Position numbers and translations under genes: made by a program
The notes under the pieces: generated by a model
The model's database searches: none
Told to the model about the DNA's origin: nothing
What the model saw: the letters and a program-made list of their open reading frames with translations, nothing else
Part shown: positions 1 through 64,000 of the stretch, piece after piece
How the letters are laid out: the number at the start of each line of letters is the position of its first letter
Numbering within the stretch: the stretch's first letter is position 1
IMG/VR virus record: IMGVR_UViG_3300044644_001125
Span: 1-64,000 of that record
Direction: 5' to 3' (one strand)
DNA length: 64,000 bases

Positions 1-1
1 C

Positions 2-472
2 TACTTAATTGCAGTCGATACCAAAATGGTCAATGAAATTGTCTCAACTGGATACCAAGAAACCCACCAAGTTTGGACTAATCCCAATAGAGGGATTCAT
101 ACTAAAAAGAATCTTAACTTCTTTAGTCCACACAAAGGATGGAGCTCAGGTCCAACTGCTCTTTGGTTTGCCGCGTCTAATGGCCATTTGAAAATCTACA
201 TCCTTGGTTTTGACTTTCAAGGCATCGATGGAAAATTCAACAATGTCTACGCGGATACATACAATTACAAGAAAAGTAACGAAGCTGCTACTTATTACGG
301 TAATTGGGTTAACCAAACACAACGGATAATCGAAGAGTTTAAGCATATTAAGTTTACCAGAGTTGTTGAAGATAACGCGTTTAATCCTGAAATCTTCGGC
401 AATTTAAAAAACTTAAATACAGTTAGTTATAGCGAATTTCACGACATATTTCCTAATATACCGCGAAATTAA
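2..472 (+). CDS. 5'-truncated DUF115/Maf/MptE-like protein (putative sugar-related transferase)
   Basis: Frame is open from position 2 (YLIAVDTKMVNEI), so the gene starts upstream of the window; WSSGPTAL...IYILGFDF resembles the DUF115-family C-terminal motif. Confidence 0.5.
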   Translation, partial: YLIAVDTKMVNEIVSTGYQETHQVWTNPNRGIHTKKNLNFFSPHKGWSSGPTALWFAASNGHLKIYILGFDFQGIDGKFNNVYADTYNYKKSNEAATYYGNWVNQTQRIIEEFKHIKFTRVVEDNAFNPEIFGNLKNLNTVSYSEFHDIFPNIPRN

Positions 473-556
473 GCAAAAAACAAGCATTTTGAATACATTC
501 TTTTCAAGTGCGTTAAATATCAACACAGACTTATCAAACCCCAAAGGAGAACACTG

Positions 557-1339
557 ATGGCAAACTCATCCATTCTTGAAGAGATGTTAGAACATCTCGT
601 TAATGAAAACAGAACACAAGCGGAAGAATTATTCCACGACTACGTTGTGGCGAAATCACGCGAAATTTACGAATCTTTGTTAGAAGAATCTTACTCTGAC
701 GACGAAGCTGGTGATGACGAATACGAAGAAGCATTCGATTTCGGTAAATCAGCTAACGATGACGACTTCGGCGATGACGAAGACGACAAAGAAGACGATG
801 ACCAATTCGGCGAAAAAGAATTCGGTGACGAAGAAGAAGGCGAAGAAGGTTCTAAAGAAGAAATCTTCCAAAGTTTAGATGAAATCGTTGACGAATTACA
901 AGCTAAATTTGACGAACTTCGTGGCCTTACTGGTGCAGATGCAGCTAACGATGACGACTTCGGTGGCGATGCAACTGACGAATTGAATACTGAATTGGAT
1001 GACTCTGAAGACGAAAACGAATCTTTCGAATTAGAAACAGTTCGTGAATATGTTGAAAAAATCGGTACTGTTAAAGGCGGCGACAACGGCGCAAACGCAA
1101 AGTCTATCGTAGCTGGTAAAAATGATATGGGCGGTACTACTGCTAACTTGTTAAAAGGTGACACATCTGATACAGGCGGCACTCAAGGTGGCTTAGTTAA
1201 CCCTAAAACACAAGATTTGAAATCTGGAAACATCAATGTTCCAGGTGGTAAAGCAGGCGATGCTTTCAAAAAAGCTCCTGCTCCTAAAAAAGCAGACGAT
1301 GGCGCGAACTCAACTAGCTTATTTCGCAACAAACGATAG
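557..1339 (+). CDS. Highly acidic putative prohead core/internal head protein
   Basis: D/E-rich 260 aa ORF directly upstream of the prohead protease; AAGGAG RBS; TAAATA at 514-519. Confidence 0.6.
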   Translation: MANSSILEEMLEHLVNENRTQAEELFHDYVVAKSREIYESLLEESYSDDEAGDDEYEEAFDFGKSANDDDFGDDEDDKEDDDQFGEKEFGDEEEGEEGSKEEIFQSLDEIVDELQAKFDELRGLTGADAANDDDFGGDATDELNTELDDSEDENESFELETVREYVEKIGTVKGGDNGANAKSIVAGKNDMGGTTANLLKGDTSDTGGTQGGLVNPKTQDLKSGNINVPGGKAGDAFKKAPAPKKADDGANSTSLFRNKR

Positions 1340-1348
1340 GAAGCTAAC

Positions 1349-1975
1349 GTGAGAACTCCCTTAACTGAACATCTGAGTTTTGACCAAGCACACATCGTTC
1401 TTGAACACTCAAATGAAGGTGACCAAAAAGCTTTGCATCTTAACGGTATCTGCATCCAAGGCGATATCAAAAATGCAAATCAACGGGTCTACTCTTCTCA
1501 AGAAATCGGTAAAGCTGTTAAAACTCTTAACGAACAGATCTCAGGTGGCTACTCAGTTTTAGGCGAAGTTGACCACCCAGCAGACTTACGAATTAACCTC
1601 GATAGAGTCAGCCACATGATTACCAAAATGTGGATGGACGGTCCCAACGGCTACGGTAAACTTAAAATTTTACCAACTCCAATGGGTAAACTTATCGAAA
1701 CCATGCTAGAAGCCGGTGTAAAACTGGGAGTTTCAAGTAGAGGGTCTGGTGATGTAGATAACAACGGCTATGTCCAAGGTTTTGAAATCATTACCGTAGA
1801 TATCGTCGCACAACCTAGCGCACCAGGTGCTTACCCAACTCCCGTTTATGAACATATCATGAACGCAGCCGGTGGTAATACCGCTTTACGTATCGCTCAA
1901 GAAGTTCAAGGCGACCCAAAAGCACAGAAATACATCTCAGAGAGCTTGATGCGCATCATCAAGGGCCTGAACTAA
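1349..1975 (+). CDS. gp21: Prohead core protease (T4 gp21-like)
   Basis: NANQRVY, LGEVDHP..LRINLDRVSHMI and LGVSSRGSG motifs; lies upstream of scaffold and capsid genes; GTG start. Confidence 0.93.
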   Translation: MRTPLTEHLSFDQAHIVLEHSNEGDQKALHLNGICIQGDIKNANQRVYSSQEIGKAVKTLNEQISGGYSVLGEVDHPADLRINLDRVSHMITKMWMDGPNGYGKLKILPTPMGKLIETMLEAGVKLGVSSRGSGDVDNNGYVQGFEIITVDIVAQPSAPGAYPTPVYEHIMNAAGGNTALRIAQEVQGDPKAQKYISESLMRIIKGLN

Positions 1976-1999
1976 ATACACACAAGAGAGGAGAATCAC

Positions 2000-3088
2000 A
2001 TGCAGGATTTTGTAAAACAATTGTTTGAAAACAATGTGATTTCCGAGGATATGAAATCGGAAATTGAAAGCGCTTGGGAAAGTCGAATTCAAGAAAACCG
2101 TGATCAAGTCACTGCCACTCTACGTGAAGAATTTGCTCACAAATATGAGCACGATAAAGCCTCCTTACTCGAAGCTGTCGAAAACATGATTTCAGATAAA
2201 TTAGCTTCTGAACTTCAAGATTTCGCTGAAGACCGTCAAGGACTTATCGAAGCAAAAGCAAAATATGCTATGAAAATTGCTAAAGATACCAAAGCCATGG
2301 AATCTTTCGTTATGCAAAACCTTAGCAAAGAACTTGCCGAACTTAATGAAGACCGTAGAGCCGTTGCAGATAACATATCTAAATTGGAATCTTTTATCGT
2401 GGATGCACTAGCGAAAGAAATCGCAGATTTCCACACAGACAAAAAAGACTTAGCCGAAACTAAAGTTCGTTTAGTTAGAGAAAGTAAAGCTAAGTTCGAA
2501 GAAGTCAAAAAAGATTTCATTGCTCATTCAGCAGCTATCATCGAAAGCACCGTGACCAAAGGTCTTCGTGCAGAAATGACACAACTGAAAGAAGATATCG
2601 AATCAGCTCGCAGAAATGACTTCGGTCGCAGAATTTTTGAAAGTTTTGCCAGCGAATACGCAGCTAGTCACCTTAACGAGAAATCGGAAACTGTTAAATT
2701 GATGCAAGTCATTCAACAAAAAGAGATCGAGTTGGAAGAAGCAGCAAAAATCGTAGTACAAGCTAAACAACTCGCTGAAAGCAAAGAAGCTCAAGTACGA
2801 GTTCTTAAAGAATCAACTCAACGCAAAGACGTTCTTAACGAACTTCTCGGCCCATTAGTTGGCGATAAAAGAATCGTTATGAGTGAACTGCTCGAATCGG
2901 TACAAACAGATAAACTGTACGCAGCTTACGACAAATACCTACCTGCCGTCTTAGACAGCGGTGCTAGAACTTCTCGTAAAACTCTTACAGAATCTACAGA
3001 GATTACAGGTAACAAACAGGTACCGTCTTTCAGTGAAAAGACTGCCGAACTCACAGACATCCGCAGACTTGCGGGATTATCAGCTTAA
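2000..3088 (+). CDS. gp22: Prohead core scaffold protein (T4 gp22-like)
   Basis: Long coiled-coil, E/K/A-rich protein between protease and major capsid genes; GAGGAG RBS; CTAAATA at 1972-1978. Confidence 0.85.
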   Translation: MQDFVKQLFENNVISEDMKSEIESAWESRIQENRDQVTATLREEFAHKYEHDKASLLEAVENMISDKLASELQDFAEDRQGLIEAKAKYAMKIAKDTKAMESFVMQNLSKELAELNEDRRAVADNISKLESFIVDALAKEIADFHTDKKDLAETKVRLVRESKAKFEEVKKDFIAHSAAIIESTVTKGLRAEMTQLKEDIESARRNDFGRRIFESFASEYAASHLNEKSETVKLMQVIQQKEIELEEAAKIVVQAKQLAESKEAQVRVLKESTQRKDVLNELLGPLVGDKRIVMSELLESVQTDKLYAAYDKYLPAVLDSGARTSRKTLTESTEITGNKQVPSFSEKTAELTDIRRLAGLSA

Positions 3089-3099
3089 GGAGAACATAT

Positions 3100-4269
3100 A
3101 TGTCACAATTATTAGAATCACGTTGGTCAGAAACCAAAGAAGCACTTTTGGAAGGCTTACAAGGGAACAAAAGAACTGTTATGTCAACTGTTCTTGAAAA
3201 TACCCGCAAACAATTATCAGAATCTGCAACTGCAGGTGCTACTTCTGCAGGTAACGTTGCAACATTAAACCGCGTTATCTTACCAGTTATTCGTCGTGTT
3301 ATGCCGACTGTTATCGCAAATGAATTAGTTGGTGTACAACCAATGACTGGTCCTGTTGGCCAAATCCACACTCTTCGTGTGCGTTATTCTGATTCATTTA
3401 CTGGTTCAGCTGGTGGTTCAACAACTGCTGGTGACGAAGCATTATCACCATTCAAAATTGCTGAAGGTTACTCAGGTAACACTAACGGTAAAGCTGATGC
3501 AACTGCAGCAAAAGAAGCGGTAGCTGGTAACAAACTAAGCATCCAAATCTTAAAACAAACCGTTGAAGCAAAATCACGTAAATTGTCAGCACGTTGGACT
3601 TTCGAAGCTGCACAAGATGCACAAGCTCAACAAGGAATTGACATCGAAGCAGAAATCATGGCTGCATTGGCACAAGAAATCACTGCTGAGATCGATCAAG
3701 AAATCTTGTCAAGTTTGTCAACTTTAGCTGGTACTAACAACCTTATCGCTTGGAACCAAACTCAAGTTTCTGGTGTTGCTACTTTCGTTGGTGATGAACA
3801 TGCTTCATTGGCTGTTGCTATCAACCGAGTTGCAAACACTATCGCACAACGCACACGTCGTGGTGCTGGTAACTGGGCTGTTGTTTCACCAACTGCTTTA
3901 ACCATTTTACAATCAGCTACTACTTCAGCATTTGCTCGTACTACTGAAGGTACTTTCGAAGCGCCAACCAATACTAAATTTGTTGGTACATTGAACAGTG
4001 CAATGAAGATTTATGTTAATACATACGCAGCTAACGACGATGTATTGATCGGTTATAAAGGTACGACCGAAACTGATTCGGCTGCTTTCTTCTGCCCATA
4101 CATCCCCTTGATGTCAAGCGGCGTGGTACTTGACCCAAATACCTTCGAACCCTGCGTTTCTTTTCTTACCCGTTACGGTTACGCGGAACTCACCAATACT
4201 TCGAGCTCTTTGGGAAATTCTGCCGACTATTTGGGCAAAGTTACTGTTGCACAAGCATCATTCTTCTAA
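3100..4269 (+). CDS. gp23: Major capsid protein (T4 gp23-like)
   Basis: ELVGVQPMTGPVGQIHTLR, KSRKLSARWTFEAAQD, EITAEIDQEI and CPYIPL...FEP..SFLTRYG motifs. Confidence 0.97.
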   Translation: MSQLLESRWSETKEALLEGLQGNKRTVMSTVLENTRKQLSESATAGATSAGNVATLNRVILPVIRRVMPTVIANELVGVQPMTGPVGQIHTLRVRYSDSFTGSAGGSTTAGDEALSPFKIAEGYSGNTNGKADATAAKEAVAGNKLSIQILKQTVEAKSRKLSARWTFEAAQDAQAQQGIDIEAEIMAALAQEITAEIDQEILSSLSTLAGTNNLIAWNQTQVSGVATFVGDEHASLAVAINRVANTIAQRTRRGAGNWAVVSPTALTILQSATTSAFARTTEGTFEAPTNTKFVGTLNSAMKIYVNTYAANDDVLIGYKGTTETDSAAFFCPYIPLMSSGVVLDPNTFEPCVSFLTRYGYAELTNTSSSLGNSADYLGKVTVAQASFF

Positions 4270-4297
4270 GAACGTATCTTATTGTTTTTATTACACT

Positions 4298-4322
4298 AAA
4301 GCACCTTCGGGTGCTTTTTTGT
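4298..4322 (+). terminator. Rho-independent terminator after the capsid gene
   Basis: AAAGCACC-TTCG-GGTGCTTT followed by a T run; cUUCGg tetraloop. Confidence 0.9.
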
Positions 4323-4332
4323 TGCCTACCTA

Positions 4333-4394
4333 AAAAATAATTGAAAAATAATTGAAAAATAATGGTTGACATCTTGAAATACTAGAGATATACT
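4333..4394 (+). promoter_or_regulatory. Sigma70-type early promoter with three 11-bp upstream repeats
   Basis: TTGACA (4366-4371), 17 bp, TATACT (4389-4394); AAAAATAATTG x2 plus AAAAATAATGG at 4333-4365. Confidence 0.88.
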
Positions 4395-4425
4395 TCAATA
4401 AAACTAAACCTACAAAGGAAAACCA

Positions 4426-4884
4426 ATGACTACTATGAAAGAAAGAATTATTGAAATGGCTGATAAACAACGAGCTAGTACATTTGATTCTACGTTAAAA
4501 TCAAATCCAGATATGGCCTTATATGTACAAGGAGTTAAGGATATGTTAGGTACACGTAATACAAGTGAAACTGTTAGGTGTATAGTAACCAATGAAATGC
4601 CTAGTAAATGTCCATGTGGTAAAGTTGCATCGTACATTTCATTCAAAGATGGTTATCGTAAATACTGTGAGAATACTTGTCCAGCTAAAGGAAAAGCGCA
4701 TTCATCTAAAATGAAAGAAGTTTGGAAAGATCAAGACAAACTAGATAAGATGAATGAAACTAGAATGAATACTATGCAAGATAGATACCAAGCAAATGGA
4801 CCAATGCAAGTAGACGAATTTAAACAAAAGTGGATCACTAATCACGCAAACAAAACTGCGAATAATCACACCGAGGATATTTAA
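4426..4884 (+). CDS. Cys-rich protein resembling the N-terminal DNA-binding part of phage free-standing endonucleases (no nuclease domain seen)
   Basis: CPCG...GYRKYC..TC plus a helical (K/R)..T...RY repeat similar to ORFs 4887 and 38937. Confidence 0.5.
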   Translation: MTTMKERIIEMADKQRASTFDSTLKSNPDMALYVQGVKDMLGTRNTSETVRCIVTNEMPSKCPCGKVASYISFKDGYRKYCENTCPAKGKAHSSKMKEVWKDQDKLDKMNETRMNTMQDRYQANGPMQVDEFKQKWITNHANKTANNHTEDI

Positions 4885-4886
4885 TC

Positions 4887-6446
4887 ATGACCGATACGAC
4901 AGAAGAAGTAATTGAACAACTAAAAGATAAGCTAAGACACTTGGCAGCAACAACATCCAGTAAACACTTGGTGAAGGTAGTTAAACATCGACACCCAGAT
5001 CTAGTGGAAGTGATAACGAAATGCCATGGTGTTGAATTCCCTGAAAAGATGTATCAATTCTTACGTAACGAACCACACATTTGTCCAATAGGAAATAAGT
5101 ACAAGTTTGAGTCATTTGTCGATGGATATAAGAAATGTGGTAAAACTGGAAAATGCAAGTGTGCGAGTGCAATTGTTAGTAAGAAAGTATCAGATGATAA
5201 GCAATCTTATTCACCTGAACGTAAACAGGAAATAAACGCAAAGCGTGAAGCTACCAACTTACGCGATCATAATGTTAGTAACATTGGGCAAATCAAAAAA
5301 GCTAAAGATGCGCATGCTGCATTTTATGCAGATGACGAAAAAGTAGCAGAAGCAACCGCTAAGAACAAAGCAACCAAGTTATTGAATCATGGAAACGAGA
5401 ATTACAATAACATGGAACAAACCTTGAAAACTCGTGCTGAAAAATACAATCCTCAGTATTGGGCTGACAAGTACAATAATCAAAATTACCTAACATTGTA
5501 TGATAGGGATATGATGGAATTCTTAGTGAACAACTATACAATTCCAGAAATTGCAAGTTTATTACTGGTAACAACATCTACGGTTTGCCGCCATTTAAAT
5601 AGGCTTGAACTTAGAAGCCCATTTCAAAGTTCAGAAGAATTAGAAGTTGTTAGATTCTTGGAATCGTTGGGTATTACCAGTATCATTCGTAATTCAAGAA
5701 AGTTATTGGGTAATCGAAAAGAAATCGACATATACCTGCCTGATTTGAAAGTCGCCATTGAGTATAATGGTGTGTTTTGGCATCATACTGAGGTTCCGCA
5801 TATTACGGAATCATATCACTATGATAAGTTTAAAGTAAGCGAAGAACGCGGTATTAAGTTAATTACGTTATTTTCGAGTGTATGGAAAGCTAAACGAGAA
5901 CAAGTTCAATTGGAGTTAATCAACTCACTTGGGTTGAATACGATGACTGCACTTGCAAATGAATGTGATATTCGAATTATTTCTGAACACGAAGCCAATA
6001 GATTTCATACTTTATTCAATGTACTTGATGCCACTGACTCTGAAATTAGTTATGGACTTTTCTTTTCTGGTATGTTAGTATCTGTCATGTCTTTCCATAT
6101 TGCAGACGATGTAACTATTTCACGATACACATATCACACTGACGTTGTCGGCGGCACTAAAAGATTGTTGAATGCGTTTATTGATACATTTAATCCATCT
6201 AGGTTGGTTGCGTATACCGAAAACGAATGGATGTTGGGTGAAGTGTATAGTAAGGAAGGCTTTGTATTAGAACAAGACGTAAATCCAGTATGTTGGTATC
6301 TAAGTGACCGTTCTGAAGAATTATACACAGAGGTAGTCGAAGAACTAGTTGATACCGAGGATGAAGAAACAGGTGAACTCATTAAACGTTCCAAATTCAT
6401 GAAGGTTTGGAGTTGTGGTGGTAGAAAATGGGTTCTTGATATTTAA
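4887..6446 (+). CDS. Hef-like free-standing homing endonuclease (Vsr/PD-(D/E)XK-type)
   Basis: SSEELEV..FLESLG, EIDIYLPDLKVAIEYNGVFWH, YHYDK...RGIKLITLF..W, plus a C-terminal GNAT-like segment (ISRY...VVGG.KRLL...LGF-like). Confidence 0.75.
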   Translation: MTDTTEEVIEQLKDKLRHLAATTSSKHLVKVVKHRHPDLVEVITKCHGVEFPEKMYQFLRNEPHICPIGNKYKFESFVDGYKKCGKTGKCKCASAIVSKKVSDDKQSYSPERKQEINAKREATNLRDHNVSNIGQIKKAKDAHAAFYADDEKVAEATAKNKATKLLNHGNENYNNMEQTLKTRAEKYNPQYWADKYNNQNYLTLYDRDMMEFLVNNYTIPEIASLLLVTTSTVCRHLNRLELRSPFQSSEELEVVRFLESLGITSIIRNSRKLLGNRKEIDIYLPDLKVAIEYNGVFWHHTEVPHITESYHYDKFKVSEERGIKLITLFSSVWKAKREQVQLELINSLGLNTMTALANECDIRIISEHEANRFHTLFNVLDATDSEISYGLFFSGMLVSVMSFHIADDVTISRYTYHTDVVGGTKRLLNAFIDTFNPSRLVAYTENEWMLGEVYSKEGFVLEQDVNPVCWYLSDRSEELYTEVVEELVDTEDEETGELIKRSKFMKVWSCGGRKWVLDI

Positions 6447-6536
6447 TTACAACTTTAATGTGAATGACCATGATAGAATCAAGAAATAACAAACAGCTTA
6501 ATAAGCTAAATCCACAATTAACCTTGGAGTTTTCAG

Positions 6537-7379
6537 ATGAAACATCCGTATGAATATACCGTAATGGATAGCGATAGATTGGCTGCGTACATGAACCACG
6601 AAATACTTAGATATTGCAAATTACCGATTGATTCTGATAGAACTGATTCGTTACTTAATGCGTATCGAATGTCAGATGACAAAAAGTTAGCGAAAAGCAT
6701 AGATTTGTCTGGATGTAATGAATGTTTAGCAGCTATATATACCAACCCAATGAATCTTGAATTGGTCAAGTATCAAACAGAATTCCTATGTTTGGAAGCA
6801 GTAAAACTATATGGGTTTACATTAAGGTTTGTTAGAACGCAAACACCCGAAATATGCTTGGAAGCAGTGAAAAACTATCATTTGGCATTGCAGTGGGTTA
6901 AGAACCAAACACCCGAAATATGTTTGGCTGCTGTTGAGAAAAATGGATATGCGTTGCAGTACGTAAAAAACCAAACAGAAGAGATTTGTTTAGCTGCATT
7001 GCATTCCGAACCACGATCATTCTATATGATTAATGATCAAGAAGATTATATTGAATTAGCATTAAAGCTGGATTCATATAATATACGATTCGTTAAAAAT
7101 AGAACACCTGCAATGTGCATGGCATTAATTGACATGGATCCACTAGCGATATTTCACATAAACAGACCATCGCCTGAACTCTGTTTATATGCCATTCGAA
7201 AAGATTTACGTGCGATCGGATCGGTTCATTTTAGATGCATCCCAGAAGGTCCGATAAAAGTCGAATTGGCTAAGTGGTGTATGCAAGCTATCGTGAAATA
7301 TGGTGACAAGCTACGACATTATGAAGATTGCTGGTTTTTACCCAATCTCAAACACGAATTGGGTTATACCGTTAGATAA
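6537..7379 (+). CDS. DUF4116-like repeat protein
   Basis: Tandem QTPEICLEAVK.NG.AL.YVKN repeats. Confidence 0.75.
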   Translation: MKHPYEYTVMDSDRLAAYMNHEILRYCKLPIDSDRTDSLLNAYRMSDDKKLAKSIDLSGCNECLAAIYTNPMNLELVKYQTEFLCLEAVKLYGFTLRFVRTQTPEICLEAVKNYHLALQWVKNQTPEICLAAVEKNGYALQYVKNQTEEICLAALHSEPRSFYMINDQEDYIELALKLDSYNIRFVKNRTPAMCMALIDMDPLAIFHINRPSPELCLYAIRKDLRAIGSVHFRCIPEGPIKVELAKWCMQAIVKYGDKLRHYEDCWFLPNLKHELGYTVR

Positions 7380-7401
7380 CCAACCCAACACTTCATTCAA
7401 A

Positions 7402-7426
7402 AGAAAGCACCCGAAGGGTGCTTTCT
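7402..7426. terminator. GC-rich hairpin, probable terminator (U-tract better on the minus strand)
   Basis: Perfect 11-bp inverted repeat AGAAAGCACCC-GAA-GGGTGCTTTCT. Confidence 0.65.
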
Positions 7427-7521
7427 GCATTCTAGTCCCATGATAATCCCACGATAAATCCATAAACCCACAAATCCAACCATAATAAATACCAACAACA
7501 CTAAAACAGAGGGTATATATT

Positions 7522-8214
7522 ATGGATATTGAAGAGATCTTATATTATTATTTTGACGAGAATGAAGACGATGATTTGACAATTGACTTTCATGACTGGA
7601 GTGATCCAGAGTTTTGTTATTATGCGATGTTATGGAATGGGATGAATTTAAAGTATGCGAAGTATCAGGATGCAGGTATTAGGTATGCAGCGGTAGAGCA
7701 GAATGGAATGGCTATACAGTATGCGAAGAGAAAACCGCAGTATCTTTGTCATATGGCTGTGCAAGATGATGGTATGGCGTTGCAGTTTATCAAGAAGCAG
7801 GAAAGGTATATTTGTAAGTCTGCAATTCAGAATGATCCAAGAGCATTTAGATTCGTAATTAACCAAGATGAAGAGTTGTGTCAGATGGCTATTGATTTGG
7901 ATCCAAGAAATATTAGATTTGTCAAAGAAAAGACCCCTTTGTTATGTAAGTTAGCTATTGATACGAATCCATTTGCGATATTTGAAATTGAGATGCCTTC
8001 GGTTGAGTTGTGTGCGTATGCGGTGATGCAGGATTTGAGGACTATTGGTGCTGCAAATCATTATACGTTAGCGAGTCCATGGAAGGAGTTTTTCGAGCAT
8101 AATCGATTAATGGCTATGATGAAGTTTGGTGATAAGATGGTAAAGGATGGTAAGGATAGATGGAGTTACAATGGAATGATGTATGTACCTGGTCTTGGCA
8201 TCCCTGAATATTAA
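7522..8214 (+). CDS. DUF4116-like repeat protein (paralogue of 6537..7379)
   Basis: AVEQNGMAIQY, AIQNDPRAFRFVINQDEELC repeats; ATAAATA at 7485-7491. Confidence 0.72.
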   Translation: MDIEEILYYYFDENEDDDLTIDFHDWSDPEFCYYAMLWNGMNLKYAKYQDAGIRYAAVEQNGMAIQYAKRKPQYLCHMAVQDDGMALQFIKKQERYICKSAIQNDPRAFRFVINQDEELCQMAIDLDPRNIRFVKEKTPLLCKLAIDTNPFAIFEIEMPSVELCAYAVMQDLRTIGAANHYTLASPWKEFFEHNRLMAMMKFGDKMVKDGKDRWSYNGMMYVPGLGIPEY

Positions 8215-8290
8215 AGCTAAATACATCATCTAAGTAATTATGCAGAATCCCTCTGCGTAGACCTAGAACGTCAACTATAAGGAGAAACAA

Positions 8291-8674
8291 ATGGGACGTC
8301 CGTTAAAAAGAGATGTGAATGGTGTGGAAGTATTTGGTACATACGTAGGTGATGCTGGTATTCGTTGTGAAGCGTATATTGGTGGAAGTAATCAAAGTGA
8401 TGTATACATTGCACGTCAACGCGGTTCAAAAACATATCTAGTACATGATGTAAGTGCAAGCACTGAAGTGAAAGCAAGATTGGTAGCAGGTACACCTGCG
8501 GCTGTTGGTGAGATGCGTATTACTGGATATATTGATGGAGCAGATACACCGATTTACTTGAGAAAGTTAACTAAAAAGTCGGCAATTGATTTCAATGACA
8601 ACAAATATCATTGGGTATTGACCAACTATCAAGATTCTACAGCTGATCAGATCAAATTGACTCCATTCGTTTAA
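8291..8674 (+). CDS. Putative virion structural protein
   Basis: First gene after late-type promoter CTAAATA (8217-8223); AAGGAG RBS; heads the fibre block. Confidence 0.5.
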   Translation: MGRPLKRDVNGVEVFGTYVGDAGIRCEAYIGGSNQSDVYIARQRGSKTYLVHDVSASTEVKARLVAGTPAAVGEMRITGYIDGADTPIYLRKLTKKSAIDFNDNKYHWVLTNYQDSTADQIKLTPFV

Positions 8675-8684
8675 GGAGTAGCCC

Positions 8685-9866
8685 ATGGGACAAGTAATAC
8701 AAGTCAATGGTGACTATAATATAAAGACCAAGCCGACTGGCACAATCACGTTAGATACTGGTGATCGAAGTGGTAAAGTGGTTGTTACTGGTAATCTTGA
8801 GGTCAAGGGACATGTATTATCGGTCGCATCGGACGATTTAACAATCAAAGATAACATTGTTGTTTTGAACAATGGTGAGACTGGTGCTGGGGTTACTTTA
8901 GTAGATTCTGGATTATTGATTGATAGAGGAACCTTAGTACCTGCTGGTATATTGTACCACGAGCCAACTGATTCGTGGAATTTCGTACATGGATATGACG
9001 ATAGTACACATTTGTACTCATTCGCAAACAGTAATATTAAGGTAAAATCCATTCTCACTGATGTTTCAACTGACAATGGTGATTTGACGTTGATAGCTAC
9101 TGGTACTGGTGTAATTAAGGTTACAGGTACAACAGATTACGAAGACCGAATTCTCAATTATGACAATTTAGACGTTTTAGCAATTGATACGATTGCAAGA
9201 ACTGGATATGTAGCTACTATAACAACTAAACTACCACATGGAATAATTGCTGGTGATTTGGTTGATGTGTACTGCGCAACTGCATCTACCTTTAATGGTT
9301 CTAGTATACCGGTTATTTCGGTAACCGATTTAACTCTCACGTATGAGAGTGTGCATCCAGTGGTATTGGTTATGACGGTACTTGGGTATGTTAGAAAGAA
9401 TCCAGTAAAATCGGATGATTACATACCAAACATGCGAGCAGTTACCGATTATACTAGAAGTATTGTCAATACGTCAATTGATTACTTGAATGTAGCATTC
9501 AATTCTATCAGTGATTATAACACAGCCGTTACCGTAAACGATTCTTCCTCGGGTGGTGTTAGTCATATTTTATTTGAAGTTGATGGTGTTACTAGAGCAG
9601 TCATTAACAATTCAGGTTTATCAGTAGACAACATCAATATCTTTGGTAACACGATTTCCAGTAGTACGCATGCCATTAAATTGGACAGTGTATTAACTAT
9701 AAAAAATGTAGCATCCGATCCTGCGGTTGAAAGTGGACATTTGAGTTTGTATGCAAAGAGCGCGAGTGGACAGGGTGGGACTGGGTTATATTTCGTAAAT
9801 ACCGCTGGAACAACAGACGAATTAGTAAGTAGATCAAAAGCATTTCTATATTCGTTAATATTTTAA
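8685..9866 (+). CDS. Putative tail fibre/baseplate-associated structural protein
   Basis: Beta-rich G/T/V/D protein with GNLEVKG...DNIVVLN..ETGAGV motif typical of phage fibre shafts. Confidence 0.55.
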   Translation: MGQVIQVNGDYNIKTKPTGTITLDTGDRSGKVVVTGNLEVKGHVLSVASDDLTIKDNIVVLNNGETGAGVTLVDSGLLIDRGTLVPAGILYHEPTDSWNFVHGYDDSTHLYSFANSNIKVKSILTDVSTDNGDLTLIATGTGVIKVTGTTDYEDRILNYDNLDVLAIDTIARTGYVATITTKLPHGIIAGDLVDVYCATASTFNGSSIPVISVTDLTLTYESVHPVVLVMTVLGYVRKNPVKSDDYIPNMRAVTDYTRSIVNTSIDYLNVAFNSISDYNTAVTVNDSSSGGVSHILFEVDGVTRAVINNSGLSVDNINIFGNTISSSTHAIKLDSVLTIKNVASDPAVESGHLSLYAKSASGQGGTGLYFVNTAGTTDELVSRSKAFLYSLIF

Positions 9867-9875
9867 GGACATCAC

Positions 9876-10187
9876 ATGGCAATAAAGAACGCACTTCTGA
9901 CCAGCACCACATCGGCGATTACCGATTCGCTTGGCACGGATTCAGCCATTGTGAACATGCTGTTTTGTAATCTTAGTACTTCGATTGAGAAAATAGATGT
10001 TCACATTGTAAAATCGGGAGATACTCCTGGTGACATTAATAAGATATTAAATCAGGTTCCAATTGACTCACAAAACACATTTTCGTTTGGTTCCGATAAG
10101 TTAGTGTTGAGCGCGGGTGATCGAGTATACGCGGCGACAACTACTGATAATCACGTAAGTGCAACAATTAGTTATGTGGTGATGTAA
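9876..10187 (+). CDS. Small putative structural protein
   Basis: 103 aa beta-sandwich-like ORF in the structural operon with AAGGA RBS. Confidence 0.5.
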   Translation: MAIKNALLTSTTSAITDSLGTDSAIVNMLFCNLSTSIEKIDVHIVKSGDTPGDINKILNQVPIDSQNTFSFGSDKLVLSAGDRVYAATTTDNHVSATISYVVM

Positions 10188-10188
10188 C

Positions 10189-10905
10189 ATGCAATACATT
10201 AATACACAAACACCAGCATTAACTATATTACCGGTGAATAAGGGTGGTACTAATCTGACATCGGTTGGTGCCAGTGGAAATGTATTAACTAGCGATGGCT
10301 TGGTATGGGTCAGTGCACCGCCAACAATTCCAGTATTAACTGGTGATGTATCATCTGTTACTAATGTAGTAACATTGAATAACACTTCAGTAACTGGTCA
10401 ATTTCTGACTGGATTTACTGTCGGTGGTGGAGTTGTTACCGAAAATGATACGATATTGCATGCCATTGAAAAAATAGCAGGTAATGTTTCATCAGTTAGT
10501 TCAATTGGTGGTGTACTGACAATCAACGAAGTTACTAACTTAGCTACATTTTCAGGTTCTGTGCAAATAAATGAAGAGCTAGAGGTGCATGGTGTAGTCA
10601 ACACAGATATTACAACATCAACCATATTGAAATCTTTTTCATCAACTACGTATCGTAGTGGAAAATTCATATTACAAGTCAATTGTACACTTGGAACGGA
10701 TTCTGGTTCATATCAAACGAGTGAAGTTTTAGTGGTTCATGACGGAACTACTGCGTATCTTACTGAATATGGTATCGTTCAAACTGGAAATTCGTTGGTA
10801 GATTATACCGCGAGTATTGTAGCTGGTAATGTTAAACTAGCTGCGCAGGCTACATCCGATAATACAATATCGGTTAGGACAATTAGTAGTTTGATAATCG
10901 TATAG
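10189..10905 (+). CDS. Putative tail fibre-associated protein
   Basis: LPVNKGGT fibre motif shared with neighbouring fibre genes; C-terminal YRSGKF...EVLVVHDG..AYLTEYG domain. Confidence 0.55.
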   Translation: MQYINTQTPALTILPVNKGGTNLTSVGASGNVLTSDGLVWVSAPPTIPVLTGDVSSVTNVVTLNNTSVTGQFLTGFTVGGGVVTENDTILHAIEKIAGNVSSVSSIGGVLTINEVTNLATFSGSVQINEELEVHGVVNTDITTSTILKSFSSTTYRSGKFILQVNCTLGTDSGSYQTSEVLVVHDGTTAYLTEYGIVQTGNSLVDYTASIVAGNVKLAAQATSDNTISVRTISSLIIV

Positions 10906-10920
10906 GTCGAAGGAAAAATA

Positions 10921-13581
10921 ATGAATTTTACTAAAGCACAAGGGGTATTCACAAACATTACCCAATTAGAAACTGGAGACTTGTTATTAAGTCCAGCAAC
11001 TACATTAACCATTGATGGTAAACTAGGTGCGAATTTACCGGATAATACCGCTGATGCACTTCACTTCAGGGAAGAACAAACTGCATCAAATTACTTCAGT
11101 ATTGATACCTTAAATGGGTATGAATATGTTAAGTTTGGGACAACACCACGTATTTCATTTGCAAATTCCAGCCCAGCTGCTTCAATCAATGACGCTGCTG
11201 TTACATTCAGTGGTGGTGTTGGTGTAGCTAAAAATTTATACGTTGGGACGAACTTAGCTGTACATGGAAATTGTGTATTAAATGGTAATGTGACAGTCAA
11301 TGGAGTATTAACTTCTGCTGTGTTTAGAACAGCATTACATGTTGAAAACGGAATTATCGTATTAGGTGACATCCCGGGTGTACTGATTAGTGCATTTGGT
11401 ACTGTTGGATCGATTTCTGGAACCGGTCCGTGGACTGCAACCCTGACTGGTTTGTCAGATACCTCTGGAATTGCACCAGGTGCAGTGATAGTTGCAGTTG
11501 ATGGTGTTGGTACATTGGGTGGTGAAACATGCGTAGTTGATACCGTATCTACAAATTCGTTGACTTACACCGCAACTGGTACCATTTCCCCAGTTGCGGG
11601 TGGTATATCCAGTATTTCTGTATCTGGAGCTACCGACGTTACTGCGGATGGTTGTGGTATTGTATTAAAAGGTTCATCTGATAAAACCATTGCGTGGTTA
11701 TCATCAACTAACCGCTGGACATATAACACCGGAATAGAATCAACTGGCATCGAAAACACACCAGTTGGTGAATTAGTACCAAGCACAGGTACATTCACAG
11801 AATTGAAAATTGATGACTCATTGGTAATTCCAGTTGGCGACAGTTCATCAAGACCAGTACCAGGAACGACCGGTAATATTAGATTCAACACTTACATAAA
11901 AGAGTTTGAAGGATATTATGGTTCAAATTGGCGTGCTATTCGCGCAGGATTGAATCCAACTGTCATTCACGATGCATCCGTTACAGCGATTGAGAATGAA
12001 ATTATCATTACTGATTCATCGAATGGCAGTTATACCATAGATCTACCATCTGCTTTATCAGACGGCGATACCATAAGCGTGATTGATGGTAGTAATAGTT
12101 TCGGAATTTACCCAGTAACAGTAAAAGCTACTGGGTCTGTCACTATTGAAAACTCTGATTCATTGGTATTAGACGTAACCGGTTCCCAAATTACGGTAGT
12201 GTACAGTGCGGCAACTACAAATTGGGTGTTACAATACTTCCCGATTGGTTATATTGGTTCACCGAATTTGTTGACGCAAACTGCGATTATATCTACACAA
12301 TACAACGCGGCTGCAAATGATTTGGTTAGATTGGATGCAACGGGCAATTCATTCTTGGTGAATTTGCCGAATTCACCAAGTAACGGTACTGTTATCGGGT
12401 TTATTGATGCTACCGGTGGTTTGAGTTTAAATTCAGTAACTATACTACCGCATGCTGGGAATACTATATATGGCGATTCTTCGTTGGTATTGGATGTTGC
12501 TGGGACATATCTAACAGTTACATATAATTCTGGTAACTGGGTGGTTGATTATAATCCAGTTGGTTTTGTTGGTGATCCGAGTGCTATTGGATTAACAACT
12601 TCTGCTATTATAGCATCAAGTTCACCTAGTGTAGCAAATGAATTAGTTAGGTGTGATACTAGATTAAATTCCATTTCTATTACATTACCACTAAATCCAA
12701 CAAATGGATCTATTATTGGTATTGCAGATTGTTTTGCTGTCAGCGATACACATCCTATCGTCGTGTTACCAAATACTGGAGATACGATTAGTTCTGATAC
12801 ATCCCTCAACATAGATGTTGCTGGTGCGGTAGTGTTACTAAAATACAATTCAACTACCAATGATTGGAATCTACAGTATATTCCAGGTAATACCGGAGCA
12901 CATGGATTAACGCCAACCACAGTAACCCCACTAGTCAATGCTTCTGCATTTGAGTTGATCAGAGTTGATACAACGACTGACCGGATATCCGTTCAATTCC
13001 CAGCATCACCACTCGATGGTGATATTATCGGATTAGTTGACTTAGGTAATTCCCTGAGTGTGAATCCAGTGACTCTTATTGCGGGACCTGGGAAATTAAT
13101 ATCACATAATTCAACGATCACCATATCAGATAGTGGTAGTTATACCGAATACCTCTATGATGATTCATCACTTAATTGGAAACAAATAACACCGGTTACC
13201 GCAAATAGAACATATACACCTACAGTGAGTGGCACTGGTTCTGTAAATATCGATGTTGATTTCTCACTAATAGACGGCAAAACCGTAATTTTGCATCTAC
13301 CAACTGGTATAACGGGTGCATCTGTAAATTTCATCAACTTGGATAACAAGGCATATCTTGGTTCAGTATATGAATTCGATGTGATACTATCACATACGAG
13401 TAGTTTGAGTAATTCAACGGCAATTGTATTCAAATACAATACTACAAGTTTTCCAAAATGGTCTGGTGGGAGCATACCAGGTAGCACGGTAACAGCAGGC
13501 GCATTAGATAAATGGTCATTCTTCACATACGACGGTGGTAGTACATTGATCGGAAAGCAACAATTAGCAGATATTAAATAA
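10921..13581 (+). CDS. Tail fibre-like protein with repeated small beta domains
   Basis: 886 aa; four repeats of the type D..(GS)..I.LP..P..G..IG.(V/I)D......N...; IRFNT....FEGY motif. Confidence 0.65.
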   Translation: MNFTKAQGVFTNITQLETGDLLLSPATTLTIDGKLGANLPDNTADALHFREEQTASNYFSIDTLNGYEYVKFGTTPRISFANSSPAASINDAAVTFSGGVGVAKNLYVGTNLAVHGNCVLNGNVTVNGVLTSAVFRTALHVENGIIVLGDIPGVLISAFGTVGSISGTGPWTATLTGLSDTSGIAPGAVIVAVDGVGTLGGETCVVDTVSTNSLTYTATGTISPVAGGISSISVSGATDVTADGCGIVLKGSSDKTIAWLSSTNRWTYNTGIESTGIENTPVGELVPSTGTFTELKIDDSLVIPVGDSSSRPVPGTTGNIRFNTYIKEFEGYYGSNWRAIRAGLNPTVIHDASVTAIENEIIITDSSNGSYTIDLPSALSDGDTISVIDGSNSFGIYPVTVKATGSVTIENSDSLVLDVTGSQITVVYSAATTNWVLQYFPIGYIGSPNLLTQTAIISTQYNAAANDLVRLDATGNSFLVNLPNSPSNGTVIGFIDATGGLSLNSVTILPHAGNTIYGDSSLVLDVAGTYLTVTYNSGNWVVDYNPVGFVGDPSAIGLTTSAIIASSSPSVANELVRCDTRLNSISITLPLNPTNGSIIGIADCFAVSDTHPIVVLPNTGDTISSDTSLNIDVAGAVVLLKYNSTTNDWNLQYIPGNTGAHGLTPTTVTPLVNASAFELIRVDTTTDRISVQFPASPLDGDIIGLVDLGNSLSVNPVTLIAGPGKLISHNSTITISDSGSYTEYLYDDSSLNWKQITPVTANRTYTPTVSGTGSVNIDVDFSLIDGKTVILHLPTGITGASVNFINLDNKAYLGSVYEFDVILSHTSSLSNSTAIVFKYNTTSFPKWSGGSIPGSTVTAGALDKWSFFTYDGGSTLIGKQQLADIK

Positions 13582-13605
13582 TATCAATTAAAAAGGAAAT
13601 TAAAC

Positions 13606-15090
13606 ATGGCAAAAACTCTTTCAAGTATACTCCACATTGGAGCTCCAGTAACCGGATCAGGTAGCGCTATTCTTAGTGATAGTCCAGTAATAACATCGAA
13701 AATTGACACGTCAAGTACCAGTTTCGATTTAATTAACACGGCTGCGAGTACAGTGAATATTGCCGGTGCCGCGACCGCATTGGCACTCGCAGGTACTACT
13801 GGTACTACTACCATCCGTAACAATTTAACAGTAACCGGTAACATAACATACGGTGGTGGTGCAAACCAATTAAGTGCTACCAATTTGAGTGTGGACGACG
13901 CATTAATCTATTTGGCTGCGAATAATAGTGTTGCTGACATCATTGATATTGGTATTGTTGGTCGATACAATAATGGCGTTAACAATGATACGCATACTGG
14001 GCTTGTTCGGGATGCCACTGATAAATCATGGAAGTTGTTCAGTGGAATAACAACCGAACCGACAACCGTAGTTGATTTCACAAGTGCCACCTATGATAAC
14101 TTGAAGATCGGTGGATTAACCGCATCAACCGGTGTATTTTCTGGTCAAATAACCTCAAATATTACAACTGGGACAGCACCATTTGTGATTACATCAACAA
14201 CACCAGTCGCGAATTTGAATATCGGTGGTTATTCATCAGCGTTGAAATCAGCAACTACTATCATTGATGTTTCCGCTGCAGTGGCGCCATCGAATGGTAA
14301 AGTATTAACTGCAACTAGTGCAACAACTGCCGAATGGAAAGATCCAGTCGGTGGTGGCGGTGCTGGAACTGTGATTTCAGTCGGTGGTACTGGTAGTGTT
14401 AATGGTATTACATTATCTGGCACCGTAACTTCGTCCGGTAATTTAACACTAAGTGGTACGTTAAGTAATGTATCATTGACTTCGGCAGTTACTGGAACAT
14501 TACCTGTTGGAAATGGTGGTACTGGTGCTACTACGTTGACTGGATTGGTCAAAGGAAATGGAACTTCTGCGTTTACTGCAGCCAGTGCTGGTACTGACTT
14601 TGTCGCTCCCGGTGGTGTATTAGGAACTCCTTCTTCTGGTACATTAACTAATTGTACTGGTTTACTATTGACAACTGGTGTGACTGGTACGTTAGCAACT
14701 GCAAATGGTGGTACTGGCTCAACAACCTTGACTTTCCCATCAGGTACTGCATCAATTGGTTATTTGAACGTACCACAAGTATCACAAAGTGCTAACTACG
14801 AATGCGTATTATCAGATTCTGGTAAACACATTTTGCACCCAGCAGAAGATACTACGGCTAGAACTTTTACCATTCCGGCAAATGCTTTAGTGGCATTTCC
14901 AGTTGGAACTGTATTGACGTTTGTGAATGAACCTGGTGCTGGTAGTGTAGCCATTCAGGTAACTACTGATAGTCTATATCTCGCTGGTGCTGGTACGACA
15001 GGTATTAGAACTTTAGCTGCTCCTGGTATCGCAACTGCAATCAAAACATCAAGTACTACCTGGATTATTTCTGGAACTGGGTTGAGTTGA
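13606..15090 (+). CDS. Tail fibre protein
   Basis: Thr/Gly-rich LPV.NGGTG repeats; shares long modules with the downstream 1476 aa fibre. Confidence 0.75.
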   Translation: MAKTLSSILHIGAPVTGSGSAILSDSPVITSKIDTSSTSFDLINTAASTVNIAGAATALALAGTTGTTTIRNNLTVTGNITYGGGANQLSATNLSVDDALIYLAANNSVADIIDIGIVGRYNNGVNNDTHTGLVRDATDKSWKLFSGITTEPTTVVDFTSATYDNLKIGGLTASTGVFSGQITSNITTGTAPFVITSTTPVANLNIGGYSSALKSATTIIDVSAAVAPSNGKVLTATSATTAEWKDPVGGGGAGTVISVGGTGSVNGITLSGTVTSSGNLTLSGTLSNVSLTSAVTGTLPVGNGGTGATTLTGLVKGNGTSAFTAASAGTDFVAPGGVLGTPSSGTLTNCTGLLLTTGVTGTLATANGGTGSTTLTFPSGTASIGYLNVPQVSQSANYECVLSDSGKHILHPAEDTTARTFTIPANALVAFPVGTVLTFVNEPGAGSVAIQVTTDSLYLAGAGTTGIRTLAAPGIATAIKTSSTTWIISGTGLS

Positions 15091-15106
15091 TAATGTCTTA
15101 ATTCCA

Positions 15107-15136
15107 TAAAAAGCAGGCCTAGTGCCTGCTTTTTTG
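15107..15136 (+). terminator. Rho-independent terminator
   Basis: AAAAAGCAGGC-CTAGT-GCCTGCTTTTTT. Confidence 0.88.
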
Positions 15137-15182
15137 TGCCTATTAGTTCCTAAATACACCATTAGTGGAGAGGGAAACTAAC

Positions 15183-18100
15183 ATGAATGTAAATTTTATA
15201 GTAAAGAATGGTATTATAGTAACAACTGATGCTACCATCAATTCAACGACTGATACAACATCAAATACAACCGGAGCTCTTAAAGTAGCTGGTGGTGTTG
15301 GTATCACAAAAAAAGTCAAAGTAGGAACTGCTGCATCTGACAGTAGATTCCCAAATACTACAGTAGCTATTTCAAATTCGCCATCGGCTACTATTGAAAA
15401 TCATAATATTGGATTATTGGCAGAGGGAACTGCAAATCCAGCAAATCAATCAATTTATGGGGTTGGTGTTTACGGCGTTGGTTACACATCAGGTGCTACT
15501 AGATCAGGTGGTGTTGTCGGTGAAGGTCATGTAACATCAACAACTGATACCGGTTCAGCAATTGGTATTCGAGGATATTCAAATGATACACATTCTGGTG
15601 GTTCGAATATCGGCTTGTACGGCGATGCAACGAATGGTGCTAATAATTACGCATTGTATTTGAATAATGGTAACGTATACTCCAATTATGCACTCGCGTG
15701 GACATTAAATGGTGATTTAACATTTGCGGGTTCTCATACAGTAACAATTCCATCATTAGCGTTAACTAACGCATTACCTGTAACATCGGGTGGTACTGGA
15801 GTTACTACAAAGACTGGTACGGGTGATGTAGTACTATCAAGCAGTCCATCGTTAGTCACGCCAAGTTTGGGTTCGGCAACAGCAACGAGTATTAATGGGA
15901 TTGCATTTACGCCAACAACTGCTACTATTGGTTTGGCAAGTAATTCAAGTTTATTAACTATCGGTGGGTACAGTACTACAATCACTACAACTGGAACTAC
16001 CAATATAACGTTACCAACTACTGGAACATTGGTTAATTCCGCAGTTACCACACTAAGTTCATTAACCTCAGTTGGTACAATTGGTACTGGTACTTGGTCT
16101 GGTTTATTTGGGTCGGTTTCAGGTGCAAACTTAACCAACTTAACAGCTGCCAATTTGACTGGTACAATACCAAGTACTGTCCTAGGCAACTCATCAGTTT
16201 ATCTTGGAACCACTCCAATTACATTGAATAGAGGCAGTGGAAGTTTAACGTTAACGAGTGTTAATATCGATGGATATGCACAGTCATTGAAATCGGCATC
16301 TACTACTATTAATGTGTCATCAGCAACAGCACCAGCAGCCAATCAAGTATTGATGGCAACAAGTTCAACTGCAGCAACTTGGCAATCTATTTCGTTAACT
16401 AGTGCGGTTACTGGAACATTACCAGTTGCGAATGGTGGCACTGGCGTTACGACGAAAACTGGTACAGGTAGCGTAGTCTTATCAACCAGTCCAACTGTAA
16501 CCACGTCATTGGTTACCGATAGTACTAGTTTTGACTTAATAAACACCACTGCTACAAGTGTAAATTTCGCAAAAGCTGCGACAGCTGTATCTATGGGGGC
16601 ATCTAGTGGTACCACCACAATAAATCATGATTTATACGTGTCTGGTAACATTACATTTGGTGGCGGTGCAAATCAATTGAGTGCAACTAACTTAAGCGTA
16701 GACGATGCCTTAATTTATATTGCTGCTAATAATTCTTCAGATATAGTAGATATTGGTTTGGTTGGTGCTTACGATACCGGAACTCATATACATACTGGTT
16801 TGGTTAGGGATGCAACCGATAAAGTTTGGAAATTATTCAGTGGAATTGCAGCTGAACCAACAACTACAGTTGATTTCACCGGTGCTACCTACGATAACTT
16901 GAAAATCGGTGGTTTAACCGCATCTACTGGGTCATTTTCATCAACGATTACTGGCACACAACTAACATCTACTGTAGCAACTGGAACTGCACCGTTCGTT
17001 GTTACATCAACTACCCCTGTGTCTAATTTGAATATTGGCGGGTACTCCTCGGCGTTGAAATCATCTACCACAACCGTAGATGTATCTGCCGCAACCGCAC
17101 CATCAAATGGTCAGGTTTTGACTGCTACAAGCTCGACAACTGCAATCTGGAAAGATGCACCAACCGCTAATTTAACACCAACTGCAATAAAATCTGCAAA
17201 TTACACGGCAAATGCTTTTGAATTAGTAAGAGCGAATTCAACAAGTGGTTCATTTACGATAACATTACCAACATCACCAGTTGATGGTACTGTTATTGGT
17301 ATTATCGATTTATATAACAAATTCTCAACTAACAATGTAACTATTTCTGCTGGTTCTGGTAATACCGTTGAAAGTTCTATTTCCTTAGTTTTAGATATCG
17401 ATGGTGCATTTGCATCTTTTGTTTATACAACAGCAACCTCTGATTGGAAAATTCAACAAACACCAATGTCAGGTGGTACGGTAACTAGTGTTGGTGGTAC
17501 TGGTACAGTTAATGGTATTTCATTATCAGGAACGGTAACTGCTAGTGGTAACTTAACATTAGGTGGTACATTAACAGGAGTTGATTTGACCTCGGCGGTT
17601 ACAGGTACATTACCTGTTTTAAATGGTGGTACCGGTGTAACAACTAAAACCGGAACTGGTAATTTAGTATTATCAACCAGTCCGGTATTAACCACACCAT
17701 CGCTGGGTGTTGCAAGCGCTACAAGTATCAATGGCTTAACTGTATCAAGTACTACTGGTACATTAACATTAGCCAATAGTTCATCATTGATTACATCTGG
17801 TGGTTATAGCACAACTATCACTTCAACAGGTACAACTTCTGTTACATTACCAACATCTGGTACATTGGTAAATTCTGCAGTTACTACATTAAGTTCATTA
17901 ACCTCGGTTGGTACTATTAGCACTGGTACCTGGTCAGGGTCATTCGGTGCGGTCACTGGTGCTAACTTAACTAATTTAACTGCTGGTAATTTATCTGGTA
18001 CAATACCAAGTGCGGTTTTGGGTAACTCGACGCATTATATTGGAACTACCGCTGTAACTTTGAACAGAGCAAGTGGCAGTTTATCACTAGCCGGTGTTAA

Positions 18101-19613
18101 TATCGATGGGTATGCGGGTGCATTAAAATCTGCAACAACTACGGTTGATGTTTCCACGGCAACTGCACCCACATCTGGACAAGTATTGGTGGCAACCGGA
18201 CCAACGGCAGCAACCTGGCAATCATTACCAACTGGAACTGGTACAGTAACCAATGTCAGCGGTACAGGTACCGTTAATGGTATTTCATTATCTGGTAGTG
18301 TAACATCAACTGGCAGTTTAACTCTCGGTGGTACACTATCCGGGGTATCATTGACATCTCAAGTATCTGGAACCTTACCAGTTGCTAACGGTGGTACTGG
18401 TGTAACCACTTCTTCTGGTACTGGTAGTGTTGTATTAACCAACAGCCCGTCTTTAGTAACGCCGACTTTAGGTGCTGCAACCGCAACTAGCATTAATAAA
18501 TTAACGTTAACTGCTCCTACGACAAGTGCAACGTTAACGCTTGCTGATAGTTCTTCGCTAATTACAGTTGGTGGGTTCAGTACAACATTTACTTCCACGG
18601 GCATCACCTCGGTTACATTACCGACTTCTGGTACTTTAGTCAATACCACAGTTACTTCGTTGGGATCGTTGGCTACGGTCGGTACAATTACTTCTGGTAC
18701 TTGGTCTGGTTCTTTTGGTGCAGTATCTGGTGCTAATTTAACTAATTTAACCGCAGGTAACTTAACTGGTACTATTCCAAGTGCTGTTTTAGGTAACTCA
18801 ACACATTACATTGGAACCACTGCAGTAACATTAAATCGAGCCAGTGGCAGTTTAACTTTAACAGGTGTTAGTGTCGATGGGTATGCGGGTGCATTAAAAT
18901 CCGCAACCACAACGATTGACGTTTCAGCAGCATCGGCACCGTCCTCAAATCAAGTATTAATGGCAACCAGTTCAACCACTGCAACTTGGCAAATAGTATC
19001 GATGGCGAATGTATCAGGTACATTACCTGTTGCTAATGGTGGTACTGGTGCTACCACGTTGACTGGATTGGTCAAAGGAAATGGAACCTCTGCGTTTACT
19101 GCTGCCGTAGCTGGTACTGATTATGTGGTACCTAGTGGAGCTTTGGGGACTCCGGTCTCTGGTACATTGACTAGTTGTACTGGATTGCCATTAACAACTG
19201 GTGTTACTGGAACATTACCTGTTGCAAATGGTGGTACTGGGTCAACGACGTTAACATTCCCAAGTGGTACTGCATCGATTGGTTATTTGAATATCCCACA
19301 AGTATCACAAAGTGCAAATTATACATGTGTGTTAACTGATTCTGGTAAACACATCTACCACCCGAGTGCTGATACCACCGCAAGAACATTTACTATTCCA
19401 TCAAACGCGTCAGTTGCATATCCGATTGGAACGGCTATTATGTTCATGAATGATTCATCTGCTGGTGTTGTAACTATTGCTATCGATACTGATACGTTAG
19501 TATTAGCTGGTGCTGGTACTACTGGTAGTAGATCATTAGCTGCTAACGGAATTGCGACTGCAGTGAAAATGACATCCACACGATGGATGATTAGTGGAAC
19601 TAATTTAACTTAA
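15183..19613 (+). CDS. Long tail fibre protein with internal repeats
   Basis: ATG at 15183 after GGAGAGGG RBS and CTAAATA (15150-15156); three ~150 aa repeats and many LPVANGGTG motifs. Confidence 0.8.
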   Translation: MNVNFIVKNGIIVTTDATINSTTDTTSNTTGALKVAGGVGITKKVKVGTAASDSRFPNTTVAISNSPSATIENHNIGLLAEGTANPANQSIYGVGVYGVGYTSGATRSGGVVGEGHVTSTTDTGSAIGIRGYSNDTHSGGSNIGLYGDATNGANNYALYLNNGNVYSNYALAWTLNGDLTFAGSHTVTIPSLALTNALPVTSGGTGVTTKTGTGDVVLSSSPSLVTPSLGSATATSINGIAFTPTTATIGLASNSSLLTIGGYSTTITTTGTTNITLPTTGTLVNSAVTTLSSLTSVGTIGTGTWSGLFGSVSGANLTNLTAANLTGTIPSTVLGNSSVYLGTTPITLNRGSGSLTLTSVNIDGYAQSLKSASTTINVSSATAPAANQVLMATSSTAATWQSISLTSAVTGTLPVANGGTGVTTKTGTGSVVLSTSPTVTTSLVTDSTSFDLINTTATSVNFAKAATAVSMGASSGTTTINHDLYVSGNITFGGGANQLSATNLSVDDALIYIAANNSSDIVDIGLVGAYDTGTHIHTGLVRDATDKVWKLFSGIAAEPTTTVDFTGATYDNLKIGGLTASTGSFSSTITGTQLTSTVATGTAPFVVTSTTPVSNLNIGGYSSALKSSTTTVDVSAATAPSNGQVLTATSSTTAIWKDAPTANLTPTAIKSANYTANAFELVRANSTSGSFTITLPTSPVDGTVIGIIDLYNKFSTNNVTISAGSGNTVESSISLVLDIDGAFASFVYTTATSDWKIQQTPMSGGTVTSVGGTGTVNGISLSGTVTASGNLTLGGTLTGVDLTSAVTGTLPVLNGGTGVTTKTGTGNLVLSTSPVLTTPSLGVASATSINGLTVSSTTGTLTLANSSSLITSGGYSTTITSTGTTSVTLPTSGTLVNSAVTTLSSLTSVGTISTGTWSGSFGAVTGANLTNLTAGNLSGTIPSAVLGNSTHYIGTTAVTLNRASGSLSLAGVNIDGYAGALKSATTTVDVSTATAPTSGQVLVATGPTAATWQSLPTGTGTVTNVSGTGTVNGISLSGSVTSTGSLTLGGTLSGVSLTSQVSGTLPVANGGTGVTTSSGTGSVVLTNSPSLVTPTLGAATATSINKLTLTAPTTSATLTLADSSSLITVGGFSTTFTSTGITSVTLPTSGTLVNTTVTSLGSLATVGTITSGTWSGSFGAVSGANLTNLTAGNLTGTIPSAVLGNSTHYIGTTAVTLNRASGSLTLTGVSVDGYAGALKSATTTIDVSAASAPSSNQVLMATSSTTATWQIVSMANVSGTLPVANGGTGATTLTGLVKGNGTSAFTAAVAGTDYVVPSGALGTPVSGTLTSCTGLPLTTGVTGTLPVANGGTGSTTLTFPSGTASIGYLNIPQVSQSANYTCVLTDSGKHIYHPSADTTARTFTIPSNASVAYPIGTAIMFMNDSSAGVVTIAIDTDTLVLAGAGTTGSRSLAANGIATAVKMTSTRWMISGTNLT

Positions 19614-19996
19614 TTAGCTAATTCTAAGATAGTTTCTATCTTAGTTCTGATATAAGAGTTACTTAATGTAACTTTCAACCCAGTATGTAAGTGGTGTGGT
19701 AAGAAGTTGATATCACACCACGATATTGTTTTTGAACTGGTTGTTAAAAATTCAGTATCAACCAAACAAACATACGTACCATACTCAAAGCCTTTATCTT
19801 GAGAAAGATACAATTCAATTGGTACTATTTTACCAGTTGAATAACTTTCCATGAGAACATTTGCATCATCCAAAAGAATACCTTCTCTAATGAAAGTGGG
19901 TAAAGTCCATTTACCATTCTCCAAAATTAAAAGTATTCTACTAGTTGTTTTAGCTAAGAATAGTAAACCAGCACGTTGCGTTGGTTTTATACTCAT
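19610..19996 (-). CDS. NUDIX-fold-like hypothetical protein
   Basis: RAGLLFLA...RILLILE.GKW.LP, F.Y.TYV.LV..EF, LP..LH.GL pattern; catalytic Nudix box looks degenerate. Confidence 0.45.
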   Translation of the reverse strand: MSIKPTQRAGLLFLAKTTSRILLILENGKWTLPTFIREGILLDDANVLMESYSTGKIVPIELYLSQDKGFEYGTYVCLVDTEFLTTSSKTISWCDINFLPHHLHTGLKVTLSNSYIRTKIETILELAN

Positions 19997-21408
19997 GGTG
20001 CTAAGTTAAATCCCCAGAATCCAGCAACATATTCACCTTCAAATGCTCTAAGCCATTCTGTACCTTCCCATCTATATTTTATACCTGTTTTCAAGTTTTG
20101 AACATAGGTTGGTACTGTTGCAATTGTTTGATCAAATACTGCATTCCATTTAGTACCAGACCATTCTATGATTGAATTGGTTGGTATAATTGGGTCAGAA
20201 CCATCTAAATTTTTCCAAGCAATTGGTCCGATATAATCTGGACTAACATTTGGTATATCATTAACTGAACCTAACATCAAATATCTTATACCAACTGGTA
20301 TACCAGATTGATTTCCGTACACTTCGACTGGATTGTATTTGGCGGGGTCTATAATCGCATCGATAGTTCCTTTACCAGCCAATCCATTTACTGGGCTTTG
20401 AATAATGGTATTTGCAGGTATTGTATCTGCATCGAATGTAACAATTATTTTAGACGGATCAGTTTCTGATATGGTAAATGTACCAACCATATTGTACCCA
20501 GATGGTTGTTTAAAGTACACTTGGCTTAATGGCGAATAGTTGCCAGTAATATCAATAACAGTATGCCAGTCAATTGCTTTATCTAACATTGCAGTTAAGT
20601 CATAATCATACTGACCACCAGTTGCGGATTTAATCAAGAATACATTAATATCAGCTAATGTAGTAACCACTTGCATATCTGCTGCTTGTTGTTCATATAT
20701 CAATGAACTCAAATCAACGATATCACCGGCATCCGTGAATACGTTACTAATAATAGTTTGAATAATACCAAGTCTTTTTACTTTTGCTGGTGGTGAAATG
20801 TAAATTGGCATTGTAAATTCTAAACTACACACATCGATTTCAGATTCCAAACCTTGTGGTATTTGCCTTGATGAAAACGTAATATTTTTTACATTAACTA
20901 CTGATAAGCTAGTCCAATCAACGAAGTTATCGTTGGTTTGAATTTCCAAACTAGGGTTAAACATACCCAAAATCTGTTCAAGTAATTGCAACTTTTGGTC
21001 AGTATTACTTGTCCAAATGTCTGCTTTCATCGATAACATGAATGGTGTTGGCATTAGTCGTTCAACTGTATATCCACCACCTTGTACATTTTCATATTGC
21101 AGCGTATCACCTGAACCAGTGTATCTTCGTTGTCTAATGTTTATTTTACTAACAAATGTTGAATCTGAAGTTCTATCCCTATCCATTTCTAAACCAGTTA
21201 CATAGCATGATATTCTAGGAACGGTTAGCATTTTGTTTTCAGAATTCTCTTTAATAACACTTGCAACCTGTCTAGTCATATCACCGTACATAACTGGGAT
21301 ATGTTTTTCTTCAGGTGTTGATCCACCCGTTTTATATTTGAATCCAATGAATATACGCATGAACTGCGTTATATATCGTCGTATTTGCCCGTCGTACTGA
21401 TGGTCCAT
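19993..21408 (-). CDS. Tail completion/sheath stabiliser (T4 gp15-like) with C-terminal extension
   Basis: RRYITQFMRIF, PV.YGD, PRIS.Y..GL, MPTPF.L....DIW..N..QKLQLLEQI...FNP motifs. Confidence 0.7.
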   Translation of the reverse strand: MDHQYDGQIRRYITQFMRIFIGFKYKTGGSTPEEKHIPVMYGDMTRQVASVIKENSENKMLTVPRISCYVTGLEMDRDRTSDSTFVSKINIRQRRYTGSGDTLQYENVQGGGYTVERLMPTPFMLSMKADIWTSNTDQKLQLLEQILGMFNPSLEIQTNDNFVDWTSLSVVNVKNITFSSRQIPQGLESEIDVCSLEFTMPIYISPPAKVKRLGIIQTIISNVFTDAGDIVDLSSLIYEQQAADMQVVTTLADINVFLIKSATGGQYDYDLTAMLDKAIDWHTVIDITGNYSPLSQVYFKQPSGYNMVGTFTISETDPSKIIVTFDADTIPANTIIQSPVNGLAGKGTIDAIIDPAKYNPVEVYGNQSGIPVGIRYLMLGSVNDIPNVSPDYIGPIAWKNLDGSDPIIPTNSIIEWSGTKWNAVFDQTIATVPTYVQNLKTGIKYRWEGTEWLRAFEGEYVAGFWGFNLAP

Positions 21409-22670
21409 TAATTGTCTGCCTCTGGTCTTAATGCTTTTGATAAACTTTGTTTTTCTTTGATGACGTGACCATCAATAACATGGGTTGTGTCGTTATTAAT
21501 AAACGTACCACGCTGTGTTAATCTGACATCTTTACCTTCATATTCAGCACCTGGTTTAGTATCACTATATCCCAAGTTAGTCACTGTCATTCTTACAGAA
21601 TCTTCCATTTTAACCCACTTGTTATTCGTGAATTGGAATAATCTGTTAGGTGTATAATCAGTTCGTAAACAATACTGCCCATCGACAGGCGCGATCGGGA
21701 ATACAATACCGGCAGTGAACTGGGCACCATTTGGTGGAATACCATCACCTATTAAATATCCGTTATAGCCTGGTTTATTTGGATTTTGGAACATAGTAGA
21801 AGTCGTTGGATTTACATACACTGGATTGCCATTAGTATCAAATAAAGGATTGCCTGCTTTATCAGTAGCTTGAGTTTGAATAGTAGTATCTAAAGTATCG
21901 GAATTGGCTTGTACAATTTCAACTAATCCATATCTATCTTGTTGAATTGTATAGTATGGCGTTATATCATACCCACTCAATGGAAGATCTTTATCTGCTT
22001 GGTCTAATACCGCATGTGTGATTTGCATTTCTTTTTGGTAAGTTGACATGATATCTCTTAATGTCAATCCGTCATCATTTTCATCATCGGCTAATCCATC
22101 TAAAATATCTTTAAATTCTTGACTATCAACTAATGGTTTGCACTTAGCTCTGTATAAATGTGGGTACCAAAGAGCAGAAAAACCTTGACTAGCACGGCTA
22201 ACTTCTTCTACAACATAGAATCGTTTTAACGCATACTGTAGATCATTTAGGGCGTACTCATCTTTTAGATGTGGTAATTCGATAACATCACCTGATATAA
22301 TCTTTCTACCTAACTTTTCTACTGTATCATTAATATGAAAACTAATGAATATAGTATCATTCTGTAAGAATAAACCAAACTGACTTAAGTTAAAATCGAT
22401 GTCTTGTACATTATAATGTCCACGGAGTACATAAACTGATGGGTCGTATTTTCTATCACGGTTTTCTAAGAACAGCAAATCTTGAATCTGGGTTGGATCC
22501 GTAGTTGAATATGCAGGTGTTGTCGGTGTATTTTCTGCTGAATCACCTGGTCCAAGATAGCGGTGGACAAGCACATCCACACCACCAACTTGGAACATTT
22601 CCCAAATGGTTTTGTCTATGAACTTATAATCGCTTCCTTTCTCGGGTCTGTATAGTGAAAGTCTCGGCAC
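21408..22670 (-). CDS. Neck/head closure protein (T4 gp14-like)
   Basis: GTG start with GGAG RBS; FLENRDRKY, DFNLSQFGLFL, LGRKIISGDVIELP motifs; divergent from gp13-like gene. Confidence 0.72.
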   Translation of the reverse strand: MPRLSLYRPEKGSDYKFIDKTIWEMFQVGGVDVLVHRYLGPGDSAENTPTTPAYSTTDPTQIQDLLFLENRDRKYDPSVYVLRGHYNVQDIDFNLSQFGLFLQNDTIFISFHINDTVEKLGRKIISGDVIELPHLKDEYALNDLQYALKRFYVVEEVSRASQGFSALWYPHLYRAKCKPLVDSQEFKDILDGLADDENDDGLTLRDIMSTYQKEMQITHAVLDQADKDLPLSGYDITPYYTIQQDRYGLVEIVQANSDTLDTTIQTQATDKAGNPLFDTNGNPVYVNPTTSTMFQNPNKPGYNGYLIGDGIPPNGAQFTAGIVFPIAPVDGQYCLRTDYTPNRLFQFTNNKWVKMEDSVRMTVTNLGYSDTKPGAEYEGKDVRLTQRGTFINNDTTHVIDGHVIKEKQSLSKALRPEADN

Positions 22671-22690
22671 TTGAATCTCCTAGTTTCTAA

Positions 22691-22716
22691 TATTTAGCCG
22701 CATTTAGGGCTAAATA
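22691..22716. promoter_or_regulatory. Back-to-back late promoters for the two neck genes
   Basis: TATTTAGCC (22691-22699) and GGCTAAATA (22708-22716) form a perfect 9-bp inverted repeat between divergent genes. Confidence 0.75.
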
Positions 22717-22721
22717 CAAGC

Positions 22722-23483
22722 ATGAATACTAATATTGATCAAGCAAAACAAAGTGTATACGATTACTGCCGAGTATTTCTGGGCGAAGGATTAATTGATG
22801 TGGAATTGGATCCAATCCATTATGAAACTGCATTAAATCGAGCACTTGCTACCTTTAGACAACGCGGTGATAATTCCGTGGAAGAAAGTTATGCGTTCTT
22901 GACCTTAACAGAAAGTCAAAACACTTACATCCTACCGCAAGAAATCCAGCAAGTTCGTCAAATCTTTAGACGATCAGTTGGTTCTCGTACTGGTAATGGT
23001 ACTGGTGGTACCGTATTTGAACCATTCAATATGGCTTATACGAATACTTACTTGTTGAGTTCAACTAACATGGGTGGTTTATTGACATATGAATTATTTG
23101 CACAATATCAAGAATTAGTTGGTAAGATGTTTGGTTCTTATATCGCATTTACATGGAATCCACAATCACGTAAGTTGTTTATCGAACAACGGCCACGCGG
23201 TGAGGAAGAAGTACTGCTACATGTTTACAATACACGACCTGATAGCGCAATCATTAACGATACCTATGCTGGTCAATGGATTAAAGATTACACACTTGCT
23301 AATTGTAAGATAATTTTAGGACAAGCACGTGAGAAGTTTTCAACTATCGCTGGTCCACAAGGCGGTGGTACACTCAATGGTGCCCAATTGAAAGCAGAAG
23401 GTACTGCTGAAATTGAGAAGTTGATGAATGATCTCATCACATCGGTACCCGGCGGAACCGGATATACTTGGATCATCGGATAA
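22722..23483 (+). CDS. Neck/head-tail adaptor protein (T4 gp13-like)
   Basis: LG...IDVELD, WIKDYTLA.CK..LGQAR.KF..IAGPQGG.TLNG...K.E motifs. Confidence 0.85.
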   Translation: MNTNIDQAKQSVYDYCRVFLGEGLIDVELDPIHYETALNRALATFRQRGDNSVEESYAFLTLTESQNTYILPQEIQQVRQIFRRSVGSRTGNGTGGTVFEPFNMAYTNTYLLSSTNMGGLLTYELFAQYQELVGKMFGSYIAFTWNPQSRKLFIEQRPRGEEEVLLHVYNTRPDSAIINDTYAGQWIKDYTLANCKIILGQAREKFSTIAGPQGGGTLNGAQLKAEGTAEIEKLMNDLITSVPGGTGYTWIIG

Positions 23484-23548
23484 TTTATTGATTTATAACG
23501 AGTTTTTCTCATAATAATTACATGTTCAAACTCCTTTTTAATAGTTCA

Positions 23549-23585
23549 AAAGGTTAATTGGGTTTCCAATTAGCCTTTCTTTTTG
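23549..23585 (+). terminator. Probable terminator
   Basis: AAAGGTTAATTGG-GTTT-CCAATTAGCCTTT followed by CTTTTT. Confidence 0.7.
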
Positions 23586-23630
23586 TCTAGTGATAATGTA
23601 TAATAACCTAATACAACTTAGGAATTTCAC

Positions 23631-24287
23631 ATGACAAACAAACTTATTATTGGTATAGTTGGTAACATCGGTTGCGGTAAAGATACCATAGCACATTACT
23701 TAACGCAATTTCATGATTTCAACCAACTGAGTTTTGCAAACTCATTAAAAGATGCGGTATCCAGTGTCTTTGGTTGGGATAGGGAAATGGTTGAAGGTCG
23801 TACACAGGAATCAAGAGAATGGCGTGAAACAGTAGATCCATTCTGGTCAAAAAGATTATCAATGCCAACCTTAACTCCAAGATGGGTTTTACAACAATGG
23901 GGTACTGAGTTAGCTAGAAAGCATTTCCATGATGACATTTGGATTGCCAGTCTCGAGAATAAAATCAGTAAAGCGAATACAAACATCGTAATAAGTGATT
24001 GTAGATTTCCAAATGAGATTCAGGCTATTAGAGATTTAGGTGGAAGTATTATACGTGTTCAACGTGGTGAATTACCAGACTGGTATGCCGATGCAGAGTT
24101 GGCATTAACTGGTTCTATCATTGGTATTAATCGGTTAAAGGACAAACAAATCCACGCAAGTGAATGGGCATGGCTTGGTTCTAAGTTTGATATAGTTATC
24201 GACAATAACGGTACAGTTGATCAATTATACGGCCAAGTTTCTGCATTTATTGACAATAAGTTACAGATCAAAATCTCTCAAGCGTGA
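23631..24287 (+). CDS. Deoxynucleoside monophosphate kinase (T4 gp1-like)
   Basis: GIVGNIGCGKDT P-loop, SFANSLKD, PRWVLQQWGTE, VISDCRFPNE. Confidence 0.9.
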   Translation: MTNKLIIGIVGNIGCGKDTIAHYLTQFHDFNQLSFANSLKDAVSSVFGWDREMVEGRTQESREWRETVDPFWSKRLSMPTLTPRWVLQQWGTELARKHFHDDIWIASLENKISKANTNIVISDCRFPNEIQAIRDLGGSIIRVQRGELPDWYADAELALTGSIIGINRLKDKQIHASEWAWLGSKFDIVIDNNGTVDQLYGQVSAFIDNKLQIKISQA

Positions 24288-24306
24288 AATAGTCGTAAAC
24301 TCACCG

Positions 24307-24332
24307 AAAAGCCTACATTTTTGTAGGCTTTT
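24307..24332 (+). terminator. Rho-independent (possibly bidirectional) terminator
   Basis: AAAAGCCTACA-TTTT-TGTAGGCTTTT. Confidence 0.85.
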
Positions 24333-24417
24333 GTTGTTAAAATCACCCAAAATTTCGCAAGCCATTTCAGCATTGTAGCTAAATACTCCTAGTACACTAT
24401 TATCTAGGAGATTAAGT

Positions 24418-27400
24418 ATGGCATTACAATCACCCGGCGTACAAGTAACGGTAATAGATGAGAGTTTTTATACACCTGCAGCACCAGGTACAACTCCGTT
24501 GATCGTTATCGCCACAGGACAAAACAAAACAAACGCATCTGGTACCAGTATCGCTAGTGGTACAACAACAGCAACGATTGGTAAAGTTTATAATATCACA
24601 AGTCAACGAGATTTGGTTGATTTTTATGGTCTTCCCTATTTCCAAACTACACCTTCAGCTACTCCTATTCATGGCGGTGAACGCAATGAATATGGTCTTT
24701 TAGCTGCATATAGCTTTTTAGGTGTTAGTAATTCAGCATTTATTTTACGTGCTGATATCGACTTAGACCAATTGATGGGAGACGAAGTCGCTCCTGGTGC
24801 TAACCCAACTGATGGTACATGGTGGGTCGATACACGTACCTCACTTTGGGGTATTCATGAATGGAACGGTAGTGCTCCGACCGTTGCGCATGGTCAAACA
24901 TTTACAGCTAAAACACCGTTAGTGCTAAGTGACGCTGATGCAAGTCAAATTGATCCAGCTACACGCGCACCTATGGGTATTGGTGCAATTGGCGAATACG
25001 CAGTTGTATTCGAAACTATCAAAGGTGATGGTACATTTGCTGCTGACAAAGAACAAGCAAAATTATGGTACAAATCTGCTGGTAATGGCGAGATTGGTGT
25101 TGATGGATATCCAGGCGGGTTATCAGTTTCTGTATCAGCTGGTCAATGGGTATTGGTTGGTAGCCAAGAATGGGCTGCAAGTCACCCAACTGTTGTTGGT
25201 AGTAAAGTAGCTGCAATCGATTCATCTGCTGGTAAAGTATTCTCAATCAATGGTATCGATGTTACTATTGGTGCGCAATGGTCTTCATTGTCAGAATTAG
25301 TAACAACTATTAATGGTTTAGGTATCATTGGTGTTGCTGCTCGTGAAGTTAATGGAGTATTGAATCTATATACAGACGGCGTTAATGATTTGGGTCCTGG
25401 TGATTCAACATTAAGCAACGCAATCGTAATTGCTGCTGGTACTGCAACTTCTGGTATGTTATCTACTGATTTAGGTATCACAGTTGGTTCATACTACGGT
25501 CCTGCATTACAACAAGCACCGCACACTTCAGTTCCAGAATGGAAAATTTCTGATCAACCTTCAGTTTCTGATTACCCAACTGGTCGTCGTCCAAGTGGTT
25601 CTGTTTGGATTAAATCAACTAGTATCGGTGGTGGTGCACGTATTCGTGCAAAACGTTGGAGTTCAGCAACTTTATCTTGGGTTTCTTATGATGTCCCAAT
25701 GTATTCTTCTGCAAGCGCAGCATTATATGGATTGGATAGAACAAAAGGTGGTTTCAACATTCCAACAAATTCACTGTACATCCAAACTAACAGTGAAGAA
25801 AATAGTGGTTGGGATTCAACACCAGAAACAGCAACATTCCGCATGTGGCGTAGAGCAGCATCTGGTCAAACTACTGTAATTTCACCAAAATTAACTGCTA
25901 CTAGTATCAGCACTGGAAACAGCACTGTAACATTTAGTTTAGCAGAAACAGTTGAAGGTGAAGCTGCATTACGTCCAGCTAAAACCGTTTCATTCACTGC
26001 ACATGGTACAATTGCTGATTTAGTAACATTGGTTGATGCAATCAATGCTGCTGGTTTTGTTCATATCAAAGCAGAAAAAACTGCAAACAATGAATTGAAA
26101 CTTTACCACAAATTAGGTGGTGATATCAGAATCACTGATACAACTGCAACCATTGCTAAATTATTCACACCATTCAGTTTAGATACTTTATTGGGTACTG
26201 CTAACTTCTATGCTTTACCAGAAAATGCAGTTGGTGATTACTTAATTTCTAACTGGCAACCATTTGCAGCTAGTGGTTTTGAAGCAACTGATACTGCCCC
26301 ATTAAACACTCCAGATGACAATCAATTATGGTACGATACTCGTTTAGCTGAAGTTGATATCATGGTTCACAATGGTAAAACTTGGGTGGGTTATCGTTCA
26401 GAAACTGCTCCATATTTTGATATTGATAGAATTACGGTAGCCCCTATCGTTGCAGCATCTAACCCATGGACTTCTGATACACAAACTGGTGACTTATGGA
26501 TTTCTACTGCTGATTTAGAAAATTATCCATTAATCTATCGTTACAACAGCAACTTACGTGGTTCTGCATTATCAGAAAAATGGGAATTAGTTGACGTAAC
26601 TGATCAACAAACTGAAACTGGTATCTTATTTGCAGATGCTCGTTATGGAAATTCTGGTGAAACTGGTAACATTGAAGCAAGTATCGAATCTTTATTGGTT
26701 AGTAACTTCTTAGACCCAGATGCTCCAGATCCTGCTCTATATCCAAAAGGTATGTTGTTATGGAATCTCCGTAGAAGTGGTGGTAACGTTAAACGTTTCA
26801 AACAAAACTACTTCACAGTAGCTGAAGATAACGCAAGATATGATAACATTCACTCACCATTAGGTCAAACTTATGTTGCTGGCGAAAGTATGGTTGATTA
26901 TCAATTAGACCGTTGGGTTACTGCAAGTGCTAATAACGAAGATGGTTCTGGTTCATTCGGTCGTAAAGCACAACGTAGTGTTGTAGTTGCTTCATTAAGA
27001 ACTGCAGTTAACACTAGCTACGAAGCTCGTGATGAAGAACGTAGAAACTTCAACTTGATGGCATGTCCTGGATACCCTGAAGTAATGGGTGACTTAGTTA
27101 ACTTAAACATCGACCGTGGTTTAACTTCATTCGTTATTGGTGATACACCTTTACGTTTACCTGCTGATGCAACTTCAATCACTGATTGGGGTACTAATGC
27201 TCGTACTGTAGTTAGTAATGGTGATGCTGGTATGGTTACTTATGATGAATACTTGGCTGTGTTCTATCCAAATGGTATCACTGTTGATTTATCTGGTAAC
27301 AAAGTTGTTGTTCCAGCAAGTCACATGATGTTGAAAACAATTGCGTTATCAGACAACGTTTCATACCCTTGGTTTGCTCCAGCTGGTACACGCCGTGGTG

Positions 27401-27894
27401 CTATCACTAATGCTGATTCAGTTGGTTATATTGATGCTTCATCTGGTGAATACCAAACAGTTGCTCTTAACGAAGGTCAACGTGATACTCTCTATGATGC
27501 AAAAATTAACCCAATCACATTCTTTGTTGGTGCTGGTCATGTTAACTTTGGTCAAAAAACACGTGCGAAAAACGCAAGTGCATTAGATAGAATCAACGTA
27601 TCTCGTTTGACTGTTTACTTGAGAATTCAATTAAACAAACTATCACGTCCATTTATTTTTGAACCAAACGATAAAACTACACGCGACGAAATGAAACAAG
27701 CGTGTGAAAGTTTGTTATTAGAGTTGGTTGGTTTACGCGCAATTTCTGACTATGCAGTTGTTTGTGACTCATCAAATAACACACCTACACGAATTGACCG
27801 TAACGAATTATGGGTGGATATCGCTATTGTTCCAATCAAAGCGGTTGAATTCATCTATATCCCATTACGTGTTAAAAACACAGGAGCGATTTAA
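24418..27894 (+). CDS. gp18: Contractile tail sheath protein (T4 gp18-like), enlarged
   Basis: MALQSPGVQVTVIDES N-terminus; YPWFAPAG.RRG, INPI, GQKT, SALDRINV.RL, FEPND..TR C-terminus; CTAAATA at 24379-24385. Confidence 0.95.
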   Translation: MALQSPGVQVTVIDESFYTPAAPGTTPLIVIATGQNKTNASGTSIASGTTTATIGKVYNITSQRDLVDFYGLPYFQTTPSATPIHGGERNEYGLLAAYSFLGVSNSAFILRADIDLDQLMGDEVAPGANPTDGTWWVDTRTSLWGIHEWNGSAPTVAHGQTFTAKTPLVLSDADASQIDPATRAPMGIGAIGEYAVVFETIKGDGTFAADKEQAKLWYKSAGNGEIGVDGYPGGLSVSVSAGQWVLVGSQEWAASHPTVVGSKVAAIDSSAGKVFSINGIDVTIGAQWSSLSELVTTINGLGIIGVAAREVNGVLNLYTDGVNDLGPGDSTLSNAIVIAAGTATSGMLSTDLGITVGSYYGPALQQAPHTSVPEWKISDQPSVSDYPTGRRPSGSVWIKSTSIGGGARIRAKRWSSATLSWVSYDVPMYSSASAALYGLDRTKGGFNIPTNSLYIQTNSEENSGWDSTPETATFRMWRRAASGQTTVISPKLTATSISTGNSTVTFSLAETVEGEAALRPAKTVSFTAHGTIADLVTLVDAINAAGFVHIKAEKTANNELKLYHKLGGDIRITDTTATIAKLFTPFSLDTLLGTANFYALPENAVGDYLISNWQPFAASGFEATDTAPLNTPDDNQLWYDTRLAEVDIMVHNGKTWVGYRSETAPYFDIDRITVAPIVAASNPWTSDTQTGDLWISTADLENYPLIYRYNSNLRGSALSEKWELVDVTDQQTETGILFADARYGNSGETGNIEASIESLLVSNFLDPDAPDPALYPKGMLLWNLRRSGGNVKRFKQNYFTVAEDNARYDNIHSPLGQTYVAGESMVDYQLDRWVTASANNEDGSGSFGRKAQRSVVVASLRTAVNTSYEARDEERRNFNLMACPGYPEVMGDLVNLNIDRGLTSFVIGDTPLRLPADATSITDWGTNARTVVSNGDAGMVTYDEYLAVFYPNGITVDLSGNKVVVPASHMMLKTIALSDNVSYPWFAPAGTRRGAITNADSVGYIDASSGEYQTVALNEGQRDTLYDAKINPITFFVGAGHVNFGQKTRAKNASALDRINVSRLTVYLRIQLNKLSRPFIFEPNDKTTRDEMKQACESLLLELVGLRAISDYAVVCDSSNNTPTRIDRNELWVDIAIVPIKAVEFIYIPLRVKNTGAI

Positions 27895-27896
27895 TC

Positions 27897-28553
27897 ATGG
27901 CATTTAATTCATTAGATAATTTATCAGTTAAACCAGTAGGAGAGGCTAACGCCGTCCTATTGATGCCAAAACTGCAATACCGTTTTCGTGTAACGTTACT
28001 TGGTTTTGCGTCTGAAGCATCAACTGAATTAACCAAACAAGTTGTATCAGTTTCAAGACATACTGTTGGTTTTGAAGAAGTTGTACTTGACGTATACAAC
28101 TCAAAAGTATACTTAGCAGGTAAACCAAAATTCGAACCATTGAAATTAGTGGTTCGTGATGACGCGAATGGCGTTATGCAAAAATTGGTTGGTCAACAAA
28201 TTCAGAAACAATTCGACGTGTTGAACCAAGCAACTGCTAGAAGTGGTATCGATTACAAATTCACTATGCAAGTTGAAATTCTTGACGGTGGTAACGGTGC
28301 AACTTCAGTACAAACTTTAGAAACATCAATGTATTACGGTTGTTTCATTGCAAACGCTGAATATGGTCAATTGGAATATAAATCAAATGAACCAGTTACA
28401 GTGACTTTAACCGTTAGATTCGATAACCTCGAACAATGGGCTAAAGATCAAAACACTACATCAGTATCTGGTGGTATTGGTGCCGCAGTTGCAAGATCTG
28501 CTACATCATCAGCATCTACGGGTGCTGGTATGGGTACATCTGCAACAGGTTAA
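27897..28553 (+). CDS. gp19: Tail tube protein (T4 gp19-like)
   Basis: PKLQYRFRV, YLAGK..FEPL...VRDD, L...YGCFI....YG.L.Y; directly follows the sheath gene. Confidence 0.88.
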   Translation: MAFNSLDNLSVKPVGEANAVLLMPKLQYRFRVTLLGFASEASTELTKQVVSVSRHTVGFEEVVLDVYNSKVYLAGKPKFEPLKLVVRDDANGVMQKLVGQQIQKQFDVLNQATARSGIDYKFTMQVEILDGGNGATSVQTLETSMYYGCFIANAEYGQLEYKSNEPVTVTLTVRFDNLEQWAKDQNTTSVSGGIGAAVARSATSSASTGAGMGTSATG

Positions 28554-28567
28554 TCTCCCACACCATG

Positions 28568-28598
28568 AAAACCCGAGGTTTATCCTCGGGTTTTTTTT
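28568..28598 (+). terminator. Rho-independent terminator
   Basis: AAAACCCGAGG-TTTAT-CCTCGGGTTTTTTTT. Confidence 0.92.
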
Positions 28599-28612
28599 GC
28601 CTAAATACTGGT

Positions 28613-29686
28613 ATGGATAAATTCACTAGATACTTAACAGATTTTGCATCAGGCTTCGTTCAGGGAGTAACACACCCAAAAGGGTTGCTTTCTAACTGGA
28701 GACACGCTACACATTTGTTTGTTGACGACAATTACCGTCTAACACCACGATCAAGATTCTTATTTTATGTTAAATTTACAATGGATAAGAATGCTATTAG
28801 AGCCCCTGCATTTACTGCAAAACACGCAGACGAAGTGGGAATGCTTGTTAAATCGTCTGATTTGCCAAAAATGACATTCAATTCGATAACGAAAAATCAA
28901 TATAATCGCAAGAAACTACTTTATACAGACGTAACATACGAACCAATTAACATAAAATTACACGATGATGCGGATGGTGTTACCAACGCATTATGGGCGC
29001 AGTACTTTGGTTATTACTGTGCTGATAGAATGACAGCCACCTCGTCAAAAGCATACAAAGCCACCCATTATCACCCAACACTCGATCCAGTTGACAATTA
29101 CCGATTTGGTTTGGATAATAATATCACAGCACCATTCTTCACTAAGGTAACTATCTATACAATGAGTAGAAATAGATTCCTTGGTTATGAATTAGTCAAC
29201 CCAAGAATTAAAAAATGGGATCATGGTTCAATGGATCACGCGTCGAATGAGATGCAAGAAAGTATTATGTCTTTAGAATACGAGGCAGTTCGTTACTTAG
29301 GCGGTAATGTAACCACTGATATGCCAGGATTTGCATCACTGCATTACGATACCACACCGTCACCATTGGGTGTTGCTGGTGGTGGTACTGCATCATTAAC
29401 TGGTAATGGTGGTGTATTATCAGGGCTTGAGCAAATATTCGGAGATGTTGCCAATGGCGATTCATTTAGTACATTGGGTGGTTTAATTAGCACAGCCGTG
29501 AAAGCTAAGAATACATTTGATAATTTCAGCAAACTTACAACAGCTGGCGTTGTAAGTGAAGTTGTTGGTAATATCACTAACCCTGGATTATCAAATTCTG
29601 CACGTGGTACATTAGCAACTGATTATATAATGCCTATATTGGATGCACCGCTCGGTACATCAGCAACCCCTAAAAAAATGATATGA
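28613..29686 (+). CDS. Tube-like baseplate/tail tube initiator protein (gp48/gp54-like)
   Basis: True start at ATG 28613 after terminator and CTAAATA (28601-28607); DLPK..F....NQYNRK, YEPINI.LHDD, Y.L.NP.I..WDH tube-fold motifs. Confidence 0.65.
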   Translation: MDKFTRYLTDFASGFVQGVTHPKGLLSNWRHATHLFVDDNYRLTPRSRFLFYVKFTMDKNAIRAPAFTAKHADEVGMLVKSSDLPKMTFNSITKNQYNRKKLLYTDVTYEPINIKLHDDADGVTNALWAQYFGYYCADRMTATSSKAYKATHYHPTLDPVDNYRFGLDNNITAPFFTKVTIYTMSRNRFLGYELVNPRIKKWDHGSMDHASNEMQESIMSLEYEAVRYLGGNVTTDMPGFASLHYDTTPSPLGVAGGGTASLTGNGGVLSGLEQIFGDVANGDSFSTLGGLISTAVKAKNTFDNFSKLTTAGVVSEVVGNITNPGLSNSARGTLATDYIMPILDAPLGTSATPKKMI

Positions 29687-30111
29687 CAACAAATCTACCA
29701 TTCGTAAATCAATCAGATAATTCAGAATACCAAACTAAGGTATTACTAACTAGTACTGGCCAATCTGCATTGGAGTTCGCAACCACTGATTATGATATGA
29801 CTTTATCATTTTTTATTGGTCAAGGATTTTCCGATGATGCAGCATCAGTCGTTGCAAACGCAATATTAACACAAGCAAAGAAAGGTTATGTATACACTAT
29901 TTCTGATACCGGTGCTATTTTGATTACTAAAGGAAAGGCTGGACCAACCCCAGTTTTTAAAATATTAGATACATTAAAACCTGTCACTGGTACTATATTC
30001 ATGAGTACATTAGTTGGTAGTATATTAAATGGTGACCGAGGACCAACATCGATTCTAGGTTATAAACAACAAAACGATAATACCAAAGTTTCACGGAATG
30101 TGGCAGCATAA
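29683..30111 (+). CDS. Hypothetical (probable virion) protein
   Basis: 142 aa ORF coupled by ATGA-type overlaps in the structural operon. Confidence 0.5.
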   Translation: MTTNLPFVNQSDNSEYQTKVLLTSTGQSALEFATTDYDMTLSFFIGQGFSDDAASVVANAILTQAKKGYVYTISDTGAILITKGKAGPTPVFKILDTLKPVTGTIFMSTLVGSILNGDRGPTSILGYKQQNDNTKVSRNVAA

Positions 30112-30554
30112 TGGCAAGAGGACCTAAGTTCGCACAAGGTAAATTTGAGATGAAGAACCCAGACAAATACATTGGGACTTCTACTCCTTTAGCGCGTTCT
30201 AGTTGGGAATTTGTATTCATGAAAATGCTTGATGAACACCAAAGTGTTCAAAACTGGGCTAGTGAAAGTATCAAAATTCCATATAGAAATCCATTTACCG
30301 GTAAACAAACTGTTTATGTTCCAGACTTTTTCGTTGTATACATAGATAAGAATGGTAAAACACATGCTGAATTGATTGAAGTAAAGCCAGCCAACCAAAC
30401 CTTTGTTGAACAGGTTGGTAAAGGTCAATACAACAAACAACAGTATGTTAAAAACCTAGCTAAATGGGAAGCCGCTAGAGCTTATTGTAATAACAAGAAT
30501 ATCACCTTTCGTGTTGTAACCGAAAATGATATCTTTCATTCAGGAAAGAAGTAA
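30111..30554 (+). CDS. Head completion nuclease (T4 gp4-like)
   Basis: RSSWEF.FMK.LD, WASESIKIPY, YVPDF, LIEVKP, KW.AA motifs. Confidence 0.88.
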   Translation: MARGPKFAQGKFEMKNPDKYIGTSTPLARSSWEFVFMKMLDEHQSVQNWASESIKIPYRNPFTGKQTVYVPDFFVVYIDKNGKTHAELIEVKPANQTFVEQVGKGQYNKQQYVKNLAKWEAARAYCNNKNITFRVVTENDIFHSGKK

Positions 30555-31021
30555 TGACTAAAAAACTTGAAACTCTGCTTAATATCGAAGAAAAAGCACC
30601 ACTTAAAATCAAGTCAAATGAAGAAACACAAGCTGAAGTTGCTAGTATTCAACAAAGCTATAATGAAATCACCGAGATGGCTAAGGGATTACCTAGAATC
30701 CGTGAGTTAGAAAACTTAGGTGAAAGAGAACTTGAAAAACTTGCAAAGAAAGCAGAAGCTGCATACGATGACCTTATGGACTTGGGTATGAATGTAGAAG
30801 TCCGGTATGCAAGCAGAATCTTTGAAGTAGCAAGTAGTATGTTAGGGCACTCAATCTCAGCTAACACAGCTAAGATTGATAAGAAATTAAAAGCAGTTGA
30901 TATGCAACTCAAGAAACTTAAGATGGAAAACAGAGCACCAGAAGATGATATGATCGATGGTACTGCTTATGTTACCTTAGATAGAAACGAGTTGATGTCC
31001 AAACTTTCTGGTAAAGGCTAA
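30554..31021 (+). CDS. Putative terminase small subunit (gp16-like)
   Basis: Helical 155 aa protein with DLGMNVE.RYA.RIFEVA and a C-terminal RNEL; located near the large subunit. Confidence 0.5.
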   Translation: MTKKLETLLNIEEKAPLKIKSNEETQAEVASIQQSYNEITEMAKGLPRIRELENLGERELEKLAKKAEAAYDDLMDLGMNVEVRYASRIFEVASSMLGHSISANTAKIDKKLKAVDMQLKKLKMENRAPEDDMIDGTAYVTLDRNELMSKLSGKG

Positions 31022-31029
31022 ATATAATC

Positions 31030-31596
31030 ATGAAAACACTACATCAATATCTCGCAGAATCGAAAAAAGACTACAACTTTGTTGTTAAGATTGCTGGTCC
31101 GCTACCTGATGAATTTGAAGGTACCTTGAAATCTAAACTAGAACAATTCAAAGTGTTACATTTCGATAAAACAACGACAACACCAATTCAAAAGCAACCT
31201 ATTGACTTCCCAAATAAAGCAAATTGCGAAGTTCATGTGTTTGCTATTACTTGTGATTACCCAGTGATTCCACCTGAAATCGCACAACGTATCAAAGCAA
31301 CCGGTGTTGATGAATCGTCTATTCGAGTTCATAACGCAGAAGACCCTTCACTTGATTACATCCCAGTTGGTGAACAAGTTCCTTCTGGTCATGCGTTATT
31401 ATCAGACCCACATCACAAAGAAGCCCCTGCTATTAATCAAAAAGACCACTACGGTCCAGAATATAACAAAGGTTTCTTAAAAGGTTTGGCTGCTCAAGCC
31501 AAAGACCGTAAGAAAGAATTGGGTCAAAACGTCGAATACAAGATCGCAAAACAGAAAATAGATAAGACTGGCCTTAACAGCGCCATAGGGAGTTAA
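31030..31596 (+). CDS. Putative head/internal virion protein
   Basis: MKTLHQYLAES N-terminus ending in L-x-E; CTAAATA at 31018-31024. Confidence 0.55.
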   Translation: MKTLHQYLAESKKDYNFVVKIAGPLPDEFEGTLKSKLEQFKVLHFDKTTTTPIQKQPIDFPNKANCEVHVFAITCDYPVIPPEIAQRIKATGVDESSIRVHNAEDPSLDYIPVGEQVPSGHALLSDPHHKEAPAINQKDHYGPEYNKGFLKGLAAQAKDRKKELGQNVEYKIAKQKIDKTGLNSAIGS

Positions 31597-31598
31597 AC

Positions 31599-32306
31599 AT
31601 GGATTTTCACAGCCTAGTGGCAAAAATGGGTGAGTTAAGCAAACCCTTAACAGAAAGCGAAGTTAAAATTGGTGAATGCGGAATGGATGCAACTACTCCA
31701 CACAACCCACCTACAATGACAGTTAGCTTGAATGCAAATGGCTTAGATGATATCTCTAGCCTAATGCGATTACTGGTTAAAGTTAACCCAGATATGATGC
31801 CTAAAGATGACAAAGGTCCTACTTTATCAGCAGATCCAAATATCTTAACCATTTCTAACAATCACCCAGAACCTCTTAAAATGCTGCCTGAACCAGCAGA
31901 TTTAGATGGTGATGAAGACGGTGATTTAGATAATGACGAAGATGAAGGAATGGCTGGTTCTATCGCAGGCGGTATTGCCGGTGGAATGGCTACTAAATCT
32001 CTAACAGGTGCTTCTACTGGTGCTAAAATCGGATCAGAAATTCAGGATAAATTCTTTGGTGATGAAGAAGAAACCGAAGAAGATTTAGATGGTGGCTTCC
32101 AATCAGCCAATACTTCAAACAAAGATACCAAAACCTTTGATACTGACAAACTAGTTGGTAAAAGTAATGGCATCGATAAAGAAAAAGATATGGTGAAACA
32201 TAGTTACAAGCAAGGTGATAACCCAATGGCTATGAAAGATCGTGACTTTAAAGAATCAATCAAACTTGATTTACAACAACGTTTGGCTGAAATCAAAGCA
32301 CGTTAA
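31599..32306 (+). CDS. Putative acidic head/internal virion protein
   Basis: PLTES processing-type motif and D/E-rich tracts; in the late operon. Confidence 0.5.
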   Translation: MDFHSLVAKMGELSKPLTESEVKIGECGMDATTPHNPPTMTVSLNANGLDDISSLMRLLVKVNPDMMPKDDKGPTLSADPNILTISNNHPEPLKMLPEPADLDGDEDGDLDNDEDEGMAGSIAGGIAGGMATKSLTGASTGAKIGSEIQDKFFGDEEETEEDLDGGFQSANTSNKDTKTFDTDKLVGKSNGIDKEKDMVKHSYKQGDNPMAMKDRDFKESIKLDLQQRLAEIKAR

Positions 32307-32326
32307 TCTAAAGATTAATCCAAAAG

Positions 32327-32349
32327 AAAGGCACCTACTCGGTGCCTTT
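32327..32349. terminator. Bidirectional terminator between convergent genes
   Basis: AAAGGCACC-TACTC-GGTGCCTTT. Confidence 0.8.
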
Positions 32350-32499
32350 TCTGTTTAATATGTTATAGATTTCCAACTGGCGGTTCAAGTTTTCCAATAC
32401 TTTCTTAGTATAGTAGCATTCACCTAGTTCACTTAGAAGTTTTTCATACCCAATCTTGAATTGATTATAAACTGTCAATTGTTGTTCTGCTTGTGTCAT
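32335..32499 (-). CDS. Small hypothetical protein (54 aa, MTQAEQQLTVYNQF...), not in ORF track
   Basis: ATG at 32499 with AGGAG RBS upstream; open to TAG at 32335. Confidence 0.65.
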   Translation of the reverse strand: MTQAEQQLTVYNQFKIGYEKLLSELGECYYTKKVLENLNRQLEIYNILNRKGTE

Positions 32500-32646
32500 A
32501 GCTTTCTCCTTTCTTGTATTTACATTGGCTCGCTCCTAGCGGAGCTCGCAGCATCTATTATAGGTTTTTAGCACATAATCAACAATAAGTCAATTATCTT
32601 TTAGGGTAAATACAACTAATTAAACCACATAAGGAAATAACCAAAG

Positions 32647-34266
32647 ATGGCAAACAGAAACCTAGATGGCGTTCAAATCTTAAGAGCACATCAAAAACAA
32701 CAATACACACTTGAACAAGTACAACACTTAGAGAAATGTATGGATCCAGTTACTGGACCTCTTTACTTCTGCAAAAACTTCTTGAAAATCCAGCATCCAA
32801 CTAGAGGTGCAATCCCATTTGAACCATACGAATATCAAGAAAGATTGATTCAAGCATATAACGATAATACTTATACAATCGCTATGCTACCACGTCAGAT
32901 GGGTAAAGCACTTTGCAACGAAACTCCTGTATTAACACCAAATGGATTCAAACGAATGGGTGATATCCAAGTCGGTGATACTATCTATACACCTAAAGGT
33001 ACACCAACTGAAGTAACTTTCATTACTGAAACGATGACAAATCGTACTTGTTACAATGTTGAATTCTCACACGGTGAAAGTATTATCGCAGATGCACACC
33101 ACCTTTGGACTTGGTTTGACCCAGGCTACAATGACTTGATTACTGAAAATACCGAATACCTGATTAAACGTGTTAATAAGTTTAAAACGTCAAACATTAG
33201 ACTCAGTATGGATTATACAAAACTCATTGAATTCGACAAGAAACCAATGAAACTAGATCCATATCTAATCGGTATTTGGATGGGTAATGACCCAGAAGTA
33301 AATCAAATGAGATGCTATACTCACGAATATACCAGATATAACGAGATGTTTAAATCCCATGGTCTTACTATGTCTGAATTAACACTAAGAAGACACAGTA
33401 AACGATTGGGTATGTACTCAGTTAATAACCTAGAGTTCATGGTAAAACCGGTTCTTAATAAGGATAATACCTTACCAGAAGAGCTCATGCTCAATGATTC
33501 TGAAACTCGTTTACAAATCATTAGAGGTATTATGGATGTATGCGGTAGTGTATCAGATACTGGGTACTGTACTTTTAAACATACCAATGAGAAAATCATG
33601 GAACAAACACGTTTCATGTTGGCTACTCTAGGTGTTAAAACCCATTTGAAAGTCGAAGTCTGTAAGTTTAAAACCAATTACTATCTTAATTTTTCAACTA
33701 AAGACTTAAGACTATTCAATCTGTCTGAGAAAGTTGATAAAGCTGCATTGAGTAATCACTTCCCAAATAATGAAAGAGTTTATATCAAAAGCATTACCAA
33801 AGCAAAATCAGTACCAGTTAGATGTTTACAAGTGGCAGATAGAAAACATCTATTCCTAGTGGGTAAAACTCTAGTACCAACACATAACACTACTTGTGCA
33901 TGTGGATTCTTGCTCTGGTATACCATGTTTGTTCCCGAAGCCCAAGTACTGATTGCTGCTCACAAATACGCCGGTGCACAAGATATTATGAACCGATATC
34001 GATATGGCTACGAGAACTTACCAGACTTTATCCGTGCCGGTGTTTATTCATATAACAGGAATACAATCGAATTTGATAATGGTGCTCGTATCCAAGCAAC
34101 TACCACTACTGAAAATACAGGTCGAGGTAAGTCGCTCTCTTTGATTTATTGCTTAGATGGAGATACTACTGTTCGTATCAGACACAAGGAAACCCTTGTA
34201 GAAGAAGAGATATCACTCGCTGCGTTATATCAACGACTTGACCCAGCGGTACAGGTTATTGCTTAA
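32647..34266 (+). CDS. terL: Terminase large subunit, fragment 1 (N-extein, cis intein, extein, split-intein N-part)
   Basis: gp17-like IQHP.RG.IPF.PYEYQ; Walker A PRQMGK|TT interrupted by an intein; GRGKSLSLIY followed by CLDGDT intein start and a stop codon. Confidence 0.93.
   Translation: MANRNLDGVQILRAHQKQQYTLEQVQHLEKCMDPVTGPLYFCKNFLKIQHPTRGAIPFEPYEYQERLIQAYNDNTYTIAMLPRQMGKALCNETPVLTPNGFKRMGDIQVGDTIYTPKGTPTEVTFITETMTNRTCYNVEFSHGESIIADAHHLWTWFDPGYNDLITENTEYLIKRVNKFKTSNIRLSMDYTKLIEFDKKPMKLDPYLIGIWMGNDPEVNQMRCYTHEYTRYNEMFKSHGLTMSELTLRRHSKRLGMYSVNNLEFMVKPVLNKDNTLPEELMLNDSETRLQIIRGIMDVCGSVSDTGYCTFKHTNEKIMEQTRFMLATLGVKTHLKVEVCKFKTNYYLNFSTKDLRLFNLSEKVDKAALSNHFPNNERVYIKSITKAKSVPVRCLQVADRKHLFLVGKTLVPTHNTTCACGFLLWYTMFVPEAQVLIAAHKYAGAQDIMNRYRYGYENLPDFIRAGVYSYNRNTIEFDNGARIQATTTTENTGRGKSLSLIYCLDGDTTVRIRHKETLVEEEISLAALYQRLDPAVQVIA
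32908..33888 (+). mobile_element. Class-3-type cis intein (327 aa) with degenerate LAGLIDADG domain, in the terminase Walker A
   Basis: Starts with Ala (ALCNETPV), block B HHLW, block F VRCLQV, ends PTHN followed by Thr; LDPYLIGIWMGND and RGIMDVCG endonuclease-like blocks. Confidence 0.85.
34150..34266 (+). mobile_element. Split intein 1, N-fragment (38 aa)
   Basis: CLDGDTTVRIR...EEISLAALY then stop, just before the Walker B acidic residues. Confidence 0.88.
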
Positions 34267-34330
34267 TGGCTCGCTGACGCTCGCACATATAATATGAAAC
34301 TAAAAGACGTAACTATCCATTAATAGAATA

Positions 34331-34683
34331 CTAAAAGATGATTGTCTTATTAGGTATATTATCTTTTAGTTATGATGTTCTTATAGATGATGTTTATATT
34401 TGATCTATTATCTTTTAGTTATGATGTTCTTATAGATGTTTGTATTAATGGTCTTATTGATGTGAGTTATTAGATAATTATCTTTTAGTTCAAAATGTAT
34501 GGGTTCGTATGGAGTTTATAACGTATGTGTGCATCTGGTAAAAAGCTATAATGTATGGGTTCGAATAGATCTAAAATGTATGTGCGCGAATGGAAACAGC
34601 TATAAGGGAATTATCTTTTAGAGTCAAAATGCGTGTGCGCGTGGCTTAAGCAGGTAGGAAGTAATGGATTCATTATCTTTTAG
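34331..34683. repeat. AT-rich repeat array containing ATTATCTTTTAG x5 and longer direct repeats
   Basis: Copies at 34358, 34407, 34477, 34610, 34672; 33-bp direct repeat 34357-34389 and 34406-34438; 14-bp AATGTATGGGTTCG at 34494 and 34550. Confidence 0.85.
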
Positions 34684-34749
34684 AATTATCTTATACGCTC
34701 CTACTATAATAGATTTAAGATAGAATCATTAATAGCTTTAATAATAGAG

Positions 34750-35230
34750 GCTTTTAATACTGCGGTATGTGGAGCGGAACATCTTAACCCGAAAAACTCG
34801 GGTTAATTCAAAGCATTCTCAATTGGGTTTTAAGTAATTGAAAAGTTCTGCGTACAAGTATCGCATCACAGCAGCAGTAGAGCGTTACAGAGGCGGTCAG
34901 CCGGTACCTCGAGCTCAGTCTTATTAATCTGACGGTGGCCACATGAACAACTGCTACCTCATTCATGCGACGTGGACTTTTTAGTCCATCTTTAGCCTTT
35001 GTAAATCTTTTCGCTATAACACAAATGGGTTGTATGAAGGCATATCCCATAACTCATCTGGTGGGGTAGTGTGTTATATCTCCGTTGCTAACTTCGGAAC
35101 TTCCATCCCTTGTGATCAAGTAGTCCAAGGTTTAAGGGCATCATATCAGTCGCCGATGCAGGCTTTCTTAGCAATTCTCTCGTCTTTCTATGTTCTATCT
35201 AGTAATTCGACGAGCAAGGTTTGGCTGGTG
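34750..35230 (-). ncRNA. Candidate large structured non-coding RNA (family unidentified, ends approximate)
   Basis: No credible ORF; more GC-rich than flanks; stems at 34784-34806, 34890-34910, 34973-34988, 35015-35078, 35108-35130, 35179-35214; strong promoters upstream on the minus strand. Confidence 0.55.
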
Positions 35231-35240
35231 CCTAAAAGAT

Positions 35241-35339
35241 AATAGACTTGGTGTCGGTATTGTATATAGTTCAAATAGACTTTGTGTCGGTAGGATTTGG
35301 TCTCTAAAAGATAATTGAGTAATAGACTTGGTGTCGGTA
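35241..35339. repeat. Three copies of a 19-bp repeat AATAGACTT(G/T)GTGTCGGTA
   Basis: Copies at 35241, 35274 and 35321, interleaved with CTAAAAGATAAT at 35232 and 35304. Confidence 0.85.
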
Positions 35340-35386
35340 TGGATTTGAGATGGTCTCGGTAAACTGCTTTTGTGTAAGTATGATTA

Positions 35387-35415
35387 ATTATAACTTAGAT
35401 TATGGGGACTGTCAA
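35387..35415 (-). promoter_or_regulatory. Consensus sigma70 promoter facing the non-coding region
   Basis: Minus strand TTGACA (35415-35410), 17 bp, TATAAT (35392-35387). Confidence 0.9.
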
Positions 35416-35457
35416 CCTATTTTTCAAGGTATCTCGGGTAATTCTTTAGTATAGTTA

Positions 35458-35486
35458 ATTGTAATCTATTTTGATTGGGTTGTCAA
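35458..35486 (-). promoter_or_regulatory. Second tandem sigma70 promoter
   Basis: Minus strand TTGACA (35486-35481), 17 bp, TACAAT (35463-35458). Confidence 0.85.
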
Positions 35487-35489
35487 CTG

Positions 35490-36203
35490 TTATTTTGGAA
35501 GATTATCGAAAAACTCTGTGTATGGGTCGTTTTTGATATTACTGTACTCAACTCGCAATCCTTTTAATTTTTCTTCCTGACCAGCAATTAGATCATCAAA
35601 ATTGCCATTTTGATTATGTTTATGTAATGCTTCTATTGCTGCTTTTATTTGTTCAGCTTGGTTTTTGATGCCTTCTAATTGAGTATTAACTAGTTTATTA
35701 TGATATTCAATTGCTTTGGCTTTGGTCGCTTCCCAGTCATATTCCACTCCATTGGAATTAAGAAACTTTTCTACTTTAGCCTTGCGACCGTATTCGTTCG
35801 CAACTCTCTGCAAATTACCCATTTCATCCCTAGCCAACATCTCATCAATGTTAGCCTGTAGGTCATCAACAAAACGAATCTTAGATTTTATTTTCTCACT
35901 TTGTTGTTTCGGTGCACCTTCAGCCGAACGCTCCCATTGAATAACGGTACCACCTTTATTTGTTGTTTTTTCAACTCTGGTAATACCAATATCGTCTAAG
36001 TAGAAATCAATACGAAATTGATTCTTATACATAGAACCTTGGGTAGAAAAGAACTTTTCACCGTCTAAGTCGTGTGCGTTTGATAGGATGAATTTAGCTT
36101 GTTTCTCTGATTTAAACTTACCATCATTGTAATCTTTTAAACCATATAATGTTTTTGCAATATCACCCTCTGTGGCTTCTGCTAATATGTCTTTTACTTG
36201 CAT
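35490..36203 (-). CDS. Putative internal head protein, coiled-coil C-terminus
   Basis: MQVKDILAEA N-terminus; GAGGA RBS; late-type ATAAATA on the minus strand at 36236-36230. Confidence 0.6.
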   Translation of the reverse strand: MQVKDILAEATEGDIAKTLYGLKDYNDGKFKSEKQAKFILSNAHDLDGEKFFSTQGSMYKNQFRIDFYLDDIGITRVEKTTNKGGTVIQWERSAEGAPKQQSEKIKSKIRFVDDLQANIDEMLARDEMGNLQRVANEYGRKAKVEKFLNSNGVEYDWEATKAKAIEYHNKLVNTQLEGIKNQAEQIKAAIEALHKHNQNGNFDDLIAGQEEKLKGLRVEYSNIKNDPYTEFFDNLPK

Positions 36204-36253
36204 TGAATTTCCTCATTTAACTGATCTTGTATTTATGATGCATCAATTATCTT

Positions 36254-36532
36254 TTAGACATCACGAACAGCAAGCACACTCCATTTACAACTTTTCAAAT
36301 CAGTGCCACGTTCAACAAGATCTGGAAATGGATATAAACTTTTAGCATGTCGATCACCATGCTCTTCACTCGACCAATACCAGTGAATTCCTGTAAATGC
36401 TCTAAACTCCCTAAACTCTGCTTCAGTTGGCAATCTCCAACCAATTCTACCATCTACATTTAATGCAAAACAGTAAAATTTGGCAGTATCCCAGTCCATG
36501 CTTAATTTGGTTTCGTAGAATTCTAGGGTCAT
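36254..36532 (-). CDS. DUF1566/Lcl C-terminal (C-type-lectin-like) domain protein
   Basis: WDTAKFYC..L...GWRLPTEAE, YWSS, VLAVR; start at 36532 by TAATG coupling. Confidence 0.75.
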   Translation of the reverse strand: MTLEFYETKLSMDWDTAKFYCFALNVDGRIGWRLPTEAEFREFRAFTGIHWYWSSEEHGDRHAKSLYPFPDLVERGTDLKSCKWSVLAVRDV

Positions 36533-37131
36533 TAGAGATCTCTTACCGGGTGAATTAAACACGTTTCATCCGGATCATTGCCAATATCATCGGAATGCCA
36601 AAAATAAGCATGCATAAGGTTAAAGTAATAACATTCTTCCGGTGTGGGAAACCGCCAGCCAACCTTACCATCGATATTAAGTGAAAAACAATACATCTGC
36701 GCTTCTTCTAATGATGTAGCTTTGATATACGACTGTGGTGCTAACTCAACTGGTATGTTATAAAATGGTTCTATTGTTCTAACAGCTCTAACATGCAATT
36801 CATAATCATCAAACCCCTCATCGTCTGAATCAGTTAGGAAGTCGTAGGTTTGTATAACAGTAAGCGGTTCTTCTTCTGATTCAACTATTCTATAACTACT
36901 AGACCAATATTCTGGAGTCTCAACCGATCCATCAACATACGCATCGCATAACTTAGTATCTAATCTAACTTCTTGTATGTATTGTTCCCGTATTATGTAC
37001 ATTTCGATGATGGTAGGTAACCTCCAACCTTCTTTATCATCTGCTACAAGATTGTCACAGTATTCAAGGGCATCTTCCCAAGTCGATACAACCTCTGTGC
37101 TTTTTGGTGCTAATTCTAAGTTAAAGTTCAT
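36532..37131 (-). CDS. Tandem DUF1566/Lcl domain protein
   Basis: WEDALEYC...GWRLPT..E...YWSSS...VRAVR followed by a second EEAQMYC...GWRFPT..E domain; ATG at 37131. Confidence 0.75.
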   Translation of the reverse strand: MNFNLELAPKSTEVVSTWEDALEYCDNLVADDKEGWRLPTIIEMYIIREQYIQEVRLDTKLCDAYVDGSVETPEYWSSSYRIVESEEEPLTVIQTYDFLTDSDDEGFDDYELHVRAVRTIEPFYNIPVELAPQSYIKATSLEEAQMYCFSLNIDGKVGWRFPTPEECYYFNLMHAYFWHSDDIGNDPDETCLIHPVRDL

Positions 37132-37164
37132 ATAGATATCAAAATGTAAGTTATTGGTATGGTA

Positions 37165-37193
37165 ACTATACCATATAAGTAGACGTGACGCAA
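37165..37193 (-). promoter_or_regulatory. Sigma70-type promoter for the DUF1566 pair
   Basis: Minus strand TTGCGT (37193-37188), 17 bp, TATAGT (37170-37165). Confidence 0.6.
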
Positions 37194-37264
37194 ACATTAT
37201 CTTTTAGAAATGTTAAATAGAGGTAATAAACTAATTACTTATTAATTTCAAACGGTGAACTATC

Positions 37265-38894
<1,630 letters not shown>

Positions 38895-38936
38895 ATACAC
38901 GAAACCATTACTTAAATTTTCATCAGGGATTATCAC

Positions 38937-39965
38937 ATGAGCAAGGCAACCTATTTATTATCTCCAATTGACGGAAACACCTACTGCAAAACCAATGGTA
39001 AGTTCACTATACATCTTAGGGAATATGGACTTACCTATCAAGATTATTATGAAACTTATATACTTGGGTATTGTCCAATATGTGCATGCGGGTCTAAAGT
39101 TACGATGAATGTATCGACCCATTTACATCCACGCAGTTGTGGAAAGCCTGTGTGTGTTGGTAAAATCACCAGCGATGTTAAACAGAATTGGACTCCGGAA
39201 CAGAGAGAGCAGGATTCAGCCAATAAGAAAGCCGCAAGTGCTGCAGAGACACCGGAGAAAAAACAACAGCGAAACGATAAACGTAAAGCAACTAACTTAA
39301 AAAATCACGGCGTTGAGTGGTCTACCCAGTCGGAAACAATGAAATCTAAGTCAAAACAGACTAAACTTGTACGACACGGTGATGAAAACTACAATAACAG
39401 CAAGATGATCAGTGCAACCAATCTAGCAAAACCTAGAGAGGAAAAAGACGAGATCAATGAAAAACGACGTCTAACTAATTTAGATATGCATGGTGTCGAA
39501 AACTGCTGTTTGATTCCGGGAAATTCGAGTAAATCGAATAAAGGAAACGCGAAGATTAAAGATTACACATTGCCATCTGGTAAGGTTATTGGAGTTCGTG
39601 GTTACGAACCAAATGCAATGGATACCTTATTAGAATCGTATCAAGAATCTGATATATTGATGCACGATGATTACTCAGAATATCAAATCCAAGTTTTCAG
39701 CTATACCTCGGACAAAGGTAGAATCGCGAAATACTACCCAGACATTTATATCCCTTCGGAAAACCGAATTATTGAGATCAAAAGTCAATGGTGGTGGGAT
39801 GGTAATGGTAAGACTGACGAAAAATATACAACCCGACTTGCGAATAATCTTAGAAAAAGGCAAGCCGTGATTGATGCTGGATATAATTACGAAGTGTGGT
39901 TATTTACTAGCAAGACAAACTATAGAGTACTAAAAGATGATGCAGACTTTCAAACCAAACACTAA
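38937..39965 (+). CDS. Free-standing PD-(D/E)XK-type endonuclease
   Basis: VRGYEP, YYPDIYIPSENRIIEIKS motif; N-terminal Cys motif and K..TNL..HGVE repeats; TTAAATA at 38891-38897. Confidence 0.72.
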   Translation: MSKATYLLSPIDGNTYCKTNGKFTIHLREYGLTYQDYYETYILGYCPICACGSKVTMNVSTHLHPRSCGKPVCVGKITSDVKQNWTPEQREQDSANKKAASAAETPEKKQQRNDKRKATNLKNHGVEWSTQSETMKSKSKQTKLVRHGDENYNNSKMISATNLAKPREEKDEINEKRRLTNLDMHGVENCCLIPGNSSKSNKGNAKIKDYTLPSGKVIGVRGYEPNAMDTLLESYQESDILMHDDYSEYQIQVFSYTSDKGRIAKYYPDIYIPSENRIIEIKSQWWWDGNGKTDEKYTTRLANNLRKRQAVIDAGYNYEVWLFTSKTNYRVLKDDADFQTKH

Positions 39966-40278
39966 GAACTTAAAGGTACTAACACCAGATGGATTCCAAC
40001 CCTTCTCTGGTGTTAGTATGCGTGGAGTTAAACCAATTATTCGATTAACATTCGAAAAAGACGTATGGATAGAATGCACACCTGAGCATAAATTCTACAT
40101 CTCTGAAACTGAACAAAAGTTAGCAAGTGATTTTAGGATTGGTGATACCATATTAAGTTCGGATGGTGATTTGAAGTTAATCACTTCTGAAGATTTGGGT
40201 AGAACTGAACCAGTATACGATTTAATTGAAGTTGCTAACGGTCATCGGTTCTATGCGAATTCACTATTAAGTTCGAAT
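39937..40278 (+). mobile_element. Split intein 2, C-fragment (114 aa)
   Basis: VLTPDGF, block B CTPEHKF, FRIGD, block F VYDLIEV, HRFYANSLLSSN|C. Confidence 0.88.
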
Positions 40279-41040
40279 TGCGAATTCTTAATTGATGATG
40301 AAACGTTAATTAATTCGGTTAAATTGGCAGAACTAAAGGGTGTAGATCCGCTATTGACGATGGGGCAAATGCGTTGGTATAAAGAAATCAATCCATTGTC
40401 AACCTATCTAGTATCACTAGACCCAAGTTTGGGAACAGGCGGTGACTTTGCTGCTATGCAAGTATTTGAAATGCCTAGTATGGAACAAGTGGGTGAATGG
40501 CGACACAATACCACACCTGTTCAAACGCAGATAAGGCATTTGAGGGATATCTTAAAACACATCCATGATAGTGGTATTGAAAAATCTGGGTTTGCTCCAA
40601 CTACATATTACAGTATGGAGAATAATACACTAGGTGAAGCAGCCCTAATCGTTATTGAGAGTATTGGTGAGGAGAACTTTCATGGGTTATTCCTGTCAGA
40701 ACCGATTAAGAAAGGGCATATCAGGAAGTTCCGTAAAGGGTTTAATACCACACATAGAACAAAAGTTACTGCATGTAGTCAGTTTAAAAACTTATTAGAA
40801 ACTGGTAAGATGAAGATTAACTCTAAAGTTCTAGTATCTGAGTTGAAAACTTATATCTCAAGGGGTGTTGGGTTTGGTGCTAAATCAGGTGAGAATGACG
40901 ATTTGATTTCTGCAGTTCTTCTTATTATAAGAATGGCAACTGTATTATCTGATTGGGATCCATCGATATATGATAAGATGTCTGAGAAACTGACTGAAGA
41001 TCAGATGCCATTGCCTATCTTTATTAGTAGTGGATTCTAA
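39937..41040 (+). CDS. terL: Terminase large subunit, fragment 3 (IntC2 plus C-terminal nuclease domain)
   Basis: 114 aa intein C-part ending SSN, then CEFL, LDPSLGTGGDFAA, ENNTLG, GENDDL RNase H-like nuclease motifs. Confidence 0.93.
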   Translation: MMQTFKPNTKNLKVLTPDGFQPFSGVSMRGVKPIIRLTFEKDVWIECTPEHKFYISETEQKLASDFRIGDTILSSDGDLKLITSEDLGRTEPVYDLIEVANGHRFYANSLLSSNCEFLIDDETLINSVKLAELKGVDPLLTMGQMRWYKEINPLSTYLVSLDPSLGTGGDFAAMQVFEMPSMEQVGEWRHNTTPVQTQIRHLRDILKHIHDSGIEKSGFAPTTYYSMENNTLGEAALIVIESIGEENFHGLFLSEPIKKGHIRKFRKGFNTTHRTKVTACSQFKNLLETGKMKINSKVLVSELKTYISRGVGFGAKSGENDDLISAVLLIIRMATVLSDWDPSIYDKMSEKLTEDQMPLPIFISSGF

Positions 41041-41140
41041 AAGATAATCGAACCCAATAAACCCAAGGCTAAAAGATAATTGAAACCCACGTACCATAAG
41101 CTAAAAGATAATTGACCTACCATAAACTATTATCTTTTAG
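41037..41140. repeat. Array of the 12-bp motif: three copies at 32-bp period plus one inverted copy
   Basis: CTAAAAGATAAT at 41037, 41069, 41101; ATTATCTTTTAG at 41129. Confidence 0.9.
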
Positions 41141-41161
41141 CTATAACCAAAAGGACAACTA

Positions 41162-41569
41162 ATGAGAGAAACAATAGACGAAATACACAACTTGAAATAC
41201 GAAGAACACGACAAGTTGAATGAAAATTCCATAGACGATGCAATCGTGTTCCTACAGCAATTGTTACCTGGTACTAAACAACCAACGGTAGAAGTTCAGT
41301 TTGATGGTGAGATTGAATTGTATTGGGCAAAAGATTACTTGGAATTACAGGTTGGGTTCTATGGAGATGGTACGTATTCGTTCTATGCGAAAAACAACAA
41401 ACTCGATGACACTATCTCAGGTGATAACATCCCAGTAAATATCATCAGTCAGCGAATCGTACCTTATATTAACCCAAGAAAGGTCTTTGGATTAGAGGGA
41501 TTAACTGACGAAGACATAAAACGACTAGAAGGCATCAGTCAACTGAATGACCAAAGTCCCACAGAATAG
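41162..41569 (+). CDS. Hypothetical protein
   Basis: 135 aa ORF with AAGGA RBS. Confidence 0.6.
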   Translation: MRETIDEIHNLKYEEHDKLNENSIDDAIVFLQQLLPGTKQPTVEVQFDGEIELYWAKDYLELQVGFYGDGTYSFYAKNNKLDDTISGDNIPVNIISQRIVPYINPRKVFGLEGLTDEDIKRLEGISQLNDQSPTE

Positions 41570-41583
41570 GCTAAATACCGATT

Positions 41584-43302
41584 ATGGATACACGAAATAA
41601 CATTGCAACAGATTTATTTTACAAAATACGAAGCAGATTCTCTGGTCTAAAATTAGGAACGGAATCTGGTGAGATAACTATTATCCCAGAGGATGCACGT
41701 TTCTTCGATTTTGATTATATGGAAGGTGAAACCGCTATTGGTCATGTGAGTATTAGTTTGGCTGAACAGAATTCCATGAAGGTATATTTCTCACATGGAA
41801 TTACCGAAACCATGGATACAAATCAAAAGAACAACTGGTATGGGTTTTTAAAGGAGTTAAGGATATTTGCAAAACGCAGGCTGTTAAACTTCGATCCTAG
41901 AGACATTGCCAAAGACAACCTAGATCAAAGAGACTATTCGTTCTTGAGCCAAAATGCAAAATCTGCAACACCAGCACCAATTGGAGAAAGTATAATGAGT
42001 GAAAGTAACCTTTATGGTACTAAAAACGTAAGCTATCAGAAGTTGATGGATACACGATTAATTATCAAGCACAGTAAAACCTTGAATGATGATATGGCAC
42101 CTGGGTCTCGTTCACGCAACATCTCAGCTTTATTCGTAGAGAATAGTGATGGTGAAAGATTCAAATACCCATTCAAACACTTGGCTGGTGCTAGAGCTAT
42201 GCAACGACATGTTGCTAATGGTGGTTTGCCTTATGATGAACTTGGTAAATCTATTACTGGTATGAGTGAAGAAATTGCACAGTTGAAAAGTTTTGGTAAC
42301 TATGTTGTTAGAAACGATTTGATGAATTCAGATACTAATAATATGGTTGAACGTAGTACTGCCCAATTGGACCATCTACGCGAAACTTTACACAAATTAG
42401 CAAAACAACACCACTACGAATCATACAAAGAAAACTTCAAAGCTGCCGCACCAATGGAAATGCCGCAATCTGTAGTTGAAGAATATAAAGATAAGTTCAC
42501 TGTACGTAACTTCAAAGAAGATATCGCATCTGTGTTTCCCGTTATCTATAGATTGATGCAAGAAAACGGCATCGAGTATTCTGATATTGTTAACATGACT
42601 TCTTCAGATGAACCCGTTTCTGAAGAAATCTCGGTTATTGACCCAATGACTAAATTTGAACAATGGGCTATGAACTTAGGTGAAGAAGATGCTATTGTTA
42701 GTTCAGACCCAGAAAATCAAAAGTCTGCTATTGCTGAACTACAAGACTTAGTTAAAGAACCTTTACCTGCTGGTGTCGATGGGTTGAATGCCATTGAAAG
42801 CCTAAAAGGTATTATCGATGAACCCGCTTTGAATAGAGCAATCGTTAAATCTGCTAACGAAGATCCTGAAAAATGCGTGATTCCTTTGATTCACTCTTTC
42901 TTGCAACAACGTGCACCTGAAGTAGTTGATCAAATCGATTGGGAACATGGTCATGAATCGGAACATTCTGATACTGGTGAAACTGAAGTTGAAAAACTTG
43001 AGAAAGAAGACGTAGCCTCTGAATGCGGTGATTCCGATGAAGAAGAACGTGGTCACGGTAACGTAGATATGAATGAACTATTCGAATACGTTAAATCTTT
43101 CTACGACCACATGGAAAACAAATTCCCATTAGGTCCAGAAAAAGTAACCATCATGGTTGGTAAGAAGTTCGGTGAATCAGCAGCCAATGCAGTTAAGAAA
43201 CTAATTGAACGTATGGCTCCTGAACAAGCTAGTGTTGGTATTCACGCTGCCCCTGAAGAATCTTCTGAAATCGCTCGCTTTAAACAGTTAGCTGGAATTT
43301 AA
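41584..43302 (+). CDS. Large putative head-associated virion protein
   Basis: CTAAATA at 41571-41577; acidic central/C-terminal region; ends RFKQLAGI like the scaffold (RRLAGLSA); no gp20 portal motifs seen. Confidence 0.55.
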   Translation: MDTRNNIATDLFYKIRSRFSGLKLGTESGEITIIPEDARFFDFDYMEGETAIGHVSISLAEQNSMKVYFSHGITETMDTNQKNNWYGFLKELRIFAKRRLLNFDPRDIAKDNLDQRDYSFLSQNAKSATPAPIGESIMSESNLYGTKNVSYQKLMDTRLIIKHSKTLNDDMAPGSRSRNISALFVENSDGERFKYPFKHLAGARAMQRHVANGGLPYDELGKSITGMSEEIAQLKSFGNYVVRNDLMNSDTNNMVERSTAQLDHLRETLHKLAKQHHYESYKENFKAAAPMEMPQSVVEEYKDKFTVRNFKEDIASVFPVIYRLMQENGIEYSDIVNMTSSDEPVSEEISVIDPMTKFEQWAMNLGEEDAIVSSDPENQKSAIAELQDLVKEPLPAGVDGLNAIESLKGIIDEPALNRAIVKSANEDPEKCVIPLIHSFLQQRAPEVVDQIDWEHGHESEHSDTGETEVEKLEKEDVASECGDSDEEERGHGNVDMNELFEYVKSFYDHMENKFPLGPEKVTIMVGKKFGESAANAVKKLIERMAPEQASVGIHAAPEESSEIARFKQLAGI

Positions 43303-43357
43303 AGGTTGACTTTGTACCCTTTGGTTTATAAGATTGAAGGGTACTTGGAGAGCTACT

Positions 43358-43672
43358 ATGACCTTAACTGAAATATTCAATTTAGATCCACCCGAAGATG
43401 AATGGGATTTACCACAGATCGAATTCGTCATGTTTGAAATCGGTTCTGGTAAGTTGTACATCTCAAGTAAAATAGCAGGTCGGGTATGTGCAGTTCAGTA
43501 CTTAATTGATGACAATAATATACGTATTGAATACCCATTTTCAGATGTAGAAGGTAAGTTAGCTGATTTCTTAGTTAAAAATCGATCTGCTATCCTAGAG
43601 TTTTGGGAATGTGGTGGTTCGTTTATGTTATGTGAGTTGGTTAATTTCGTTGAGAATCGATTTACGGATTGA
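43358..43672 (+). CDS. Hypothetical protein
   Basis: ATG at 43358 after GGAG; TTGACT-17-TAAGAT at 43306-43334. Confidence 0.55.
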   Translation: MTLTEIFNLDPPEDEWDLPQIEFVMFEIGSGKLYISSKIAGRVCAVQYLIDDNNIRIEYPFSDVEGKLADFLVKNRSAILEFWECGGSFMLCELVNFVENRFTD

Positions 43673-43734
43673 TTAATTGATGCACCGATTGATGCACCGA
43701 TTGGTTAGACCGGTGCATGCTGGATGCTTATCTT

Positions 43735-44740
43735 TTAGAGCAGTTCTTGAATAGATGCCCAAGAAAGTTGATGCTTGGTCAATATATGAATAATAACATT
43801 ATTATCTTTCATAGCTTGATTGATCTTAGGGATATCTTTAGGTATAATCCAATCGTTCTTTGGATCTAAGTAAATATCTTGATCGGGTAAGTAAAAGTCA
43901 GCAAAATACTTTTTCTTTAATCCATTAAGGACGTAATACATGTAAGGTGGTCTTGTCAACGGAATACCATGATCATCCAAATCTTTGGCAACTCGATACT
44001 CGTAAGAGGATTCTAACCAAACACGACCAGCGAATGGTGAATCATACCAACCATACGCGTGGTTATTTTGATTACCACCGAAGTTTGGATTATTAGTTGC
44101 AGTTCTTGATATAATCGCTCTAGCGCATTTAGTAGAACACGTGGATCTCTCGGTCGTATTGTGAAACCATTTACCACATTCTTTACATTGCGACACCTTA
44201 GAATATGGTGGTTTAGTTGGACGATTATATGAAGATTTTTTAGTTTTGGTGGTATTACTACTTTTTGCAGTACTATCACTTTCTGGCAATCTCACACCCA
44301 TAGCTGTTTTTGCACAAGTATCAGAACAAGTTAACCGTTTTCCAGTCTTAGGAAACCATTTACCGCATACTTTGCACTGCGATACTAGGGTATACGGTCC
44401 TTGTTGAGTAATTGTCCTTTAATGACGAACTCGTTTCAATACCAACCGAGTTTCTAGGAGTACGGAATTTGTTATTAACGGTGGCCGCACAACTAGATGA
44501 GCAGTATTTGTTGAAACTGGTACTAGTTTTCTTACCGCAGCATATGCAGCTTGATAGACTATCAATATGATCTTTTAATTCGGATACGTACATCTCCTTT
44601 TTAGAATAAATACAACAGCACAGTAGTTCAATACGACGATTGGTTGGTTTACCACTGTTTTGGTGCTTACGGAAGATATGATGCTTGAGCATTCTCTTGT
44701 TTGTGTATTGTCTACTGCAGGTTTCACATGTATGAATCAT
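43735..44740 (-). pseudogene. Frameshifted Zn-finger-repeat PD-(D/E)XK (TnsA-like) endonuclease
   Basis: ORFs 44360..44740 and 43735..44301 join by a +1 shift near 44418-44363; repeated CK.CGKWF...TCS..C units; ESSYE...YFADFYLP...YLDPKN. Confidence 0.65.
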
Positions 44741-44767
44741 AAGTTTTAAATTAAAGTTGAGTTAATC

Positions 44768-44793
44768 GGTTGTGTATGGCCCCATACACAACC
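44768..44793. other. 12-bp inverted repeat next to a minus-strand late promoter
   Basis: GGTTGTGTATGG-CC-CCATACACAACC; ATAAATA on the minus strand at 44801-44795. Confidence 0.6.
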
Positions 44794-44899
44794 ATATTTA
44801 TGAACGGTTTTCATTATCTTTTAGCTAAATACCTAGTCTAAAAGATGATTTTCTCAAGGTGGTTTTCATTATCTTTTAGATAAATACAATATATGAAGT

Positions 44900-44974
44900 G
44901 CCGGTGTAGCTCAGTAGTAGAGCAGCTGTCTAGTAAACAGCAGGTCATGTGTGCAATCCACATTACCGGCTCCA
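44900..44974 (+). tRNA. tRNA-Thr (anticodon AGT), CCA encoded
   Basis: Acceptor GCCGGTG/TACCGGC, D stem GCTC/GAGC, anticodon stem GCTGT/ACAGC with loop CT-AGT-AA, T stem ATGTG/CACAT, ends TCCA. Confidence 0.9.
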
Positions 44975-45075
44975 GATATAAATCAATGACTTACGACTAA
45001 AAGATAATAGTTCCCTAAAGCTAATCAATAGGTAACCTGTTCGAATCAAACATAAAGCAATACATAAAATAAACC

Positions 45076-45104
45076 TTGACATACTAAAACAAAACACATA
45101 TACT
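45076..45104 (+). promoter_or_regulatory. Sigma70-type early promoter
   Basis: TTGACA (45076-45081), 17 bp, TATACT (45099-45104). Confidence 0.88.
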
Positions 45105-45146
45105 TAACAAATGCAGTAACCCTTCAATAACTTAAGAGGTAGTAAA

Positions 45147-45317
45147 ATGGAAGATTTAAAATCAATGTCAGCACAAGAACTTTTCGATTTGTATTACACC
45201 AAATCATGGGAATTAGTAAAAGCAATTCACTCTATCAAAGATGAACTTCCTGAAGAAATCACGTCTATTGCAGCTTTAATGATCGATGCAAATGATCAAC
45301 GATTATCGTTAGATTAA
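45147..45317 (+). CDS. Small hypothetical early protein (56 aa, MEDLKSMSAQELF...), not in ORF track
   Basis: GAGG RBS, its own consensus promoter, open to TAA at 45317. Confidence 0.7.
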   Translation: MEDLKSMSAQELFDLYYTKSWELVKAIHSIKDELPEEITSIAALMIDANDQRLSLD

Positions 45318-45319
45318 TA

Positions 45320-45348
45320 TTGACAAACTAAAACACTTACTTTATACT
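45320..45348 (+). promoter_or_regulatory. Sigma70-type promoter for the gp32-like gene
   Basis: TTGACA (45320-45325), 17 bp, TATACT (45343-45348). Confidence 0.88.
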
Positions 45349-45488
45349 AAACACTCTGGGCTAAGAAACCCTTAGCCCAAACTTTCAAAAGCAACCTAGG
45401 ACGGCAATATGATTTAGATATATACTTACAACAGAGTTACAATTCACAAGAGCAGTACAAACTTTTTACTTTTTATAGGAATACAAAA

Positions 45489-46499
45489 ATGGCATCTTTA
45501 GCTGAAATCCGCGCAAAACTTCAAGCATCACAAAACAACCAATCTAACAGTGGTTCTAATGGCGAACCAAGCGTTATCTATCCACACTGGAACATTACCG
45601 ATGGTAATGAAACAACAATCCGATTCTTACCGGATGCAGACACAACCAATGATTTCTTCTGGGTTGAAAAACAAATGATTAGACTTCCCTTCGCTGGCAT
45701 TAAAGGCGAGGCAGATTCACGTCCAGTTGTTGTTCAAGTTCCATGTATTGAGATGTATGATGCAAAAGCATACTGCCCAATTTTAACCGAGGTTCGTGGT
45801 TGGTTCAAAGACAAATCATTAGAAGAAATGGGTCGTAAGTATTGGAAAAAACGTACGTTCTTAGCACAAGGATTTGTTGTTGAAGATGGCTTGAAAGAAG
45901 AAAACCCACCTGAAAACAAAATCCGTAGATTCATTATCAGTCCACAAATCTTTGGTTTGATTAAATCTGCCTTATTAGATCCAGAGTTAGATGAATTACC
46001 AACTGATTACTTACGCGGTCTTGACTTCCGTATTTGCAAAACCTCAAAAGGTGGATTTGCTGATTACTCAACTTCTAAATGGAGCCGTCGTGAACGTGCT
46101 TTAAATGAAGAAGAATTGCAAGCAATTGCTGACCATGGGTTATTCAACTTAGCTGACTTCTTACCTAAACGTCCTGGTGAAGTTGAGTTGAAAGTTATTA
46201 AAGAAATGTTTGAAGCATCTGTTGTTGGTGAAGCCTATGATGTTGAAAGATGGGGTCAATACTATCGTCCAAATGGAATTCAAGCACCTACTACAGAAAC
46301 TCGTGTAGTTGCTGCACCTGCGGCATCAGTTGCTGATTCTGTTGTTTCTGCTCCTTTATCATCAGCTGATGATTTACCATGGGAAACTCCTGCAGCACCT
46401 TCTTATGCAACACCAGCGGTTGCACCTGAAACATCTGCTGAAGGCGCAAGTCGTGCACAAGACATTCTTAAAATGATTCGTGACCGTCAAACGGCTTAA
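45489..46499 (+). CDS. gp32: Single-stranded DNA-binding protein (T4 gp32-like)
   Basis: IRFLPD, FFWVE, V.VPC.EMY...CPIL.EVR.WFKD, GRKYWKKR, GGFADYSTSKW motifs. Confidence 0.93.
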   Translation: MASLAEIRAKLQASQNNQSNSGSNGEPSVIYPHWNITDGNETTIRFLPDADTTNDFFWVEKQMIRLPFAGIKGEADSRPVVVQVPCIEMYDAKAYCPILTEVRGWFKDKSLEEMGRKYWKKRTFLAQGFVVEDGLKEENPPENKIRRFIISPQIFGLIKSALLDPELDELPTDYLRGLDFRICKTSKGGFADYSTSKWSRRERALNEEELQAIADHGLFNLADFLPKRPGEVELKVIKEMFEASVVGEAYDVERWGQYYRPNGIQAPTTETRVVAAPAASVADSVVSAPLSSADDLPWETPAAPSYATPAVAPETSAEGASRAQDILKMIRDRQTA

Positions 46500-46509
46500 T
46501 CAGTAGTAT

Positions 46510-46544
46510 AGGGTGTGCAGGGTAATTCCTGTACACCCTTTTTT
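46510..46544 (+). terminator. Rho-independent terminator
   Basis: AGGGTGTGCAGG-GTAATT-CCTGTACACCCT followed by TTTTT. Confidence 0.85.
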
Positions 46545-46563
46545 CGTTTATAGAGGAGAGGTA

Positions 46564-48060
46564 ATGAAAGCATTTGACGTAAGTAAATTTCGTAAAACAT
46601 TAACCAAGTCTATCGAAGGTCTTGGTGTTGGTTTCAATGACCCAACTGATTGGATTAGTTGTGGTAACTATGCACTTAACTATTTGATTAGTGGTGATTT
46701 CAATAAAGGTATTCCATTAGGTAAGGTTACAGTCTTTGCCGGGGAATCTGGTTGCTTACCAGCATTGGCTAAGGTCGATGTCAAGTACACAATTGATGAT
46801 GTTGAGGTTGCTGAAACGGTGACAGTTTCTAAACTTCGTGAATTGGTTCATGATTCAGCTGTTGAAAAATTAAAAATTTCAACACCAGATGATTATCAAC
46901 TCGTTGGCCAGTGGTTCGACAAAGGGTCATTAGCTGTTGTTCGTATTTCAACTGCTACTAGAAGTGCAGAATCAGCAACAAGCCACTTGTATCAGTTGGA
47001 AGATGGTGAATGGGTTGCTGCTGGAGCATTGACCATCGGTGATTCGGTGATGACAGTTGATGGTGCTGAAGAAATCGTTAGTAAAGAATTCTTGGCAGAT
47101 GCTGAGTGTTACGATTTCGAGGTGTTACATCCAAACCACCGTTATTGGAGTGATGGTTTCTCAAGTCACAACAGTGGAAAGTCATATATTTGTTCAGGTA
47201 ACATTGTTAAAAATGCACAGGAACAAGGTATCTTTGTTGTATTGATTGATACAGAAAACGCGTTGGATGAGGCATGGCTTCATGCGTTGGGTGTTGATAC
47301 GGCTGAAGATAAACTTATGCGTTTAAGTATGTCGATGATTGATGACGTAGCTAAGACTATTTCTGAATTCATGAAAGAAATTAAAGGAATGGATGAAGCA
47401 GATAGACCTAAAGTCCTGTTTGTAATTGACTCACTTGGTATGCTACTAACGCCAGTTGACGTGAACCAATTCGATAGTGGTGATCTCAAAGGTGATATGG
47501 GTCGTAAACCAAAAGCATTAATGGCATTAGTTCGTAATAGTGTTAATTTGTTTGGTAATTATAACGTCGGTATGGTGTGTACTAACCACACATATGACTC
47601 TCAAGACCCCTACAATCCTGATCCGCGTATAAGTGGGGGTTCGGGTTTTGTGTTTGCTTCAAGTATTGTTGTGGCAATGAAGAAGCTGAAACTAAAAGAG
47701 GATGAAGACGGTGCAAAAACCAAAACTGTCCAGGGTATTCGTTCTGGTTGTAAGATCATGAAAACTCGTTACGCTCAACCATTCACTGACATCGAAGTTC
47801 AAATTCCATACAATGAAGGTATGAGTTTATATAGCGGCATGTTTAGCTTACTGGAAGGTAAGAATCTTATAACTAAGGATGGAAATAGATACTGCTACGT
47901 TGATACTGCTGGAGTTACACATAAGTATTTCCGTAAAGAGTGGAATCGCAATGAGAATGGCATTTTGGATTTAGTTATCTCGGAATTTGCCAAAAAAGTT
48001 GAAGCAGTAGAAGTTGCTGCAGAATTGGCAGATGATTTTATTGAAGAGGATCTCGATTAG
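46564..48060 (+). CDS. uvsX: RecA-like recombinase UvsX with mini-intein
   Basis: ATG at 46564 after AGGAG; GIPLGKVTVFAGESG|SGKS Walker A; LIDTENALD, VLFVIDSLG, GDMGRK, KTRY. Confidence 0.93.
   Translation: MKAFDVSKFRKTLTKSIEGLGVGFNDPTDWISCGNYALNYLISGDFNKGIPLGKVTVFAGESGCLPALAKVDVKYTIDDVEVAETVTVSKLRELVHDSAVEKLKISTPDDYQLVGQWFDKGSLAVVRISTATRSAESATSHLYQLEDGEWVAAGALTIGDSVMTVDGAEEIVSKEFLADAECYDFEVLHPNHRYWSDGFSSHNSGKSYICSGNIVKNAQEQGIFVVLIDTENALDEAWLHALGVDTAEDKLMRLSMSMIDDVAKTISEFMKEIKGMDEADRPKVLFVIDSLGMLLTPVDVNQFDSGDLKGDMGRKPKALMALVRNSVNLFGNYNVGMVCTNHTYDSQDPYNPDPRISGGSGFVFASSIVVAMKKLKLKEDEDGAKTKTVQGIRSGCKIMKTRYAQPFTDIEVQIPYNEGMSLYSGMFSLLEGKNLITKDGNRYCYVDTAGVTHKYFRKEWNRNENGILDLVISEFAKKVEAVEVAAELADDFIEEDLD
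46753..47172 (+). mobile_element. Mini-intein (140 aa) in the UvsX Walker A
   Basis: Starts CLPA, block F CYDFEV, ends SSHN followed by Ser; no endonuclease domain. Confidence 0.9.
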
Positions 48061-48069
48061 TTCGTACCA

Positions 48070-48100
48070 AAAAACCCGTCTTTTTACGAGGCGGGTTTTT
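48070..48100 (+). terminator. Probable terminator after uvsX
   Basis: AAAAACCCGTCT ... AGGCGGGTTTTT hairpin. Confidence 0.75.
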
Positions 48101-48152
48101 CAAAATGATACATAAGGTCAGTTAACATTTTTAATTAAGGAGAAAACAACCC

Positions 48153-48368
48153 ATGAAAGAAGCATTAATCACTGACATTTGGACTGTATTAGTTGAGCAC
48201 TTATCAGAAAGGCAACGCAAGAATGCGGCAGTTGAGTATGTAAATGTATTACAAGACCACGGGATTAAAGAAACGACGTTAGAAAGTTTAGTGGGTGTAG
48301 ACCCATACTTAGACTTTGCATTAGAAGCAGTTATGGATGACGAAGACGAAGATTACGACGACGAATAA
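48153..48368 (+). CDS. Small acidic hypothetical protein
   Basis: 71 aa with AAGGAG RBS, between uvsX and uvsY. Confidence 0.7.
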   Translation: MKEALITDIWTVLVEHLSERQRKNAAVEYVNVLQDHGIKETTLESLVGVDPYLDFALEAVMDDEDEDYDDE

Positions 48369-48377
48369 GAGGCGGAA

Positions 48378-48836
48378 ATGACCAACTGGTATGACAAGGT
48401 TTCACGGGATATAACGAATGTTCCACACGCAATTACCCATTATCGGTCAGAATTAGGTTCTGCCAAGGTAGACGTTAAGATTTCTGGTAGTATTGAACGT
48501 GCGGCAGCTGCAATGCCAGGGATTGTTGAAACACGTTTTTGCCAGTTACAAGAGATTGAGGCTATATTGGAATACTTGAACATTTGTTTGAAGCAGATGA
48601 AAAGTCAACATTTCCAAAAGTATCTTGAAACATATCAACGTTCTTTGAGTAGTAGAGATTGTGATAGATATGTAGATGGAGAACAAGACGTGGTTGATTT
48701 TGAGATTTTAATCAATGACGTTGCCTTACTCAGAAATCAGTATCTTGGTGTTATCAAAGGATTGGATATTAAGCAATGGCAGTTATCCAATATTGTTAAG
48801 TTAAGAACTGCTGGATTGGATGATGCGTCTATCTAA
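48378..48836 (+). CDS. uvsY: Recombination mediator UvsY
   Basis: QLQEIEAILEYL, F.KYLE.Y.R.LS, YVDGE, RNQYLGVIKGLD.KQWQL; downstream of uvsX. Confidence 0.85.
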   Translation: MTNWYDKVSRDITNVPHAITHYRSELGSAKVDVKISGSIERAAAAMPGIVETRFCQLQEIEAILEYLNICLKQMKSQHFQKYLETYQRSLSSRDCDRYVDGEQDVVDFEILINDVALLRNQYLGVIKGLDIKQWQLSNIVKLRTAGLDDASI

Positions 48837-48874
48837 AAGATAATTGATACACTTTGTATCCACCATTGACACGG

Positions 48875-48899
48875 AAGCCCACTCTCGAGTGGGCTTTTT
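48875..48899 (+). terminator. Rho-independent terminator
   Basis: AAGCCCACT-CTCG-AGTGGGCTTTTT. Confidence 0.85.
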
Positions 48900-48948
48900 G
48901 TTACCTACAAATTTCAATAAATATAGGAAAAACTACGAGGTTACATCC

Positions 48949-49632
48949 ATGAGAATAACAGATATCATCGGCGAATCAGCAATCGATGAAGCACCACTCC
49001 CACCAGATTGGGATAAATCGGTATACACACCAAAAACATCATACAAGAAAAGAATTGAATATGCGGTAGCACGTGCCCAAAAGATGGGTAAAGGATCATC
49101 GAGAACTGCTTTTGATATTGAATACGAAGGTAGACCAACTGTTCTTAAAGTTGCGCATAATGTAAAAGGAATGGCACAGAACAAAGAAGAAGCAGAAATA
49201 CTAGATGATGGTTATGTGCAAGATTTGGGAATTACTATCCCAATTATCGATTATGATGAAGAGCATGATGAACCGGTTTGGATTCATACAGAAAAAGCAC
49301 AGAAAGCTACTGAAAAACAATTGTGCAACTTGATGAAATGTGGTACTTTACGTTTATTGGTTGCTATGGCATTTGCTAGTACTGGTAAGAAAGGTGGAAC
49401 CTTAAGTCACGAAGAAGTTATTCGTGAGTTGAAATCAGACCGCTTTAAGTACACAGACGAAGATGTTGAGTTGTGTGAAGAATATGCACAGGCATTAACT
49501 GAACTTGCAGTTAATTTTGATGTAGGTTTATGGGATTTTGTAAGAACAGCCAACTGGGGTTTATTTAATGGTAAACCTGTTGTAATTGATGTTGGTTATA
49601 CTGATGCAGTTCACGCGGCACACTATCGATGA
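48949..49632 (+). CDS. Protein-kinase-like fold protein, possibly virion-packaged
   Basis: ATG at 48949 after ATAAATA (48917-48923); GKGSSRTAF, VLKVA, QNKEE, DFVRTANWG, PVVIDVG. Confidence 0.6.
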   Translation: MRITDIIGESAIDEAPLPPDWDKSVYTPKTSYKKRIEYAVARAQKMGKGSSRTAFDIEYEGRPTVLKVAHNVKGMAQNKEEAEILDDGYVQDLGITIPIIDYDEEHDEPVWIHTEKAQKATEKQLCNLMKCGTLRLLVAMAFASTGKKGGTLSHEEVIRELKSDRFKYTDEDVELCEEYAQALTELAVNFDVGLWDFVRTANWGLFNGKPVVIDVGYTDAVHAAHYR

Positions 49633-50366
49633 ATACAATAGTAATAGTAACTGGTGGCTTTGATCCGATTCATTCTGGTCACATAGAATACTTGAAGGCT
49701 GCGAAGTCATTAGGTGATATTCTTGTTGTTGGTGTGAATAGTGATGAATGGCTTGTTCGTAAGAAAGGTCAGGCTTTCATGCCACTTGACGAGCGGGTAT
49801 CTATCATTCAGAATCTAAAGATGGTTGATGATTGTATTGTATTTGATGATACGAATGGTGATGCAATTGATGCTATCAATCGAGTCAAAAATTTATACCC
49901 AGATAACCGGTATATCTTTGCTAACGGTGGTGATAGAACGGCTAGTAATATCCCAGAGATGTCAGTCAAAAATGTAGAATTTGCATTTGGTGTTGGTGGT
50001 ACTAATAAAAAGAATTCAAGTTCATGGATATTAACTGAGTGGAAATCACCCAAGACCGAAAGACCATGGGGATATTATCGAGTATTGCATGATGTTCCTG
50101 GAATAAAAGTTAAAGAATTAACAGTAAATCCCCAGTCATCATTATCAATGCAACGACATGAATCTCGGTCTGAGTATTGGATGGTAGCTGAAGGTACGGC
50201 AACTGTTACTAGTTCTGATTCGATTTCTACATTGGTTACACATGATGAATATCACGTACCTGAGCATACTTGGCATCAATTGAGTAATATCACAGATAGA
50301 CCACTAAGAATAATTGAAATACAATACGGTGAAAGTTGTGTTGAAGAGGATATTGAAAGAAAATGA
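49629..50366 (+). CDS. Cytidylyltransferase (RfaE-II/TagD-like) fused to a type II mannose-6-phosphate-isomerase-like cupin
   Basis: TGGFDPIHSGH HxGH motif, ANGGDRT; RPWGYYRVL, LSMQRH..RSEYW, IIEIQYG. Confidence 0.88.
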   Translation: MNTIVIVTGGFDPIHSGHIEYLKAAKSLGDILVVGVNSDEWLVRKKGQAFMPLDERVSIIQNLKMVDDCIVFDDTNGDAIDAINRVKNLYPDNRYIFANGGDRTASNIPEMSVKNVEFAFGVGGTNKKNSSSWILTEWKSPKTERPWGYYRVLHDVPGIKVKELTVNPQSSLSMQRHESRSEYWMVAEGTATVTSSDSISTLVTHDEYHVPEHTWHQLSNITDRPLRIIEIQYGESCVEEDIERK

Positions 50367-51046
50367 TTACAGTATTCATTGGGTATGATCCACGAGAAGC
50401 AATAGCTTATCATGTATGTGCTAATAGTATTATTAGGCATAGTTCAAAGCCAGTTGCATTAGTTCCATTGGCTTTAGATAATCTAAAAGATTATGCAGAA
50501 ACGCACGACGATGGTAGTAATCAATTCATTTATAGTCGATTCTTAGTTCCTAGTTTAATGGATTATGAAGGATGGGCAATCTTTATCGATGGTGATATGT
50601 TACTACGTGAAGATATTGCTAAACTCTGGGAGTTGCGAGATCCGACAAAAGCAGTTCAATGCGTTCATCATAATTATGAAACTAAGATGACTACCAAGTA
50701 CTTGGGTTCAGTTAATCAAAATTATCCACGTAAGAATTGGTCTAGTGTGGTAATGTGGAATTGTGCACATCCAGCCAATGCTGTATTAACCTCTGGTTTA
50801 ATACAAGCCTCCTCTGGTGCATTTTTACATCGTTTTACTTGGTTAACTGATGATTTGATTGGTGAATTGCCAGTTGAATGGAATTGGTTACCTGATGAAT
50901 TTGGTGCTAATCCTGATGCTAAACTTCTACACTATACACTTGGAACGCCTTGTTTCCATGATTTTGCACTAACTCCAATGGCAGACGAATGGCACAGAGA
51001 AAGAATGTTAACAAACTACTCGACTCAAGTAAATGCAATTTCTTAG
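50363..51046 (+). CDS. GT-A fold glycosyltransferase (GT8-like)
   Basis: IFIGYD.RE, FIYSRFLVP, DGDML, RKNWSSV, LP.EWNWL, LLHYT.G.P. Confidence 0.85.
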   Translation: MITVFIGYDPREAIAYHVCANSIIRHSSKPVALVPLALDNLKDYAETHDDGSNQFIYSRFLVPSLMDYEGWAIFIDGDMLLREDIAKLWELRDPTKAVQCVHHNYETKMTTKYLGSVNQNYPRKNWSSVVMWNCAHPANAVLTSGLIQASSGAFLHRFTWLTDDLIGELPVEWNWLPDEFGANPDAKLLHYTLGTPCFHDFALTPMADEWHRERMLTNYSTQVNAIS

Positions 51047-51815
51047 TAAGAATCTTCAAGATGAGTACGTGGGTATGCTTGCGACTAGCCATAATCATGA
51101 TGTGGTTGGATATCATGTTTTTGATTACGATGCTAGTACAGACCCTCTTGTCATCCGAGGTATTCTCAAACATAAACTTATCAAGCGTTGTTGGGCGGAT
51201 AATCGCGATTTCTACTACATAGATAGTGGGTATTTTGGAAATAGCAAGTATAATAAGAATCCATTGGGTAATAAGTTATATCATCGAATTGTAAAGAATG
51301 ATTTGCAACATGGTGCTGTAGTTGAAAGACCTGCGGATCGATGGTTGAAACTAGGATTGACACTTTCTAATTGGCGAAATACTGGTAGAAATATACTAGT
51401 TGCTGCACCGGATGAAAAGCCTTGTAAGTTTTATGGCGTCGATAAAGATACTTGGATTGCTGAAACAGTTGCTACTATTAAACAACATACGGATAGACCA
51501 GTGGTTGTTCGGGATAGAGCAAAGTTACGCAGTGAGAGAATAACAAATACTTTACAAGAAGCGTTATCAGATACGTTTGCATTAGTTACGTTTAATAGCG
51601 TAGCAGCCACTGAAGCAATTATGTATGGAATACCGGCATTTACCTTAGTGAACAATGCGGCTAGTCCAGTTTCATTACAAGATTTAAGCAAAATAGAAAC
51701 ACCTTATTATCCAACTATGGATGAACGTTACGCATGGGCTTGTCACTTAGCCTATGGTCAATTTCACGTCACTGAACTAAAAGATGGTTCAGCCCTACGA
51801 ATTTTAGAAATATGA
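51033..51815 (+). CDS. Capsule-polysaccharide-biosynthesis-like (KpsS/KpsC-type) transferase
   Basis: YYIDSGYF, VVVR, LVTFNS.AA.EA...GIP, W...LAY.QF. Confidence 0.6.
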   Translation: MQFLSKNLQDEYVGMLATSHNHDVVGYHVFDYDASTDPLVIRGILKHKLIKRCWADNRDFYYIDSGYFGNSKYNKNPLGNKLYHRIVKNDLQHGAVVERPADRWLKLGLTLSNWRNTGRNILVAAPDEKPCKFYGVDKDTWIAETVATIKQHTDRPVVVRDRAKLRSERITNTLQEALSDTFALVTFNSVAATEAIMYGIPAFTLVNNAASPVSLQDLSKIETPYYPTMDERYAWACHLAYGQFHVTELKDGSALRILEI

Positions 51816-52798
51816 AGATATTAGTTAGTATTGCATCTGGTGCAAATAATACTGAACGTAATGTATTGCGTTCATTCTATGAAGGTATTGAACGGTATTA
51901 CTTTCAGTTATTTGCGGTTAATAATCAACGCATGTTGAAAAAACAGCATGGTATTGATTTGCGGATGAGTTACGATACTGAAATAGAATCGTGTGATATT
52001 GCTGTGCAGTTTGGTACGGTTAAACCTAGATCAGCCGAACATCATGTAACACGGCAAAGTATTCAAAAGAAGGCTGAACAAGTAATCTATATTGAAACTC
52101 CACTATTGGGTAGAACTATTGTAGAAGGTAGTAAACATCAATATTATCGAGTTGGTATCAATGGATTTATGAATAATGATGGTATATTCTACGGTGATTC
52201 AATTGATAAAACTCGTTTACCAGAAATGCGCAACCATCTTACTATCCCAGAATTTGCTGGTTGGAAAGATCATTCGGTGGGTAATATATTGGTGTTGCTG
52301 CAATTACCAGGCGATGCAAGTTTACGTGGCCAAAAGATGAGTGAGTGGCTATTAGAAACTCTATCATCTATAAGAGAAATAACCAATAGACCAATCGTAG
52401 TTCGATTTCACCCAGCAATGAGTGTTAAAGGTCGTGCTGAATTTTATAGTGAAATTGGCGATGTGTTATTCAAGAATTATCAAAATATAACTTGGTCTAA
52501 TGGATTAGATCGAAGTTTACAGGAGGAGTTATCGGATGCTGGAGTTTGCGTTACATATACCAGTGGATCAGCAATTGATGCAGTGCTGGCAGGAGTACCC
52601 GTTATTGCAATGGATGAAGGAAACATGGGATATCCAATTTCAAGTCATCGTATTAGTGAATTGTTAAATCCAAAGAAAGTGGGTAAACTTGAAATAAACC
52701 GATGGGTTGCTCAGTTAGCAAATAGTCAATGGTCTGAATCTGAGATGATTGAATCTAAAGTTTGGCAGCATTTGTTGCCACTGATTGGTGATTTGTGA
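51812..52798 (+). CDS. Capsule-polysaccharide-biosynthesis-like transferase
   Basis: LLQLPGDASL, IVVRFHP, VTYTSGSAIDAVLAGVP, LA.SQW. Confidence 0.65.
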   Translation: MKILVSIASGANNTERNVLRSFYEGIERYYFQLFAVNNQRMLKKQHGIDLRMSYDTEIESCDIAVQFGTVKPRSAEHHVTRQSIQKKAEQVIYIETPLLGRTIVEGSKHQYYRVGINGFMNNDGIFYGDSIDKTRLPEMRNHLTIPEFAGWKDHSVGNILVLLQLPGDASLRGQKMSEWLLETLSSIREITNRPIVVRFHPAMSVKGRAEFYSEIGDVLFKNYQNITWSNGLDRSLQEELSDAGVCVTYTSGSAIDAVLAGVPVIAMDEGNMGYPISSHRISELLNPKKVGKLEINRWVAQLANSQWSESEMIESKVWQHLLPLIGDL

Positions 52799-53712
52799 AA
52801 GTAGCAATCTATCATAGGTCAGTTCCTAATGCCAAGAACCAAGAGAAAGTTGATTTATTAAATCACTTTGCTACTGGAGTTGCGCGTAATGGTGATGCGG
52901 TTATTAATGTAAATGATTTGATGTATCAATCCACTGATGTTGGTGTTATACAAGGTTGGGTTAGTAATGATATTAAAAGACCTCATTTGAGATTGCGAAA
53001 TACCGTAGTTGAAGAACAAATCAAATCTGGTAAGTATGCGGTTGCAGTTGATAGCAACTTGTTTCTTTATAACGATACTACAAATGCGTTACATTATTTA
53101 AGATATAGTTTTAACGGTATATTTCCAAACACAGGAATCTACTGCGATTCTGTGATAGATCCTACTAGATGGCAGAAGATAAGTAAGAACTTAAACTTAA
53201 GTCTAAAAGATAATAGAACTACCGGTAATCATATCTTAATTTGCATGCAACGGAATGGTGGTTGGAGCATGGGTGGTGCGGATGTTCAAGATTGGGCTAT
53301 TTCTACAATAAATGAATTAAGAAAGTACACCGATAGACCAATTGTTATTAGACCACATCCAGGTGATAAAGCAACGAAGGAGTTGCTTAATTCTACAAAT
53401 GCAACGAATAAGTTGCGTGGTTTGACTATCAGTGGCAATCCAAATCTAAAAGATGATTTAATCAATTGTTGGGCAGTGGTGAATTGCAATTCTAGTCCAG
53501 TAGTTGGTGCTGCTATTGAGGGATTCCCTATCTTCGTTACTGACCCTGATAAAAGTCAATGTAGAGAAGTAGCAAACTTGAGTTTATCTGATATAGAAAA
53601 CCCATTACTACCAGATAGGCAGCAATGGGTTGAAAGACTATCCATGTTTCACTGGAACTTTGATGAGTTAAAGTCTGGTGAATGTTGGGCTCATATGCGT
53701 AGTTTTATTTGA
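52795..53712 (+). CDS. Capsule-polysaccharide-biosynthesis-like transferase
   Basis: GTG start; ILICMQ, IVIRPHPG, VVN.NSSP.V.AAIEG.P, L..FHW. Confidence 0.65.
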   Translation: MKVAIYHRSVPNAKNQEKVDLLNHFATGVARNGDAVINVNDLMYQSTDVGVIQGWVSNDIKRPHLRLRNTVVEEQIKSGKYAVAVDSNLFLYNDTTNALHYLRYSFNGIFPNTGIYCDSVIDPTRWQKISKNLNLSLKDNRTTGNHILICMQRNGGWSMGGADVQDWAISTINELRKYTDRPIVIRPHPGDKATKELLNSTNATNKLRGLTISGNPNLKDDLINCWAVVNCNSSPVVGAAIEGFPIFVTDPDKSQCREVANLSLSDIENPLLPDRQQWVERLSMFHWNFDELKSGECWAHMRSFI

Positions 53713-54364
53713 AATTTTCGATAAACTTCTGTAGTAATGCGACATCTGCATCCCGATAGTGTACGGTTTTATCCCAGATCCAATCATCTCTTTCACGCAT
53801 CCATGAATGATGATAGGTCCTATTAACCGCGTCTTTTATATTTTCAATTGGCATTTCGAAATCTGCGATCAAGTGAAATCTACCAAGTGACATTGCAACT
53901 TCACGGATCCAGGTGTCAACGTACCAGTGATAAAACACGGGTGGTAAGAAATAACCAACCGTGTTAATCCAGTTTTTATGTAAGCAAAAATGTGGGTTCT
54001 TTTTCTTACCAACTGATGGAGCTCTTGGATATATACATGCGATTTTATCTGGGTATTGGTTAAATGCATTGATTACTTTTAAACCCCAATTGGCACAATC
54101 AAATTGAGCATCATCACCAACTAAGAATAATATATCATGTGTAGCTTTTTCAGCCATCAAGTTCCAACTATAGCAGGTGCTTTGATTTGGACCAATTATA
54201 TATTGCGTTACATTCAAGAATGAAAGATAATCTTGTAGTAATGGGTCGTCTGCGTTCAAATAAAACTTGATATCTACTTCACAACCAGCAGATTTAAACG
54301 CGGAATCCATCATACGTTTTGCTAATTCTGGTCTACTTCTACTAGGTGTTAAGATGCTAATCAT
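53705..54364 (-). CDS. GT2-family glycosyltransferase
   Basis: ISILTPSRSRP, ADD, LFLVGDD, HWYVDTWI; start set by ATGA overlap. Confidence 0.75.
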   Translation of the reverse strand: MISILTPSRSRPELAKRMMDSAFKSAGCEVDIKFYLNADDPLLQDYLSFLNVTQYIIGPNQSTCYSWNLMAEKATHDILFLVGDDAQFDCANWGLKVINAFNQYPDKIACIYPRAPSVGKKKNPHFCLHKNWINTVGYFLPPVFYHWYVDTWIREVAMSLGRFHLIADFEMPIENIKDAVNRTYHHSWMRERDDWIWDKTVHYRDADVALLQKFIENFK

Positions 54365-54924
54365 ACAGACCAATTAATTGAATTAATTTCGGCTATTAAT
54401 TCAGAATTTGCTGATAACACGCCAAGACCAGCAGAATGGGCGAATCGCATTTTTGGTAAATCTATATTATCGAACACATTCCTTACCTCCTTAAATGCAG
54501 ACGTGTCATGCATTATAATAACTGCATTTGGTGTTAAAAATTTACGCCAGGTTTGATAATCATTCATTGCTGCTTCGTATGTGTGTAAACCGTCGATATG
54601 CAAAATATCTATGGGTTTATCCCAGCCACCGGCAACATCGTTAAAAAAACCTTTAATGATTTCGATATTCCCGTATCCATTTGAGTTGATAATCGACATC
54701 ACGGTATCATACGCATCCGGGTGGTGCCCTGCATGAATATCACCTTCGAATGAGTCAATACCATAAACAGTTCCGATATTTGGATTTGCTAGGCAAAACA
54801 AACTGTACCCGTAATCGACTCCTAGATCAACGGATGTAGTTGGTTTTACTTTATTAACCAGCCATTCAGCGAACACGCGATGACCTTTCCACGCACTTGC
54901 TAGTTGTTCTATATCGTATTTCAT
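54361..54924 (-). CDS. Class I SAM-dependent methyltransferase (Methyltransf_24-like)
   Basis: VDLGVDYGYS, YGIDSF, IDILHIDGLHTYE, IIMHD. Confidence 0.85.
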   Translation of the reverse strand: MKYDIEQLASAWKGHRVFAEWLVNKVKPTTSVDLGVDYGYSLFCLANPNIGTVYGIDSFEGDIHAGHHPDAYDTVMSIINSNGYGNIEIIKGFFNDVAGGWDKPIDILHIDGLHTYEAAMNDYQTWRKFLTPNAVIIMHDTSAFKEVRNVFDNIDLPKMRFAHSAGLGVLSANSELIAEINSINWSV

Positions 54925-55610
54925 TGGTTTCCTTTGTATAATGATTTGGGGTAAGCTGATCTATAATGATCAACATTACTGTTGTGTAAGGTAACTGCAT
55001 TTGGTTTTCCAATACCAATCCAAAATTCGGCATCGTGCCGGTATGGGTAATTTTCAAAATTAAATTGCGATGCATTACTATCTGCCACTGGTAAAATGAA
55101 ACTTGGTAACTTCTGAATATATTCAGAAGTAGCCCACCAGAAATTACCAGCATAATGAGGGTATTTAGAGTTTTCCATCCAGTTTACACCGACTGTGTCA
55201 AAACCAGCATTCAAGTAAGTTACACACTGTTTCCAACAGTCAACTGTGTAGAATAGCATTAGCTCACGCCAGTCCGTTATATTCGCTGTTTTCTTTGACT
55301 TCAATTTCGATGCACCTTTGTGATGTAAATACAAAACATACGAATCCGATGTGTCGCATATCAATTTTAACTCATTTAGTGTTGGTATTTCGTATTCATA
55401 TGTATTAGTTTCTGGGTATAGAACGAGCGCATTGGGATATTCCTGCATTTTAGTTTCCACCCAGCTGAAATTTGCTTTATCATACTGGCAATATATGAAC
55501 ACTCTTGCGTGGTTGATTAGGTCAGATTCTATCACATGATTTAAAATGTCAATAGCAATGTGTTCAGAACCAGGTATATCTACTAAGTGAATGAATACAT
55601 TAAGTTCCAT
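54921..55610 (-). CDS. Putative glycosyltransferase-like protein
   Basis: VLYLH.KG, GVN, HYAGNFWWATSEYI..LP, R..AEFWIG; located in the sugar island. Confidence 0.5.
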   Translation of the reverse strand: MELNVFIHLVDIPGSEHIAIDILNHVIESDLINHARVFIYCQYDKANFSWVETKMQEYPNALVLYPETNTYEYEIPTLNELKLICDTSDSYVLYLHHKGASKLKSKKTANITDWRELMLFYTVDCWKQCVTYLNAGFDTVGVNWMENSKYPHYAGNFWWATSEYIQKLPSFILPVADSNASQFNFENYPYRHDAEFWIGIGKPNAVTLHNSNVDHYRSAYPKSLYKGNQ

Positions 55611-56445
55611 GTGGTATCCTAAGCAACTCTTCCAATGTGTATAGTTGTTTCATATGCTTTGATGGATTTGATAATACACTGTATTCAATATCCCCGGGTC
55701 GTCTATTACCAACGGATACCTTAAACTCTACAGAATTTACCATTTTAAATGTCTCTACGATTTGGTTTACACTAATTCCGATACCATGGCCTAAGTTTTC
55801 AATTTGATTTGTTGGGTTTTTTATTACTGATATTATTGAGTTGCATATTTCATTGACATGCGTGTAATCCCGAATACATGTACCATCGAATGTATTGTAA
55901 TCGTTTCCAAATATTGTAAAATTACCACTAGTTCTAGCATTCATTAATGAGTAGAATAAACCATCTGGGTTTGTCGGAGTTATACCATCACAGCCGATTA
56001 CGTTGTAAAATCTAAAAATGGTGAATTGTATGTCGTTTTCGATGCAGTGCTGTATTGATATATCTTCGGCCATTTTCTTAGAAAGTCCATATGGACTTTC
56101 TAAGTTATCAGCAGCCCCAGTAGATGCTAGAATATAATGCGATGTTTTTATATGCCGTAATATATTTAATGTACCGGACACGTTTGTTGTGTAGTATGCA
56201 ACTGGATTTATAGTACTTTCGGCCACTGATACCAAGGCGGCTAAATGTATTACGCAATCAAACTCTATACCAATCATATCAGCTTCGCACAAGGTAGTTA
56301 TATCAGCTGCGTAGAATGTATCAACTGGAATAGCTGGTTGATTTCTGTCTAAACCTGATACACTGAAACAACCAGCGGCATTCAGTAATTTGGTTAAATG
56401 TGAACCGATATACCCAGAATTACCGGTTATTAATATGCGTTTCAT
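55600..56445 (-). CDS. NAD-dependent epimerase/dehydratase (UDP-glucose 4-epimerase-like)
   Basis: ILITGNSGYIGSH, VIHLAA..SV.ES, YGLSK, FRFYNV, CIRDY.HV, RRPGD. Confidence 0.9.
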   Translation of the reverse strand: MKRILITGNSGYIGSHLTKLLNAAGCFSVSGLDRNQPAIPVDTFYAADITTLCEADMIGIEFDCVIHLAALVSVAESTINPVAYYTTNVSGTLNILRHIKTSHYILASTGAADNLESPYGLSKKMAEDISIQHCIENDIQFTIFRFYNVIGCDGITPTNPDGLFYSLMNARTSGNFTIFGNDYNTFDGTCIRDYTHVNEICNSIISVIKNPTNQIENLGHGIGISVNQIVETFKMVNSVEFKVSVGNRRPGDIEYSVLSNPSKHMKQLYTLEELLRIPHGT

Positions 56446-57413
56446 GTTGATTTTTTACCAAAGTACGCGTCTAATCCTTCATTTTTATACGAACGACCGC
56501 CACTGATTGATTTGATCGTTTCGTTTTCAAATGCATCTATTTGGCAATTTGGATTCAACCCAACCTGCTGGTATAGTGGTTCGAATCGGTTACCATAAAT
56601 ATTAAACAGTAAGTTAAGAGTCCCACCAATATACAACGCCTGTTTACCCATTTCTGATTTTATGTAGTTTCCAATAAACATGGCATACGAACCGCATGAT
56701 AGAAACGCAATATCAAACTCAATTTCTTTAATTTCAGCAACCATCCGATGGCATTCATCATGCCAATTTACTGTCGTTAGATTTAGATTATCAGCAGAAT
56801 CACCAGCATCATTATACGTGATGTTTGTGTTGTATGTTTTTAGTATAAAATTTGGGAATTTGTAATCGTAAAACAATTCATCTTTTCGGGTGAATTGGTA
56901 CTCAATACTTTTTGAAAACGGGCTTACTATTAGGATAGTTTTATTATCACCCCAGGATTTAAACGATTCCAAGAACGGTTTTACTGGTTGTACGTATTGG
57001 TTCCAGTTGAATAAAACTTTGTTTTCTGATATATATGATATAAATGGCTCGTATCTTTGGTCAAATTCTGATTTACCACGCAGCATGAATTTAAAATGTT
57101 TCTCCTGTTTACCAGCATATCCGATTAAATCGCCATTTGTATAATAGGTAATCATTGATTCCAAAAATAGCCTGAAGCAATCTTTACTATTATTAAAATC
57201 AAAATAGCCGTTTAATTCTTTAACTCTTCTGGTAGCTCTATTATACCAAGCATCGTCATGTATGATTTCGTTGTTGTTAAAATAATCACACACTAATTCA
57301 AAATCAGACCCACCAATTCTACTAATAAACATTGGGTGTGGTCTAGCCATATAGTCGGTAAAATACTTCATGATATCTGTAGTATCGTGCAGTACATTGA
57401 CTTTGTTAATCAT
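56442..57413 (-). CDS. Putative GT-D-fold-like sugar transferase
   Basis: ISRIGGSD, ILIVSPF, FDIAFLSCGSYA, ALYIGG.L.LLF.I.G.R. Confidence 0.5.
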   Translation of the reverse strand: MINKVNVLHDTTDIMKYFTDYMARPHPMFISRIGGSDFELVCDYFNNNEIIHDDAWYNRATRRVKELNGYFDFNNSKDCFRLFLESMITYYTNGDLIGYAGKQEKHFKFMLRGKSEFDQRYEPFISYISENKVLFNWNQYVQPVKPFLESFKSWGDNKTILIVSPFSKSIEYQFTRKDELFYDYKFPNFILKTYNTNITYNDAGDSADNLNLTTVNWHDECHRMVAEIKEIEFDIAFLSCGSYAMFIGNYIKSEMGKQALYIGGTLNLLFNIYGNRFEPLYQQVGLNPNCQIDAFENETIKSISGGRSYKNEGLDAYFGKKST

Positions 57414-58093
57414 TTATGCTCCCAAAAATTGGTTCGTGTCAGGCTTTTCTTGCCGTCTTTCTTTGTTAGGGCAGTACCCATAGTATAATTGTGTATTTGA
57501 ATCTTAACATGGTATTGATTAATCGCATTATCTGCTGGCAGGAATGTATTCGCATATGTTTCAATTAGTTTCTTAGCAGCATGTGGTTTGATAGCATATC
57601 CACAGCAACCGGGCATTGACGAATTCCTGTACTCAGAAGCTGCAGGTTCACTGGTTGGATCTAAAAGATAATTGATATACCGTTCACTTTTCGCTGGATG
57701 TCCCAATGCAACTACAAGTACATCATCCCATTCTACTGGGATAAACTCTCTGGTTAATACAATATCATCTTCCCATATGATAATGGGTTCATCCAACTCA
57801 ACGCATTTCTTCCATAGGTTATAGTGACTGAAGAAACAGCCTTTGACACCAGGTGAACTCATTTTAGAAACTGCTTTGGAATCTACATCATCTGTATCTA
57901 TCGGGCCTTTAATACCAAATGGGTGTAAAGTTCTTCCTTCTTGTTCCATTTGCAATACCGCATCATTACCATAAGTACCTTCGAATAGTTCAACTGTTGC
58001 TCCAAAAGATTCTAAATTATCTTTTAGGTTAGTAGCTGTTTCCAAAGAAGCTGGAATCTTTGATAGATGGATGATATAGTTGTTCATTGCCAA
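57410..58093 (-). CDS. GT25-family glycosyltransferase
   Basis: YIIHL, GCFFSHYNLWKKC, IIWEDD, GYAIKP.AAKKL, LPAD. Confidence 0.85.
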   Translation of the reverse strand: MAMNNYIIHLSKIPASLETATNLKDNLESFGATVELFEGTYGNDAVLQMEQEGRTLHPFGIKGPIDTDDVDSKAVSKMSSPGVKGCFFSHYNLWKKCVELDEPIIIWEDDIVLTREFIPVEWDDVLVVALGHPAKSERYINYLLDPTSEPAASEYRNSSMPGCCGYAIKPHAAKKLIETYANTFLPADNAINQYHVKIQIHNYTMGTALTKKDGKKSLTRTNFWEHK

Positions 58094-58887
58094 TAAGCCT
58101 CGGTTCTTGGAACTTTCAAATCAGATAAATTGCTACGGGCTGCTTGCTTTCTATCACCTTTCAAGTGGTCTAAGTACGCACCCCATTCACTGTTAATCAA
58201 TGGATGACCTTCACCAGCAATCAAATGACTACTCCAATCTAATTCATTCAAGTCAAATAGCTTTCTAACTGCATCGAATACATAACTATCATGCCATTCT
58301 TCTAATGTGAAAATACCATTCTCAGCATCATCATAATAACGTTGGAACTTAGCTAAGAATCGACGAACCTTTTCACTCTTTAAATTCATGGCATATAAGC
58401 CACATTCGGTGTACTTTCCTTTACGACCTAAGAAACAAATGTCTTTATTAGGTGGACATAATCTTTCGATTTCAGCCATCGTAATTGGACTATGGCAAAT
58501 CGTGTCAGCATCCATCCAAATTAACATATCTGCTTTAGAACGACTGGCGCAGTGAAATATACTGTAAACCTTGTGAGCGAAGCGAACTGCATCCCATTTG
58601 AAACCAACCTTTTGTGTTTTATCTGGGTGCTTCTGAGTTGAATCTTCACACCAACCAGTAGCCATTGGAATATCTTTCCACTTGTCTTTAAATGCCATTA
58701 ACTCTGGTACATTTACTAGGTTGAATAAACTGGCATTGTCAACATGTTCAATATTAGGCTTGCAATTCTCTGGGTATAGTTGTAAAGTGACCTCTTTAGG
58801 CCAGTTCTCATTGAATGAATCGATCATTCGTTGAGCATACGTGGTCAAACCTTTTTGATTAAATGTTGTTACTACAGTGACTTTCAT
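58084..58887 (-). CDS. Nucleotide-diphospho-sugar transferase (GT-A fold)
   Basis: VTTFN, WDAVRFAHKVY, IWMDAD, WHDSYVFD, DHLKG. Confidence 0.75.
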   Translation of the reverse strand: MKVTVVTTFNQKGLTTYAQRMIDSFNENWPKEVTLQLYPENCKPNIEHVDNASLFNLVNVPELMAFKDKWKDIPMATGWCEDSTQKHPDKTQKVGFKWDAVRFAHKVYSIFHCASRSKADMLIWMDADTICHSPITMAEIERLCPPNKDICFLGRKGKYTECGLYAMNLKSEKVRRFLAKFQRYYDDAENGIFTLEEWHDSYVFDAVRKLFDLNELDWSSHLIAGEGHPLINSEWGAYLDHLKGDRKQAARSNLSDLKVPRTEAYWQ

Positions 58888-58901
58888 ATTTTCTCTATTC
58901 G

Positions 58902-58917
58902 TTAAATAACTATTTAG
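58902..58917. promoter_or_regulatory. Overlapping divergent late-type promoters
   Basis: TTAAATA on plus (58902-58908) and CTAAATA on minus (58917-58911) between divergent sugar genes. Confidence 0.6.
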
Positions 58918-58928
58918 TGAGGTTTACA

Positions 58929-59753
58929 ATGCGATTTCGGTTATATAGAGAGTTCGGTGCAATGAATAGCGGTCCAGTATTCGATGCGTTTGAACAAGGA
59001 TTACTGGCATTAGGCCATAGCGTAGTAGACGAAGATTCCGATGTTGATGTTATCTGGTCAGTTCTATGGAAAGGCAGAATGGCTCCGAATGCTGGAATAT
59101 ATGAATCAGCTAAAGTTACCAATAAACCAATTGTCATACTAGAAATTGGAAGCCTAATACGTGGAACTACATGGAAAGTTTCGCTGAATCACATGAATGC
59201 GCTAGGGTTCTACGGCCATGAAACTGATTTGGATGAAAACAGACCAGCTAAGTTAGGACTGGCACTAAAAGATAATGCAACCAGAAAACCTGAAATTCTA
59301 CTTGCATTGCAACATCAAGATAGTTTACAATGGCAACATCAAATGCCAACGGTTGACTGGATTGAACAAACCATCGCAGTAATCAGACAATATACCGATA
59401 GAACTGTAGTAGTAAGACCGCATCCTAGGTCAATTATATATGTACCAATTAGAAAAGATGTTCACTGTGAACGTCCAAACCGAGTTACTGGAACTTACGA
59501 TAGCTACGATATAGATTACAATTATCATTGTGTAGTTAACCACAATAGTGGTCCTTCTATACAAGCCGCTATTCATGGAACACCTGTTATTTGTGATAGT
59601 ACTAGTCTGGCATACCCAGTAAGTTCACCGATGAAAACAGTACACAACCCAGTATTACCCGATAGAGAAGATTGGTTTTTAAAATTAACACATACGGAAT
59701 GGACTTTAGATGAAATTACCACTGGCCTACCTTTAAAAAGACTACTTATATGA
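58929..59753 (+). CDS. Capsule-polysaccharide-biosynthesis-like transferase
   Basis: ILL.LQH..SLQW, VVVRPHPR, VVNHNSGP.IQAAI.G.P, L...EW. Confidence 0.62.
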   Translation: MRFRLYREFGAMNSGPVFDAFEQGLLALGHSVVDEDSDVDVIWSVLWKGRMAPNAGIYESAKVTNKPIVILEIGSLIRGTTWKVSLNHMNALGFYGHETDLDENRPAKLGLALKDNATRKPEILLALQHQDSLQWQHQMPTVDWIEQTIAVIRQYTDRTVVVRPHPRSIIYVPIRKDVHCERPNRVTGTYDSYDIDYNYHCVVNHNSGPSIQAAIHGTPVICDSTSLAYPVSSPMKTVHNPVLPDREDWFLKLTHTEWTLDEITTGLPLKRLLI

Positions 59754-60877
59754 TACCTTATATTGAAGACGTATACCCATTATTCTACGGATTAGTTGAG
59801 AAATTTGATCCATCAGTTGCAACCGCAGCTAAACAATTTAAAACAATGTGTCAGGATGGTAAACAATTCACCGACAAACAAGCCGGTTATTTGTTATCCA
59901 TAATGTCTAGTCACAAACATCAAGTACCAGTTGACTTATCTCCGGTACTTGACAACCCTAGTTGGAAATTATCTTTTAGACAAATAGATACCGGTAAACG
60001 GGTCTGGATTACAGATAATCGAGTACATATACAATTTCCGTTTAGTATCAAAGCCAACTTCGAATCTGAATTTGATGATGAATCTACTAGTTGGAATTCC
60101 GAGTTACGATATCGCACAGGTAGTCTATTTGATATTAATGTCATACAGTTATACGATTTTGCATTAAGACATGGTTTTGAAATAGACCCGTCATTTGAAA
60201 CTATTGCGTTTGAAACCGAAGATTGCCTAGCTGAAGAAAAGCAAGCATCTCCGCATAGTGTGGTTATCGATAAGCAAGTATATTTGGTTAACTCAACCGA
60301 AGAAACCGATACTTGGTTTGATTCACATAAAACCGGTAATCGACTTCAAGACCTATTCTTAGCAAAACACATGGGATATTTGTATGCTGGTAGACCAAGA
60401 AACTTAGTAGAACGCATCGCTTCATTACCTGAAAATGCTTTTTGGTTAACAGATATCGATAGATTCTTGGTACTTTGCCACCATATACAAGGTAAAGTGT
60501 GTATTGTACTAGATAGAGCAAGCAACAATTATTATTGGTTACAAGATTTCATCGAAGAAGTTAAACGCTCACCTATTTCAATGGACGAGGTTAAGTATGG
60601 GTCTGCGGTAAAAGGTAACAATCCACTCAATGATATAGTCATTGAATATGGGTTGAATAAGAATGTACGTTCTGGAAAAATCATAATAAGTATCTACAGA
60701 CCGAATAATTGGTTGATAGATCAATCAGAAAATGTTATGATGCTAGTTACAAACAACATATACCCGTCAACAAATGTAGTAACCAGAGAATGGCTAGATT
60801 CGCATCCTTGTGTTATTCATTTAAGCGAATATAAACCAACAATCCACCACTGGAGTAAGAACCTTGTCAAACTGTAA
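59750..60877 (+). CDS. Hypothetical protein upstream of uvsW
   Basis: 375 aa ORF coupled by overlaps to both neighbours. Confidence 0.6.
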   Translation: MIPYIEDVYPLFYGLVEKFDPSVATAAKQFKTMCQDGKQFTDKQAGYLLSIMSSHKHQVPVDLSPVLDNPSWKLSFRQIDTGKRVWITDNRVHIQFPFSIKANFESEFDDESTSWNSELRYRTGSLFDINVIQLYDFALRHGFEIDPSFETIAFETEDCLAEEKQASPHSVVIDKQVYLVNSTEETDTWFDSHKTGNRLQDLFLAKHMGYLYAGRPRNLVERIASLPENAFWLTDIDRFLVLCHHIQGKVCIVLDRASNNYYWLQDFIEEVKRSPISMDEVKYGSAVKGNNPLNDIVIEYGLNKNVRSGKIIISIYRPNNWLIDQSENVMMLVTNNIYPSTNVVTREWLDSHPCVIHLSEYKPTIHHWSKNLVKL

Positions 60878-62939
60878 ATTAATAATTAAGGATGAAGTAA
60901 ACATCCAAATCGATGGGTTAGCGGTTGAAACCCGTCGTAAACTAGTTAGTAAATTGAAATATGAATTACCTTATGCTCGTCATATGCCAGCCTATAAACT
61001 TGGTCGCTGGGATGGTACTAAAACATTCTTTAGTATCGGTGGCACTGGGTTCTTAGCCCATTTAGATGTTATATTACCTATTATTCAAAACGATGGATAT
61101 GAAATCGAGATTGAAGATAAAAGAAAACCAATTGATTTGAAATTCGATCCGATAACTGAATCATACTGGGCAGACCAAGGTAAAGTTTGGCCAGAAGGTC
61201 ATCGATACGCTGGTGAACCTATTATGCTACGTGAGGACCAAGCACATGCAGTTAATATGTATTTGCAAAATCCACAGTCACTTCAATCCATATCAACAGG
61301 TGCGGGTAAGTGTCAACCATTAACCTGTAACGTATTGACACCAACTGGTTTTAGACCAATTGGTGATATTCAAGTTGGAGATTTGGTATTAACACCGACT
61401 GGCGAATCAGTTGCAGTACTTGATGTATTCGAGCCTGGTAACAAAGACGTTTATGCGTTAACATTTGAAGATGGTAGAACTACTCGTGCTTGTGGTGATC
61501 ATATTTGGAAGGTATTTGTCAATTCAGATTGGAGTCATGTAACCACTGAAAGTCTTATTGTTCTACTTGGTGGGACATCTGCATTAAGCATTCCAATGGT
61601 TACAATGGATCACCAATCTGCATCGAATCCTGTTGATTTATCGATGCGGTTGCATCTAATTGAACAACTTAACAAACTTCTTGGCACACCGTTAGTGACT
61701 GCATTAAAATCGGAAGCAGAGGGATTCCAGCAACTTGTTAGAAGTATTGGTGGTTTGGCTCGATTAGCTTATAATGATGGTAAGTATACAGTTGATGCGA
61801 CTCTACCTGTACCGGATTTAAAACTACAAATCAGTGACATCAAATTGGTTTCCAATGAACCAGTTAAGTGTATTATGATTGATAGTCCAGAACATCTATA
61901 TGTAACAGATGATTTCATCGTAACACATAACACGATCACAACGGCTACCCTAAGTCAGTTATGCGAACCTTATGGTCGTTCTATGGTTATTGTACCTAGT
62001 AAAGATTTGGTACTACAAACCGAAGAAGATTACAAAAACGTAGGACTTGATGTTGGTGTTTATTACGGTGATAGAAAAGAACTTGGCAAAACCCACACCA
62101 TTTGTACATGGCAAAGTTTAGAAGCACTCGATAAGAAAGACCCAGACCAAGCGATTTTATCACTTGCTGAGTTTATTGACGGTGTAACTGCTGTTATCGT
62201 GGACGAGTGTCACGCGGCCTCCGCTTCAATTCTAACCAAACTTCTTACCCAGAATTTCAAGCACTGTCCTATTAGATGGGGATTAACTGGTACCGTACCA
62301 AAAGAACCGCATGAATTCCAAGGGATTCTTGCGAGTCTTGGTTCCGTTATTAATACTGTTACAGCTAAAGATTTACAGGATCTAGGTATTCTTGCTGACT
62401 TGCATATCAATATTCTACAAACCAATGATGTGCAATCATTTAAAAACTACCAAGCGGAGTATGATTTTTTGGTAACTGATACACGTAGACTTACTTGGAT
62501 GGCAAGTAAAATCGTTGAAATGACGGCTACTGGTAACACATTAGTGCTTGTTAACAGAATTGAAACTGGTAAGGTGTTAACTGATTTGATCCCCAACAGC
62601 ACATTCATTAATGGTAGTGTTAAGTCTAAAAACCGTAAAACTGAATACGATGAAATCAAAACCAGTGATGATAAAGTTATTATCGCAACGTTTGGCGTAG
62701 CCAGTACCGGTATTAACTTACCACGTATCTTTAACCTAGTATTAGTCGAGCCTGGTAAGAGTTTCACCCGAGTTATTCAGTCAATTGGTCGTGGTATTCG
62801 TAAAGCCGATGACAAAGATTATGTTGATGTGTATGATATCACCAGTGCTTGTAAGTATGCTAAAAAACATTTGACTGAACGTAAACGGTATTACAAAGAG
62901 GCTCAATATCCATTCACTGTTACTAAAGTAAATCTGTAA
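60864..62939 (+). CDS. uvsW: SF2 DNA helicase UvsW-like with intein
   Basis: GRWDG, STGAGK|TI Walker A, VIVDECH, WGLTGT, ATFGVASTGIN, QSIGRGIR. Confidence 0.9.
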   Translation: MSNCKLIIKDEVNIQIDGLAVETRRKLVSKLKYELPYARHMPAYKLGRWDGTKTFFSIGGTGFLAHLDVILPIIQNDGYEIEIEDKRKPIDLKFDPITESYWADQGKVWPEGHRYAGEPIMLREDQAHAVNMYLQNPQSLQSISTGAGKCQPLTCNVLTPTGFRPIGDIQVGDLVLTPTGESVAVLDVFEPGNKDVYALTFEDGRTTRACGDHIWKVFVNSDWSHVTTESLIVLLGGTSALSIPMVTMDHQSASNPVDLSMRLHLIEQLNKLLGTPLVTALKSEAEGFQQLVRSIGGLARLAYNDGKYTVDATLPVPDLKLQISDIKLVSNEPVKCIMIDSPEHLYVTDDFIVTHNTITTATLSQLCEPYGRSMVIVPSKDLVLQTEEDYKNVGLDVGVYYGDRKELGKTHTICTWQSLEALDKKDPDQAILSLAEFIDGVTAVIVDECHAASASILTKLLTQNFKHCPIRWGLTGTVPKEPHEFQGILASLGSVINTVTAKDLQDLGILADLHINILQTNDVQSFKNYQAEYDFLVTDTRRLTWMASKIVEMTATGNTLVLVNRIETGKVLTDLIPNSTFINGSVKSKNRKTEYDEIKTSDDKVIIATFGVASTGINLPRIFNLVLVEPGKSFTRVIQSIGRGIRKADDKDYVDVYDITSACKYAKKHLTERKRYYKEAQYPFTVTKVNL
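61311..61931 (+). mobile_element. Intein (207 aa) with eroded endonuclease remnant in the UvsW Walker A
   Basis: Starts CQPL..VLTP.G, block B ACGDHIW, block F VKCIMI, ends VTHN followed by Thr. Confidence 0.9.
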
Positions 62940-62968
62940 TTGACAAATCACTACTGAAGATGTACAAT
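62940..62968 (+). promoter_or_regulatory. Sigma70-type promoter
   Basis: TTGACA (62940-62945), 17 bp, TACAAT (62963-62968) with extended TG. Confidence 0.85.
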
Positions 62969-63000
62969 TGGATATTAAACATTATTAATCAAGGACCCAC

Positions 63001-63507
63001 ATGCGAATTTTAACATTGAACAATAAGTCTTATAACTTGAATGATTTACCTGACGTGATTGAAGAAGATATCCGTTATAGTGTATTAGATAATTCAAACT
63101 CAGAAAACCCAGACTTCTTTTTCCATCCATTGATTTTCATGGAATCATTTAATAGTCCAGCTATTCAACTTAAAATCGATAGCTACACTATCCAAATGCC
63201 ACTTGATTGGCATATCCTAGTGGGTGATCAAGAGTGTGGATTAGATCCAGAAGCAATCCCATTGACTAGCTTGAATCAACGTAAGTTTGAAGCATTTACT
63301 TTCAACCCAATGACTGGCTTTGGTGCTGAATTCTCTGAGATTAAAATTGCAAATATCTTCCAAGATGTCAAATGGTTCTTTCCTAAGTTGAGAAATGGAC
63401 ATTACTTATCAGTCCCATTAGGTGATGACGAGAATCCAAGATGCGTCTTTTTCATTAAAGACGTAACTAAACAATGCGAATCTTTGAAAATCGACCAGAT
63501 CATGTGA
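63001..63507 (+). CDS. Hypothetical protein
   Basis: 168 aa ORF with AAGGA RBS directly after the promoter. Confidence 0.7.
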   Translation: MRILTLNNKSYNLNDLPDVIEEDIRYSVLDNSNSENPDFFFHPLIFMESFNSPAIQLKIDSYTIQMPLDWHILVGDQECGLDPEAIPLTSLNQRKFEAFTFNPMTGFGAEFSEIKIANIFQDVKWFFPKLRNGHYLSVPLGDDENPRCVFFIKDVTKQCESLKIDQIM

Positions 63508-63513
63508 CGTTGT

Positions 63514-63741
63514 ATGGCATATCGATATAATACATTCACGCAATTCTTCGAATTGATGGCGTGGGAGTTAAAGTTATCTTGGCTTCCACGTCGATGTGCC
63601 AAAAGTGACGATCATATATGGTTAGAATTGGCATATCGAGGTCGAAGAAAAGTAAAGGTATTCAACGAAGATATAACAATCGAACATTGGATTTCACGTA
63701 AACATTTTGATATAGGAACTAATAATGATAATCGCAGGTAA
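63514..63741 (+). CDS. Small hypothetical protein
   Basis: 75 aa ORF in the same operon. Confidence 0.5.
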   Translation: MAYRYNTFTQFFELMAWELKLSWLPRRCAKSDDHIWLELAYRGRRKVKVFNEDITIEHWISRKHFDIGTNNDNRR

Positions 63742-64000
63742 AGTATGGGGTCAAACCGAGCTACTAGAAGCAAATGGAGTACTTGAATTCCATCGTATAC
63801 AAGCTATTGCTGGTGGTACTTGTTCTAAACACAAGCACAAATACAAATGGAATGGGTTCTTTGTTGAATCTGGTAAGATGATAATCCGTGTTTGGAAGAA
63901 CAACTACGACTTAGTAGATACCACTGTATTAACCGCAGGTCAGTATACTAAAGTCGCACCAGGCGAATATCATCAGTTCGAAGCGGTTGAAGATACAGTT
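63725..64000 (+). CDS. 3'-truncated cupin-domain protein, not in ORF track
   Basis: MIIAGKVWGQTE...CSKHKH..KWNGFFVESG...PGEYHQF is open to the window end; cupin His motifs. Confidence 0.75.
   Translation, partial: MIIAGKVWGQTELLEANGVLEFHRIQAIAGGTCSKHKHKYKWNGFFVESGKMIIRVWKNNYDLVDTTVLTAGQYTKVAPGEYHQFEAVEDTV

Follow-up and report, generated by a model that had tools for sequence, protein, structure and literature searches.

The 64,000-nucleotide stretch analysed here (the window; bases 1-64,000 of a 327,256-bp IMG/VR contig from an uncultivated freshwater jumbo myovirus, a distant relative of PA5oct, CBB and RaK2) carries many copies of a 12-bp word that is real, is under selection acting on the whole word, and is most likely the docking site of a putative gene regulator. 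To the more specific prediction, that the word is an operator-type cis-regulatory box for one sequence-specific DNA-binding transcription factor, we give a roughly even chance. Throughout, F denotes ATTATCTTTTAG and R denotes CTAAAAGATAAT, with orientation taken relative to transcription; the word is asymmetric, and F and R are mutually complementary.

A recount matched exactly the 23 copies listed in an earlier note on this DNA, 13 on the plus and 10 on the minus strand (Table 1). Given that only 0.03 copies are expected from dinucleotide shuffles, and 0.02-0.24 under Markov models of order 1-5, the number is far above chance, as the note had held, and a composition null is rejected. It was also right that bases 1-32,500 of the window contain no exact copy, the first lying at 32,593. 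The note's one-mismatch copies are as given, except that the one placed at 44839 starts at 44838 and that two more, at 4330 and 4920 in the opening 32 kb, were missed. The claimed confinement to 32.6-60 kb describes the window and not the genome: the word recurs in at least 13 further stretches of the contig, and 112 exact copies were counted in 177 kb of the 327-kb genome. The apparent regionality is the split between late structural and early/middle modules. The late structural module at 1-32.5 kb is the part without exact copies, the tail-fibre block in L027 has none either, and arrays of the word stand where late genes give way to replication genes. The promoter at 4366, close to one of the one-mismatch copies, is the sole strong intergenic sigma-70-type promoter in the structural half. 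Coding sequence makes up 85% of the DNA that carries the 78 classified copies, yet 68 of them are intergenic. The word is limited to one narrow clade and does not occur in sister clades of its family.

Table 1. Exact and one-mismatch copies of the 12-bp word in the window, with their surroundings
Position	Strand	Copy	Context
4330..4341	-	one-mismatch	upstream of sigma-70-type promoter 4366, heading HNH-endonuclease cassette
4920..4931	-	one-mismatch, CTTATCTTTTAG	inside homing/HNH-endonuclease ORF 4887-6446
32593..32604	+	F	42 nt before ATG of terminase piece 1; late-type TAAATA begins 2 nt on
34331..34342	-	one-mismatch, ATCATCTTTTAG	R partner of 34358 copy; 15-nt gap
34358..34369	+	F	left-hand array of 1.15-kb ncRNA element; points to RNA 3' end
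34407..34418	+	F	ncRNA left-hand array
34477..34488	+	F	ncRNA left-hand array; intact in 10/10 aligned copies and relatives
34610..34621	+	F	ncRNA left-hand array
34672..34683	+	F	ncRNA left-hand array; nearest to hairpin 34785-34807
35232..35243	-	F relative to ncRNA	conserved structured RNA starts directly after
35304..35315	-	F	~65 nt 3' of 12/12 sigma-70-type promoter 35415-35387; 5' of ncRNA
36246..36257	+	R relative to minus-strand genes	supplies TAA stop of ORF 36254-36562; ATAAATA 9 nt on, ATG (36203) 42 nt on
37196..37207	+	exact	divergent spacer; 57 nt before ATG 37265; TAAATA 6 nt downstream
38271..38282	+	one-mismatch	inside terminase piece 2
39930..39941	-	one-mismatch, codons LKDD	homing-endonuclease ORF/terminase piece 3 junction; contains ATG 39937
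41037..41048	-	R	supplies TAA stop of terminase piece 3
41069..41080	-	R	32 nt after 41037 copy
41101..41112	-	R	32 nt beyond 41069 copy; R-N16-F pair with 41129
41129..41140	+	F	21 nt before ATG 41162; then c+TATAAC
43727..43738	+	one-mismatch	3' end of ORF 43735-44301 (-); conserved in L006, L010, L020
44813..44824	+	F	abuts CTAAATA directly
44838..44849	-	one-mismatch	between two F copies upstream of tRNA
44868..44879	+	F	abuts ATAAATA; 20 nt before tRNA-Thr (44900-44974)
44997..45008	-	R	22 nt after tRNA-Thr; with 44868 copy brackets tRNA
48833..48844	-	R	supplies TAA stop of ORF 48378-48836
50483..50494	-	one-mismatch, codons LKDY	intragenic
53203..53214	-	exact, codons LKDN	ORF 52795-53712; 10/12 in L028
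53446..53457	-	one-mismatch, codons LKDD	intragenic
57661..57672	-	exact	family-25 glycosyltransferase ORF 57410-58093 (-); sense orientation
58016..58027	+	exact, codons LKDN	glycosyltransferase ORF 57410-58093; no insertion relative to homologues
59265..59276	-	exact, codons LKDN	ORF 58917-59753
59968..59979	+	exact	ORF 59750-60877; sense orientation

Conservation ends sharply at the edges of the word, with only a weak TCA at -3 to -1. Across 50 comparisons with relatives the word was intact in 41 and the whole copy was gone (7/12 matches or fewer) in the remaining 9; a state of 10-11/12 was never seen, and the flanks were 80% identical. This all-or-none behaviour amid such flanks argues for selection on the word itself. 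Individual copies illustrate the point: the one at 32593 is intact in L005, L008 and L012, and that at 48833 in L006 (one comparison only), L019 and L028, where the L019 and L028 flanks are 58% identical. Five exact copies do lie inside coding sequence, as the earlier note had reported, three of them (53203, 58016 and 59265) sharing the one frame in which CTAAAAGATAAT is open, read as LKDN, and two (57661 and 59968) falling in other frames. The LKDN peptide occurs 4 times against 0.33 expected, and three of the four occurrences are encoded by the exact motif codons, at a chance of 0.043 each. The intragenic copies show no insertion relative to homologues, and the codons used in them reveal selection on the DNA itself.

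The copies follow a strict orientation grammar. R is placed at the end of a transcription unit, and F before the next unit; that copies often supply the stop codon, as had been noticed earlier, is seen in the TAA at 36246, 41037 and 48833. R..F pairs within 10-40 nt were found at 18 loci in all of IMG/VR, and F..R pairs at that spacing at none. In co-directional spacers there are 23 F and 20 R, near-equal counts that disfavour a simple promoter or RNA signal. Tandem copies show no clear helical phasing.

The observation that copies abut promoters can be sharpened to single-base registers with both sigma-70-type and CTAAATA promoters. In early sigma-70-type cassettes exactly 2 nt separate the end of R from TTGACA (8/8 cases). 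F lies within the promoter spacer in 12 cases, its TAG beginning the -10, and 9 of these read TTGACA-N8-ATTATCTTT-TAGAAT or -TAGACT. Relative to the start, F occupies -21 to -10 or -25 to -14 alongside a perfect TTGACA, and in class-A cassettes F at -21 to -10 is joined by R at -49 to -38. Of 122 distinct contexts, 29 have a -10-like hexamer beginning 1-3 nt after F, compared with about 10 expected. F also abuts late-type CTAAATA promoters, including ones preceding tRNAs, and the F+CTAAATA composite stands ahead of tRNAs in two diverged phages, the window phage and L028. Some F copies instead lie 3' of a consensus sigma-70 promoter and end 8-9 nt before an ATG. Each of the roughly 40 near-consensus sigma-70 early promoter cassettes (L108, L110, L114) has an inverted repeat about its -10, with a conserved leader ahead of a small gene, and only about half contain the word. 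As the cassettes are paralogues of one another, shared ancestry, and not independent constraint, could lie partly behind the fixed registers.

Roughly 25-30% of the 112 counted copies, by a tally of position lists, fall inside at least four ncRNA elements, with 7 copies in the element of the window, about 10 in that of L003, 6 in L007 and 5 in L018. The ncRNA of the window is bracketed by inward-pointing copies, five on one side and two on the other.

As an operator, the box would measure about 15 bp once the weak 5' TCA is counted. Because the word is asymmetric, the factor would probably bind as a monomer or as paired monomers, and because the word is limited to one narrow lineage, the factor is probably phage-encoded. 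The box is built into non-structural transcription units at fixed places: R just upstream of the -35 hexamer, F in the spacer overlapping the -10, F right before CTAAATA late-type promoters, and F between promoter and start codon. Arrays of 3-7 copies border strongly transcribed units, namely the ncRNA element, the tRNA, the terminase gene and a replication operon. The bound protein would occlude or block host RNA polymerase, an effect that we infer to be negative and that makes timed shut-off or insulation of early units the most likely role. Family searches on the genes beside the densest site clusters returned no convincing DNA-binding protein, and Pfam/PHROG scans of about 50 proteins (177 of 327 kb) found no repressor of the gp71 type (HTH plus stoperator domain). 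Of the earlier suggestion of a regional protein-binding signal, protein binding is the best-supported part, whereas the regional part gives way to copies that track promoters and gene boundaries.

The fixed orientation and register of F with respect to -10-like hexamers could instead mean that F is a phage-specific middle-type promoter element, likened to T4 MotA boxes or to -10-only late promoters, at which host RNA polymerase with a phage sigma factor or activator starts transcription just downstream. F stands 20 nt before a tRNA and directly before a conserved ncRNA, it precedes genes such as the MazG/clamp-loader operon where no sigma-70 promoter is visible, and the word is missing from the late module. 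We nevertheless consider this reading unlikely: about half of the copies (R) face back into the 3' end of the preceding unit, some of them in arrays of 3-5; several F follow a consensus sigma-70 promoter and end 8-9 nt before the ATG; class-A promoters already own a perfect -35 and a good -10; and the 177 kb examined showed neither a phage sigma gene nor a MotA-like one. Since F and R are complementary, a function at the RNA level also has to be weighed, in which 5'-F...R-3' brackets or R-N16-F hairpins would guide processing, stability or translation, or in which the arrays in the ncRNAs would act like an sRNA seed, pairing with F or R sites in mRNAs. Inward-pointing copies around the tRNA (44868, 44997) and the ncRNA (5 + 2) fit this idea, as do the share of copies in ncRNA elements, the exact, seed-like conservation of 12 nt that ends there, and the F copies 8-10 nt before start codons, whose terminal AG, by inspection, meets a purine-rich RBS-like stretch. 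However, class-A R and F both lie upstream of the start site of their own promoter, complementarity around the tRNA never extends beyond 12 nt (by inspection), and the stem would be AU-rich without a U-tract behind it. Hairpins would also predict F..R as readily as R..F, and F..R is never seen, which leaves an RNA-level function improbable.

We see a similarly slim chance that the word has no function of its own and is the best-conserved piece of multiplied cassettes (PeSL-like early promoter units, the ncRNA element and DUF1566 gene arrays) homogenised by recombination or gene conversion, serving at most as a shuffling substrate. Its restriction to one narrow clade, with none in sister clades, and the many copies within obviously repeated units would be expected from such a history. 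Of about 19 distinct breaks in synteny, three fall no more than 30 nt from a copy, compared with 0.75-1 expected, and this lends weak support to the recombination signal proposed in the earlier note; one of the three, at 41164, is accounted for by an intron-like insertion. Against a functionless word, the flanks are unconserved around most copies, the contexts are unrelated and include five genes in which the word arose without insertion and against codon preference, 12 bases are too few for homologous recombination, and all-or-none conservation between 80%-identical flanks points to selection on the word. That the word works regionally at the chromosome level, as matS, parS or Chi do, or signals site-specific nicking or packaging, is very improbable. 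Strong over-representation and absence from a 32-kb block are compatible with such a role, and in the glycosyltransferase cluster, where genes are densely packed, copies inside genes still occur about once per 4.5 kb or more often; but copies turn up in many places along the 327-kb genome and are tied at the base-pair level to promoters and gene ends, and no partition or nicking gene was seen next to their clusters.

An operator-type box has to be compared with several known systems. The likeness to matS, parS and Chi drawn earlier, that of a short over-represented word in a large replicon, does not hold further: those elements are defined by chromosomal domain or by replication strand polarity, whereas this word has no strand bias (13 plus against 10 minus; 23 F against 20 R) and its copies hold fixed positions at promoters, stop codons and start codons. 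The C1 operators of phage P1 are asymmetric 17-bp sites, more than a dozen in number, some of them paired in inverted orientation over promoters. The word resembles them as an asymmetric dispersed element that occurs singly or in inverted pairs at promoters of a large phage genome, but P1 is temperate, sequence and protein are unrelated, and no C1-like gene was seen here.

The 9-bp MotA box of T4 takes the place of the -35 element, has its centre near -30 and occurs in one orientation. Like MotA boxes and the PmSLs of nt-1, our word is specific to a T4-related phage, keeps a fixed register to a sigma-70-type -10 and stands upstream of replication genes and tRNAs. Unlike the MotA box, the 12-bp word coexists with TTGACA and has a second, inverted copy at -49 to -38; its end either overlaps the -10 or lies 0-3 nt ahead of it, where a MotA box centred at -30 would leave the -10 some 11-13 bp downstream. 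MotA and AsiA homologues were absent among the proteins scanned (177 of 327 kb). For nt-1, the published description gives only a Mot box, TGCTT, with a -10-like box at a suitable spacing behind it (PMC4122927). The PeSLs of T4-type phages are whole cassettes of stem-loop plus early promoter, thought to act through recombination (PMC2839356, PMC4122927). The repeated early cassettes with an inverted repeat (L108, L110, L114) are composites of this kind; the word as such is not, being only a sub-element in about half of them that also occurs at late-type promoters, stop codons, in genes and in ncRNA elements. For recombination at the word, the comparable figure is the three breakpoints, one of them due to an intron-like insertion, compared with about one expected.

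The operators and stoperators of Cluster A mycobacteriophages (L5 gp71, TipsytheTRex) are a 13-bp asymmetric word read by a monomer with two DNA-binding domains; stoperators have one orientation, correlated with transcription, and lose function when reversed (PMC9283540, PMC6550527). The single orientation is not shared by our word, in which both orientations are equally common and follow the R..F grammar. Cluster A phages are also temperate siphoviruses with an immunity repressor, while in the jumbo myovirus studied here the available DNA shows no sign of lysogeny. Nevertheless, in both cases a short asymmetric word (12-15 bp here) is dispersed genome-wide in more than 20 near-exact copies; against the minimum of 20 near-identical sites that marks Cluster A, we count 23 in the window and 112 in 177 kb. 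As in Cluster A, copies are found in promoters as well as in short gaps between genes, and conservation goes no further than the word itself.

The 12-bp word ATTATCTTTTAG is present in 23 exact copies in the window, 13 on the plus strand and 10 on the minus strand. Our search matched all 23 copies and coordinates listed in an earlier note, as well as its observation that the first 32.5 kb has none (no exact copy before 32,593). The note had considered that composition or codon usage might account for the count. This null fails because dinucleotide-preserving shuffles (0.03 copies expected) and Markov models of order 1-5 (0.02-0.24 copies predicted, including models trained solely on the first 32 kb, where the motif is absent) predict less than one copy. 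Allowing one mismatch adds nine copies; the seven such sites noted earlier are among them, although the one placed at 44839 starts at 44838, and those at 4330 and 4920 had been overlooked. In a position matrix, conservation ends sharply at 12 bases, and the flank shows only a weak T-C-A at -3 to -1.

PHROG and Pfam scans of the window identify a tailed phage, with tail sheath, sheath stabiliser, fibre-like and other structural genes in bases 1-32,500, and terminase, gp32-like, UvsX-like, helicase and glycosyltransferase genes past 32,500. The source contig, IMGVR_UViG_3300044644_001125, is 327,256 bp long, and the window is its bases 1-64,000. A megablast search with 14 kb of the window found no nucleotide match among isolate phages. 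By protein, the nearest are jumbo myoviruses, with the terminase 36-38% identical to those of RaK2-like phages and the tail sheath 46% and 34% identical to those of PA5oct and CBB, respectively.

The word is specific to one narrow lineage, given that matches are confined to this contig and its relatives, that it is absent in sister clades, and that bacterial and archaeal matches are unrelated. Scanning IMG/VR for tandem pairs returned 29 stretches, 28 of them from this contig or close relatives (74-97% nucleotide identity); the other, from a giant-virus MAG, is a plain 13-nt tandem repeat with no relation to the phage. In 177 kb of this genome, assembled from fetched loci and thus enriched for copies by the fetching, there are 112 exact copies. 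In same-family sister clades, loci around the glycosyltransferase homologue and around the terminase contain neither the word nor a variant of it, and no different 11- or 12-mer is abundant there, with none of the 11-mers above four copies in the 20-kb terminase loci. The same type of scan across 185,579 bacterial and archaeal genomes, one per species, gave 12 matches, all tandem repeats or chance; since none resembled the phage, they provide no host clue. In the literature, the word and its complement gave chance matches in unrelated papers only. Separately, an archaeal contig from a Methanosarcinaceae MAG (L105, CAVRNH010000006.1) has 20 exact copies within 8 kb, presumably a tandem or CRISPR-like repeat, and is without sequence relation to the phage.

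Relative to transcription, the word is read either along it (F) or as the complement CTAAAAGATAAT (R). There is no overall orientation bias, as spacers between co-directional genes hold 23 F and 20 R, but position and order follow strict rules. R marks the end of the upstream unit, overlapping the stop codon in eight cases and often succeeded by TGA, so that each of the three frames has a stop, and F is located 8-42 nt upstream of the next start codon. Where a spacer has both, R comes first: the pattern R-N10-40-F turned up at 18 loci across the clade, including eight distinct places in this genome, and the mirror pattern F-N10-40-R was not found in the whole of IMG/VR. RNA genes are also bracketed, with F (44868) and R (44997) flanking a tRNA-Thr gene, and inward-facing copies, five at one end and two at the opposite end, around a 1.15-kb ncRNA element. 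In one fetched stretch (L027), a one-mismatch R followed by three F lies between a tail-fibre block with no exact copies and the MazG and clamp-loader genes. Helical phasing of tandem copies was considered and found to be weak, with spacings clustered at 32-35 nt and no periodicity.

According to one report, RaK2/PA5oct-type jumbo phages depend on host RNA polymerase (PMC7318152). We found that R..F pairs flank the -35 hexamer in sigma-70-type promoters close to the consensus. Among distinct promoter-like sites, drawn from this genome and its clade, exactly 2 nt separate the end of R from the TTGACA downstream in all eight cases, and F lies within the spacer in 12. For nine of these 12, the last three bases of F are the first half of the -10 (TTGACA-N8-ATTATCTTT-TAGAAT or -TAGACT); for the other three, the -10 hexamer (TATAAT, TACAAT or TATAGT) is 1-2 nt further on. 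Across 122 distinct contexts, a -10-like hexamer begins 1-3 nt past F in 29, versus about 10 expected. R at -49 to -38 is similar to an A-rich UP element, and A-tracts take its place in sister cassettes. By-eye comparison with host-factor consensus sites gave at best a partial resemblance to a DnaA box, IHF site or UP element.

These R/F promoters come from an early-cassette family with about 40 members in three fetched stretches (L108, L110 and L114); about half of the cassettes have F, R or a one-mismatch version. They take the general form TTGACA-N17-TAnnnT, and over the -10 lies an inverted repeat from one of three or four arm families (e.g. GGGTAC/GTACCC). The small gene that follows is preceded by the conserved leader ACCCACCTTAACAAAGCACTACGGAG. 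The structural genes of the window instead have a late-type motif upstream, (g)CTAAATAc, without the 12-mer; this candidate late promoter is similar to the T4 late TATAAATA. Away from the structural block, F directly adjoins the late-type motif upstream of terminase piece 1 and upstream of the tRNA, a composite also seen upstream of tRNAs in a diverged relative (L028). F is placed, too, downstream of consensus promoters, ahead of the ncRNA and 8-9 nt from the ATG of DUF1566-type genes. A sigma-70-type promoter at 4366, the sole strong intergenic one in the structural module, heads an HNH cassette.

Several observations point to the word itself being under selection. Among 78 copies in the 131 kb examined first, 68 lie between genes, though coding sequence makes up 85% of that DNA. 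When window copies were compared with the orthologous sites of relatives, the word was intact in 41 of 50 cases, with 30-nt flanks averaging 80% identity across the 50; the remaining nine had lost or replaced the copy entirely (at most 7 of 12 matches), and 10 or 11 matches were never seen. In coding sequence, CTAAAAGATAAT has stop codons in two of three frames, and therefore LKDN is the sole possible peptide in that orientation. The window encodes LKDN four times (0.33 expected), three times with the exact motif codons, a combination with a codon-usage probability of 0.043. In the family-25 glycosyltransferase, alignment with eight homologues showed that the word substitutes variable residues without insertion. 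The codon choice and this alignment rule out a protein motif as the source of intragenic copies, which are features at the DNA level. We also noted that small paralogous DUF1566/Lcl_C-type genes (GWRLPT...PVRDLKDD) form arrays in which the junction CTAAAAGATGATTGA, a one-mismatch version of the 12-mer, closes one gene by encoding its C-terminus and stop, provides the ATG of the gene that follows, and is nucleotide-identical over a dozen junctions.

Coordinates of features in the window and in fetched stretches (L numbers)
Feature	Position	Strand	Remark
(g)CTAAATAc, candidate late promoter	window 1972, 8217, 15150, 22710, 24379, 31018, 41571	+	
(g)CTAAATAc, candidate late promoter	window 22697, 58917	-	
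Polynucleobacter-1 RNA (RF01718)	window 35014-35164	-	within 1.15-kb non-coding element 34290-35490; Rfam, 68-80 bits
Polynucleobacter-1 element, further copies	L003:1362-1512, L007:6379-6529, L018:2226-2376; also L009, L013, L015		
Large terminase gene, three ORFs	window 32647-34266, 38160-38894, 39937-41040		gaps of 3.9 kb and 1.0 kb
DUF7487/homing-endonuclease ORF	window 38937-39965		between terminase pieces 2 and 3
1.5-kb insertion in relatives	L008:7666-9175, L006:671-2179, L020		orthologous to window 41164
HNH cassette in structural module	window 4330-6446		HNH/homing-endonuclease gene (4887-6446) and 152-aa ORF
Other HNH genes	window 43735-44301, L007:108-1271, L022:139-1617		
Sugar-nucleotide and glycosyltransferase cluster	window 48844-60877		cytidylyltransferase/cupin, GT8-like, GT25
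DUF1566/Lcl_C-type genes	L022:3348-6046, L007:3946-6072, L024:6128-10141; window 36532-37197		arrays
PeSL-like early cassettes, examples	L114:4880-4960, L110:1860-1940		

Polynucleobacter-1 is an orphan RNA family with earlier reports from Burkholderiales and fresh water. The element that contains it has at least four copies in this genome, is found in relatives too, and has two near-consensus sigma-70-type promoters upstream. Conservation is high over about 450-500 nt, and to the eye the changes at paired positions look compensatory, suggesting that the element holds a larger structured RNA. At the start of terminase pieces 2 and 3 is in each case a C-intein half (about 115 aa) that matches PDB 6DSL_B 'CatC' (E 6e-7 and 2e-11) as well as gp41-1 and VidaL, indicating two atypical split inteins. 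The 1.5-kb insertion in relatives, positioned directly past the ATG of the gene starting at window 41162, carries a 423-aa ORF and may be an intron, since its start is G+C-rich and structured-looking. The glycosyltransferase cluster is common to many freshwater phage contigs (62-73% identity).

We suggest, with about even confidence, that the word is an operator-type, promoter-linked box for a transcription factor, based on its two orientations, fixed registers, all-or-none conservation and avoidance of late operons. One sequence-specific factor would bind the word in both orientations, placed where RNA polymerase must sit or pass and in single-base register to the -35 and -10, and once bound would shut off or insulate early units. 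This negative role is the more natural guess, given that class-A promoters (R at -49 to -38, F at -21 to -10) are already near-consensus at both hexamers. We infer the existence and origin of the binding protein, and its negative effect. If F were itself a phage-specific promoter, the copies at the tRNA, the ncRNA and the replication operon would be well explained, but not the equally frequent R copies aimed into the 3´ ends of units, nor the F copies 8-9 nt upstream of a start codon, and we consider this rather unlikely.

Action at the RNA level would fit the complementarity of F and R and the arrays of both in the ncRNA elements. However, both copies in class-A cassettes are upstream of the start site of their own promoter, and a hairpin model does not foresee the missing F..R pairs; we regard this explanation as quite improbable. 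Just as improbable is a passive repeat carried by cassettes, which is consistent with the lineage restriction and the repeated units, but not with unrelated flanks, the intragenic codon evidence and the all-or-none conservation. The likeness to matS, parS or Chi proposed in the earlier note is not supported, as polarity and a domain are absent and positions track promoter geometry. Its idea that synteny breaks might fall on the word finds weak support: three of about 19 distinct breakpoints are within 30 nt of a copy, one of these three due to the intron-like insertion in relatives. A more far-reaching scheme, which we think unlikely, is that the word is the address label of genome-wide insulation or silencing, with inward-facing copies bracketing every early or middle unit. 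The label could be read by a polar roadblock protein, stoperator-like and outside temperate mycobacteriophages, or Polynucleobacter-1-type ncRNA elements, with their arrays of the word, could read the copies by base-pairing, in which case this orphan family would gain a function.

We conclude that the word is a genuine cis-element, under strong selection and restricted to its lineage, in an uncultivated jumbo phage from fresh water. Its two-orientation grammar is unusual, and we infer the protein that reads it. Among about 35 small or neighbouring proteins near the densest clusters, searches of Pfam, PHROGs and the ESM Atlas gave no usable regulator, and a 66-aa basic protein (L114:6166-6366) had sub-threshold matches only. 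Little is known of how RaK2/PA5oct-type jumbo phages control transcription, and a 12-base word at more than 100 promoter or boundary positions offers a handle on the timing and separation of early, middle and late expression, as well as bait for its regulator. Because the word is lineage-specific, the cognate gene could naturally be sought by comparison with sister clades. Through these loci, the orphan Rfam family Polynucleobacter-1 is also connected with a phage.

The nearest known system is the operator/stoperator of Cluster A mycobacteriophages, whose repressor binds as a monomer to an asymmetric 13-bp site that recurs more than twenty times, both within promoters and in short intergenic spaces (PMC9283540). 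Stoperators have a single orientation relative to transcription, whereas the word is used in both, and we therefore do not assign it to that system. T4 MotA boxes have a fixed register in common with the word, but differ in position, orientation rule and replacement of the -35. The early cassettes, in turn, resemble the PeSL cassettes of T4-type phages.

Follow-up and report, generated by a model that had tools for sequence, protein, structure and literature searches.

The window examined here, the whole 64-kb (64,000-nt) stretch of DNA that was analysed, comes from an uncultured giant phage and carries its terminase large subunit (TerL) gene as three plus-strand open reading frames at 32647-34266, 38160-38894 and 39937-41040, separated by gaps of 3893 nt (gap 1) and 1042 nt (gap 2). 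Fragment 1 is made up of extein 1, a cis intein, extein 2 and the N-piece of split intein 1 (IntN1); fragment 2 of the C-piece IntC1, extein 3 and the N-piece of split intein 2 (IntN2); and fragment 3 of IntC2 and extein 4. The features of the locus are as follows.

32594-32604, plus strand: promoter-like phage motif TTATCTTTTAG, lying 43 nt upstream of the start codon of ORF1
32647-32907, plus strand: TerL extein 1, 87 aa, ending in PRQMGK, the first half of Walker A (Phosso TerL residues 1-85)
32908-33888, plus strand: contiguous class 3 intein of 327 aa, with Ala1, a THN end, +1 Thr and a LAGLIDADG-type endonuclease insert
33889-34149, plus strand: TerL extein 2, 87 aa, starting with the TT that completes Walker A and ending in SLIY, the Walker B strand (Phosso 86-173)
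34150-34266 including the stop (coding 34150-34263), plus strand: IntN1, 38 aa, with Cys1 right after SLIY
35014-35164, minus strand: Polynucleobacter-1 RNA motif (RF01718) in gap 1, scoring 75.9 bits (gathering score, 37)
35490-37197, minus strand: three cargo genes in gap 1, encoding 237 aa and, with an Lcl_C domain, 102 aa and 221 aa
37265-38188, plus strand: HE1, free-standing HNH-like endonuclease gene (PHROG 5104), overlapping the IntC1 start by 29 nt
38160-38495, plus strand: IntC1, 112 aa, with block B TxxH and a SHQ end
38496-38804, plus strand: TerL extein 3, 103 aa, from CDEF (Walker B Asp-Glu) to REFN, with TSTPN as motif III (Phosso 174-277)
38805-38894 including the stop (coding 38805-38891), plus strand: IntN2, 29 aa, with Cys1
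38937-39965, plus strand: HE2, free-standing endonuclease-like gene (DUF7487), 42 nt after IntN2 and overlapping the IntC2 start by 29 nt
39937-40278, plus strand: IntC2, 114 aa, with TxxH and an SSN end
40279-41040 including the stop (coding 40279-41037), plus strand: TerL extein 4, 253 aa, starting with CEFL (Pfam Terminase_6C; Phosso 278-530)

Together the four exteins amount to 530 aa (about 60.4 kDa), and neither Walker A nor Walker B is complete before the fragments are spliced. When the three reading frames were compared separately by BLASTP with the intact TerL of Sinorhizobium phage Phosso (532 aa) and of PA5oct (531 aa), the exteins tiled with zero gap or overlap, the Phosso segments being matched with E-values from 1e-19 to 5e-84. 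Identity is 54-59% for extein 3 and 51% (E=5e-84) for extein 4, which holds the end of the ATPase domain and the RNase H-like nuclease domain. The tiling is far beyond chance. None of the Pfam matches of the fragments reaches its gathering threshold; the fragment assignments rest on the BLAST tiling and on PDB matches. At the extein junctions the intein motifs fall exactly into place: Cys1 and TxxH, Asn or Gln as the terminal residue, and Cys or Thr at +1. The initial annotation had proposed a gp17-like terminase that becomes continuous once the inteins are removed, as the tiling on Phosso and PA5oct TerL confirms; its coordinates for the three reading frames and its residue counts (87, 87, 103 and 253 aa, ~530 aa in all) were exact, its gaps of 3.9 and 1.0 kb agree with the measured lengths, and its assignment of one contiguous P-loop intein and two different split inteins, with fragment 2 beginning with an IntC and ending with a different IntN, is borne out.

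The cis intein has the residues of class 3 (Ala1, Cys at F:4; class defined in PMC4031507) and is a homologue of the M. smegmatis DnaB intein. It matches PDB 6BS8/6OWN with E=2e-22 (phmmer), its ALxxxTP start, block B Trp, block F "VPVRC" and "VPTH" aligning with 6BS8, and it matches PHROG 36964 (intein-bearing TerL) with E=3.6e-54. With other class 3 inteins, namely M. smegmatis DnaB intein 1 (6BS8) and those of phage helicases and terminases, it shares Ala1, the block B Trp, Cys at F:4, Thr at G:5 and insertion in the P-loop, whereas it differs from the M. smegmatis DnaB intein in residing in TerL instead of DnaB, in its +1 Thr and in its LAGLIDADG-type insert of about 220 aa.

Both split inteins are atypically split and are paralogues of one atypical family, IntC1 and IntC2 being about 30% identical over their first 79 residues. 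IntC2 aligns over its whole length to CatC (PDB 6DSL_B, E=3e-12), an alignment that takes in the +1 Cys and +2 Glu and places split intein 2 (REFN/CEF) at the Cat-TerL family site. IntC1 matches the same chain by sequence with E=3.6e-6, and its AF2 model (pLDDT 82-97) has 6DSL as top Foldseek match (E=2.3e-6, TMt 0.77). Split intein 1 lies inside Walker B (LIY/CDE), a site different from that of Cat-TerL; in 11 related loci the N fragment ends in the IntN1 motif C-L-D/G-G-x-T-T-V-K/R-I-R..L-Y, and block G of split intein 1 is non-canonical, with His-Gln here and Lys-Asn in other alleles. The atypically split TerL inteins already described are AceL-TerL, GOS-TerL and Cat-TerL (PDB 6DSL; review PMC11766414), the last reported to be a consensus of the other two. 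Those found here share with them the TerL host, Cys1 and +1 Cys, as well as similar piece lengths (IntN 25-37 aa reported against 29 and 38 aa in split inteins 2 and 1; IntC 104-115 aa against 114 and 112 aa), but split intein 1 differs as a paralogue at another site, in Walker B, with a His-Gln or Lys-Asn end. The published work consulted on these inteins deals with isolated pairs, not with a set of two or three inteins in one gene.

Because the halves of split inteins bind tightly, they could in principle act here as mere dimerisation modules that hold the terminase together with no peptide bond formed, and the non-canonical C-terminal Gln of split intein 1 would fit such an assembly, as inteins ending in Gln, though known to splice, are slow in some cases (PMC4031507). 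However, Cys1, +1 Cys, TxxH and the terminal Asn/Gln are strictly conserved, which is explicable only by selection on the chemistry, and ATPase function should be lost if a HINT domain of ~150 aa stayed in the Walker B strand, or if the 327-aa intein stayed in the P-loop. We regard non-covalent assembly as improbable relative to covalent joining by protein splicing.

The intein parts and the exteins are under purifying selection. Values of dN/dS, which are rough as dS is close to saturation, are 0-0.06 for the exteins and 0.02-0.25 over all intein parts (IntN1, 0.19; IntC1, 0.25; IntN2, 0.018; IntC2, 0.024-0.027; cis intein, 0.12; IntN2 and the cis intein measured against the related locus L089), so that IntC1 is under weaker constraint than the exteins. 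Extein 2 is 100% identical in L089 despite a dS of 0.87. Such low ratios argue against a decaying pseudogene whose packaging role is filled by an intact terminase elsewhere in the genome, a reading that the heavy invasion of the gene by three inteins and two endonuclease genes, with 3 kb of cargo in addition, might suggest and for which there is room, as the window covers 64 kb of a contig of about 327 kb. In addition, residues T49, H52, C113, D114, E115 and C216 of the middle fragment are invariant in all 39 aligned, diverged homologues, and many lineages retain the identical layout. The fragments sit where related phages carry TerL, in a flanking gene order shared across related loci (L008 and L089) and similar to the PA5oct tail-to-terminase block, and no second TerL-like sequence was found in the 64-kb window, where the intact copy considered in the initial annotation is likewise missing. 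Decay appears slightly less probable still than non-covalent assembly, and a functional, spliced terminase is preferred.

HE1 and HE2, which adjoin the two IntC pieces, are part of the element. Homologues of HE1 lie directly upstream of IntC1 in L004, L008-L011, L013, L090 and L091, and their alignment shows an invariant D-H..N..N; the best Foldseek matches of HE1 are HNH domains, at non-significant scores. HE2 matches Pfam DUF7487 (2e-30) and PHROG 3339 "homing endonuclease" (5.9e-6), and is equivalently placed in L006, L009, L052 and L089, missing from L090 and present as a remnant in L017. The Polynucleobacter-1 RNA, by contrast, is gap 1 cargo outside the splicing system; it occurs at the same location in L089 and L091. 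Lcl_C is above the Pfam gathering threshold in the 221-aa cargo protein (4.8e-13) and below it in the 102-aa protein (2e-05), and the gene tables of L089 and L091 list minus-strand genes matching in size or domain at the cargo position, whereas the other TerL loci lack them. The initial annotation's description of the gap as holding unrelated genes and a candidate non-coding RNA thus stands for the gap 1 cargo and RF01718, but not for HE1 and HE2.

The pieces might instead be joined as RNA, through group I or II introns that carry endonuclease genes, or else by recoding. Group I introns are documented to split terL of Jug phages, which are huge phages (PMC12880540), and endonuclease reading frames do lie between the pieces here. 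A terminase gene with introns in a jumbo phage likewise has several selfish-element interruptions with endonuclease genes; repair there is at the RNA level, whereas the HINT domains here require it at the protein level. A search of 31000-43000 gave no group I or II intron hit at E<=1, every junction is flanked by complete in-frame HINT motifs, gap 1 contains genes on the opposite strand, and L014 and L016 carry contiguous in-frame mini-inteins at a site that is split elsewhere, making this explanation very improbable next to protein splicing.

The arrangement is widespread. The IntC-extein-IntN architecture of the middle fragment occurs in at least 65 protein clusters (41-100% identity), and the five-gene arrangement was found again in assemblies made independently, with other samples and sources (ENA, JGI, Logan, IMG/VR), including L089, L090 and L091, close relatives that are many substitutions apart with the same gene order. 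Although the sequence comes from a metagenomic assembly, this agreement excludes the assembly errors once considered for the stops and leaves an assembly or chimera artefact a practically negligible prospect. Across related loci, the three sites are empty or hold a contiguous mini-intein or a split intein, every occupancy state being seen, which is the pattern expected of mobile inteins in a functional gene. The initial annotation had called the double split much less described; no description of a terminase built from three or four polypeptides was found in the literature, but among the relatives of this phage the layout is common.

In the fractured genes described by Dassa, London, Stoddard, Schueler-Furman and Pietrokovski in 2009 (PMC2677866), a split intein breaks an enzyme gene, whose IntN and IntC parts are kept apart by a free-standing endonuclease gene of the same strand, as they are here; the 42-nt spacer after IntN in gap 2 compares with 27-51 nt reported, and the single GOS terminase locus of that study shares the unusual split point, its long C-part measuring 122 aa. 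Whereas those genes are each broken in two, this one is fractured twice and also has a contiguous intein, and the TerL of L004 and L017 is fractured three times, giving four-gene terminases. Gap 1 differs in its 3.9-kb length, RNA gene and three opposite-strand genes, and the endonucleases are HNH-like (HE1) and DUF7487 (HE2) instead of GIY-YIG or Vsr-like. Engineered multi-fragment ligation with orthogonal split inteins also joins three polypeptides by two different split inteins, and SICLOPPS has the same IntC-extein-IntN topology, with a cognate pair that leads to cyclisation; the system here is instead natural and evolved, in an essential phage enzyme.

Taken as a whole, the locus encodes a three-piece terminase, very probably joined by two split inteins and one cis intein. 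Selfish genetic elements would have broken TerL into three translation units, each split probably being created or maintained by the homing-endonuclease gene between the intein halves, as in the fractured gene model, and in this lineage gap 1 would later have gained its roughly 3 kb of cargo, the structured RNA and three opposite-strand genes. TTATCTTTTAG, which occurs 25 times without mismatch in the window (0.06 expected), is probably a promoter; further copies precede HE1 (37197) and tRNA-Thr (44869), and the middle fragment of L089 has one 49 nt upstream. Its placement before ORF1 and HE1 probably keeps the pieces co-expressed, with co-transcription a likely part of this, while the expression level of ORF2 and ORF3 is uncertain given their weak Shine-Dalgarno sequences and start codons within the preceding endonuclease genes. 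The class 3 intein would excise in cis to form the Walker A loop (GK|TT); IntN1 would fold onto IntC1, complete the HINT domain and ligate LIY|CDE, forming Walker B; and IntN2 would fold onto IntC2 and ligate REFN|CEF, linking the ATPase and nuclease domains within a 530-aa, roughly 60-kDa gp17-type terminase.

Such a scheme would logically require the two split inteins to stay orthogonal: if IntC1 reacted with IntN2 of its own chain, the middle extein would be circularised or polymerised, and if IntN1 reacted with IntC2, it would be skipped. As the two split inteins are homologous, this specificity must have arisen between paralogues by evolution. Each of the building blocks was already known, and the layout, a conserved and polymorphic trait throughout a clade of aquatic jumbo phages, extends the fractured gene arrangement without amounting to a new kind of system.

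The large terminase subunit (TerL) in the window is encoded by three separate genes on the plus strand.

32647-34266, + strand: ORF1, 539 aa
38160-38894, + strand: ORF2 (middle fragment), 244 aa
39937-41040, + strand: ORF3, 367 aa

Every ORF piece was searched separately, with no sequence joined across stop codons, and the pieces were tiled by BLASTP on the intact TerL proteins of Sinorhizobium phage Phosso (532 aa) and Pseudomonas phage PA5oct (531 aa). Four TerL segments from the three ORFs, referred to here as exteins 1 to 4, cover the intact reference from end to end.

Positions of the four exteins on Phosso TerL (BLASTP)
Extein 1: ORF1 residues 1-87, Phosso TerL 1-85
Extein 2: ORF1 residues 415-501, Phosso TerL 86-173
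Extein 3: ORF2 residues 113-215, Phosso TerL 174-277
Extein 4: ORF3 residues 115-367, Phosso TerL 278-530

The exteins measure 87, 87, 103 and 253 aa (sum 530 aa, ~60.4 kDa), and boundary mapping together with the tiling shows that the sizes proposed in the initial annotation were exact. That annotation had also described a gp17-type terminase whose Walker A (GK/TT) and Walker B (LIY/CDE) motifs are broken in the encoded pieces; both motifs are indeed interrupted, and the pieces tile on the intact proteins as an ATPase followed by an RNase H-like nuclease, with the T4 gp17-type Walker A, Walker B, motif III ATPase and nuclease features all present. TerL matches were obtained in 1702-3009 phage records, and Pfam Terminase_6N and 6C were matched on the fragments below the gathering threshold. 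A tblastn search of the 64-kb window with Phosso TerL for a second intact copy gave only the four extein segments. Gene order around TerL is kept across related loci and is similar to the tail-to-terminase block of PA5oct.

At both breaks between genes, the N-terminal half of a split intein is fused in frame to the upstream extein and the C-terminal half to the downstream extein: IntN1 and IntC1 (38 and 112 aa) at Walker B, and IntN2 and IntC2 (29 and 114 aa) at the REFN-CEF junction. Both IntN pieces begin with Cys, and both IntC pieces carry block B (TxxH) plus blocks F and G and are followed by Cys. The two inteins are thus split between block A and block B, as in the AceL-TerL/GOS-TerL/Cat-TerL type, in which IntN measures ~25-37 and IntC ~104-122 aa. 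IntC2 aligned with the "Consensus engineered intein CatC" (PDB 6DSL_B, E=3e-12) through the +1 Cys and +2 Glu, which places split intein 2 at the Cat-TerL site; because Cat-TerL is described as the GOS-TerL/AceL-TerL consensus (PMC11766414), the AceL/GOS-TerL family is assigned to this site at the end of the ATPase domain, whereas split intein 1 lies in Walker B. The match of IntC1 to 6DSL_B was weaker than that of IntC2 (3.6e-6), and the two IntC pieces share 30% identity over 79 residues. Split intein 1 is thus a paralogue, not an allele, of split intein 2, with its own site inside Walker B. As the initial annotation had described, the middle fragment is an IntC-extein-IntN protein whose IntC and IntN come from different inteins. 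In the AlphaFold model of ORF2, residues 1-112 are folded (pLDDT 82-97), and the top Foldseek match is 6DSL (E=2.3e-6, TMt 0.77), the remaining strong matches all being inteins. A PDB search with IntN2 and its flank, a very short query, gave no meaningful match. Split intein 1 ends in His-Gln, and splicing is known for inteins with a C-terminal Gln (PMC4031507).

The third intein is contiguous and interrupts the P-loop within ORF1.

32908-33888, + strand: contiguous class 3 intein, 327 aa; Ala1, ends THN, +1 Thr

Its first residue, fixed by alignment to Phosso "RQMGKTT" and to Ala1 of PDB 6BS8, is the Ala after PRQMGK, and position 1 is therefore neither Cys, Ser nor Thr. The class 3 signature consists of an absent N-terminal nucleophile and a Cys at F:4 (PMC4031507); this intein has the Cys at F:4, the block B Trp and a Thr at G:5. 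Its best solved relative is 6BS8/6OWN (E=2e-22), of which 6BS8 is annotated in the structure search as the class 3 DnaB intein of Mycobacterium smegmatis, and the alignment to 6BS8 matches the ALxxxTP start, "HHLW"/"QHQW" (block B Trp), "VPVRC"/"VPVRC" (block F) and "VPTH"/"VPTH". LAGLIDADG-like motifs were read by eye from the translation in the middle ~220 aa, and the match to the PI-PfuI endonuclease is weak. The whole intein matched PHROG 36964, an intein-bearing TerL family, at 3.6e-54, and RaK2-like and related jumbo phages align with ORF1 across it; this intein is therefore common at the P-loop site.

The two gaps between the terminase genes contain the following features.

35014-35164, - strand: gap 1, Polynucleobacter-1 RNA (RF01718), 75.9 bits by cmscan
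35490-37197, - strand: gap 1, three cargo genes (one 237-aa protein and two Lcl_C (DUF1566) proteins)
37265-38188, + strand: HE1, 307 aa, HNH-like, overlapping the start of IntC1 by 29 nt
38895-39936: gap 2, with the fractured-gene layout of PMC2677866
38937-39965, + strand: HE2, 342 aa, DUF7487 at 2e-30, with a PHROG annotated as homing endonuclease

Fractured genes that hold a free-standing endonuclease have been described before, one of them a GOS terminase with an unusual split point, and each gene in Dassa et al. 2009 was described as fractured in two (PMC2677866). Shared here are a split intein in frame with both extein parts and a same-strand endonuclease gene between the halves. The compact form of that layout, a 27-51-nt non-coding spacer, an endonuclease gene and IntC (PMC2677866), fits gap 2, in which IntN2 is followed by a 42-nt spacer, HE2, whose final 29 nt run into the start of IntC2, and IntC2; it does not fit gap 1, where IntN1 and HE1 lie 2998 nt apart, with an RNA gene and three genes on the opposite strand between them, and these ~3 kb are absent from compact relatives. 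No Pfam match was found for HE1, and PDB sequence searches with HE1 and HE2 gave nothing useful. In an alignment of HE1 with seven homologues at the same position in other loci, a D-H..N..N pattern, typical of HNH nucleases, is invariant; the AF2 model (pLDDT 82) has Cas9 HNH domains as best Foldseek matches at non-significant E values of 0.2-0.9. HE1 is accordingly described as a putative, HNH-like endonuclease. A second sequence like HE2 and DUF7487 (34% identical over 116 aa) lies at 5211-5558 (+) in the window; more free-standing endonucleases of the family are probably encoded by the phage.

The call of the Polynucleobacter-1 RNA rests on the Rfam covariance score and cross-locus conservation, not on MFE folding (z-score 0.41). 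It is also present in two related loci (L089, 7798-7947 (-), and L091, 250-399 (-); 72-77 bits across the three), and ~230 nt including the region upstream of it are near-identical in the window, L089 and L091, with dS>1 in adjoining coding DNA. The motif was reportedly listed by Weinberg et al. in 2010 for Burkholderiales and fresh water/estuary, and its location in a phage may be informative on its function. Of the two Lcl_C cargo genes, the larger passes the Pfam gathering threshold and the smaller does not; their reading frames overlap by 31 nt, and the 237-aa gene at a similar place in L089 carries Pfam Phage_T4_Y05D. The gene tables of L089 and L091 list minus-strand genes of matching size or domain in gap 1, and the cargo appears conserved in these close relatives; tblastn with the cargo proteins gave no match in any locus other than these two and the window. 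Between the 237-aa gene and the Polynucleobacter-1 RNA lies a pair of sigma-70-like sequences, a perfect consensus (TTGACA-17-TATAAT) at 35415-35387 (-) and an 11/12 match at 35486-35458 (-).

The 11-mer TTATCTTTTAG occurs 25 times in the window against 0.06 expected copies, nearly always in intergenic sequence upstream of genes, a tRNA or the RNA motif, and often followed by TAAATA. Copies are found at, for example, 32594, 34359-34683 (five, +), 35232 and 35304 (-), 37197, 41037-41140, 44814 and 44869; they include those 43 nt upstream of ORF1, in front of HE1 and 21 nt ahead of a tRNA-Thr gene (anticodon AGT; 44900-44974, + strand), and in L089, which has no HE1, a copy lies 49 nt upstream of the middle fragment. 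The five copies directly after ORF1 form a tandem-like cluster. At the place corresponding to the tRNA-Thr, L089 and L090 have two tRNAs. The 11-mer is probably a phage-specific promoter element, through which ORF1 and the HE1-ORF2-HE2-ORF3 block would be co-expressed despite the opposite-strand cargo. ORF2 and ORF3 have weak ribosome-binding sites, and both start inside the endonuclease genes, which suggests translational coupling.

In order to determine how widespread this arrangement is, the middle fragment was taken as the diagnostic piece and searched among 5.8 billion proteins. At least 65 clusters matched it (41-100% identity, at least 97% covered, 242-285 aa), so that the layout is much commoner in metagenomes than the initial annotation had assumed. 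Across 39 aligned middle fragments, T49 and H52 (block B), C113 (+1), D114 and E115 (Walker B) and C216 (Cys1 of IntN2) are invariant. In a genome contig search, all relatives came from MAG bins that were aquatic and taxonomically mixed, which gives no pointer to the host. A survey of 80 IMG/VR loci and eight contigs from protein look-ups identified three insertion sites, a (P-loop), b (Walker B) and c (REFx/CEF), and all occupancy states occur; occupancy of site c in L008, L016 and L052 and of site a in L014 and L019 was taken from reading the ORFs.

Occupancy of the three TerL insertion sites
No intein: most loci; Phosso; PA5oct
a split only: cultured Agrobacterium phage Atu_ph07 (two adjacent CDSs, Ser1, +1 Thr)
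b split only: L011, L050, L071
c split only: L052
b + c split, three genes: window, L089, L006-L010
a + b split: L013, L018
a + b + c split, four genes: L004 (with endonuclease genes), L017 (compact, without them)
Contiguous mini-intein at b: L014, L015, L016
Class 3 intein at a: window, L089, L019

In loci L006 and L008-L010 both gaps have the compact form, unlike gap 1 of the window, and endonuclease genes have been gained or lost among close relatives: L089 is without HE1, and L090 is without HE2 and has a 25-nt spacer. The endonuclease copy of L010 gave two separate HSPs, possibly owing to a frameshift. In the four-gene loci, three split inteins occupy a, b and c; L004 (2722-13422) has endonuclease genes and a 5-kb gap, and L017 (2286-5668) has a compact layout in which the spacers measure ~75-150 nt and no more than a remnant of HE2 is left. 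The contiguous mini-inteins at the Walker B site in L014 (7220-9349) and L016 (1248-2840) measure 149-151 aa, end in SHQ or THN and consist of an IntN1-like part, a short linker and an IntC1-like part; they are non-split relatives of split intein 1. IntC1 itself exists as two allele types, ending in His-Gln in 25 of the 39 fragments and mostly in Lys-Asn in the other 14. On the extein tree these types need 11 changes, at least 8 of them forced by well-supported branches, compared with 11.7 for random labels, and the IntC1 allele is therefore uncoupled from host-gene phylogeny. In Lys-Asn loci, the N fragment continues past IntN1 into a relic of the downstream extein (..DEFAFV.. or ..DELA..) before its stop (L006 ~9060-9103; L071 ~8730-8766); this relic may be a footprint of the split origin, for example by partial duplication or internal deletion of a contiguous intein. 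In L013, the fragment of IntC(a) and extein 2 is duplicated in tandem (7117-8019 and 8019-8774), the first copy diverging after ~170 residues. The pair annotated "terminase large subunit" in Atu_ph07 (L003, 7595-7966 and 7978-9786) is an atypically split P-loop intein, with an IntN of ~38 aa starting with Ser and an IntC of ~148 aa ending in SHN before the +1 Thr; the literature searched contained no mention of it, and this phage offers a tractable experimental system.

All intein parts are under purifying selection. Compared with close relatives, dN/dS was 0.024-0.027 for IntC2, 0.018 for IntN2, 0.19 for IntN1, 0.25 for IntC1 and 0.12 for the class 3 intein, with 0-0.06 for the exteins, all ratios being approximate with dS near saturation. 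In the proposed mechanism, three precursors of 62, 28 and 41 kDa would be made and the class 3 intein would be excised in cis. IntN1 with IntC1 and IntN2 with IntC2 would form complete HINT domains, each of which would join its own exteins in trans, and the end product would be a gp17-type terminase. Against this, the pieces could belong to a pseudogene, could assemble non-covalently, could be joined by RNA splicing or could be an assembly artefact; even taken jointly, we regard these explanations as improbable. No group I or II intron ribozyme structure was found at the breaks, cmscan of 31000-43000 at E<=1 having matched solely the opposite-strand Polynucleobacter-1 RNA. The terL fragments of Jug phages, in contrast, have been attributed to group I introns (PMC12880540).

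Trans-splicing of the three precursors would also place a demand on the inteins themselves. As the middle fragment is IntC1-extein-IntN2, a cross-reaction of IntC1 with IntN2 would cyclise or polymerise it, and a cross-reaction of IntN1 with IntC2 would leave out extein 3. Orthogonality of the two paralogous split inteins is therefore a logical requirement. A more far-reaching proposal is that the paralogous split inteins at Walker B and the ATPase-nuclease junction, with those at the P-loop of relatives, are a natural, strictly orthogonal set, and that multi-piece assembly and the Cys-dependent class 3 intein act as a post-translational gate. The packaging ATPase and nuclease would then be held inactive until all pieces had been made under permissive conditions, and trans-splicing of three (or four) polypeptides would be more than tolerated selfish baggage; we consider this proposal speculative and rather unlikely.

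The components are all already known, namely fractured genes, the AceL/GOS/Cat-TerL inteins (PMC11766414; PDB 6DSL), class 3 P-loop inteins and inteins ending in Gln. A full-text literature search that covered few subscription papers found no terminase or other natural protein in which two or three paralogous split inteins join three or four separately encoded chains; neither did it return a report of a Walker B site family with a conserved non-canonical block G or of the three-site occupancy spectrum. The multi-piece terminase is of note to specialists on inteins and of use in protein engineering, yet not categorically new. AceL and Cat-TerL inteins are already in use, and this clade gives ready short-IntN split-intein families at three sites, among them an uncharacterised Walker B family with a conserved C-terminal Gln or Lys-Asn; these families could supply orthogonal partners for the inteins in use. 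For annotation, "missing" or "partial" terminases of jumbo-phage contigs can be multi-gene fractured TerLs. The intein/endonuclease life cycle is well sampled in this one gene, from the empty site through the contiguous mini-intein and the split intein with endonuclease to the split intein with decayed endonuclease. Finally, this would be a case from nature of an essential enzyme that depends on two independent trans-splicing reactions (three in relatives) between products of separate genes, and as its middle piece has the IntC-extein-IntN topology used by chemists for cyclisation, homologous inteins must have evolved mutual orthogonality.

Follow-up and report, generated by a model that had tools for sequence, protein, structure and literature searches.

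A large structured RNA gene in a jumbo phage

What is encoded in a gap of 1.22 kb, inside a split terminase locus, that contains two almost perfect promoters but only short ORFs? The sequence-only reading of this locus proposed a large structured noncoding RNA under tandem consensus promoters, transcribed antisense within the terminase locus, abundant early in infection and of unknown class. We examined the gap and its surroundings in the window, the 64 kb stretch of phage DNA that was analysed. The region is a gene for a roughly 450-nucleotide, intricately folded RNA, as proposed. However, the RNA is not of wholly unknown class, as its 5′ third is the Polynucleobacter-1 motif (Rfam RF01718), an orphan motif described in 2010 (PMC2864571). 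Moreover, 'abundant early RNA' remains an inference from promoter quality and copy number.

The locus and its promoters

The gap separates the stop of terminase part 1 from the stop of an ORF on the opposite strand encoding a 237-residue protein of unknown function (Table 1). The −35 boxes of the two σ70-type promoters are 71 bp apart. Only eight sites in the whole 64 kb reach 11 of 12 matches or better, and the downstream promoter is the only perfect one. The GC content rises to 0.42–0.45 over 34800–35200, compared with 0.22–0.37 in the flanks, and on the RNA strand the core contains 17–28% G, compared with 6–13% in the leader and trailer. No intrinsic terminator was found by scanning.

The flanking ORF is the first of three pieces of a T4-type large terminase, which cover profile positions 20–522, 522–634 and 626–871, respectively. 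The terminase is really split, by atypical split inteins, and the fractured gene also holds a homing-endonuclease gene; Lcl_C-domain proteins are also among the neighbours. The nearest cultured relatives are RaK2-like jumbo phages, with a terminase identity of only 38%. Nucleotide searches of the cassette against 50 697 phage records found nothing, in either near or distant mode.

Table 1. Features of the RNA cassette and its surroundings, in window coordinates. The 12-nt motif is given in RNA sense.
Feature	Position	Strand	Description
Terminase part 1	32647–34266	plus	First of three pieces; convergent with the RNA
Paralogous cassette	34306–35470	minus	About 1.17 kb; repeated at least four times in the 327 kb phage genome
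Trailer	34306–34783	minus	G-poor, AT-rich, conserved among the four paralogues; five exact copies of CUAAAAGAUAAU (34672–34683, 34610–34621, 34477–34488, 34407–34418, 34358–34369), complementary to the leader copies
Structured core	34784–35214	minus	About 430 nt
3′ domain of the jumbo-phage form	34784–34879	minus	Variable hairpin (UUUUCAAUU...AAUUGAGAA) and hairpin AACCCGAG-UUUUU-CGGGUU (34784–34806)
80-residue ORF	34808–35050	minus	Inside the RNA; not a gene
Central domain	34880–34972	minus	Most conserved; contains a long covarying hairpin
Pseudoknot B	34929–34933 with 34896–34900	minus	GUCAG with CUGAC
Helix GAGC/GCUC	34913–34916 with 34880–34883	minus	Central domain
Helix GAGG/CCUC	34907–34910 with 34890–34893	minus	Central domain
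Hairpin UGGACU-AAAA-AGUCCA	34973–34988	minus	Preceded by the conserved A-rich linker AGGCUAAAGA
RF01718 match	35014–35164	minus	Full model (1–141)
Pseudoknot A	35168–35174 with 35085–35091	minus	UUGCUAA with UUAGCAA, the latter in the loop of the third Rfam hairpin
5′ hairpin CUCGUC...GACGAG	35179–35214	minus	Specific to the jumbo-phage form
Leader	35232–35380	minus	G-poor (9–11% G); three copies of ACCGACAC(C/A)AAGTCTATT (35241–35258, 35274–35291, 35321–35338) and two copies of the 12-nt motif, reading AUUAUCUUUUAG (35304–35315, 35232–35243)
Downstream promoter	35387–35415	minus	TTGACA-17-TATAAT (12/12)
Upstream promoter	35458–35486	minus	TTGACA-17-TACAAT (11/12)
237-residue ORF	35490–36203	minus	Unknown function
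Terminase part 2	38160–38894		
Terminase part 3	39937–41040		
tRNA-Thr	44900–44974		Only tRNA gene of the window; bracketed by the 12-nt motif

The 80-residue ATG-initiated frame within the RNA is not conserved. It is cut to 51–55 codons, with other start columns and phases, in the three paralogues described below, while the longest frames in 32 homologues differ in position, phase and length, and indels are not multiples of three. Contigs from three public metatranscriptomes, at 90–99% likeness, lie on 34738–35496, that is on the RNA and its leader. None lies on the terminase piece or on 35567–36300, and a single short contig lies at 36406–36494, so that the RNA cassette and almost nothing else is covered in the 4.5 kb stretch compared. 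As the depths are low (2–11), the contigs carry no strand and DNA carry-over could be included, this is consistent with preferential expression but does not prove it.

Extent, structure and covariation of the RNA

Scanning the window against Rfam 15 gave two hits: a tRNA and Polynucleobacter-1 RNA, the latter with a score of 75.9 bits against a gathering score of 37 (E = 2.6e-14). The three 5′ hairpins, the long helix enclosing two hairpins and the conserved UAAACC, GGGAUGGAA and CACUA boxes of the model are all present. A permissive scan of 34200–35600 found no other family, and similar scans of a bacterial and a T4-like homologue gave only RF01718 plus noise. The sequence-only reading, which could not match the RNA to tRNA, tmRNA, RNase P or group I/II intron signatures, was right in this, but it missed the match to RF01718.

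Homology and covariation run about 300 nt beyond the 141-nt model. The alignment of the RNA of the window with T4-like phage homologues stays in register for about 430–480 nt. The conserved blocks are an A-rich linker (AGGCAAAAAGA) followed by a hairpin, a long hairpin, a nearly invariant centre, CCGU...AAGAC...GCUCG-AGGUACCGG-NNN-ACCGCCUCUGUAA, a variable hairpin and, in T4-like and bacterial members, a terminal module with the loop GAGCG-NNA-GCGAA and a last hairpin. Bacterial members are also about 480–500 nt long and end in the same module. Rfam recognizes only the first 141 nt in these homologues, with 79 bits in a Burkholderiaceae chromosome and 115 bits in a T4-like phage.

RNAalifold on 36 sequences predicted 53 pairs, of which 38 show compensatory changes. 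As the full-length prediction misses the pseudoknots and several helices owing to misregister in the MAFFT alignment, we placed 93 pairs by hand from reference sequences. Of the corresponding cells 80% are canonical, compared with 38–44% when the 3′ partner is slid by one to three columns and 69% when columns are shuffled, and 55 pairs have changes on both sides, compared with 26–39 in the slid controls. These controls are not a formal significance test, and since the sequences are related the counts overstate the number of independent events; in addition, three placements (the long-range ACGCU/AGUGU helix and the last two 3′ hairpins of the T4-like form) were off register and are not relied on. 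The best-supported helices are pseudoknot A, in which a strand upstream of the Rfam model pairs with a loop inside it (canonical fraction 0.95, five of seven pairs with double changes, shifted controls 21–38%), pseudoknot B, which involves the loop of the GAGG/CCUC hairpin (0.98, three of five), the GAGC/GCUC helix (0.99, three of four), the long hairpin after the TGGACT stem (0.91, all 11) and the inner hairpin of the Rfam long helix (0.96, four of six).

The stems named in the sequence-only reading fare as follows. The stem TATAACACA/TGTGTTATA and the hairpin inside it are the long helix and inner hairpin of the Rfam model. TGGACT/AGTCCA, GAGG/CCTC and the homologous hairpins covary, the first keeping its position while its stem varies. 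CTCGTC/GACGAG changes to CTCACC/GGTGAG in two of the paralogues (loci L017 and L070). The stem TTAACCCGA/TCGGGTTAA is present but is identical in three of the four paralogues and differs at one flanking base in L070, so that it is untested; T4-like homologues have a different hairpin at this place. At the variable hairpin of the 3′ domain, the paralogues have different, self-complementary sequences. Finally, the inner CGG/CCG of the stem proposed around GAGG/CCTC is invariant, and the loop beside it (CUGAC) instead forms pseudoknot B.

Copies, genomic contexts and the flanking motif

A pattern built from three conserved boxes of the Rfam consensus found 106 stretches in viral contigs, all clearly homologous, and a pattern built on the central domain found more than 120 viral loci. 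There are more than 200 loci in viral contigs, mostly of T4-like freshwater phages. Four of the stretches lie on the window's own contig of 327 kb, one being identical to the window, and the phage therefore carries at least four copies. The cassette is 77–83% identical to the other three (L031, L070 and L017) over its full length. All four share the same layout: tandem promoters, a leader with ACCGA(C/G)AC-type repeats, the RNA and a trailer full of the motif CTAAAAGATAAT. A lake metagenome shows three to five times more depth over the cassette than over its flanks, as expected for a multi-copy element.

In T4-like freshwater phages the RNA follows a gene for a 141–145-residue protein that consists of little more than a GIY-YIG domain (PF19835, E = 1.4e-31), at a locus that also holds SbcD-like and SbcC-like nuclease genes. 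About 90% of the RNA loci in this group have the protein, which is well conserved (79% mean column identity). Its stop codon lies 29–50 nt before the TAAACC box, on the 5′ pseudoknot strand of the RNA, which in these phages may be made as part of that mRNA. A profile search of solved structures gave no hit linking the protein to T4 endonuclease II. The association is not obligate: at least 588 viral contigs encode the protein, and among the 80 best, 58 have the RNA by profile search, whereas at least 13 with ample downstream DNA run straight into a membrane-protein gene. A few others have different RNAs there, some keeping the central block with another 5′ domain, and five RNA loci sit behind other genes or behind their own promoter-like sequence. 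We also tested whether the RNA is an insertion between the GIY-YIG gene and a fixed downstream gene, but the downstream genes are unrelated and this is not shown.

The three-box pattern found 44 stretches in bacterial genomes, of which only eight were real by profile search. All eight are in freshwater Burkholderiales-type assemblies or contigs binned with them, in integrative islands. All have a divergent DUF6641 gene upstream and, where the contig extends, a 188–204-residue tyrosine recombinase downstream. In two loci a full-size gene (437–441 residues) lies further upstream; in one (L128) it matches Phage_integrase, while in the other (L145) it has no Pfam match and sits next to the host gene secA. 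None of these proteins has a homologue in the phage loci. Likewise, no homologue of the GIY-YIG protein, DUF6641 or the small tyrosine recombinase was found in the window or around the other jumbo-phage cassettes. The RNA is thus carried by three kinds of mobile DNA with different neighbours, which argues for a trans-acting product and against a dedicated protein partner or a cis-regulatory role.

The 12-nt motif CTAAAAGATAAT occurs 32 times in the window, compared with 0.85 expected, mostly at gene borders. Around the RNA it is arranged as an inverted pair, and both the minimum-energy and the centroid folds of 35325–34660 close the whole RNA with a leader–trailer stem (z-score −2.45). The same 5′ AUUAUCUUUUAG...CUAAAAGAUAAU 3′ bracket surrounds tRNA-Thr and every RNA cassette that we examined in this and related phages. 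We infer that the bracket marks stable RNAs for processing, although the stems are 12–16 bp per copy, which is short for RNase III, a related phage's tRNA has only the 3′ copy and the motif also occurs singly at many gene junctions.

Interpretation and comparison with known RNAs

We are highly confident that the region is a structured RNA gene, and the following overall scheme is the one that we favour. Host RNA polymerase would transcribe a precursor of about 1.1 kb immediately after infection; the G-poor, unstructured leader and trailer would pair through the inverted motif, and the closing stem would direct the release of a stable RNA. Confidence in this processing step is moderate, and the 3′ end is undefined. 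The C-rich, G-poor trailer may also serve Rho-dependent termination. The mature RNA would then act in trans as an abundant folded RNA (a scaffold, ribonucleoprotein component or ribozyme) that benefits mobile DNA during infection, although our confidence in any specific activity is low, function being entirely inferred. Four copies under the best promoters in the window suggest that the phage invests heavily in this RNA at the start of infection. Tentatively, the Polynucleobacter-1 motif may be the 5′ domain of a previously unrecognized class of large ornate RNA of 450–500 nt, with at least two pseudoknots and modular 5′ and 3′ domains, one of the commoner structured RNAs of freshwater phages. 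It would have a biochemical activity of its own (as a ribozyme, an RNA-only assembly or an RNA that disarms a host factor) that mobile elements of three unrelated kinds have each acquired.

We may wonder whether the RNA is instead the cofactor (guide, scaffold or regulator) of the small GIY-YIG nuclease, the copies in the window serving a nuclease encoded elsewhere in the 327 kb genome. The arrangement in T4-like phages, where the conserved protein has no DNA-binding domain, speaks for this. It is nevertheless unlikely: no GIY-YIG homologue was found in the window, around the other three cassettes or related jumbo-phage loci, or in the eight bacterial loci; gene and RNA each occur without the other; and there is no variable, guide-like segment apart from compensated hairpins.

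Still less likely, the cassette could be chiefly a DNA element, a replication origin or a recombination/mobility module, in which strong transcription into an AT-rich, iteron-like trailer primes or opens DNA and the RNA fold is incidental to this phage. The strong promoters followed by direct repeats and a 22% GC stretch at 34300–34500, the four copies per genome and the position inside a fractured gene with a homing-endonuclease gene would fit. Yet, the fold is conserved with compensatory changes in phages and bacteria that lack these repeats, the repeat motif is genome-wide and mostly at gene junctions, and the four copies have diverged while keeping their stems.

A cis-regulatory leader or riboswitch, as tentatively suggested for Polynucleobacter-1 in 2010 (PMC2864571), is very doubtful. 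In bacteria a small ORF does follow the RNA in the same orientation. In the window, however, no gene follows on the minus strand, and this arrangement contradicts the reading. Moreover, downstream genes differ between the four cassettes, between phage lineages and between bacteria, and the RNA of about 450–500 nt ends in its own terminal hairpin in T4-like phages and bacteria. That the locus encodes the 80-residue protein can be set aside, given the interrupted and unconserved frame.

Among known systems, group I and group II introns gave no Rfam match, and the RNA is antisense to the terminase, the pieces of which are joined at the protein level by split inteins. ARAGORN finds only the tRNA-Thr. 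As with the omega RNAs of TnpB, the RNA overlaps the 3′ end of a small nuclease gene in T4-like phages, but compared with TnpB/IscB omega RNAs (including HEARO) this nuclease is GIY-YIG and not RuvC/HNH, there are no transposon ends and no guide-like variable end, the RNA also occurs without the nuclease, and in the window there is neither an adjacent TnpB or IscB gene nor an Rfam match. The closing stem resembles those of rRNA operon precursors and of phage early transcripts that are generally held to be cut by RNase III, in that complementary sequences flank a stable RNA; here the stems are short, no cleavage has been shown and the motif also occurs unpaired.

The large ornate RNAs ROOL and GOLLD, which form RNA-only multimers as seen by cryo-EM (PMC12286853), are comparable in size class (hundreds of nucleotides), in having an intricate fold, in their association with phages and mobile DNA and in their unknown function. 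The conserved sequences differ, and their Rfam models do not match, even at E up to 1 over the region and up to 10 over two homologues.

The closest known system is the Polynucleobacter-1 motif itself, listed in the 2010 survey for Burkholderiales and freshwater or estuary metagenomes as a probable RNA that is possibly cis-regulatory (PMC2864571). Positions 35164–35014 match the complete model at twice the gathering score, and the habitat matches too. The full extent, extra domains, pseudoknots, phage distribution and cassette organization of this RNA appear not to have been described in the literature that we could search. The catalogued motif is only the 5′ third of the RNA, and the further conserved and covarying nucleotides include a strand upstream of the model that forms a pseudoknot with one of its loops. 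Most of the members found here are in phages, and in this jumbo phage the RNA is not placed as a 5′ UTR but has its own tandem promoters and is present in four copies.

Repeated motifs around the RNA cassette

The 12-mer CTAAAAGATAAT occurs at 32 sites in the window, where it is about 38 times over-represented, and it lies mostly at gene borders. Moreover, inverted pairs of this motif bracket both the tRNA-Thr gene and the large RNA. It could be a processing signal, a phage promoter element or a protein-binding site. The leader of the RNA cassette also carries repeats of its own, namely two or three copies of ACCGACACCAAGTCTATT, which are found in the window and in the equivalent leaders of L017, L031 and L070 (the three paralogous cassettes). 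In the paralogues these copies alternate with ACCGAGACCATCTCAAAT. These leader repeats are found nowhere else in the window. Just upstream of the RNA cassette, in the same orientation and inside the terminase gap, two adjacent genes encode Lcl C-terminal (DUF1566-like) domains of unknown function.

Coordinates of features in the window
Feature	Position	Strand
Large terminase, piece 1	32647-34266	
Large terminase, piece 2	38160-38894	
Large terminase, piece 3	39937-41040	
342-aa protein with DUF7487	38937-39965	
CTAAAAGATAAT, examples from the 32 sites	36246-36257, 41037-41140, 44813-45008, 48833-48844	
Leader repeats ACCGACACCAAGTCTATT	35241-35338	
Lcl C-terminal (DUF1566-like) domain gene	36254-36562	minus
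Lcl C-terminal (DUF1566-like) domain gene	36532-37197	minus

Loci in other phages and in bacteria

Other T4-like phages have different noncoding sequences at the same place, after the GIY-YIG gene. In one type, the central GGUACCGG...ACCGCC block is kept but is combined with a 5′ domain that Rfam does not recognise, whereas another type (loci L210 and L163) matches no Rfam family at all. These sequences, which in the phage loci L190, L187 and L196 were located about 30-550 nt after the GIY-YIG gene, may be further undescribed structured RNAs. In the alignment of the T4-like homologues, two units, ACUCAGAUAAUG and AUCUAGAUAAUA (columns about 485-500 and 545-560), change in parallel rather than in complement, for example CGCAUAAU with UGCAUAAU, and AGAUGAG with AGAUGAG. 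This suggests either two equivalent sites for one partner or concerted evolution. It should be noted that the window's form does not show this behaviour.

In freshwater Burkholderiales (the bacterial loci L122-L125, L128, L132, L134 and L145), the RNA lies between a DUF6641 gene and a small tyrosine recombinase, within an element that is itself uncharacterised. In two of these loci a 437-441-aa gene lies nearby, which matches Phage_integrase in L128 and has no Pfam match in L145.

The fractured large terminase

The large terminase is a fractured gene in three pieces. The first 112 residues of piece 2 match an engineered atypical split-intein C fragment (PDB entry 6DSL, chain B; E 1.5e-7), and piece 3 has a similar 112-residue head. 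Piece 1, on the other hand, ends in a 36-residue tail beginning CLDGDT, which looks like a short N fragment. Protein trans-splicing probably rebuilds the enzyme. In addition, the protein with DUF7487 that lies between pieces 2 and 3 shows a weak match to a homing-endonuclease profile, and this is the arrangement described for fractured genes with free-standing endonucleases.

What the first reader, a model, noticed from the sequence alone, without database searches (positions are those of the whole stretch)
44900..44974. Rare tRNA-Thr(AGU) with co-varied D/T-loop contact, under late promoters
A34 anticodons other than Arg(ACG) are uncommon in bacteria; E. coli TadA edits only tRNA-Arg, while Mycoplasma uses an unmodified tRNA-Thr(AGU). 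This tRNA also replaces the usual G18 and U55 with A18 and G55 (D loop AGTAGTA, T loop TGCAATC), a paired change that suggests function, and has U73. It follows late-type promoters, and the late fibre genes are extremely rich in Thr codons including ACT, so it may relieve Thr demand or evade anticodon nucleases.
Basis: partly seen in the sequence, partly recalled or inferred. Interest (0 to 1): 0.6.

Follow-up and report, generated by a model that had tools for sequence, protein, structure and literature searches.

The report
Late phage threonine tRNA, altered elbow
A giant lake-water phage carries a real threonine tRNA with the rare anticodon AGU behind late-gene promoters, and its odd D-loop/T-loop pair (A18 with G55) turns out to be a recurrent, compensated variant seen in many phage tRNAs but almost never in bacterial genomes.

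Summary
Window 44900-44974 (+) is a tRNA-Thr(AGU): ARAGORN finds it and Rfam scores it 60.3 bits. It has D loop AGUAGUA (A18), T loop UGCAAUC (G55), U73 and an encoded CCA. The window is the start of a 327-kb uncultivated lake-water jumbo myophage, distantly related to PA5oct/Rak2-like phages.

The exact allele occurs in independent lake metagenomes. Three relatives keep a Thr(AGU) gene at the same site, with a canonical G18/U55 elbow and stems that differ by compensatory changes.

A18 and G55 covary strongly in viral tRNAs. Of 65 well-folding tRNAs picked only for an A18 D arm, 62 have G55. Among tRNAs not picked by my patterns the association gives Fisher p 6e-31. The A18 D arm was absent from 401 Pseudomonadota genomes and matched 2 of 151 Bacteroidota genomes.

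Two (C/A)TAAATAC boxes, the motif that precedes the sheath, virion and fibre genes, lie just upstream. The tail fibre ORFs are 12-20% Thr. However, ACU's share of Thr codons there (0.39) equals the genome mean. The phage encodes no TadA.

Best reading: a functional, late-expressed, ACU-reading Thr tRNA with a compensated elbow. Expression, charging and the state of A34 are untested.

The parts
44768..44793 (.). G+C-rich hairpin followed by a T-rich tail. It is terminator-like and isolates the tRNA unit from the genes to its left.
   Evidence: Terminator scan, 11-bp stem; kept in relative L167.
44806..44832 (+). Upstream repeat 1. It holds the genome-wide 12-mer ATTATCTTTTAG (44813-44824) followed by the late-type -10-like box CTAAATAC (44825-44832).
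   Evidence: CTAAATAC is the same box as before the sheath gene 24418 and the virion protein gene 41584.
44838..44849 (-). Minus-strand copy of the 12-mer (ATCATCTTTTAG).
44861..44887 (+). Upstream repeat 2. It holds the 12-mer (44868-44879) followed by ATAAATAC (44880-44887), which ends 12 nt before the tRNA 5' end. This is the proposed proximal late promoter.
   Evidence: It is identical in relatives L006 and L167.
44900..44974 (+). tRNA-Thr(AGU), 75 nt including the encoded CCA. A18 is at 44916, anticodon at 44932-44934, G55 at 44953 and U73 at 44971.
   Evidence: Compensatory stem changes against orthologues. Exact allele in independent runs.
44997..45008 (-). Inverted copy of the 12-mer downstream of the tRNA. 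Together with 44868-44879 it brackets the tRNA cassette, as it does in relatives.
   Evidence: A long-range stem is predicted but is not significant, z -1.3.
45076..45104 (+). Sigma-70-type promoter (TTGACA-N17-TATACT) that starts the next, early-type unit (small ORF 45147-45317, then SSB 45489-46499). It marks the right-hand limit of the tRNA unit.
   Evidence: 11 of 12 consensus matches; SSB is phrog_1192 at 4.5e-62.

Best explanation
This is a functional elongator tRNA-Thr(AGU) of a lake-water jumbo myophage. It is transcribed by the host RNA polymerase from two T4-type late promoters ((C/A)TAAATAC boxes), the second ending 12 nt upstream. RNase P would trim the short leader, and the CCA end is already encoded. 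Host ThrRS would charge it, because G1-C72, C2-G71, G35 and U36 are all present.

A34 most likely stays unmodified, so the tRNA reads ACU by Watson-Crick pairing, with only weak reading of ACC. ACU is the phage's commonest Thr codon. The supply would rise late in infection, when the capsid, sheath and very Thr-rich tail fibre proteins are made.

A18 with G55 replaces the usual G18-Psi55 contact of the tRNA elbow as a compensated pair. The tRNA would therefore keep its L shape but carry neither Psi55 nor Gm18.

Shown here: the gene, its fold, its conservation, the covariation, the promoter-motif context and the codon counts. Inferred: the timing of transcription, charging, the state of A34, and the geometry of A18-G55.
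For: tRNA calls and fold:
- ARAGORN, Rfam 60.3 bits and a cloverleaf MFE.

Conservation and structure:
- Three relatives (L006, L167, L311) keep Thr(AGU) at the same place, behind the same box and before the SSB gene.
- On a seven-row alignment (the window, those three relatives, and three other phage Thr tRNAs) 96.8% of cells pair, 11 pairs change on both sides, and 0 of 500 shuffles reach this.
- The anticodon is kept although about 20 of 76 positions differ while the flanks are identical.
- The exact allele is found in independent lake runs.

A18/G55 covariation:
- 62 of 65 tRNAs chosen only by an A18 D arm have G55.
- Among tRNAs not selected by my patterns: AG/G55 19, AG/U55 1, GG/U55 619, GG/G55 5, p 6e-31.

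Promoter context:
- (C/A)TAAATAC lies within 60 nt before 34 of 56 same-strand ORF starts, including the sheath, a virion protein and a fibre gene.
- The phage's other tRNA (Met) sits behind an early TTGACA-N17-TAGAAT promoter instead.

Codon demand:
- Thr is 7.7% of codons and ACU is 39% of Thr codons.
- The Thr-richest ORFs match tail fibre families.

State of A34:
- The only deaminase in the genome is a dCMP deaminase.
- In E. coli an AGU-anticodon tRNA was not converted to inosine and preferred ACU over ACC by about 10:1 or more (PMC11066159).
Against: - There are no expression data. The one RNA run laid had no contig on the tRNA.
- The host is unknown, so neither its tRNA set nor its TadA specificity can be compared.
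- ACU's share of Thr codons in the fibre genes equals the genome mean. Its rise in the capsid and sheath genes parallels most other T-ending codons, so codon usage does not single out this tRNA.
- Close relatives manage with a canonical elbow, so A18/G55 is not needed for the tRNA's role.
- In yeast SUP4oc, single changes at G18 or U55 abolish function, and G18A was rescued only by U20G among the doubles scored (PMC4117946). Activity of A18/G55 in translation is therefore inferred from covariation alone.
- A late sigma factor (gp55-like) was not looked for.
Confidence: 0.68

Rival explanations
1. A34 is deaminated to inosine by the unknown host's TadA. One phage tRNA then reads ACU, ACC and ACA, which together are about 89% of the phage's Thr codons. 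That would make it a far more powerful supplement than an ACU-only reader.
For: ACT, ACC and ACA make up 0.39 + 0.20 + 0.30 of Thr codons. Some bacteria hold several A34 tRNAs, and some of those are inosine-modified; Oenococcus oeni is cited in PMC11066159. Native Thr(AGT) genes occur in Leuconostoc, Pediococcus and some freshwater MAGs.
Against: The phage has no TadA; its only deaminase is a dCMP deaminase. E. coli TadA edited only ANG anticodons and did not edit AGU (PMC11066159). The anticodon loop CUAGUAA differs from the tRNA-Arg(ACG) loop at positions 35 and 36.
Confidence: 0.12
2. The gene is a decaying or neutral passenger. The elbow changes are damage, and the tRNA contributes nothing to translation.
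For: Close relatives have a canonical elbow. The locus is a shuffling hot spot: its content is Thr, Thr+Asn or Asn+Thr in different relatives, and a neighbouring small ORF is present or absent. ACU is not specially enriched in the fibre genes.
Against: All stems are intact and compensated. The CCA, the ThrRS identity nucleotides and the other tertiary pairs are kept. A18/G55 is a recurrent covarying pair rather than random damage. The anticodon and promoter are conserved in four lineages. The identical allele persists in lake samples filed between 2016 and 2024.
Confidence: 0.1
3. The tRNA serves counter-defence. Either the AGU anticodon loop or the A18/G55 elbow lets it escape a host nuclease, or a phage-induced one, that removes host tRNA-Thr, so that translation of late genes continues.
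For: The A18 D arm is nearly confined to viral contigs: more than 119 viral stretches, against 0 of 401 Pseudomonadota and 2 of 151 Bacteroidota genomes. The G18 version was found in 16 of 16 genomes at about 9 copies each. Phage tRNAs that escape anticodon nucleases are known (own knowledge).
Against: I know of no nuclease aimed at tRNA-Thr, and none that reads positions 18 or 55. In most phage contigs only one of many tRNAs is A18/G55, for example 1 of 27 in L242. Relatives with a normal elbow keep the same anticodon. No defence or nuclease gene was examined.
Confidence: 0.1

Closest known systems
Phage-encoded tRNAs of large myophages (T4, KVP40, PA5oct with 12 tRNAs including Thr(TGT)); codon-compensation model of Bailly-Bechet et al. 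2007
   Same: It is a tRNA gene in a lytic, AT-richer phage genome that matches a codon the phage uses heavily. PA5oct-group kinship is shown by 48% SSB identity. The PA5oct tRNA list is in PMC7318152.
   Different: The anticodon is AGU instead of the usual UGU or CGU. The phage has only two tRNAs. This one sits behind late-type boxes, whereas the other sits behind an early promoter. The elbow is A18/G55.
Mycoplasma capricolum tRNA-Thr(AGU) with unmodified A34 (Andachi 1987; Inagaki 1995, as cited in PMC11066159)
   Same: It has the same anticodon. A34 is probably unmodified. Native Thr(AGT) genes were found here in Mesoplasma and Spiroplasma genomes.
   Different: The Mycoplasma tRNA is a cellular tRNA in a minimal decoding set. 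The Thr(AGT) genes retrieved from Mesoplasma and Spiroplasma were found with a pattern that requires G18-G19 in the D loop. The Mycoplasma tRNA reads ACU, ACC and ACG in vitro. The sequences are not closely related.
Bacterial tRNA-Arg(ACG)/TadA inosine system
   Same: A is encoded at position 34.
   Different: The anticodon loop is not of the ACG/ANG type. The phage has no TadA. E. coli TadA does not edit AGU.
Canonical tRNA elbow (G18-Psi55 and G19-C56)
   Same: G19-C56, U54-A58, G53-C61, U8 and A14 are all kept.
   Different: G18-Psi55 is replaced by A18-G55. I found no description of this natural pair in the paper library. It recurs in about 1% of neighbouring viral tRNAs.
T4 late promoters (TATAAATA, gp55/gp33/gp45-dependent; own knowledge)
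   Same: It is an A+T-rich -10-only box, nTAAATAC, placed before structural genes and a few nt before the presumed start.
   Different: The consensus is (C/A)TAAATAC, not TATAAATA (7 copies, only 2 before ORFs). The sigma factor was not identified and start sites were not mapped.

Membership tests
tRNA (Rfam RF00005) | Score above the gathering threshold; cloverleaf with 7/4/5/5-bp stems | tested here: met
   60.3 bits against 29; cloverleaf in the MFE; 96.8% of cells paired, with 11 doubly changed pairs, on the seven-row Thr tRNA alignment.
tRNA (canonical tertiary core) | U8, A14, G19-C56, U54-A58 and G53-C61 present | tested here: met
   Read from the sequence.
tRNA (canonical tertiary core) | G18 and U55 (the Psi55 contact) | tested here: not met
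   A18 at 44916 and G55 at 44953. The two changes covary across viral tRNAs, so this is a variant core, not a broken one.
tRNA-Thr (ThrRS identity as defined in E. coli: G1-C72, C2-G71, G35, U36; own knowledge) | Identity nucleotides present | tested here: met
   Acceptor stem GCCGGTG/TACCGGC and anticodon AGT. U73 is also seen in many phage Thr tRNAs.
tRNA-Thr | Aminoacylated with threonine | not testable with these tools
   Needs charging assays.
Inosine-34 tRNAs (TadA substrates) | A34 in an ACG/ANG-type anticodon loop, and a deaminase available | tested here: not met
   The loop is CUAGUAA. The only deaminase in the genome is a dCMP deaminase (phrog_174 at 7.7e-51; TadA model 31 bits against a cut-off of 150). 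AGU was not edited in E. coli. The host enzyme is unknown.
T4-type late transcription unit | -10-only TATAAATA-like box shared with structural genes | tested here: met
   CTAAATAC and ATAAATAC at 44825-44832 and 44880-44887. The same box lies before the sheath, virion protein and fibre genes; 34 of 56 copies lie within 60 nt before ORF starts.
T4-type late transcription unit | Late sigma factor (gp55-like) encoded, and late timing of the transcript | not tested
   No search for gp55/gp33 homologues was made. The RNA run gave no contig on the tRNA.
Anticodon-nuclease-evading phage tRNAs | A cognate host nuclease, and loop changes that block it | not tested
   The host is unknown and no nuclease was identified.

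The most novel reading that the evidence does not exclude
A18-G55 is a phage-specific alternative tRNA elbow. It has arisen many times and in many isoacceptors, and it is kept because a tRNA lacking Psi55 and Gm18 behaves differently in an infected cell. It might, for example, be ignored by a host or phage factor that binds, modifies or destroys tRNAs through the G18-Psi55 elbow. This Thr(AGU) would be one accessible natural example, with an isogenic G18/U55 counterpart in sister phages.
Probability: 0.15. Interest if true: 0.85.

Novelty: new variant of a known kind. Interest (0 to 1): 0.6.

Why it matters
Phage tRNAs are usually explained by codon matching. Here an unusual anticodon (AGU) is conserved at one locus through an exchange of the tRNA body, and it is wired to late promoters next to an extreme Thr demand from the tail fibres. 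That makes a clean case for testing timed tRNA supply.

More broadly, G18-Psi55 is treated as nearly universal. This work found a compensated A18-G55 pair in about 1% of sampled viral tRNAs and almost none in 552 bacterial genomes. That offers a natural experiment on what the elbow contact and its modifications (Psi55, Gm18) are for, and it may yield tRNA scaffolds that host enzymes treat differently.

Tried and rejected
- Megablast of the locus against GenBank phages found nothing.
- The nearest isolate tRNAs are Thr(CGT) or Thr(TGT) with normal loops.
- ARAGORN's third tRNA, Phe(AAA) at 202471-202541, and its relaxed-threshold extras have no Rfam support and were dropped.
- A phage TadA was sought. 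The single deaminase is a dCMP deaminase.
- Host inference from the most similar cellular Thr(AGT) genes gave no clear lineage.
- The RNA run X21 held only contigs of relatives beside the tRNA, so it gives no evidence on expression.
- An RNA stem between the inverted 12-mers that flank the tRNA is predicted but is not better than shuffles, z -1.3.
- I looked for cultured phages with A18/G55 by BLAST with one such tRNA. The four records inspected have canonical loops.
- Literature searches for A18/G55 and U55G/G18A in natural tRNAs found nothing relevant. The exception is the yeast SUP4oc mutational data.
- The big protein searches, structure prediction and complex prediction were not needed and were not used.

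Full report
**What is there**

ARAGORN finds a single tRNA in the window, tRNA-Thr(agt) at 44900-44974 on the + strand. Rfam's tRNA model scores it 60.3 bits against a gathering score of 29. The 75 nt fold into a cloverleaf as the minimum-energy structure.

Direct reading gives:
- acceptor stem GCCGGTG/TACCGGC (G1-C72, C2-G71, with a G7-U66 wobble);
- D stem GCTC/GAGC with a 7-nt loop AGTAGTA (A14 G15 U16 A18 G19 U20 A21);
- anticodon loop CTAGTAA with the anticodon AGT at 44932-44934;
- T stem ATGTG/CACAT with the loop TGCAATC (U54 G55 C56 A57 A58);
- U73 and an encoded CCA.

**Genomic setting**

The window is the first 64 kb of a one-contig, 327,256-bp IMG/VR virus record with 38% G+C and a CheckV completeness of 92%. 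It encodes a 1158-aa tail sheath, tail tube proteins, a major head protein, a split large terminase, a gp32-like SSB, UvsX, UvsY and many homing endonucleases.

Its SSB is 48% identical to that of Pseudomonas phage PA5oct, and less similar to those of Rak2-like coliphages. No GenBank phage is close at the DNA level. Near-identical DNA is held by lake-water and freshwater metagenomes from about 20 studies. The host is unknown.

By Rfam the whole genome has only two tRNAs: this one and a Met(CAT) tRNA at 89856-89931 on the minus strand. ARAGORN's Phe(AAA) call is not supported by Rfam.

**Is the allele real and maintained?**

An independent lake run (X4) has a 715-nt contig that covers 44480-45194 without a single difference. 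Run X2 holds 44952-45370 exactly, which includes the T loop. Run X3 holds 44578-44947 exactly, which includes the D loop.

Three related phage contigs carry a Thr(AGT) gene at the same place. They are L006 and L167, whose SSB is about 96% identical, and L311. In each the gene lies after the same ...CATTATCTTTTAG[A/C]TAAATA box and before the SSB gene. Their tRNA has the canonical D loop AGTTGGTA and a T loop TTCGATC or TTCGAAT.

The 60 nt upstream and about 20 nt downstream are identical to the window, yet about 20 of 76 positions inside the tRNA differ. Nearly all of the stem differences preserve pairing:
- 27:43 GC to AU, and 31:39 UA to CG;
- 50:64 and 52:62 UA to CG;
- several GC to GU changes.

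On a seven-sequence alignment (the window, these three relatives, and three other phage Thr tRNAs: MT836953 Thr-CGT, L164 and L199), 96.8% of cells pair and 11 pairs change on both sides. None of 500 shuffles and no slid register comes near.

The pattern of identical flanks around a divergent, compensated core suggests patch recombination between Thr tRNA genes of different phages. The shared 5' half occurs in at least 100 viral contigs. The AGU anticodon was retained through that exchange. This argues for selection on both structure and anticodon.

**The A18/G55 pair**

*Set 1.* Eighty tRNAs share the 5' half GCCGGTGTAGCTCAG..GTAGAGCA. With G18 they have U55, and a few have C55. The one other member with A18 (L164, Thr-TGT, D loop AGACAGTA) has the T loop TGCAACT, that is, G55.

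*Set 2.* These tRNAs were chosen only by an A18 D arm (TAGCTCAG-N1-2-AGTAGAGC). Of the 65 that fold well, 62 have G55, mostly in TGCGAAT or TGCAAAT loops. They span many identities: Pro, Gly, Phe, Met, Thr, Ile, Val and others.

*All tRNAs.* Across the 804 unique ARAGORN tRNAs in all fetched viral loci:

| D loop | U55 | G55 | C55 |
|---|---|---|---|
| contains GG | 671 | 14 | 15 |
| AG, no GG | 6 | 64 | 0 |

Among tRNAs not selected by my patterns the counts are AG/G55 19, AG/U55 1, GG/U55 619 and GG/G55 5, Fisher p 6e-31. Related sequences inflate this p value, but the spread over isoacceptors and contigs does not depend on it.

*Frequency.* Among neighbours on contigs chosen for an unrelated reason, 2 of 206 tRNAs (about 1%) are A18/G55. 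Usually only one of a phage's many tRNAs is of this type, with some exceptions such as L228, where 8 of 15 are.

*Cellular genomes.* The A18 D-arm pattern is absent from 401 sampled Pseudomonadota genomes. It matched one place in each of 2 of 151 Bacteroidota genomes. One place is an odd tRNA-like gene that also has G55; ARAGORN finds no tRNA at the other. The G18 version is present in 16 of 16 genomes at about 9 copies each.

*Literature.* I found no description of this natural pair. In yeast SUP4oc, single changes at G18 or U55 abolish function (PMC4117946). That fits a need for compensation. However, that study reports rescue of G18A only by U20G, so activity of A18/G55 in translation remains an inference.

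*Consequence.* Such a tRNA cannot carry Psi55 or Gm18. This follows from the chemistry of those modifications and was not tested.

**Promoters**

The two 27-nt repeats before the tRNA each consist of two parts.

The first part is a 12-mer, ATTATCTTTTAG. It is not specific to late genes. It occurs 249 times in the genome at up to one mismatch, on both strands. Sixty percent of copies lie in the 10.5% of the genome that is non-coding. It often occurs as inverted pairs, and often in the spacer of early-type TTGACA-N17-TAGAAT promoters.

The second part, CTAAATAC or ATAAATAC, is the box found a few tens of nt before these genes:
- the sheath (24418);
- a virion protein (41584);
- the adaptor (22722);
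- a fibre gene (15165);
- other structural genes.

Of its 56 copies, 34 lie within 60 nt before a same-strand ORF start. It resembles the T4 late -10 box TATAAATA (own knowledge).

A terminator-like hairpin at 44768-44793 precedes the unit, and a sigma-70-type promoter at 45076-45104 begins the next one. The phage's other tRNA, Met(CAT), lies 8 nt behind an early-type promoter. This contrast supports a deliberate late wiring of the Thr tRNA. Start sites and timing are not shown.

**Codon demand**

I used a crude set of 454 ORFs. Thr is 7.7% of codons, second only to Leu. The Thr codons split as ACT 39%, ACA 30%, ACC 20% and ACG 10%.

The Thr-richest ORFs of the genome are large proteins:
- 15165-19613, 20.3% Thr;
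- 13606-15090, 17.8% Thr;
- 175309-179031, 15.2% Thr;
- the 268-279 kb block, 12-14% Thr.

Most of these match tail fibre or virion families; two of the large ORFs scanned (204770-206455 and 268036-272352) matched no PHROG family.

ACT reaches 8% of all codons in the two largest window fibre ORFs, against 3% genome-wide. This is because Thr is abundant there. ACT's share of Thr codons in the fibres is 0.39, the genome mean.

In the major head protein (0.65) and the sheath (0.52) the ACT share is higher. So are GGT, GTT, CGT and GCT, which indicates a general preference for T-ending codons in abundant proteins. The absolute load is enriched but the relative preference is not.

**State of A34**

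The only zinc deaminase in the genome is a dCMP deaminase at G000 223412-223858. It matches phrog_174 at 7.7e-51, and the TadA model scores 31 bits against a cut-off of 150.

In E. coli, tRNAs with ANG anticodons were edited by TadA. An AGU-anticodon tRNA was not edited, and it read ACU over ACC by about 10:1 or more. The Mycoplasma A34 Thr tRNA reads ACU, ACC and ACG in vitro (PMC11066159). With an unknown host, inosine cannot be excluded, but unmodified A34 is the more likely state.

**How rare is Thr(AGU)?**

- Among viral tRNAs not selected by my patterns it is 2 of 44 Thr tRNAs, and non-Arg A34 anticodons are 9 of 689.
- Other examples are Streptomyces phage HaugeAnator, L163 and L199. 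L163 and L199 are also A18/G55.
- A D-arm-restricted pattern for Thr(AGT) (TAGCTCAG..GGTAGAGC with the loop xTAGTAA) matched only 92 stretches in one genome each of 185,579 species. Most are in Leuconostoc, Pediococcus and other Lactobacillaceae, in Mesoplasma and Spiroplasma, in DPANN archaea, and in assorted MAGs.

It is uncommon but not unique.

**Verdict**

The gene is a real, maintained phage tRNA-Thr(AGU). It most likely supplies Watson-Crick reading of ACU late in infection. The anticodon and its late wiring make it a new variant of the familiar phage-tRNA theme.

The more interesting result is general. A18-G55 is a recurrent, compensated and almost phage-restricted alternative to the G18-Psi55 elbow contact. 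Sister phages offer a natural G18/U55 comparison at the same locus.

Nothing here shows expression, charging, the state of A34 or any link to defence.

- the reads tool was given 1401 letters;
- no alternative genetic code was used;
- the costly protein searches were not used.

Noticed in passing
whole genome G000; in the window e.g. 34331-35315, 41037-41140, 44813-45008: The 12-mer ATTATCTTTTAG (up to 1 mismatch) occurs 249 times in 327 kb, on both strands. Sixty percent of copies lie in the 10.5% non-coding DNA. It often forms inverted pairs and often sits in the spacer of TTGACA-N17-TAGAAT promoters. It is also kept in related contigs. Its function is unknown; it may be a regulator site or a cassette-shuffling site.
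   Followed up: partly
window 44868-44879 (+) and 44997-45008 (-); L006, L167, L311: Inverted copies of the 12-mer bracket the tRNA cassette in every relative, although the content differs: Thr alone here, Thr+Asn in L006 and L167, Asn+Thr in L311. The neighbouring small ORF 45147-45317 is missing from L006-type genomes (a 225-nt skip in X4 and X21 contigs). This is a local hot spot of modular exchange.
   Followed up: partly
window 32647-34266 and 39937-41040: The large terminase subunit is split into an N-terminal ORF (phrog_36964 positions 20-522) and a C-terminal ORF (positions 626-871). They are 5.7 kb apart. Between them lie arrays of the 12-mer, several ORFs and a homing endonuclease (38937-39965). 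Similar motif arrays recur near 165-166, 232-233 and 311 kb of the genome.
   Followed up: no
G000 89856-89931 (-), outside the window: The second tRNA of the phage, Met(CAT), has canonical GG and TTCGAAT loops. It starts 8 nt after an early-type TTGACA-N17-TAGAAT promoter. Whether it is an elongator Met or a lysidine-type Ile2 tRNA was not examined (ATA is 22% of Ile codons).
   Followed up: no
window 44995-45060; L006, L167, L311: A conserved element of about 65 nt follows the tRNA(s). It has tRNA-like fragments (TAGTTC..., GGTAAC, GTTCGAATC) but no Rfam match. It may be a decayed tRNA or a processing or termination signal.
   Followed up: no
viral loci L136, L142, L165, L193, L237, L249-L251: A second elbow covariation appears in phage tRNAs. 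D loops with GA in place of GG go with T loops TTTGA.., that is, A19 with U56 replacing the G19-C56 pair.
   Followed up: no
L312 (Ga0255338_1000069, 453-kb metagenome contig): Another Thr(AGT) gene, with a fully canonical body and A73, lies behind a TATAAT-like box. It is unrelated in context to the window's phage, and its origin (bacterium or very large phage) was not determined.
   Followed up: no
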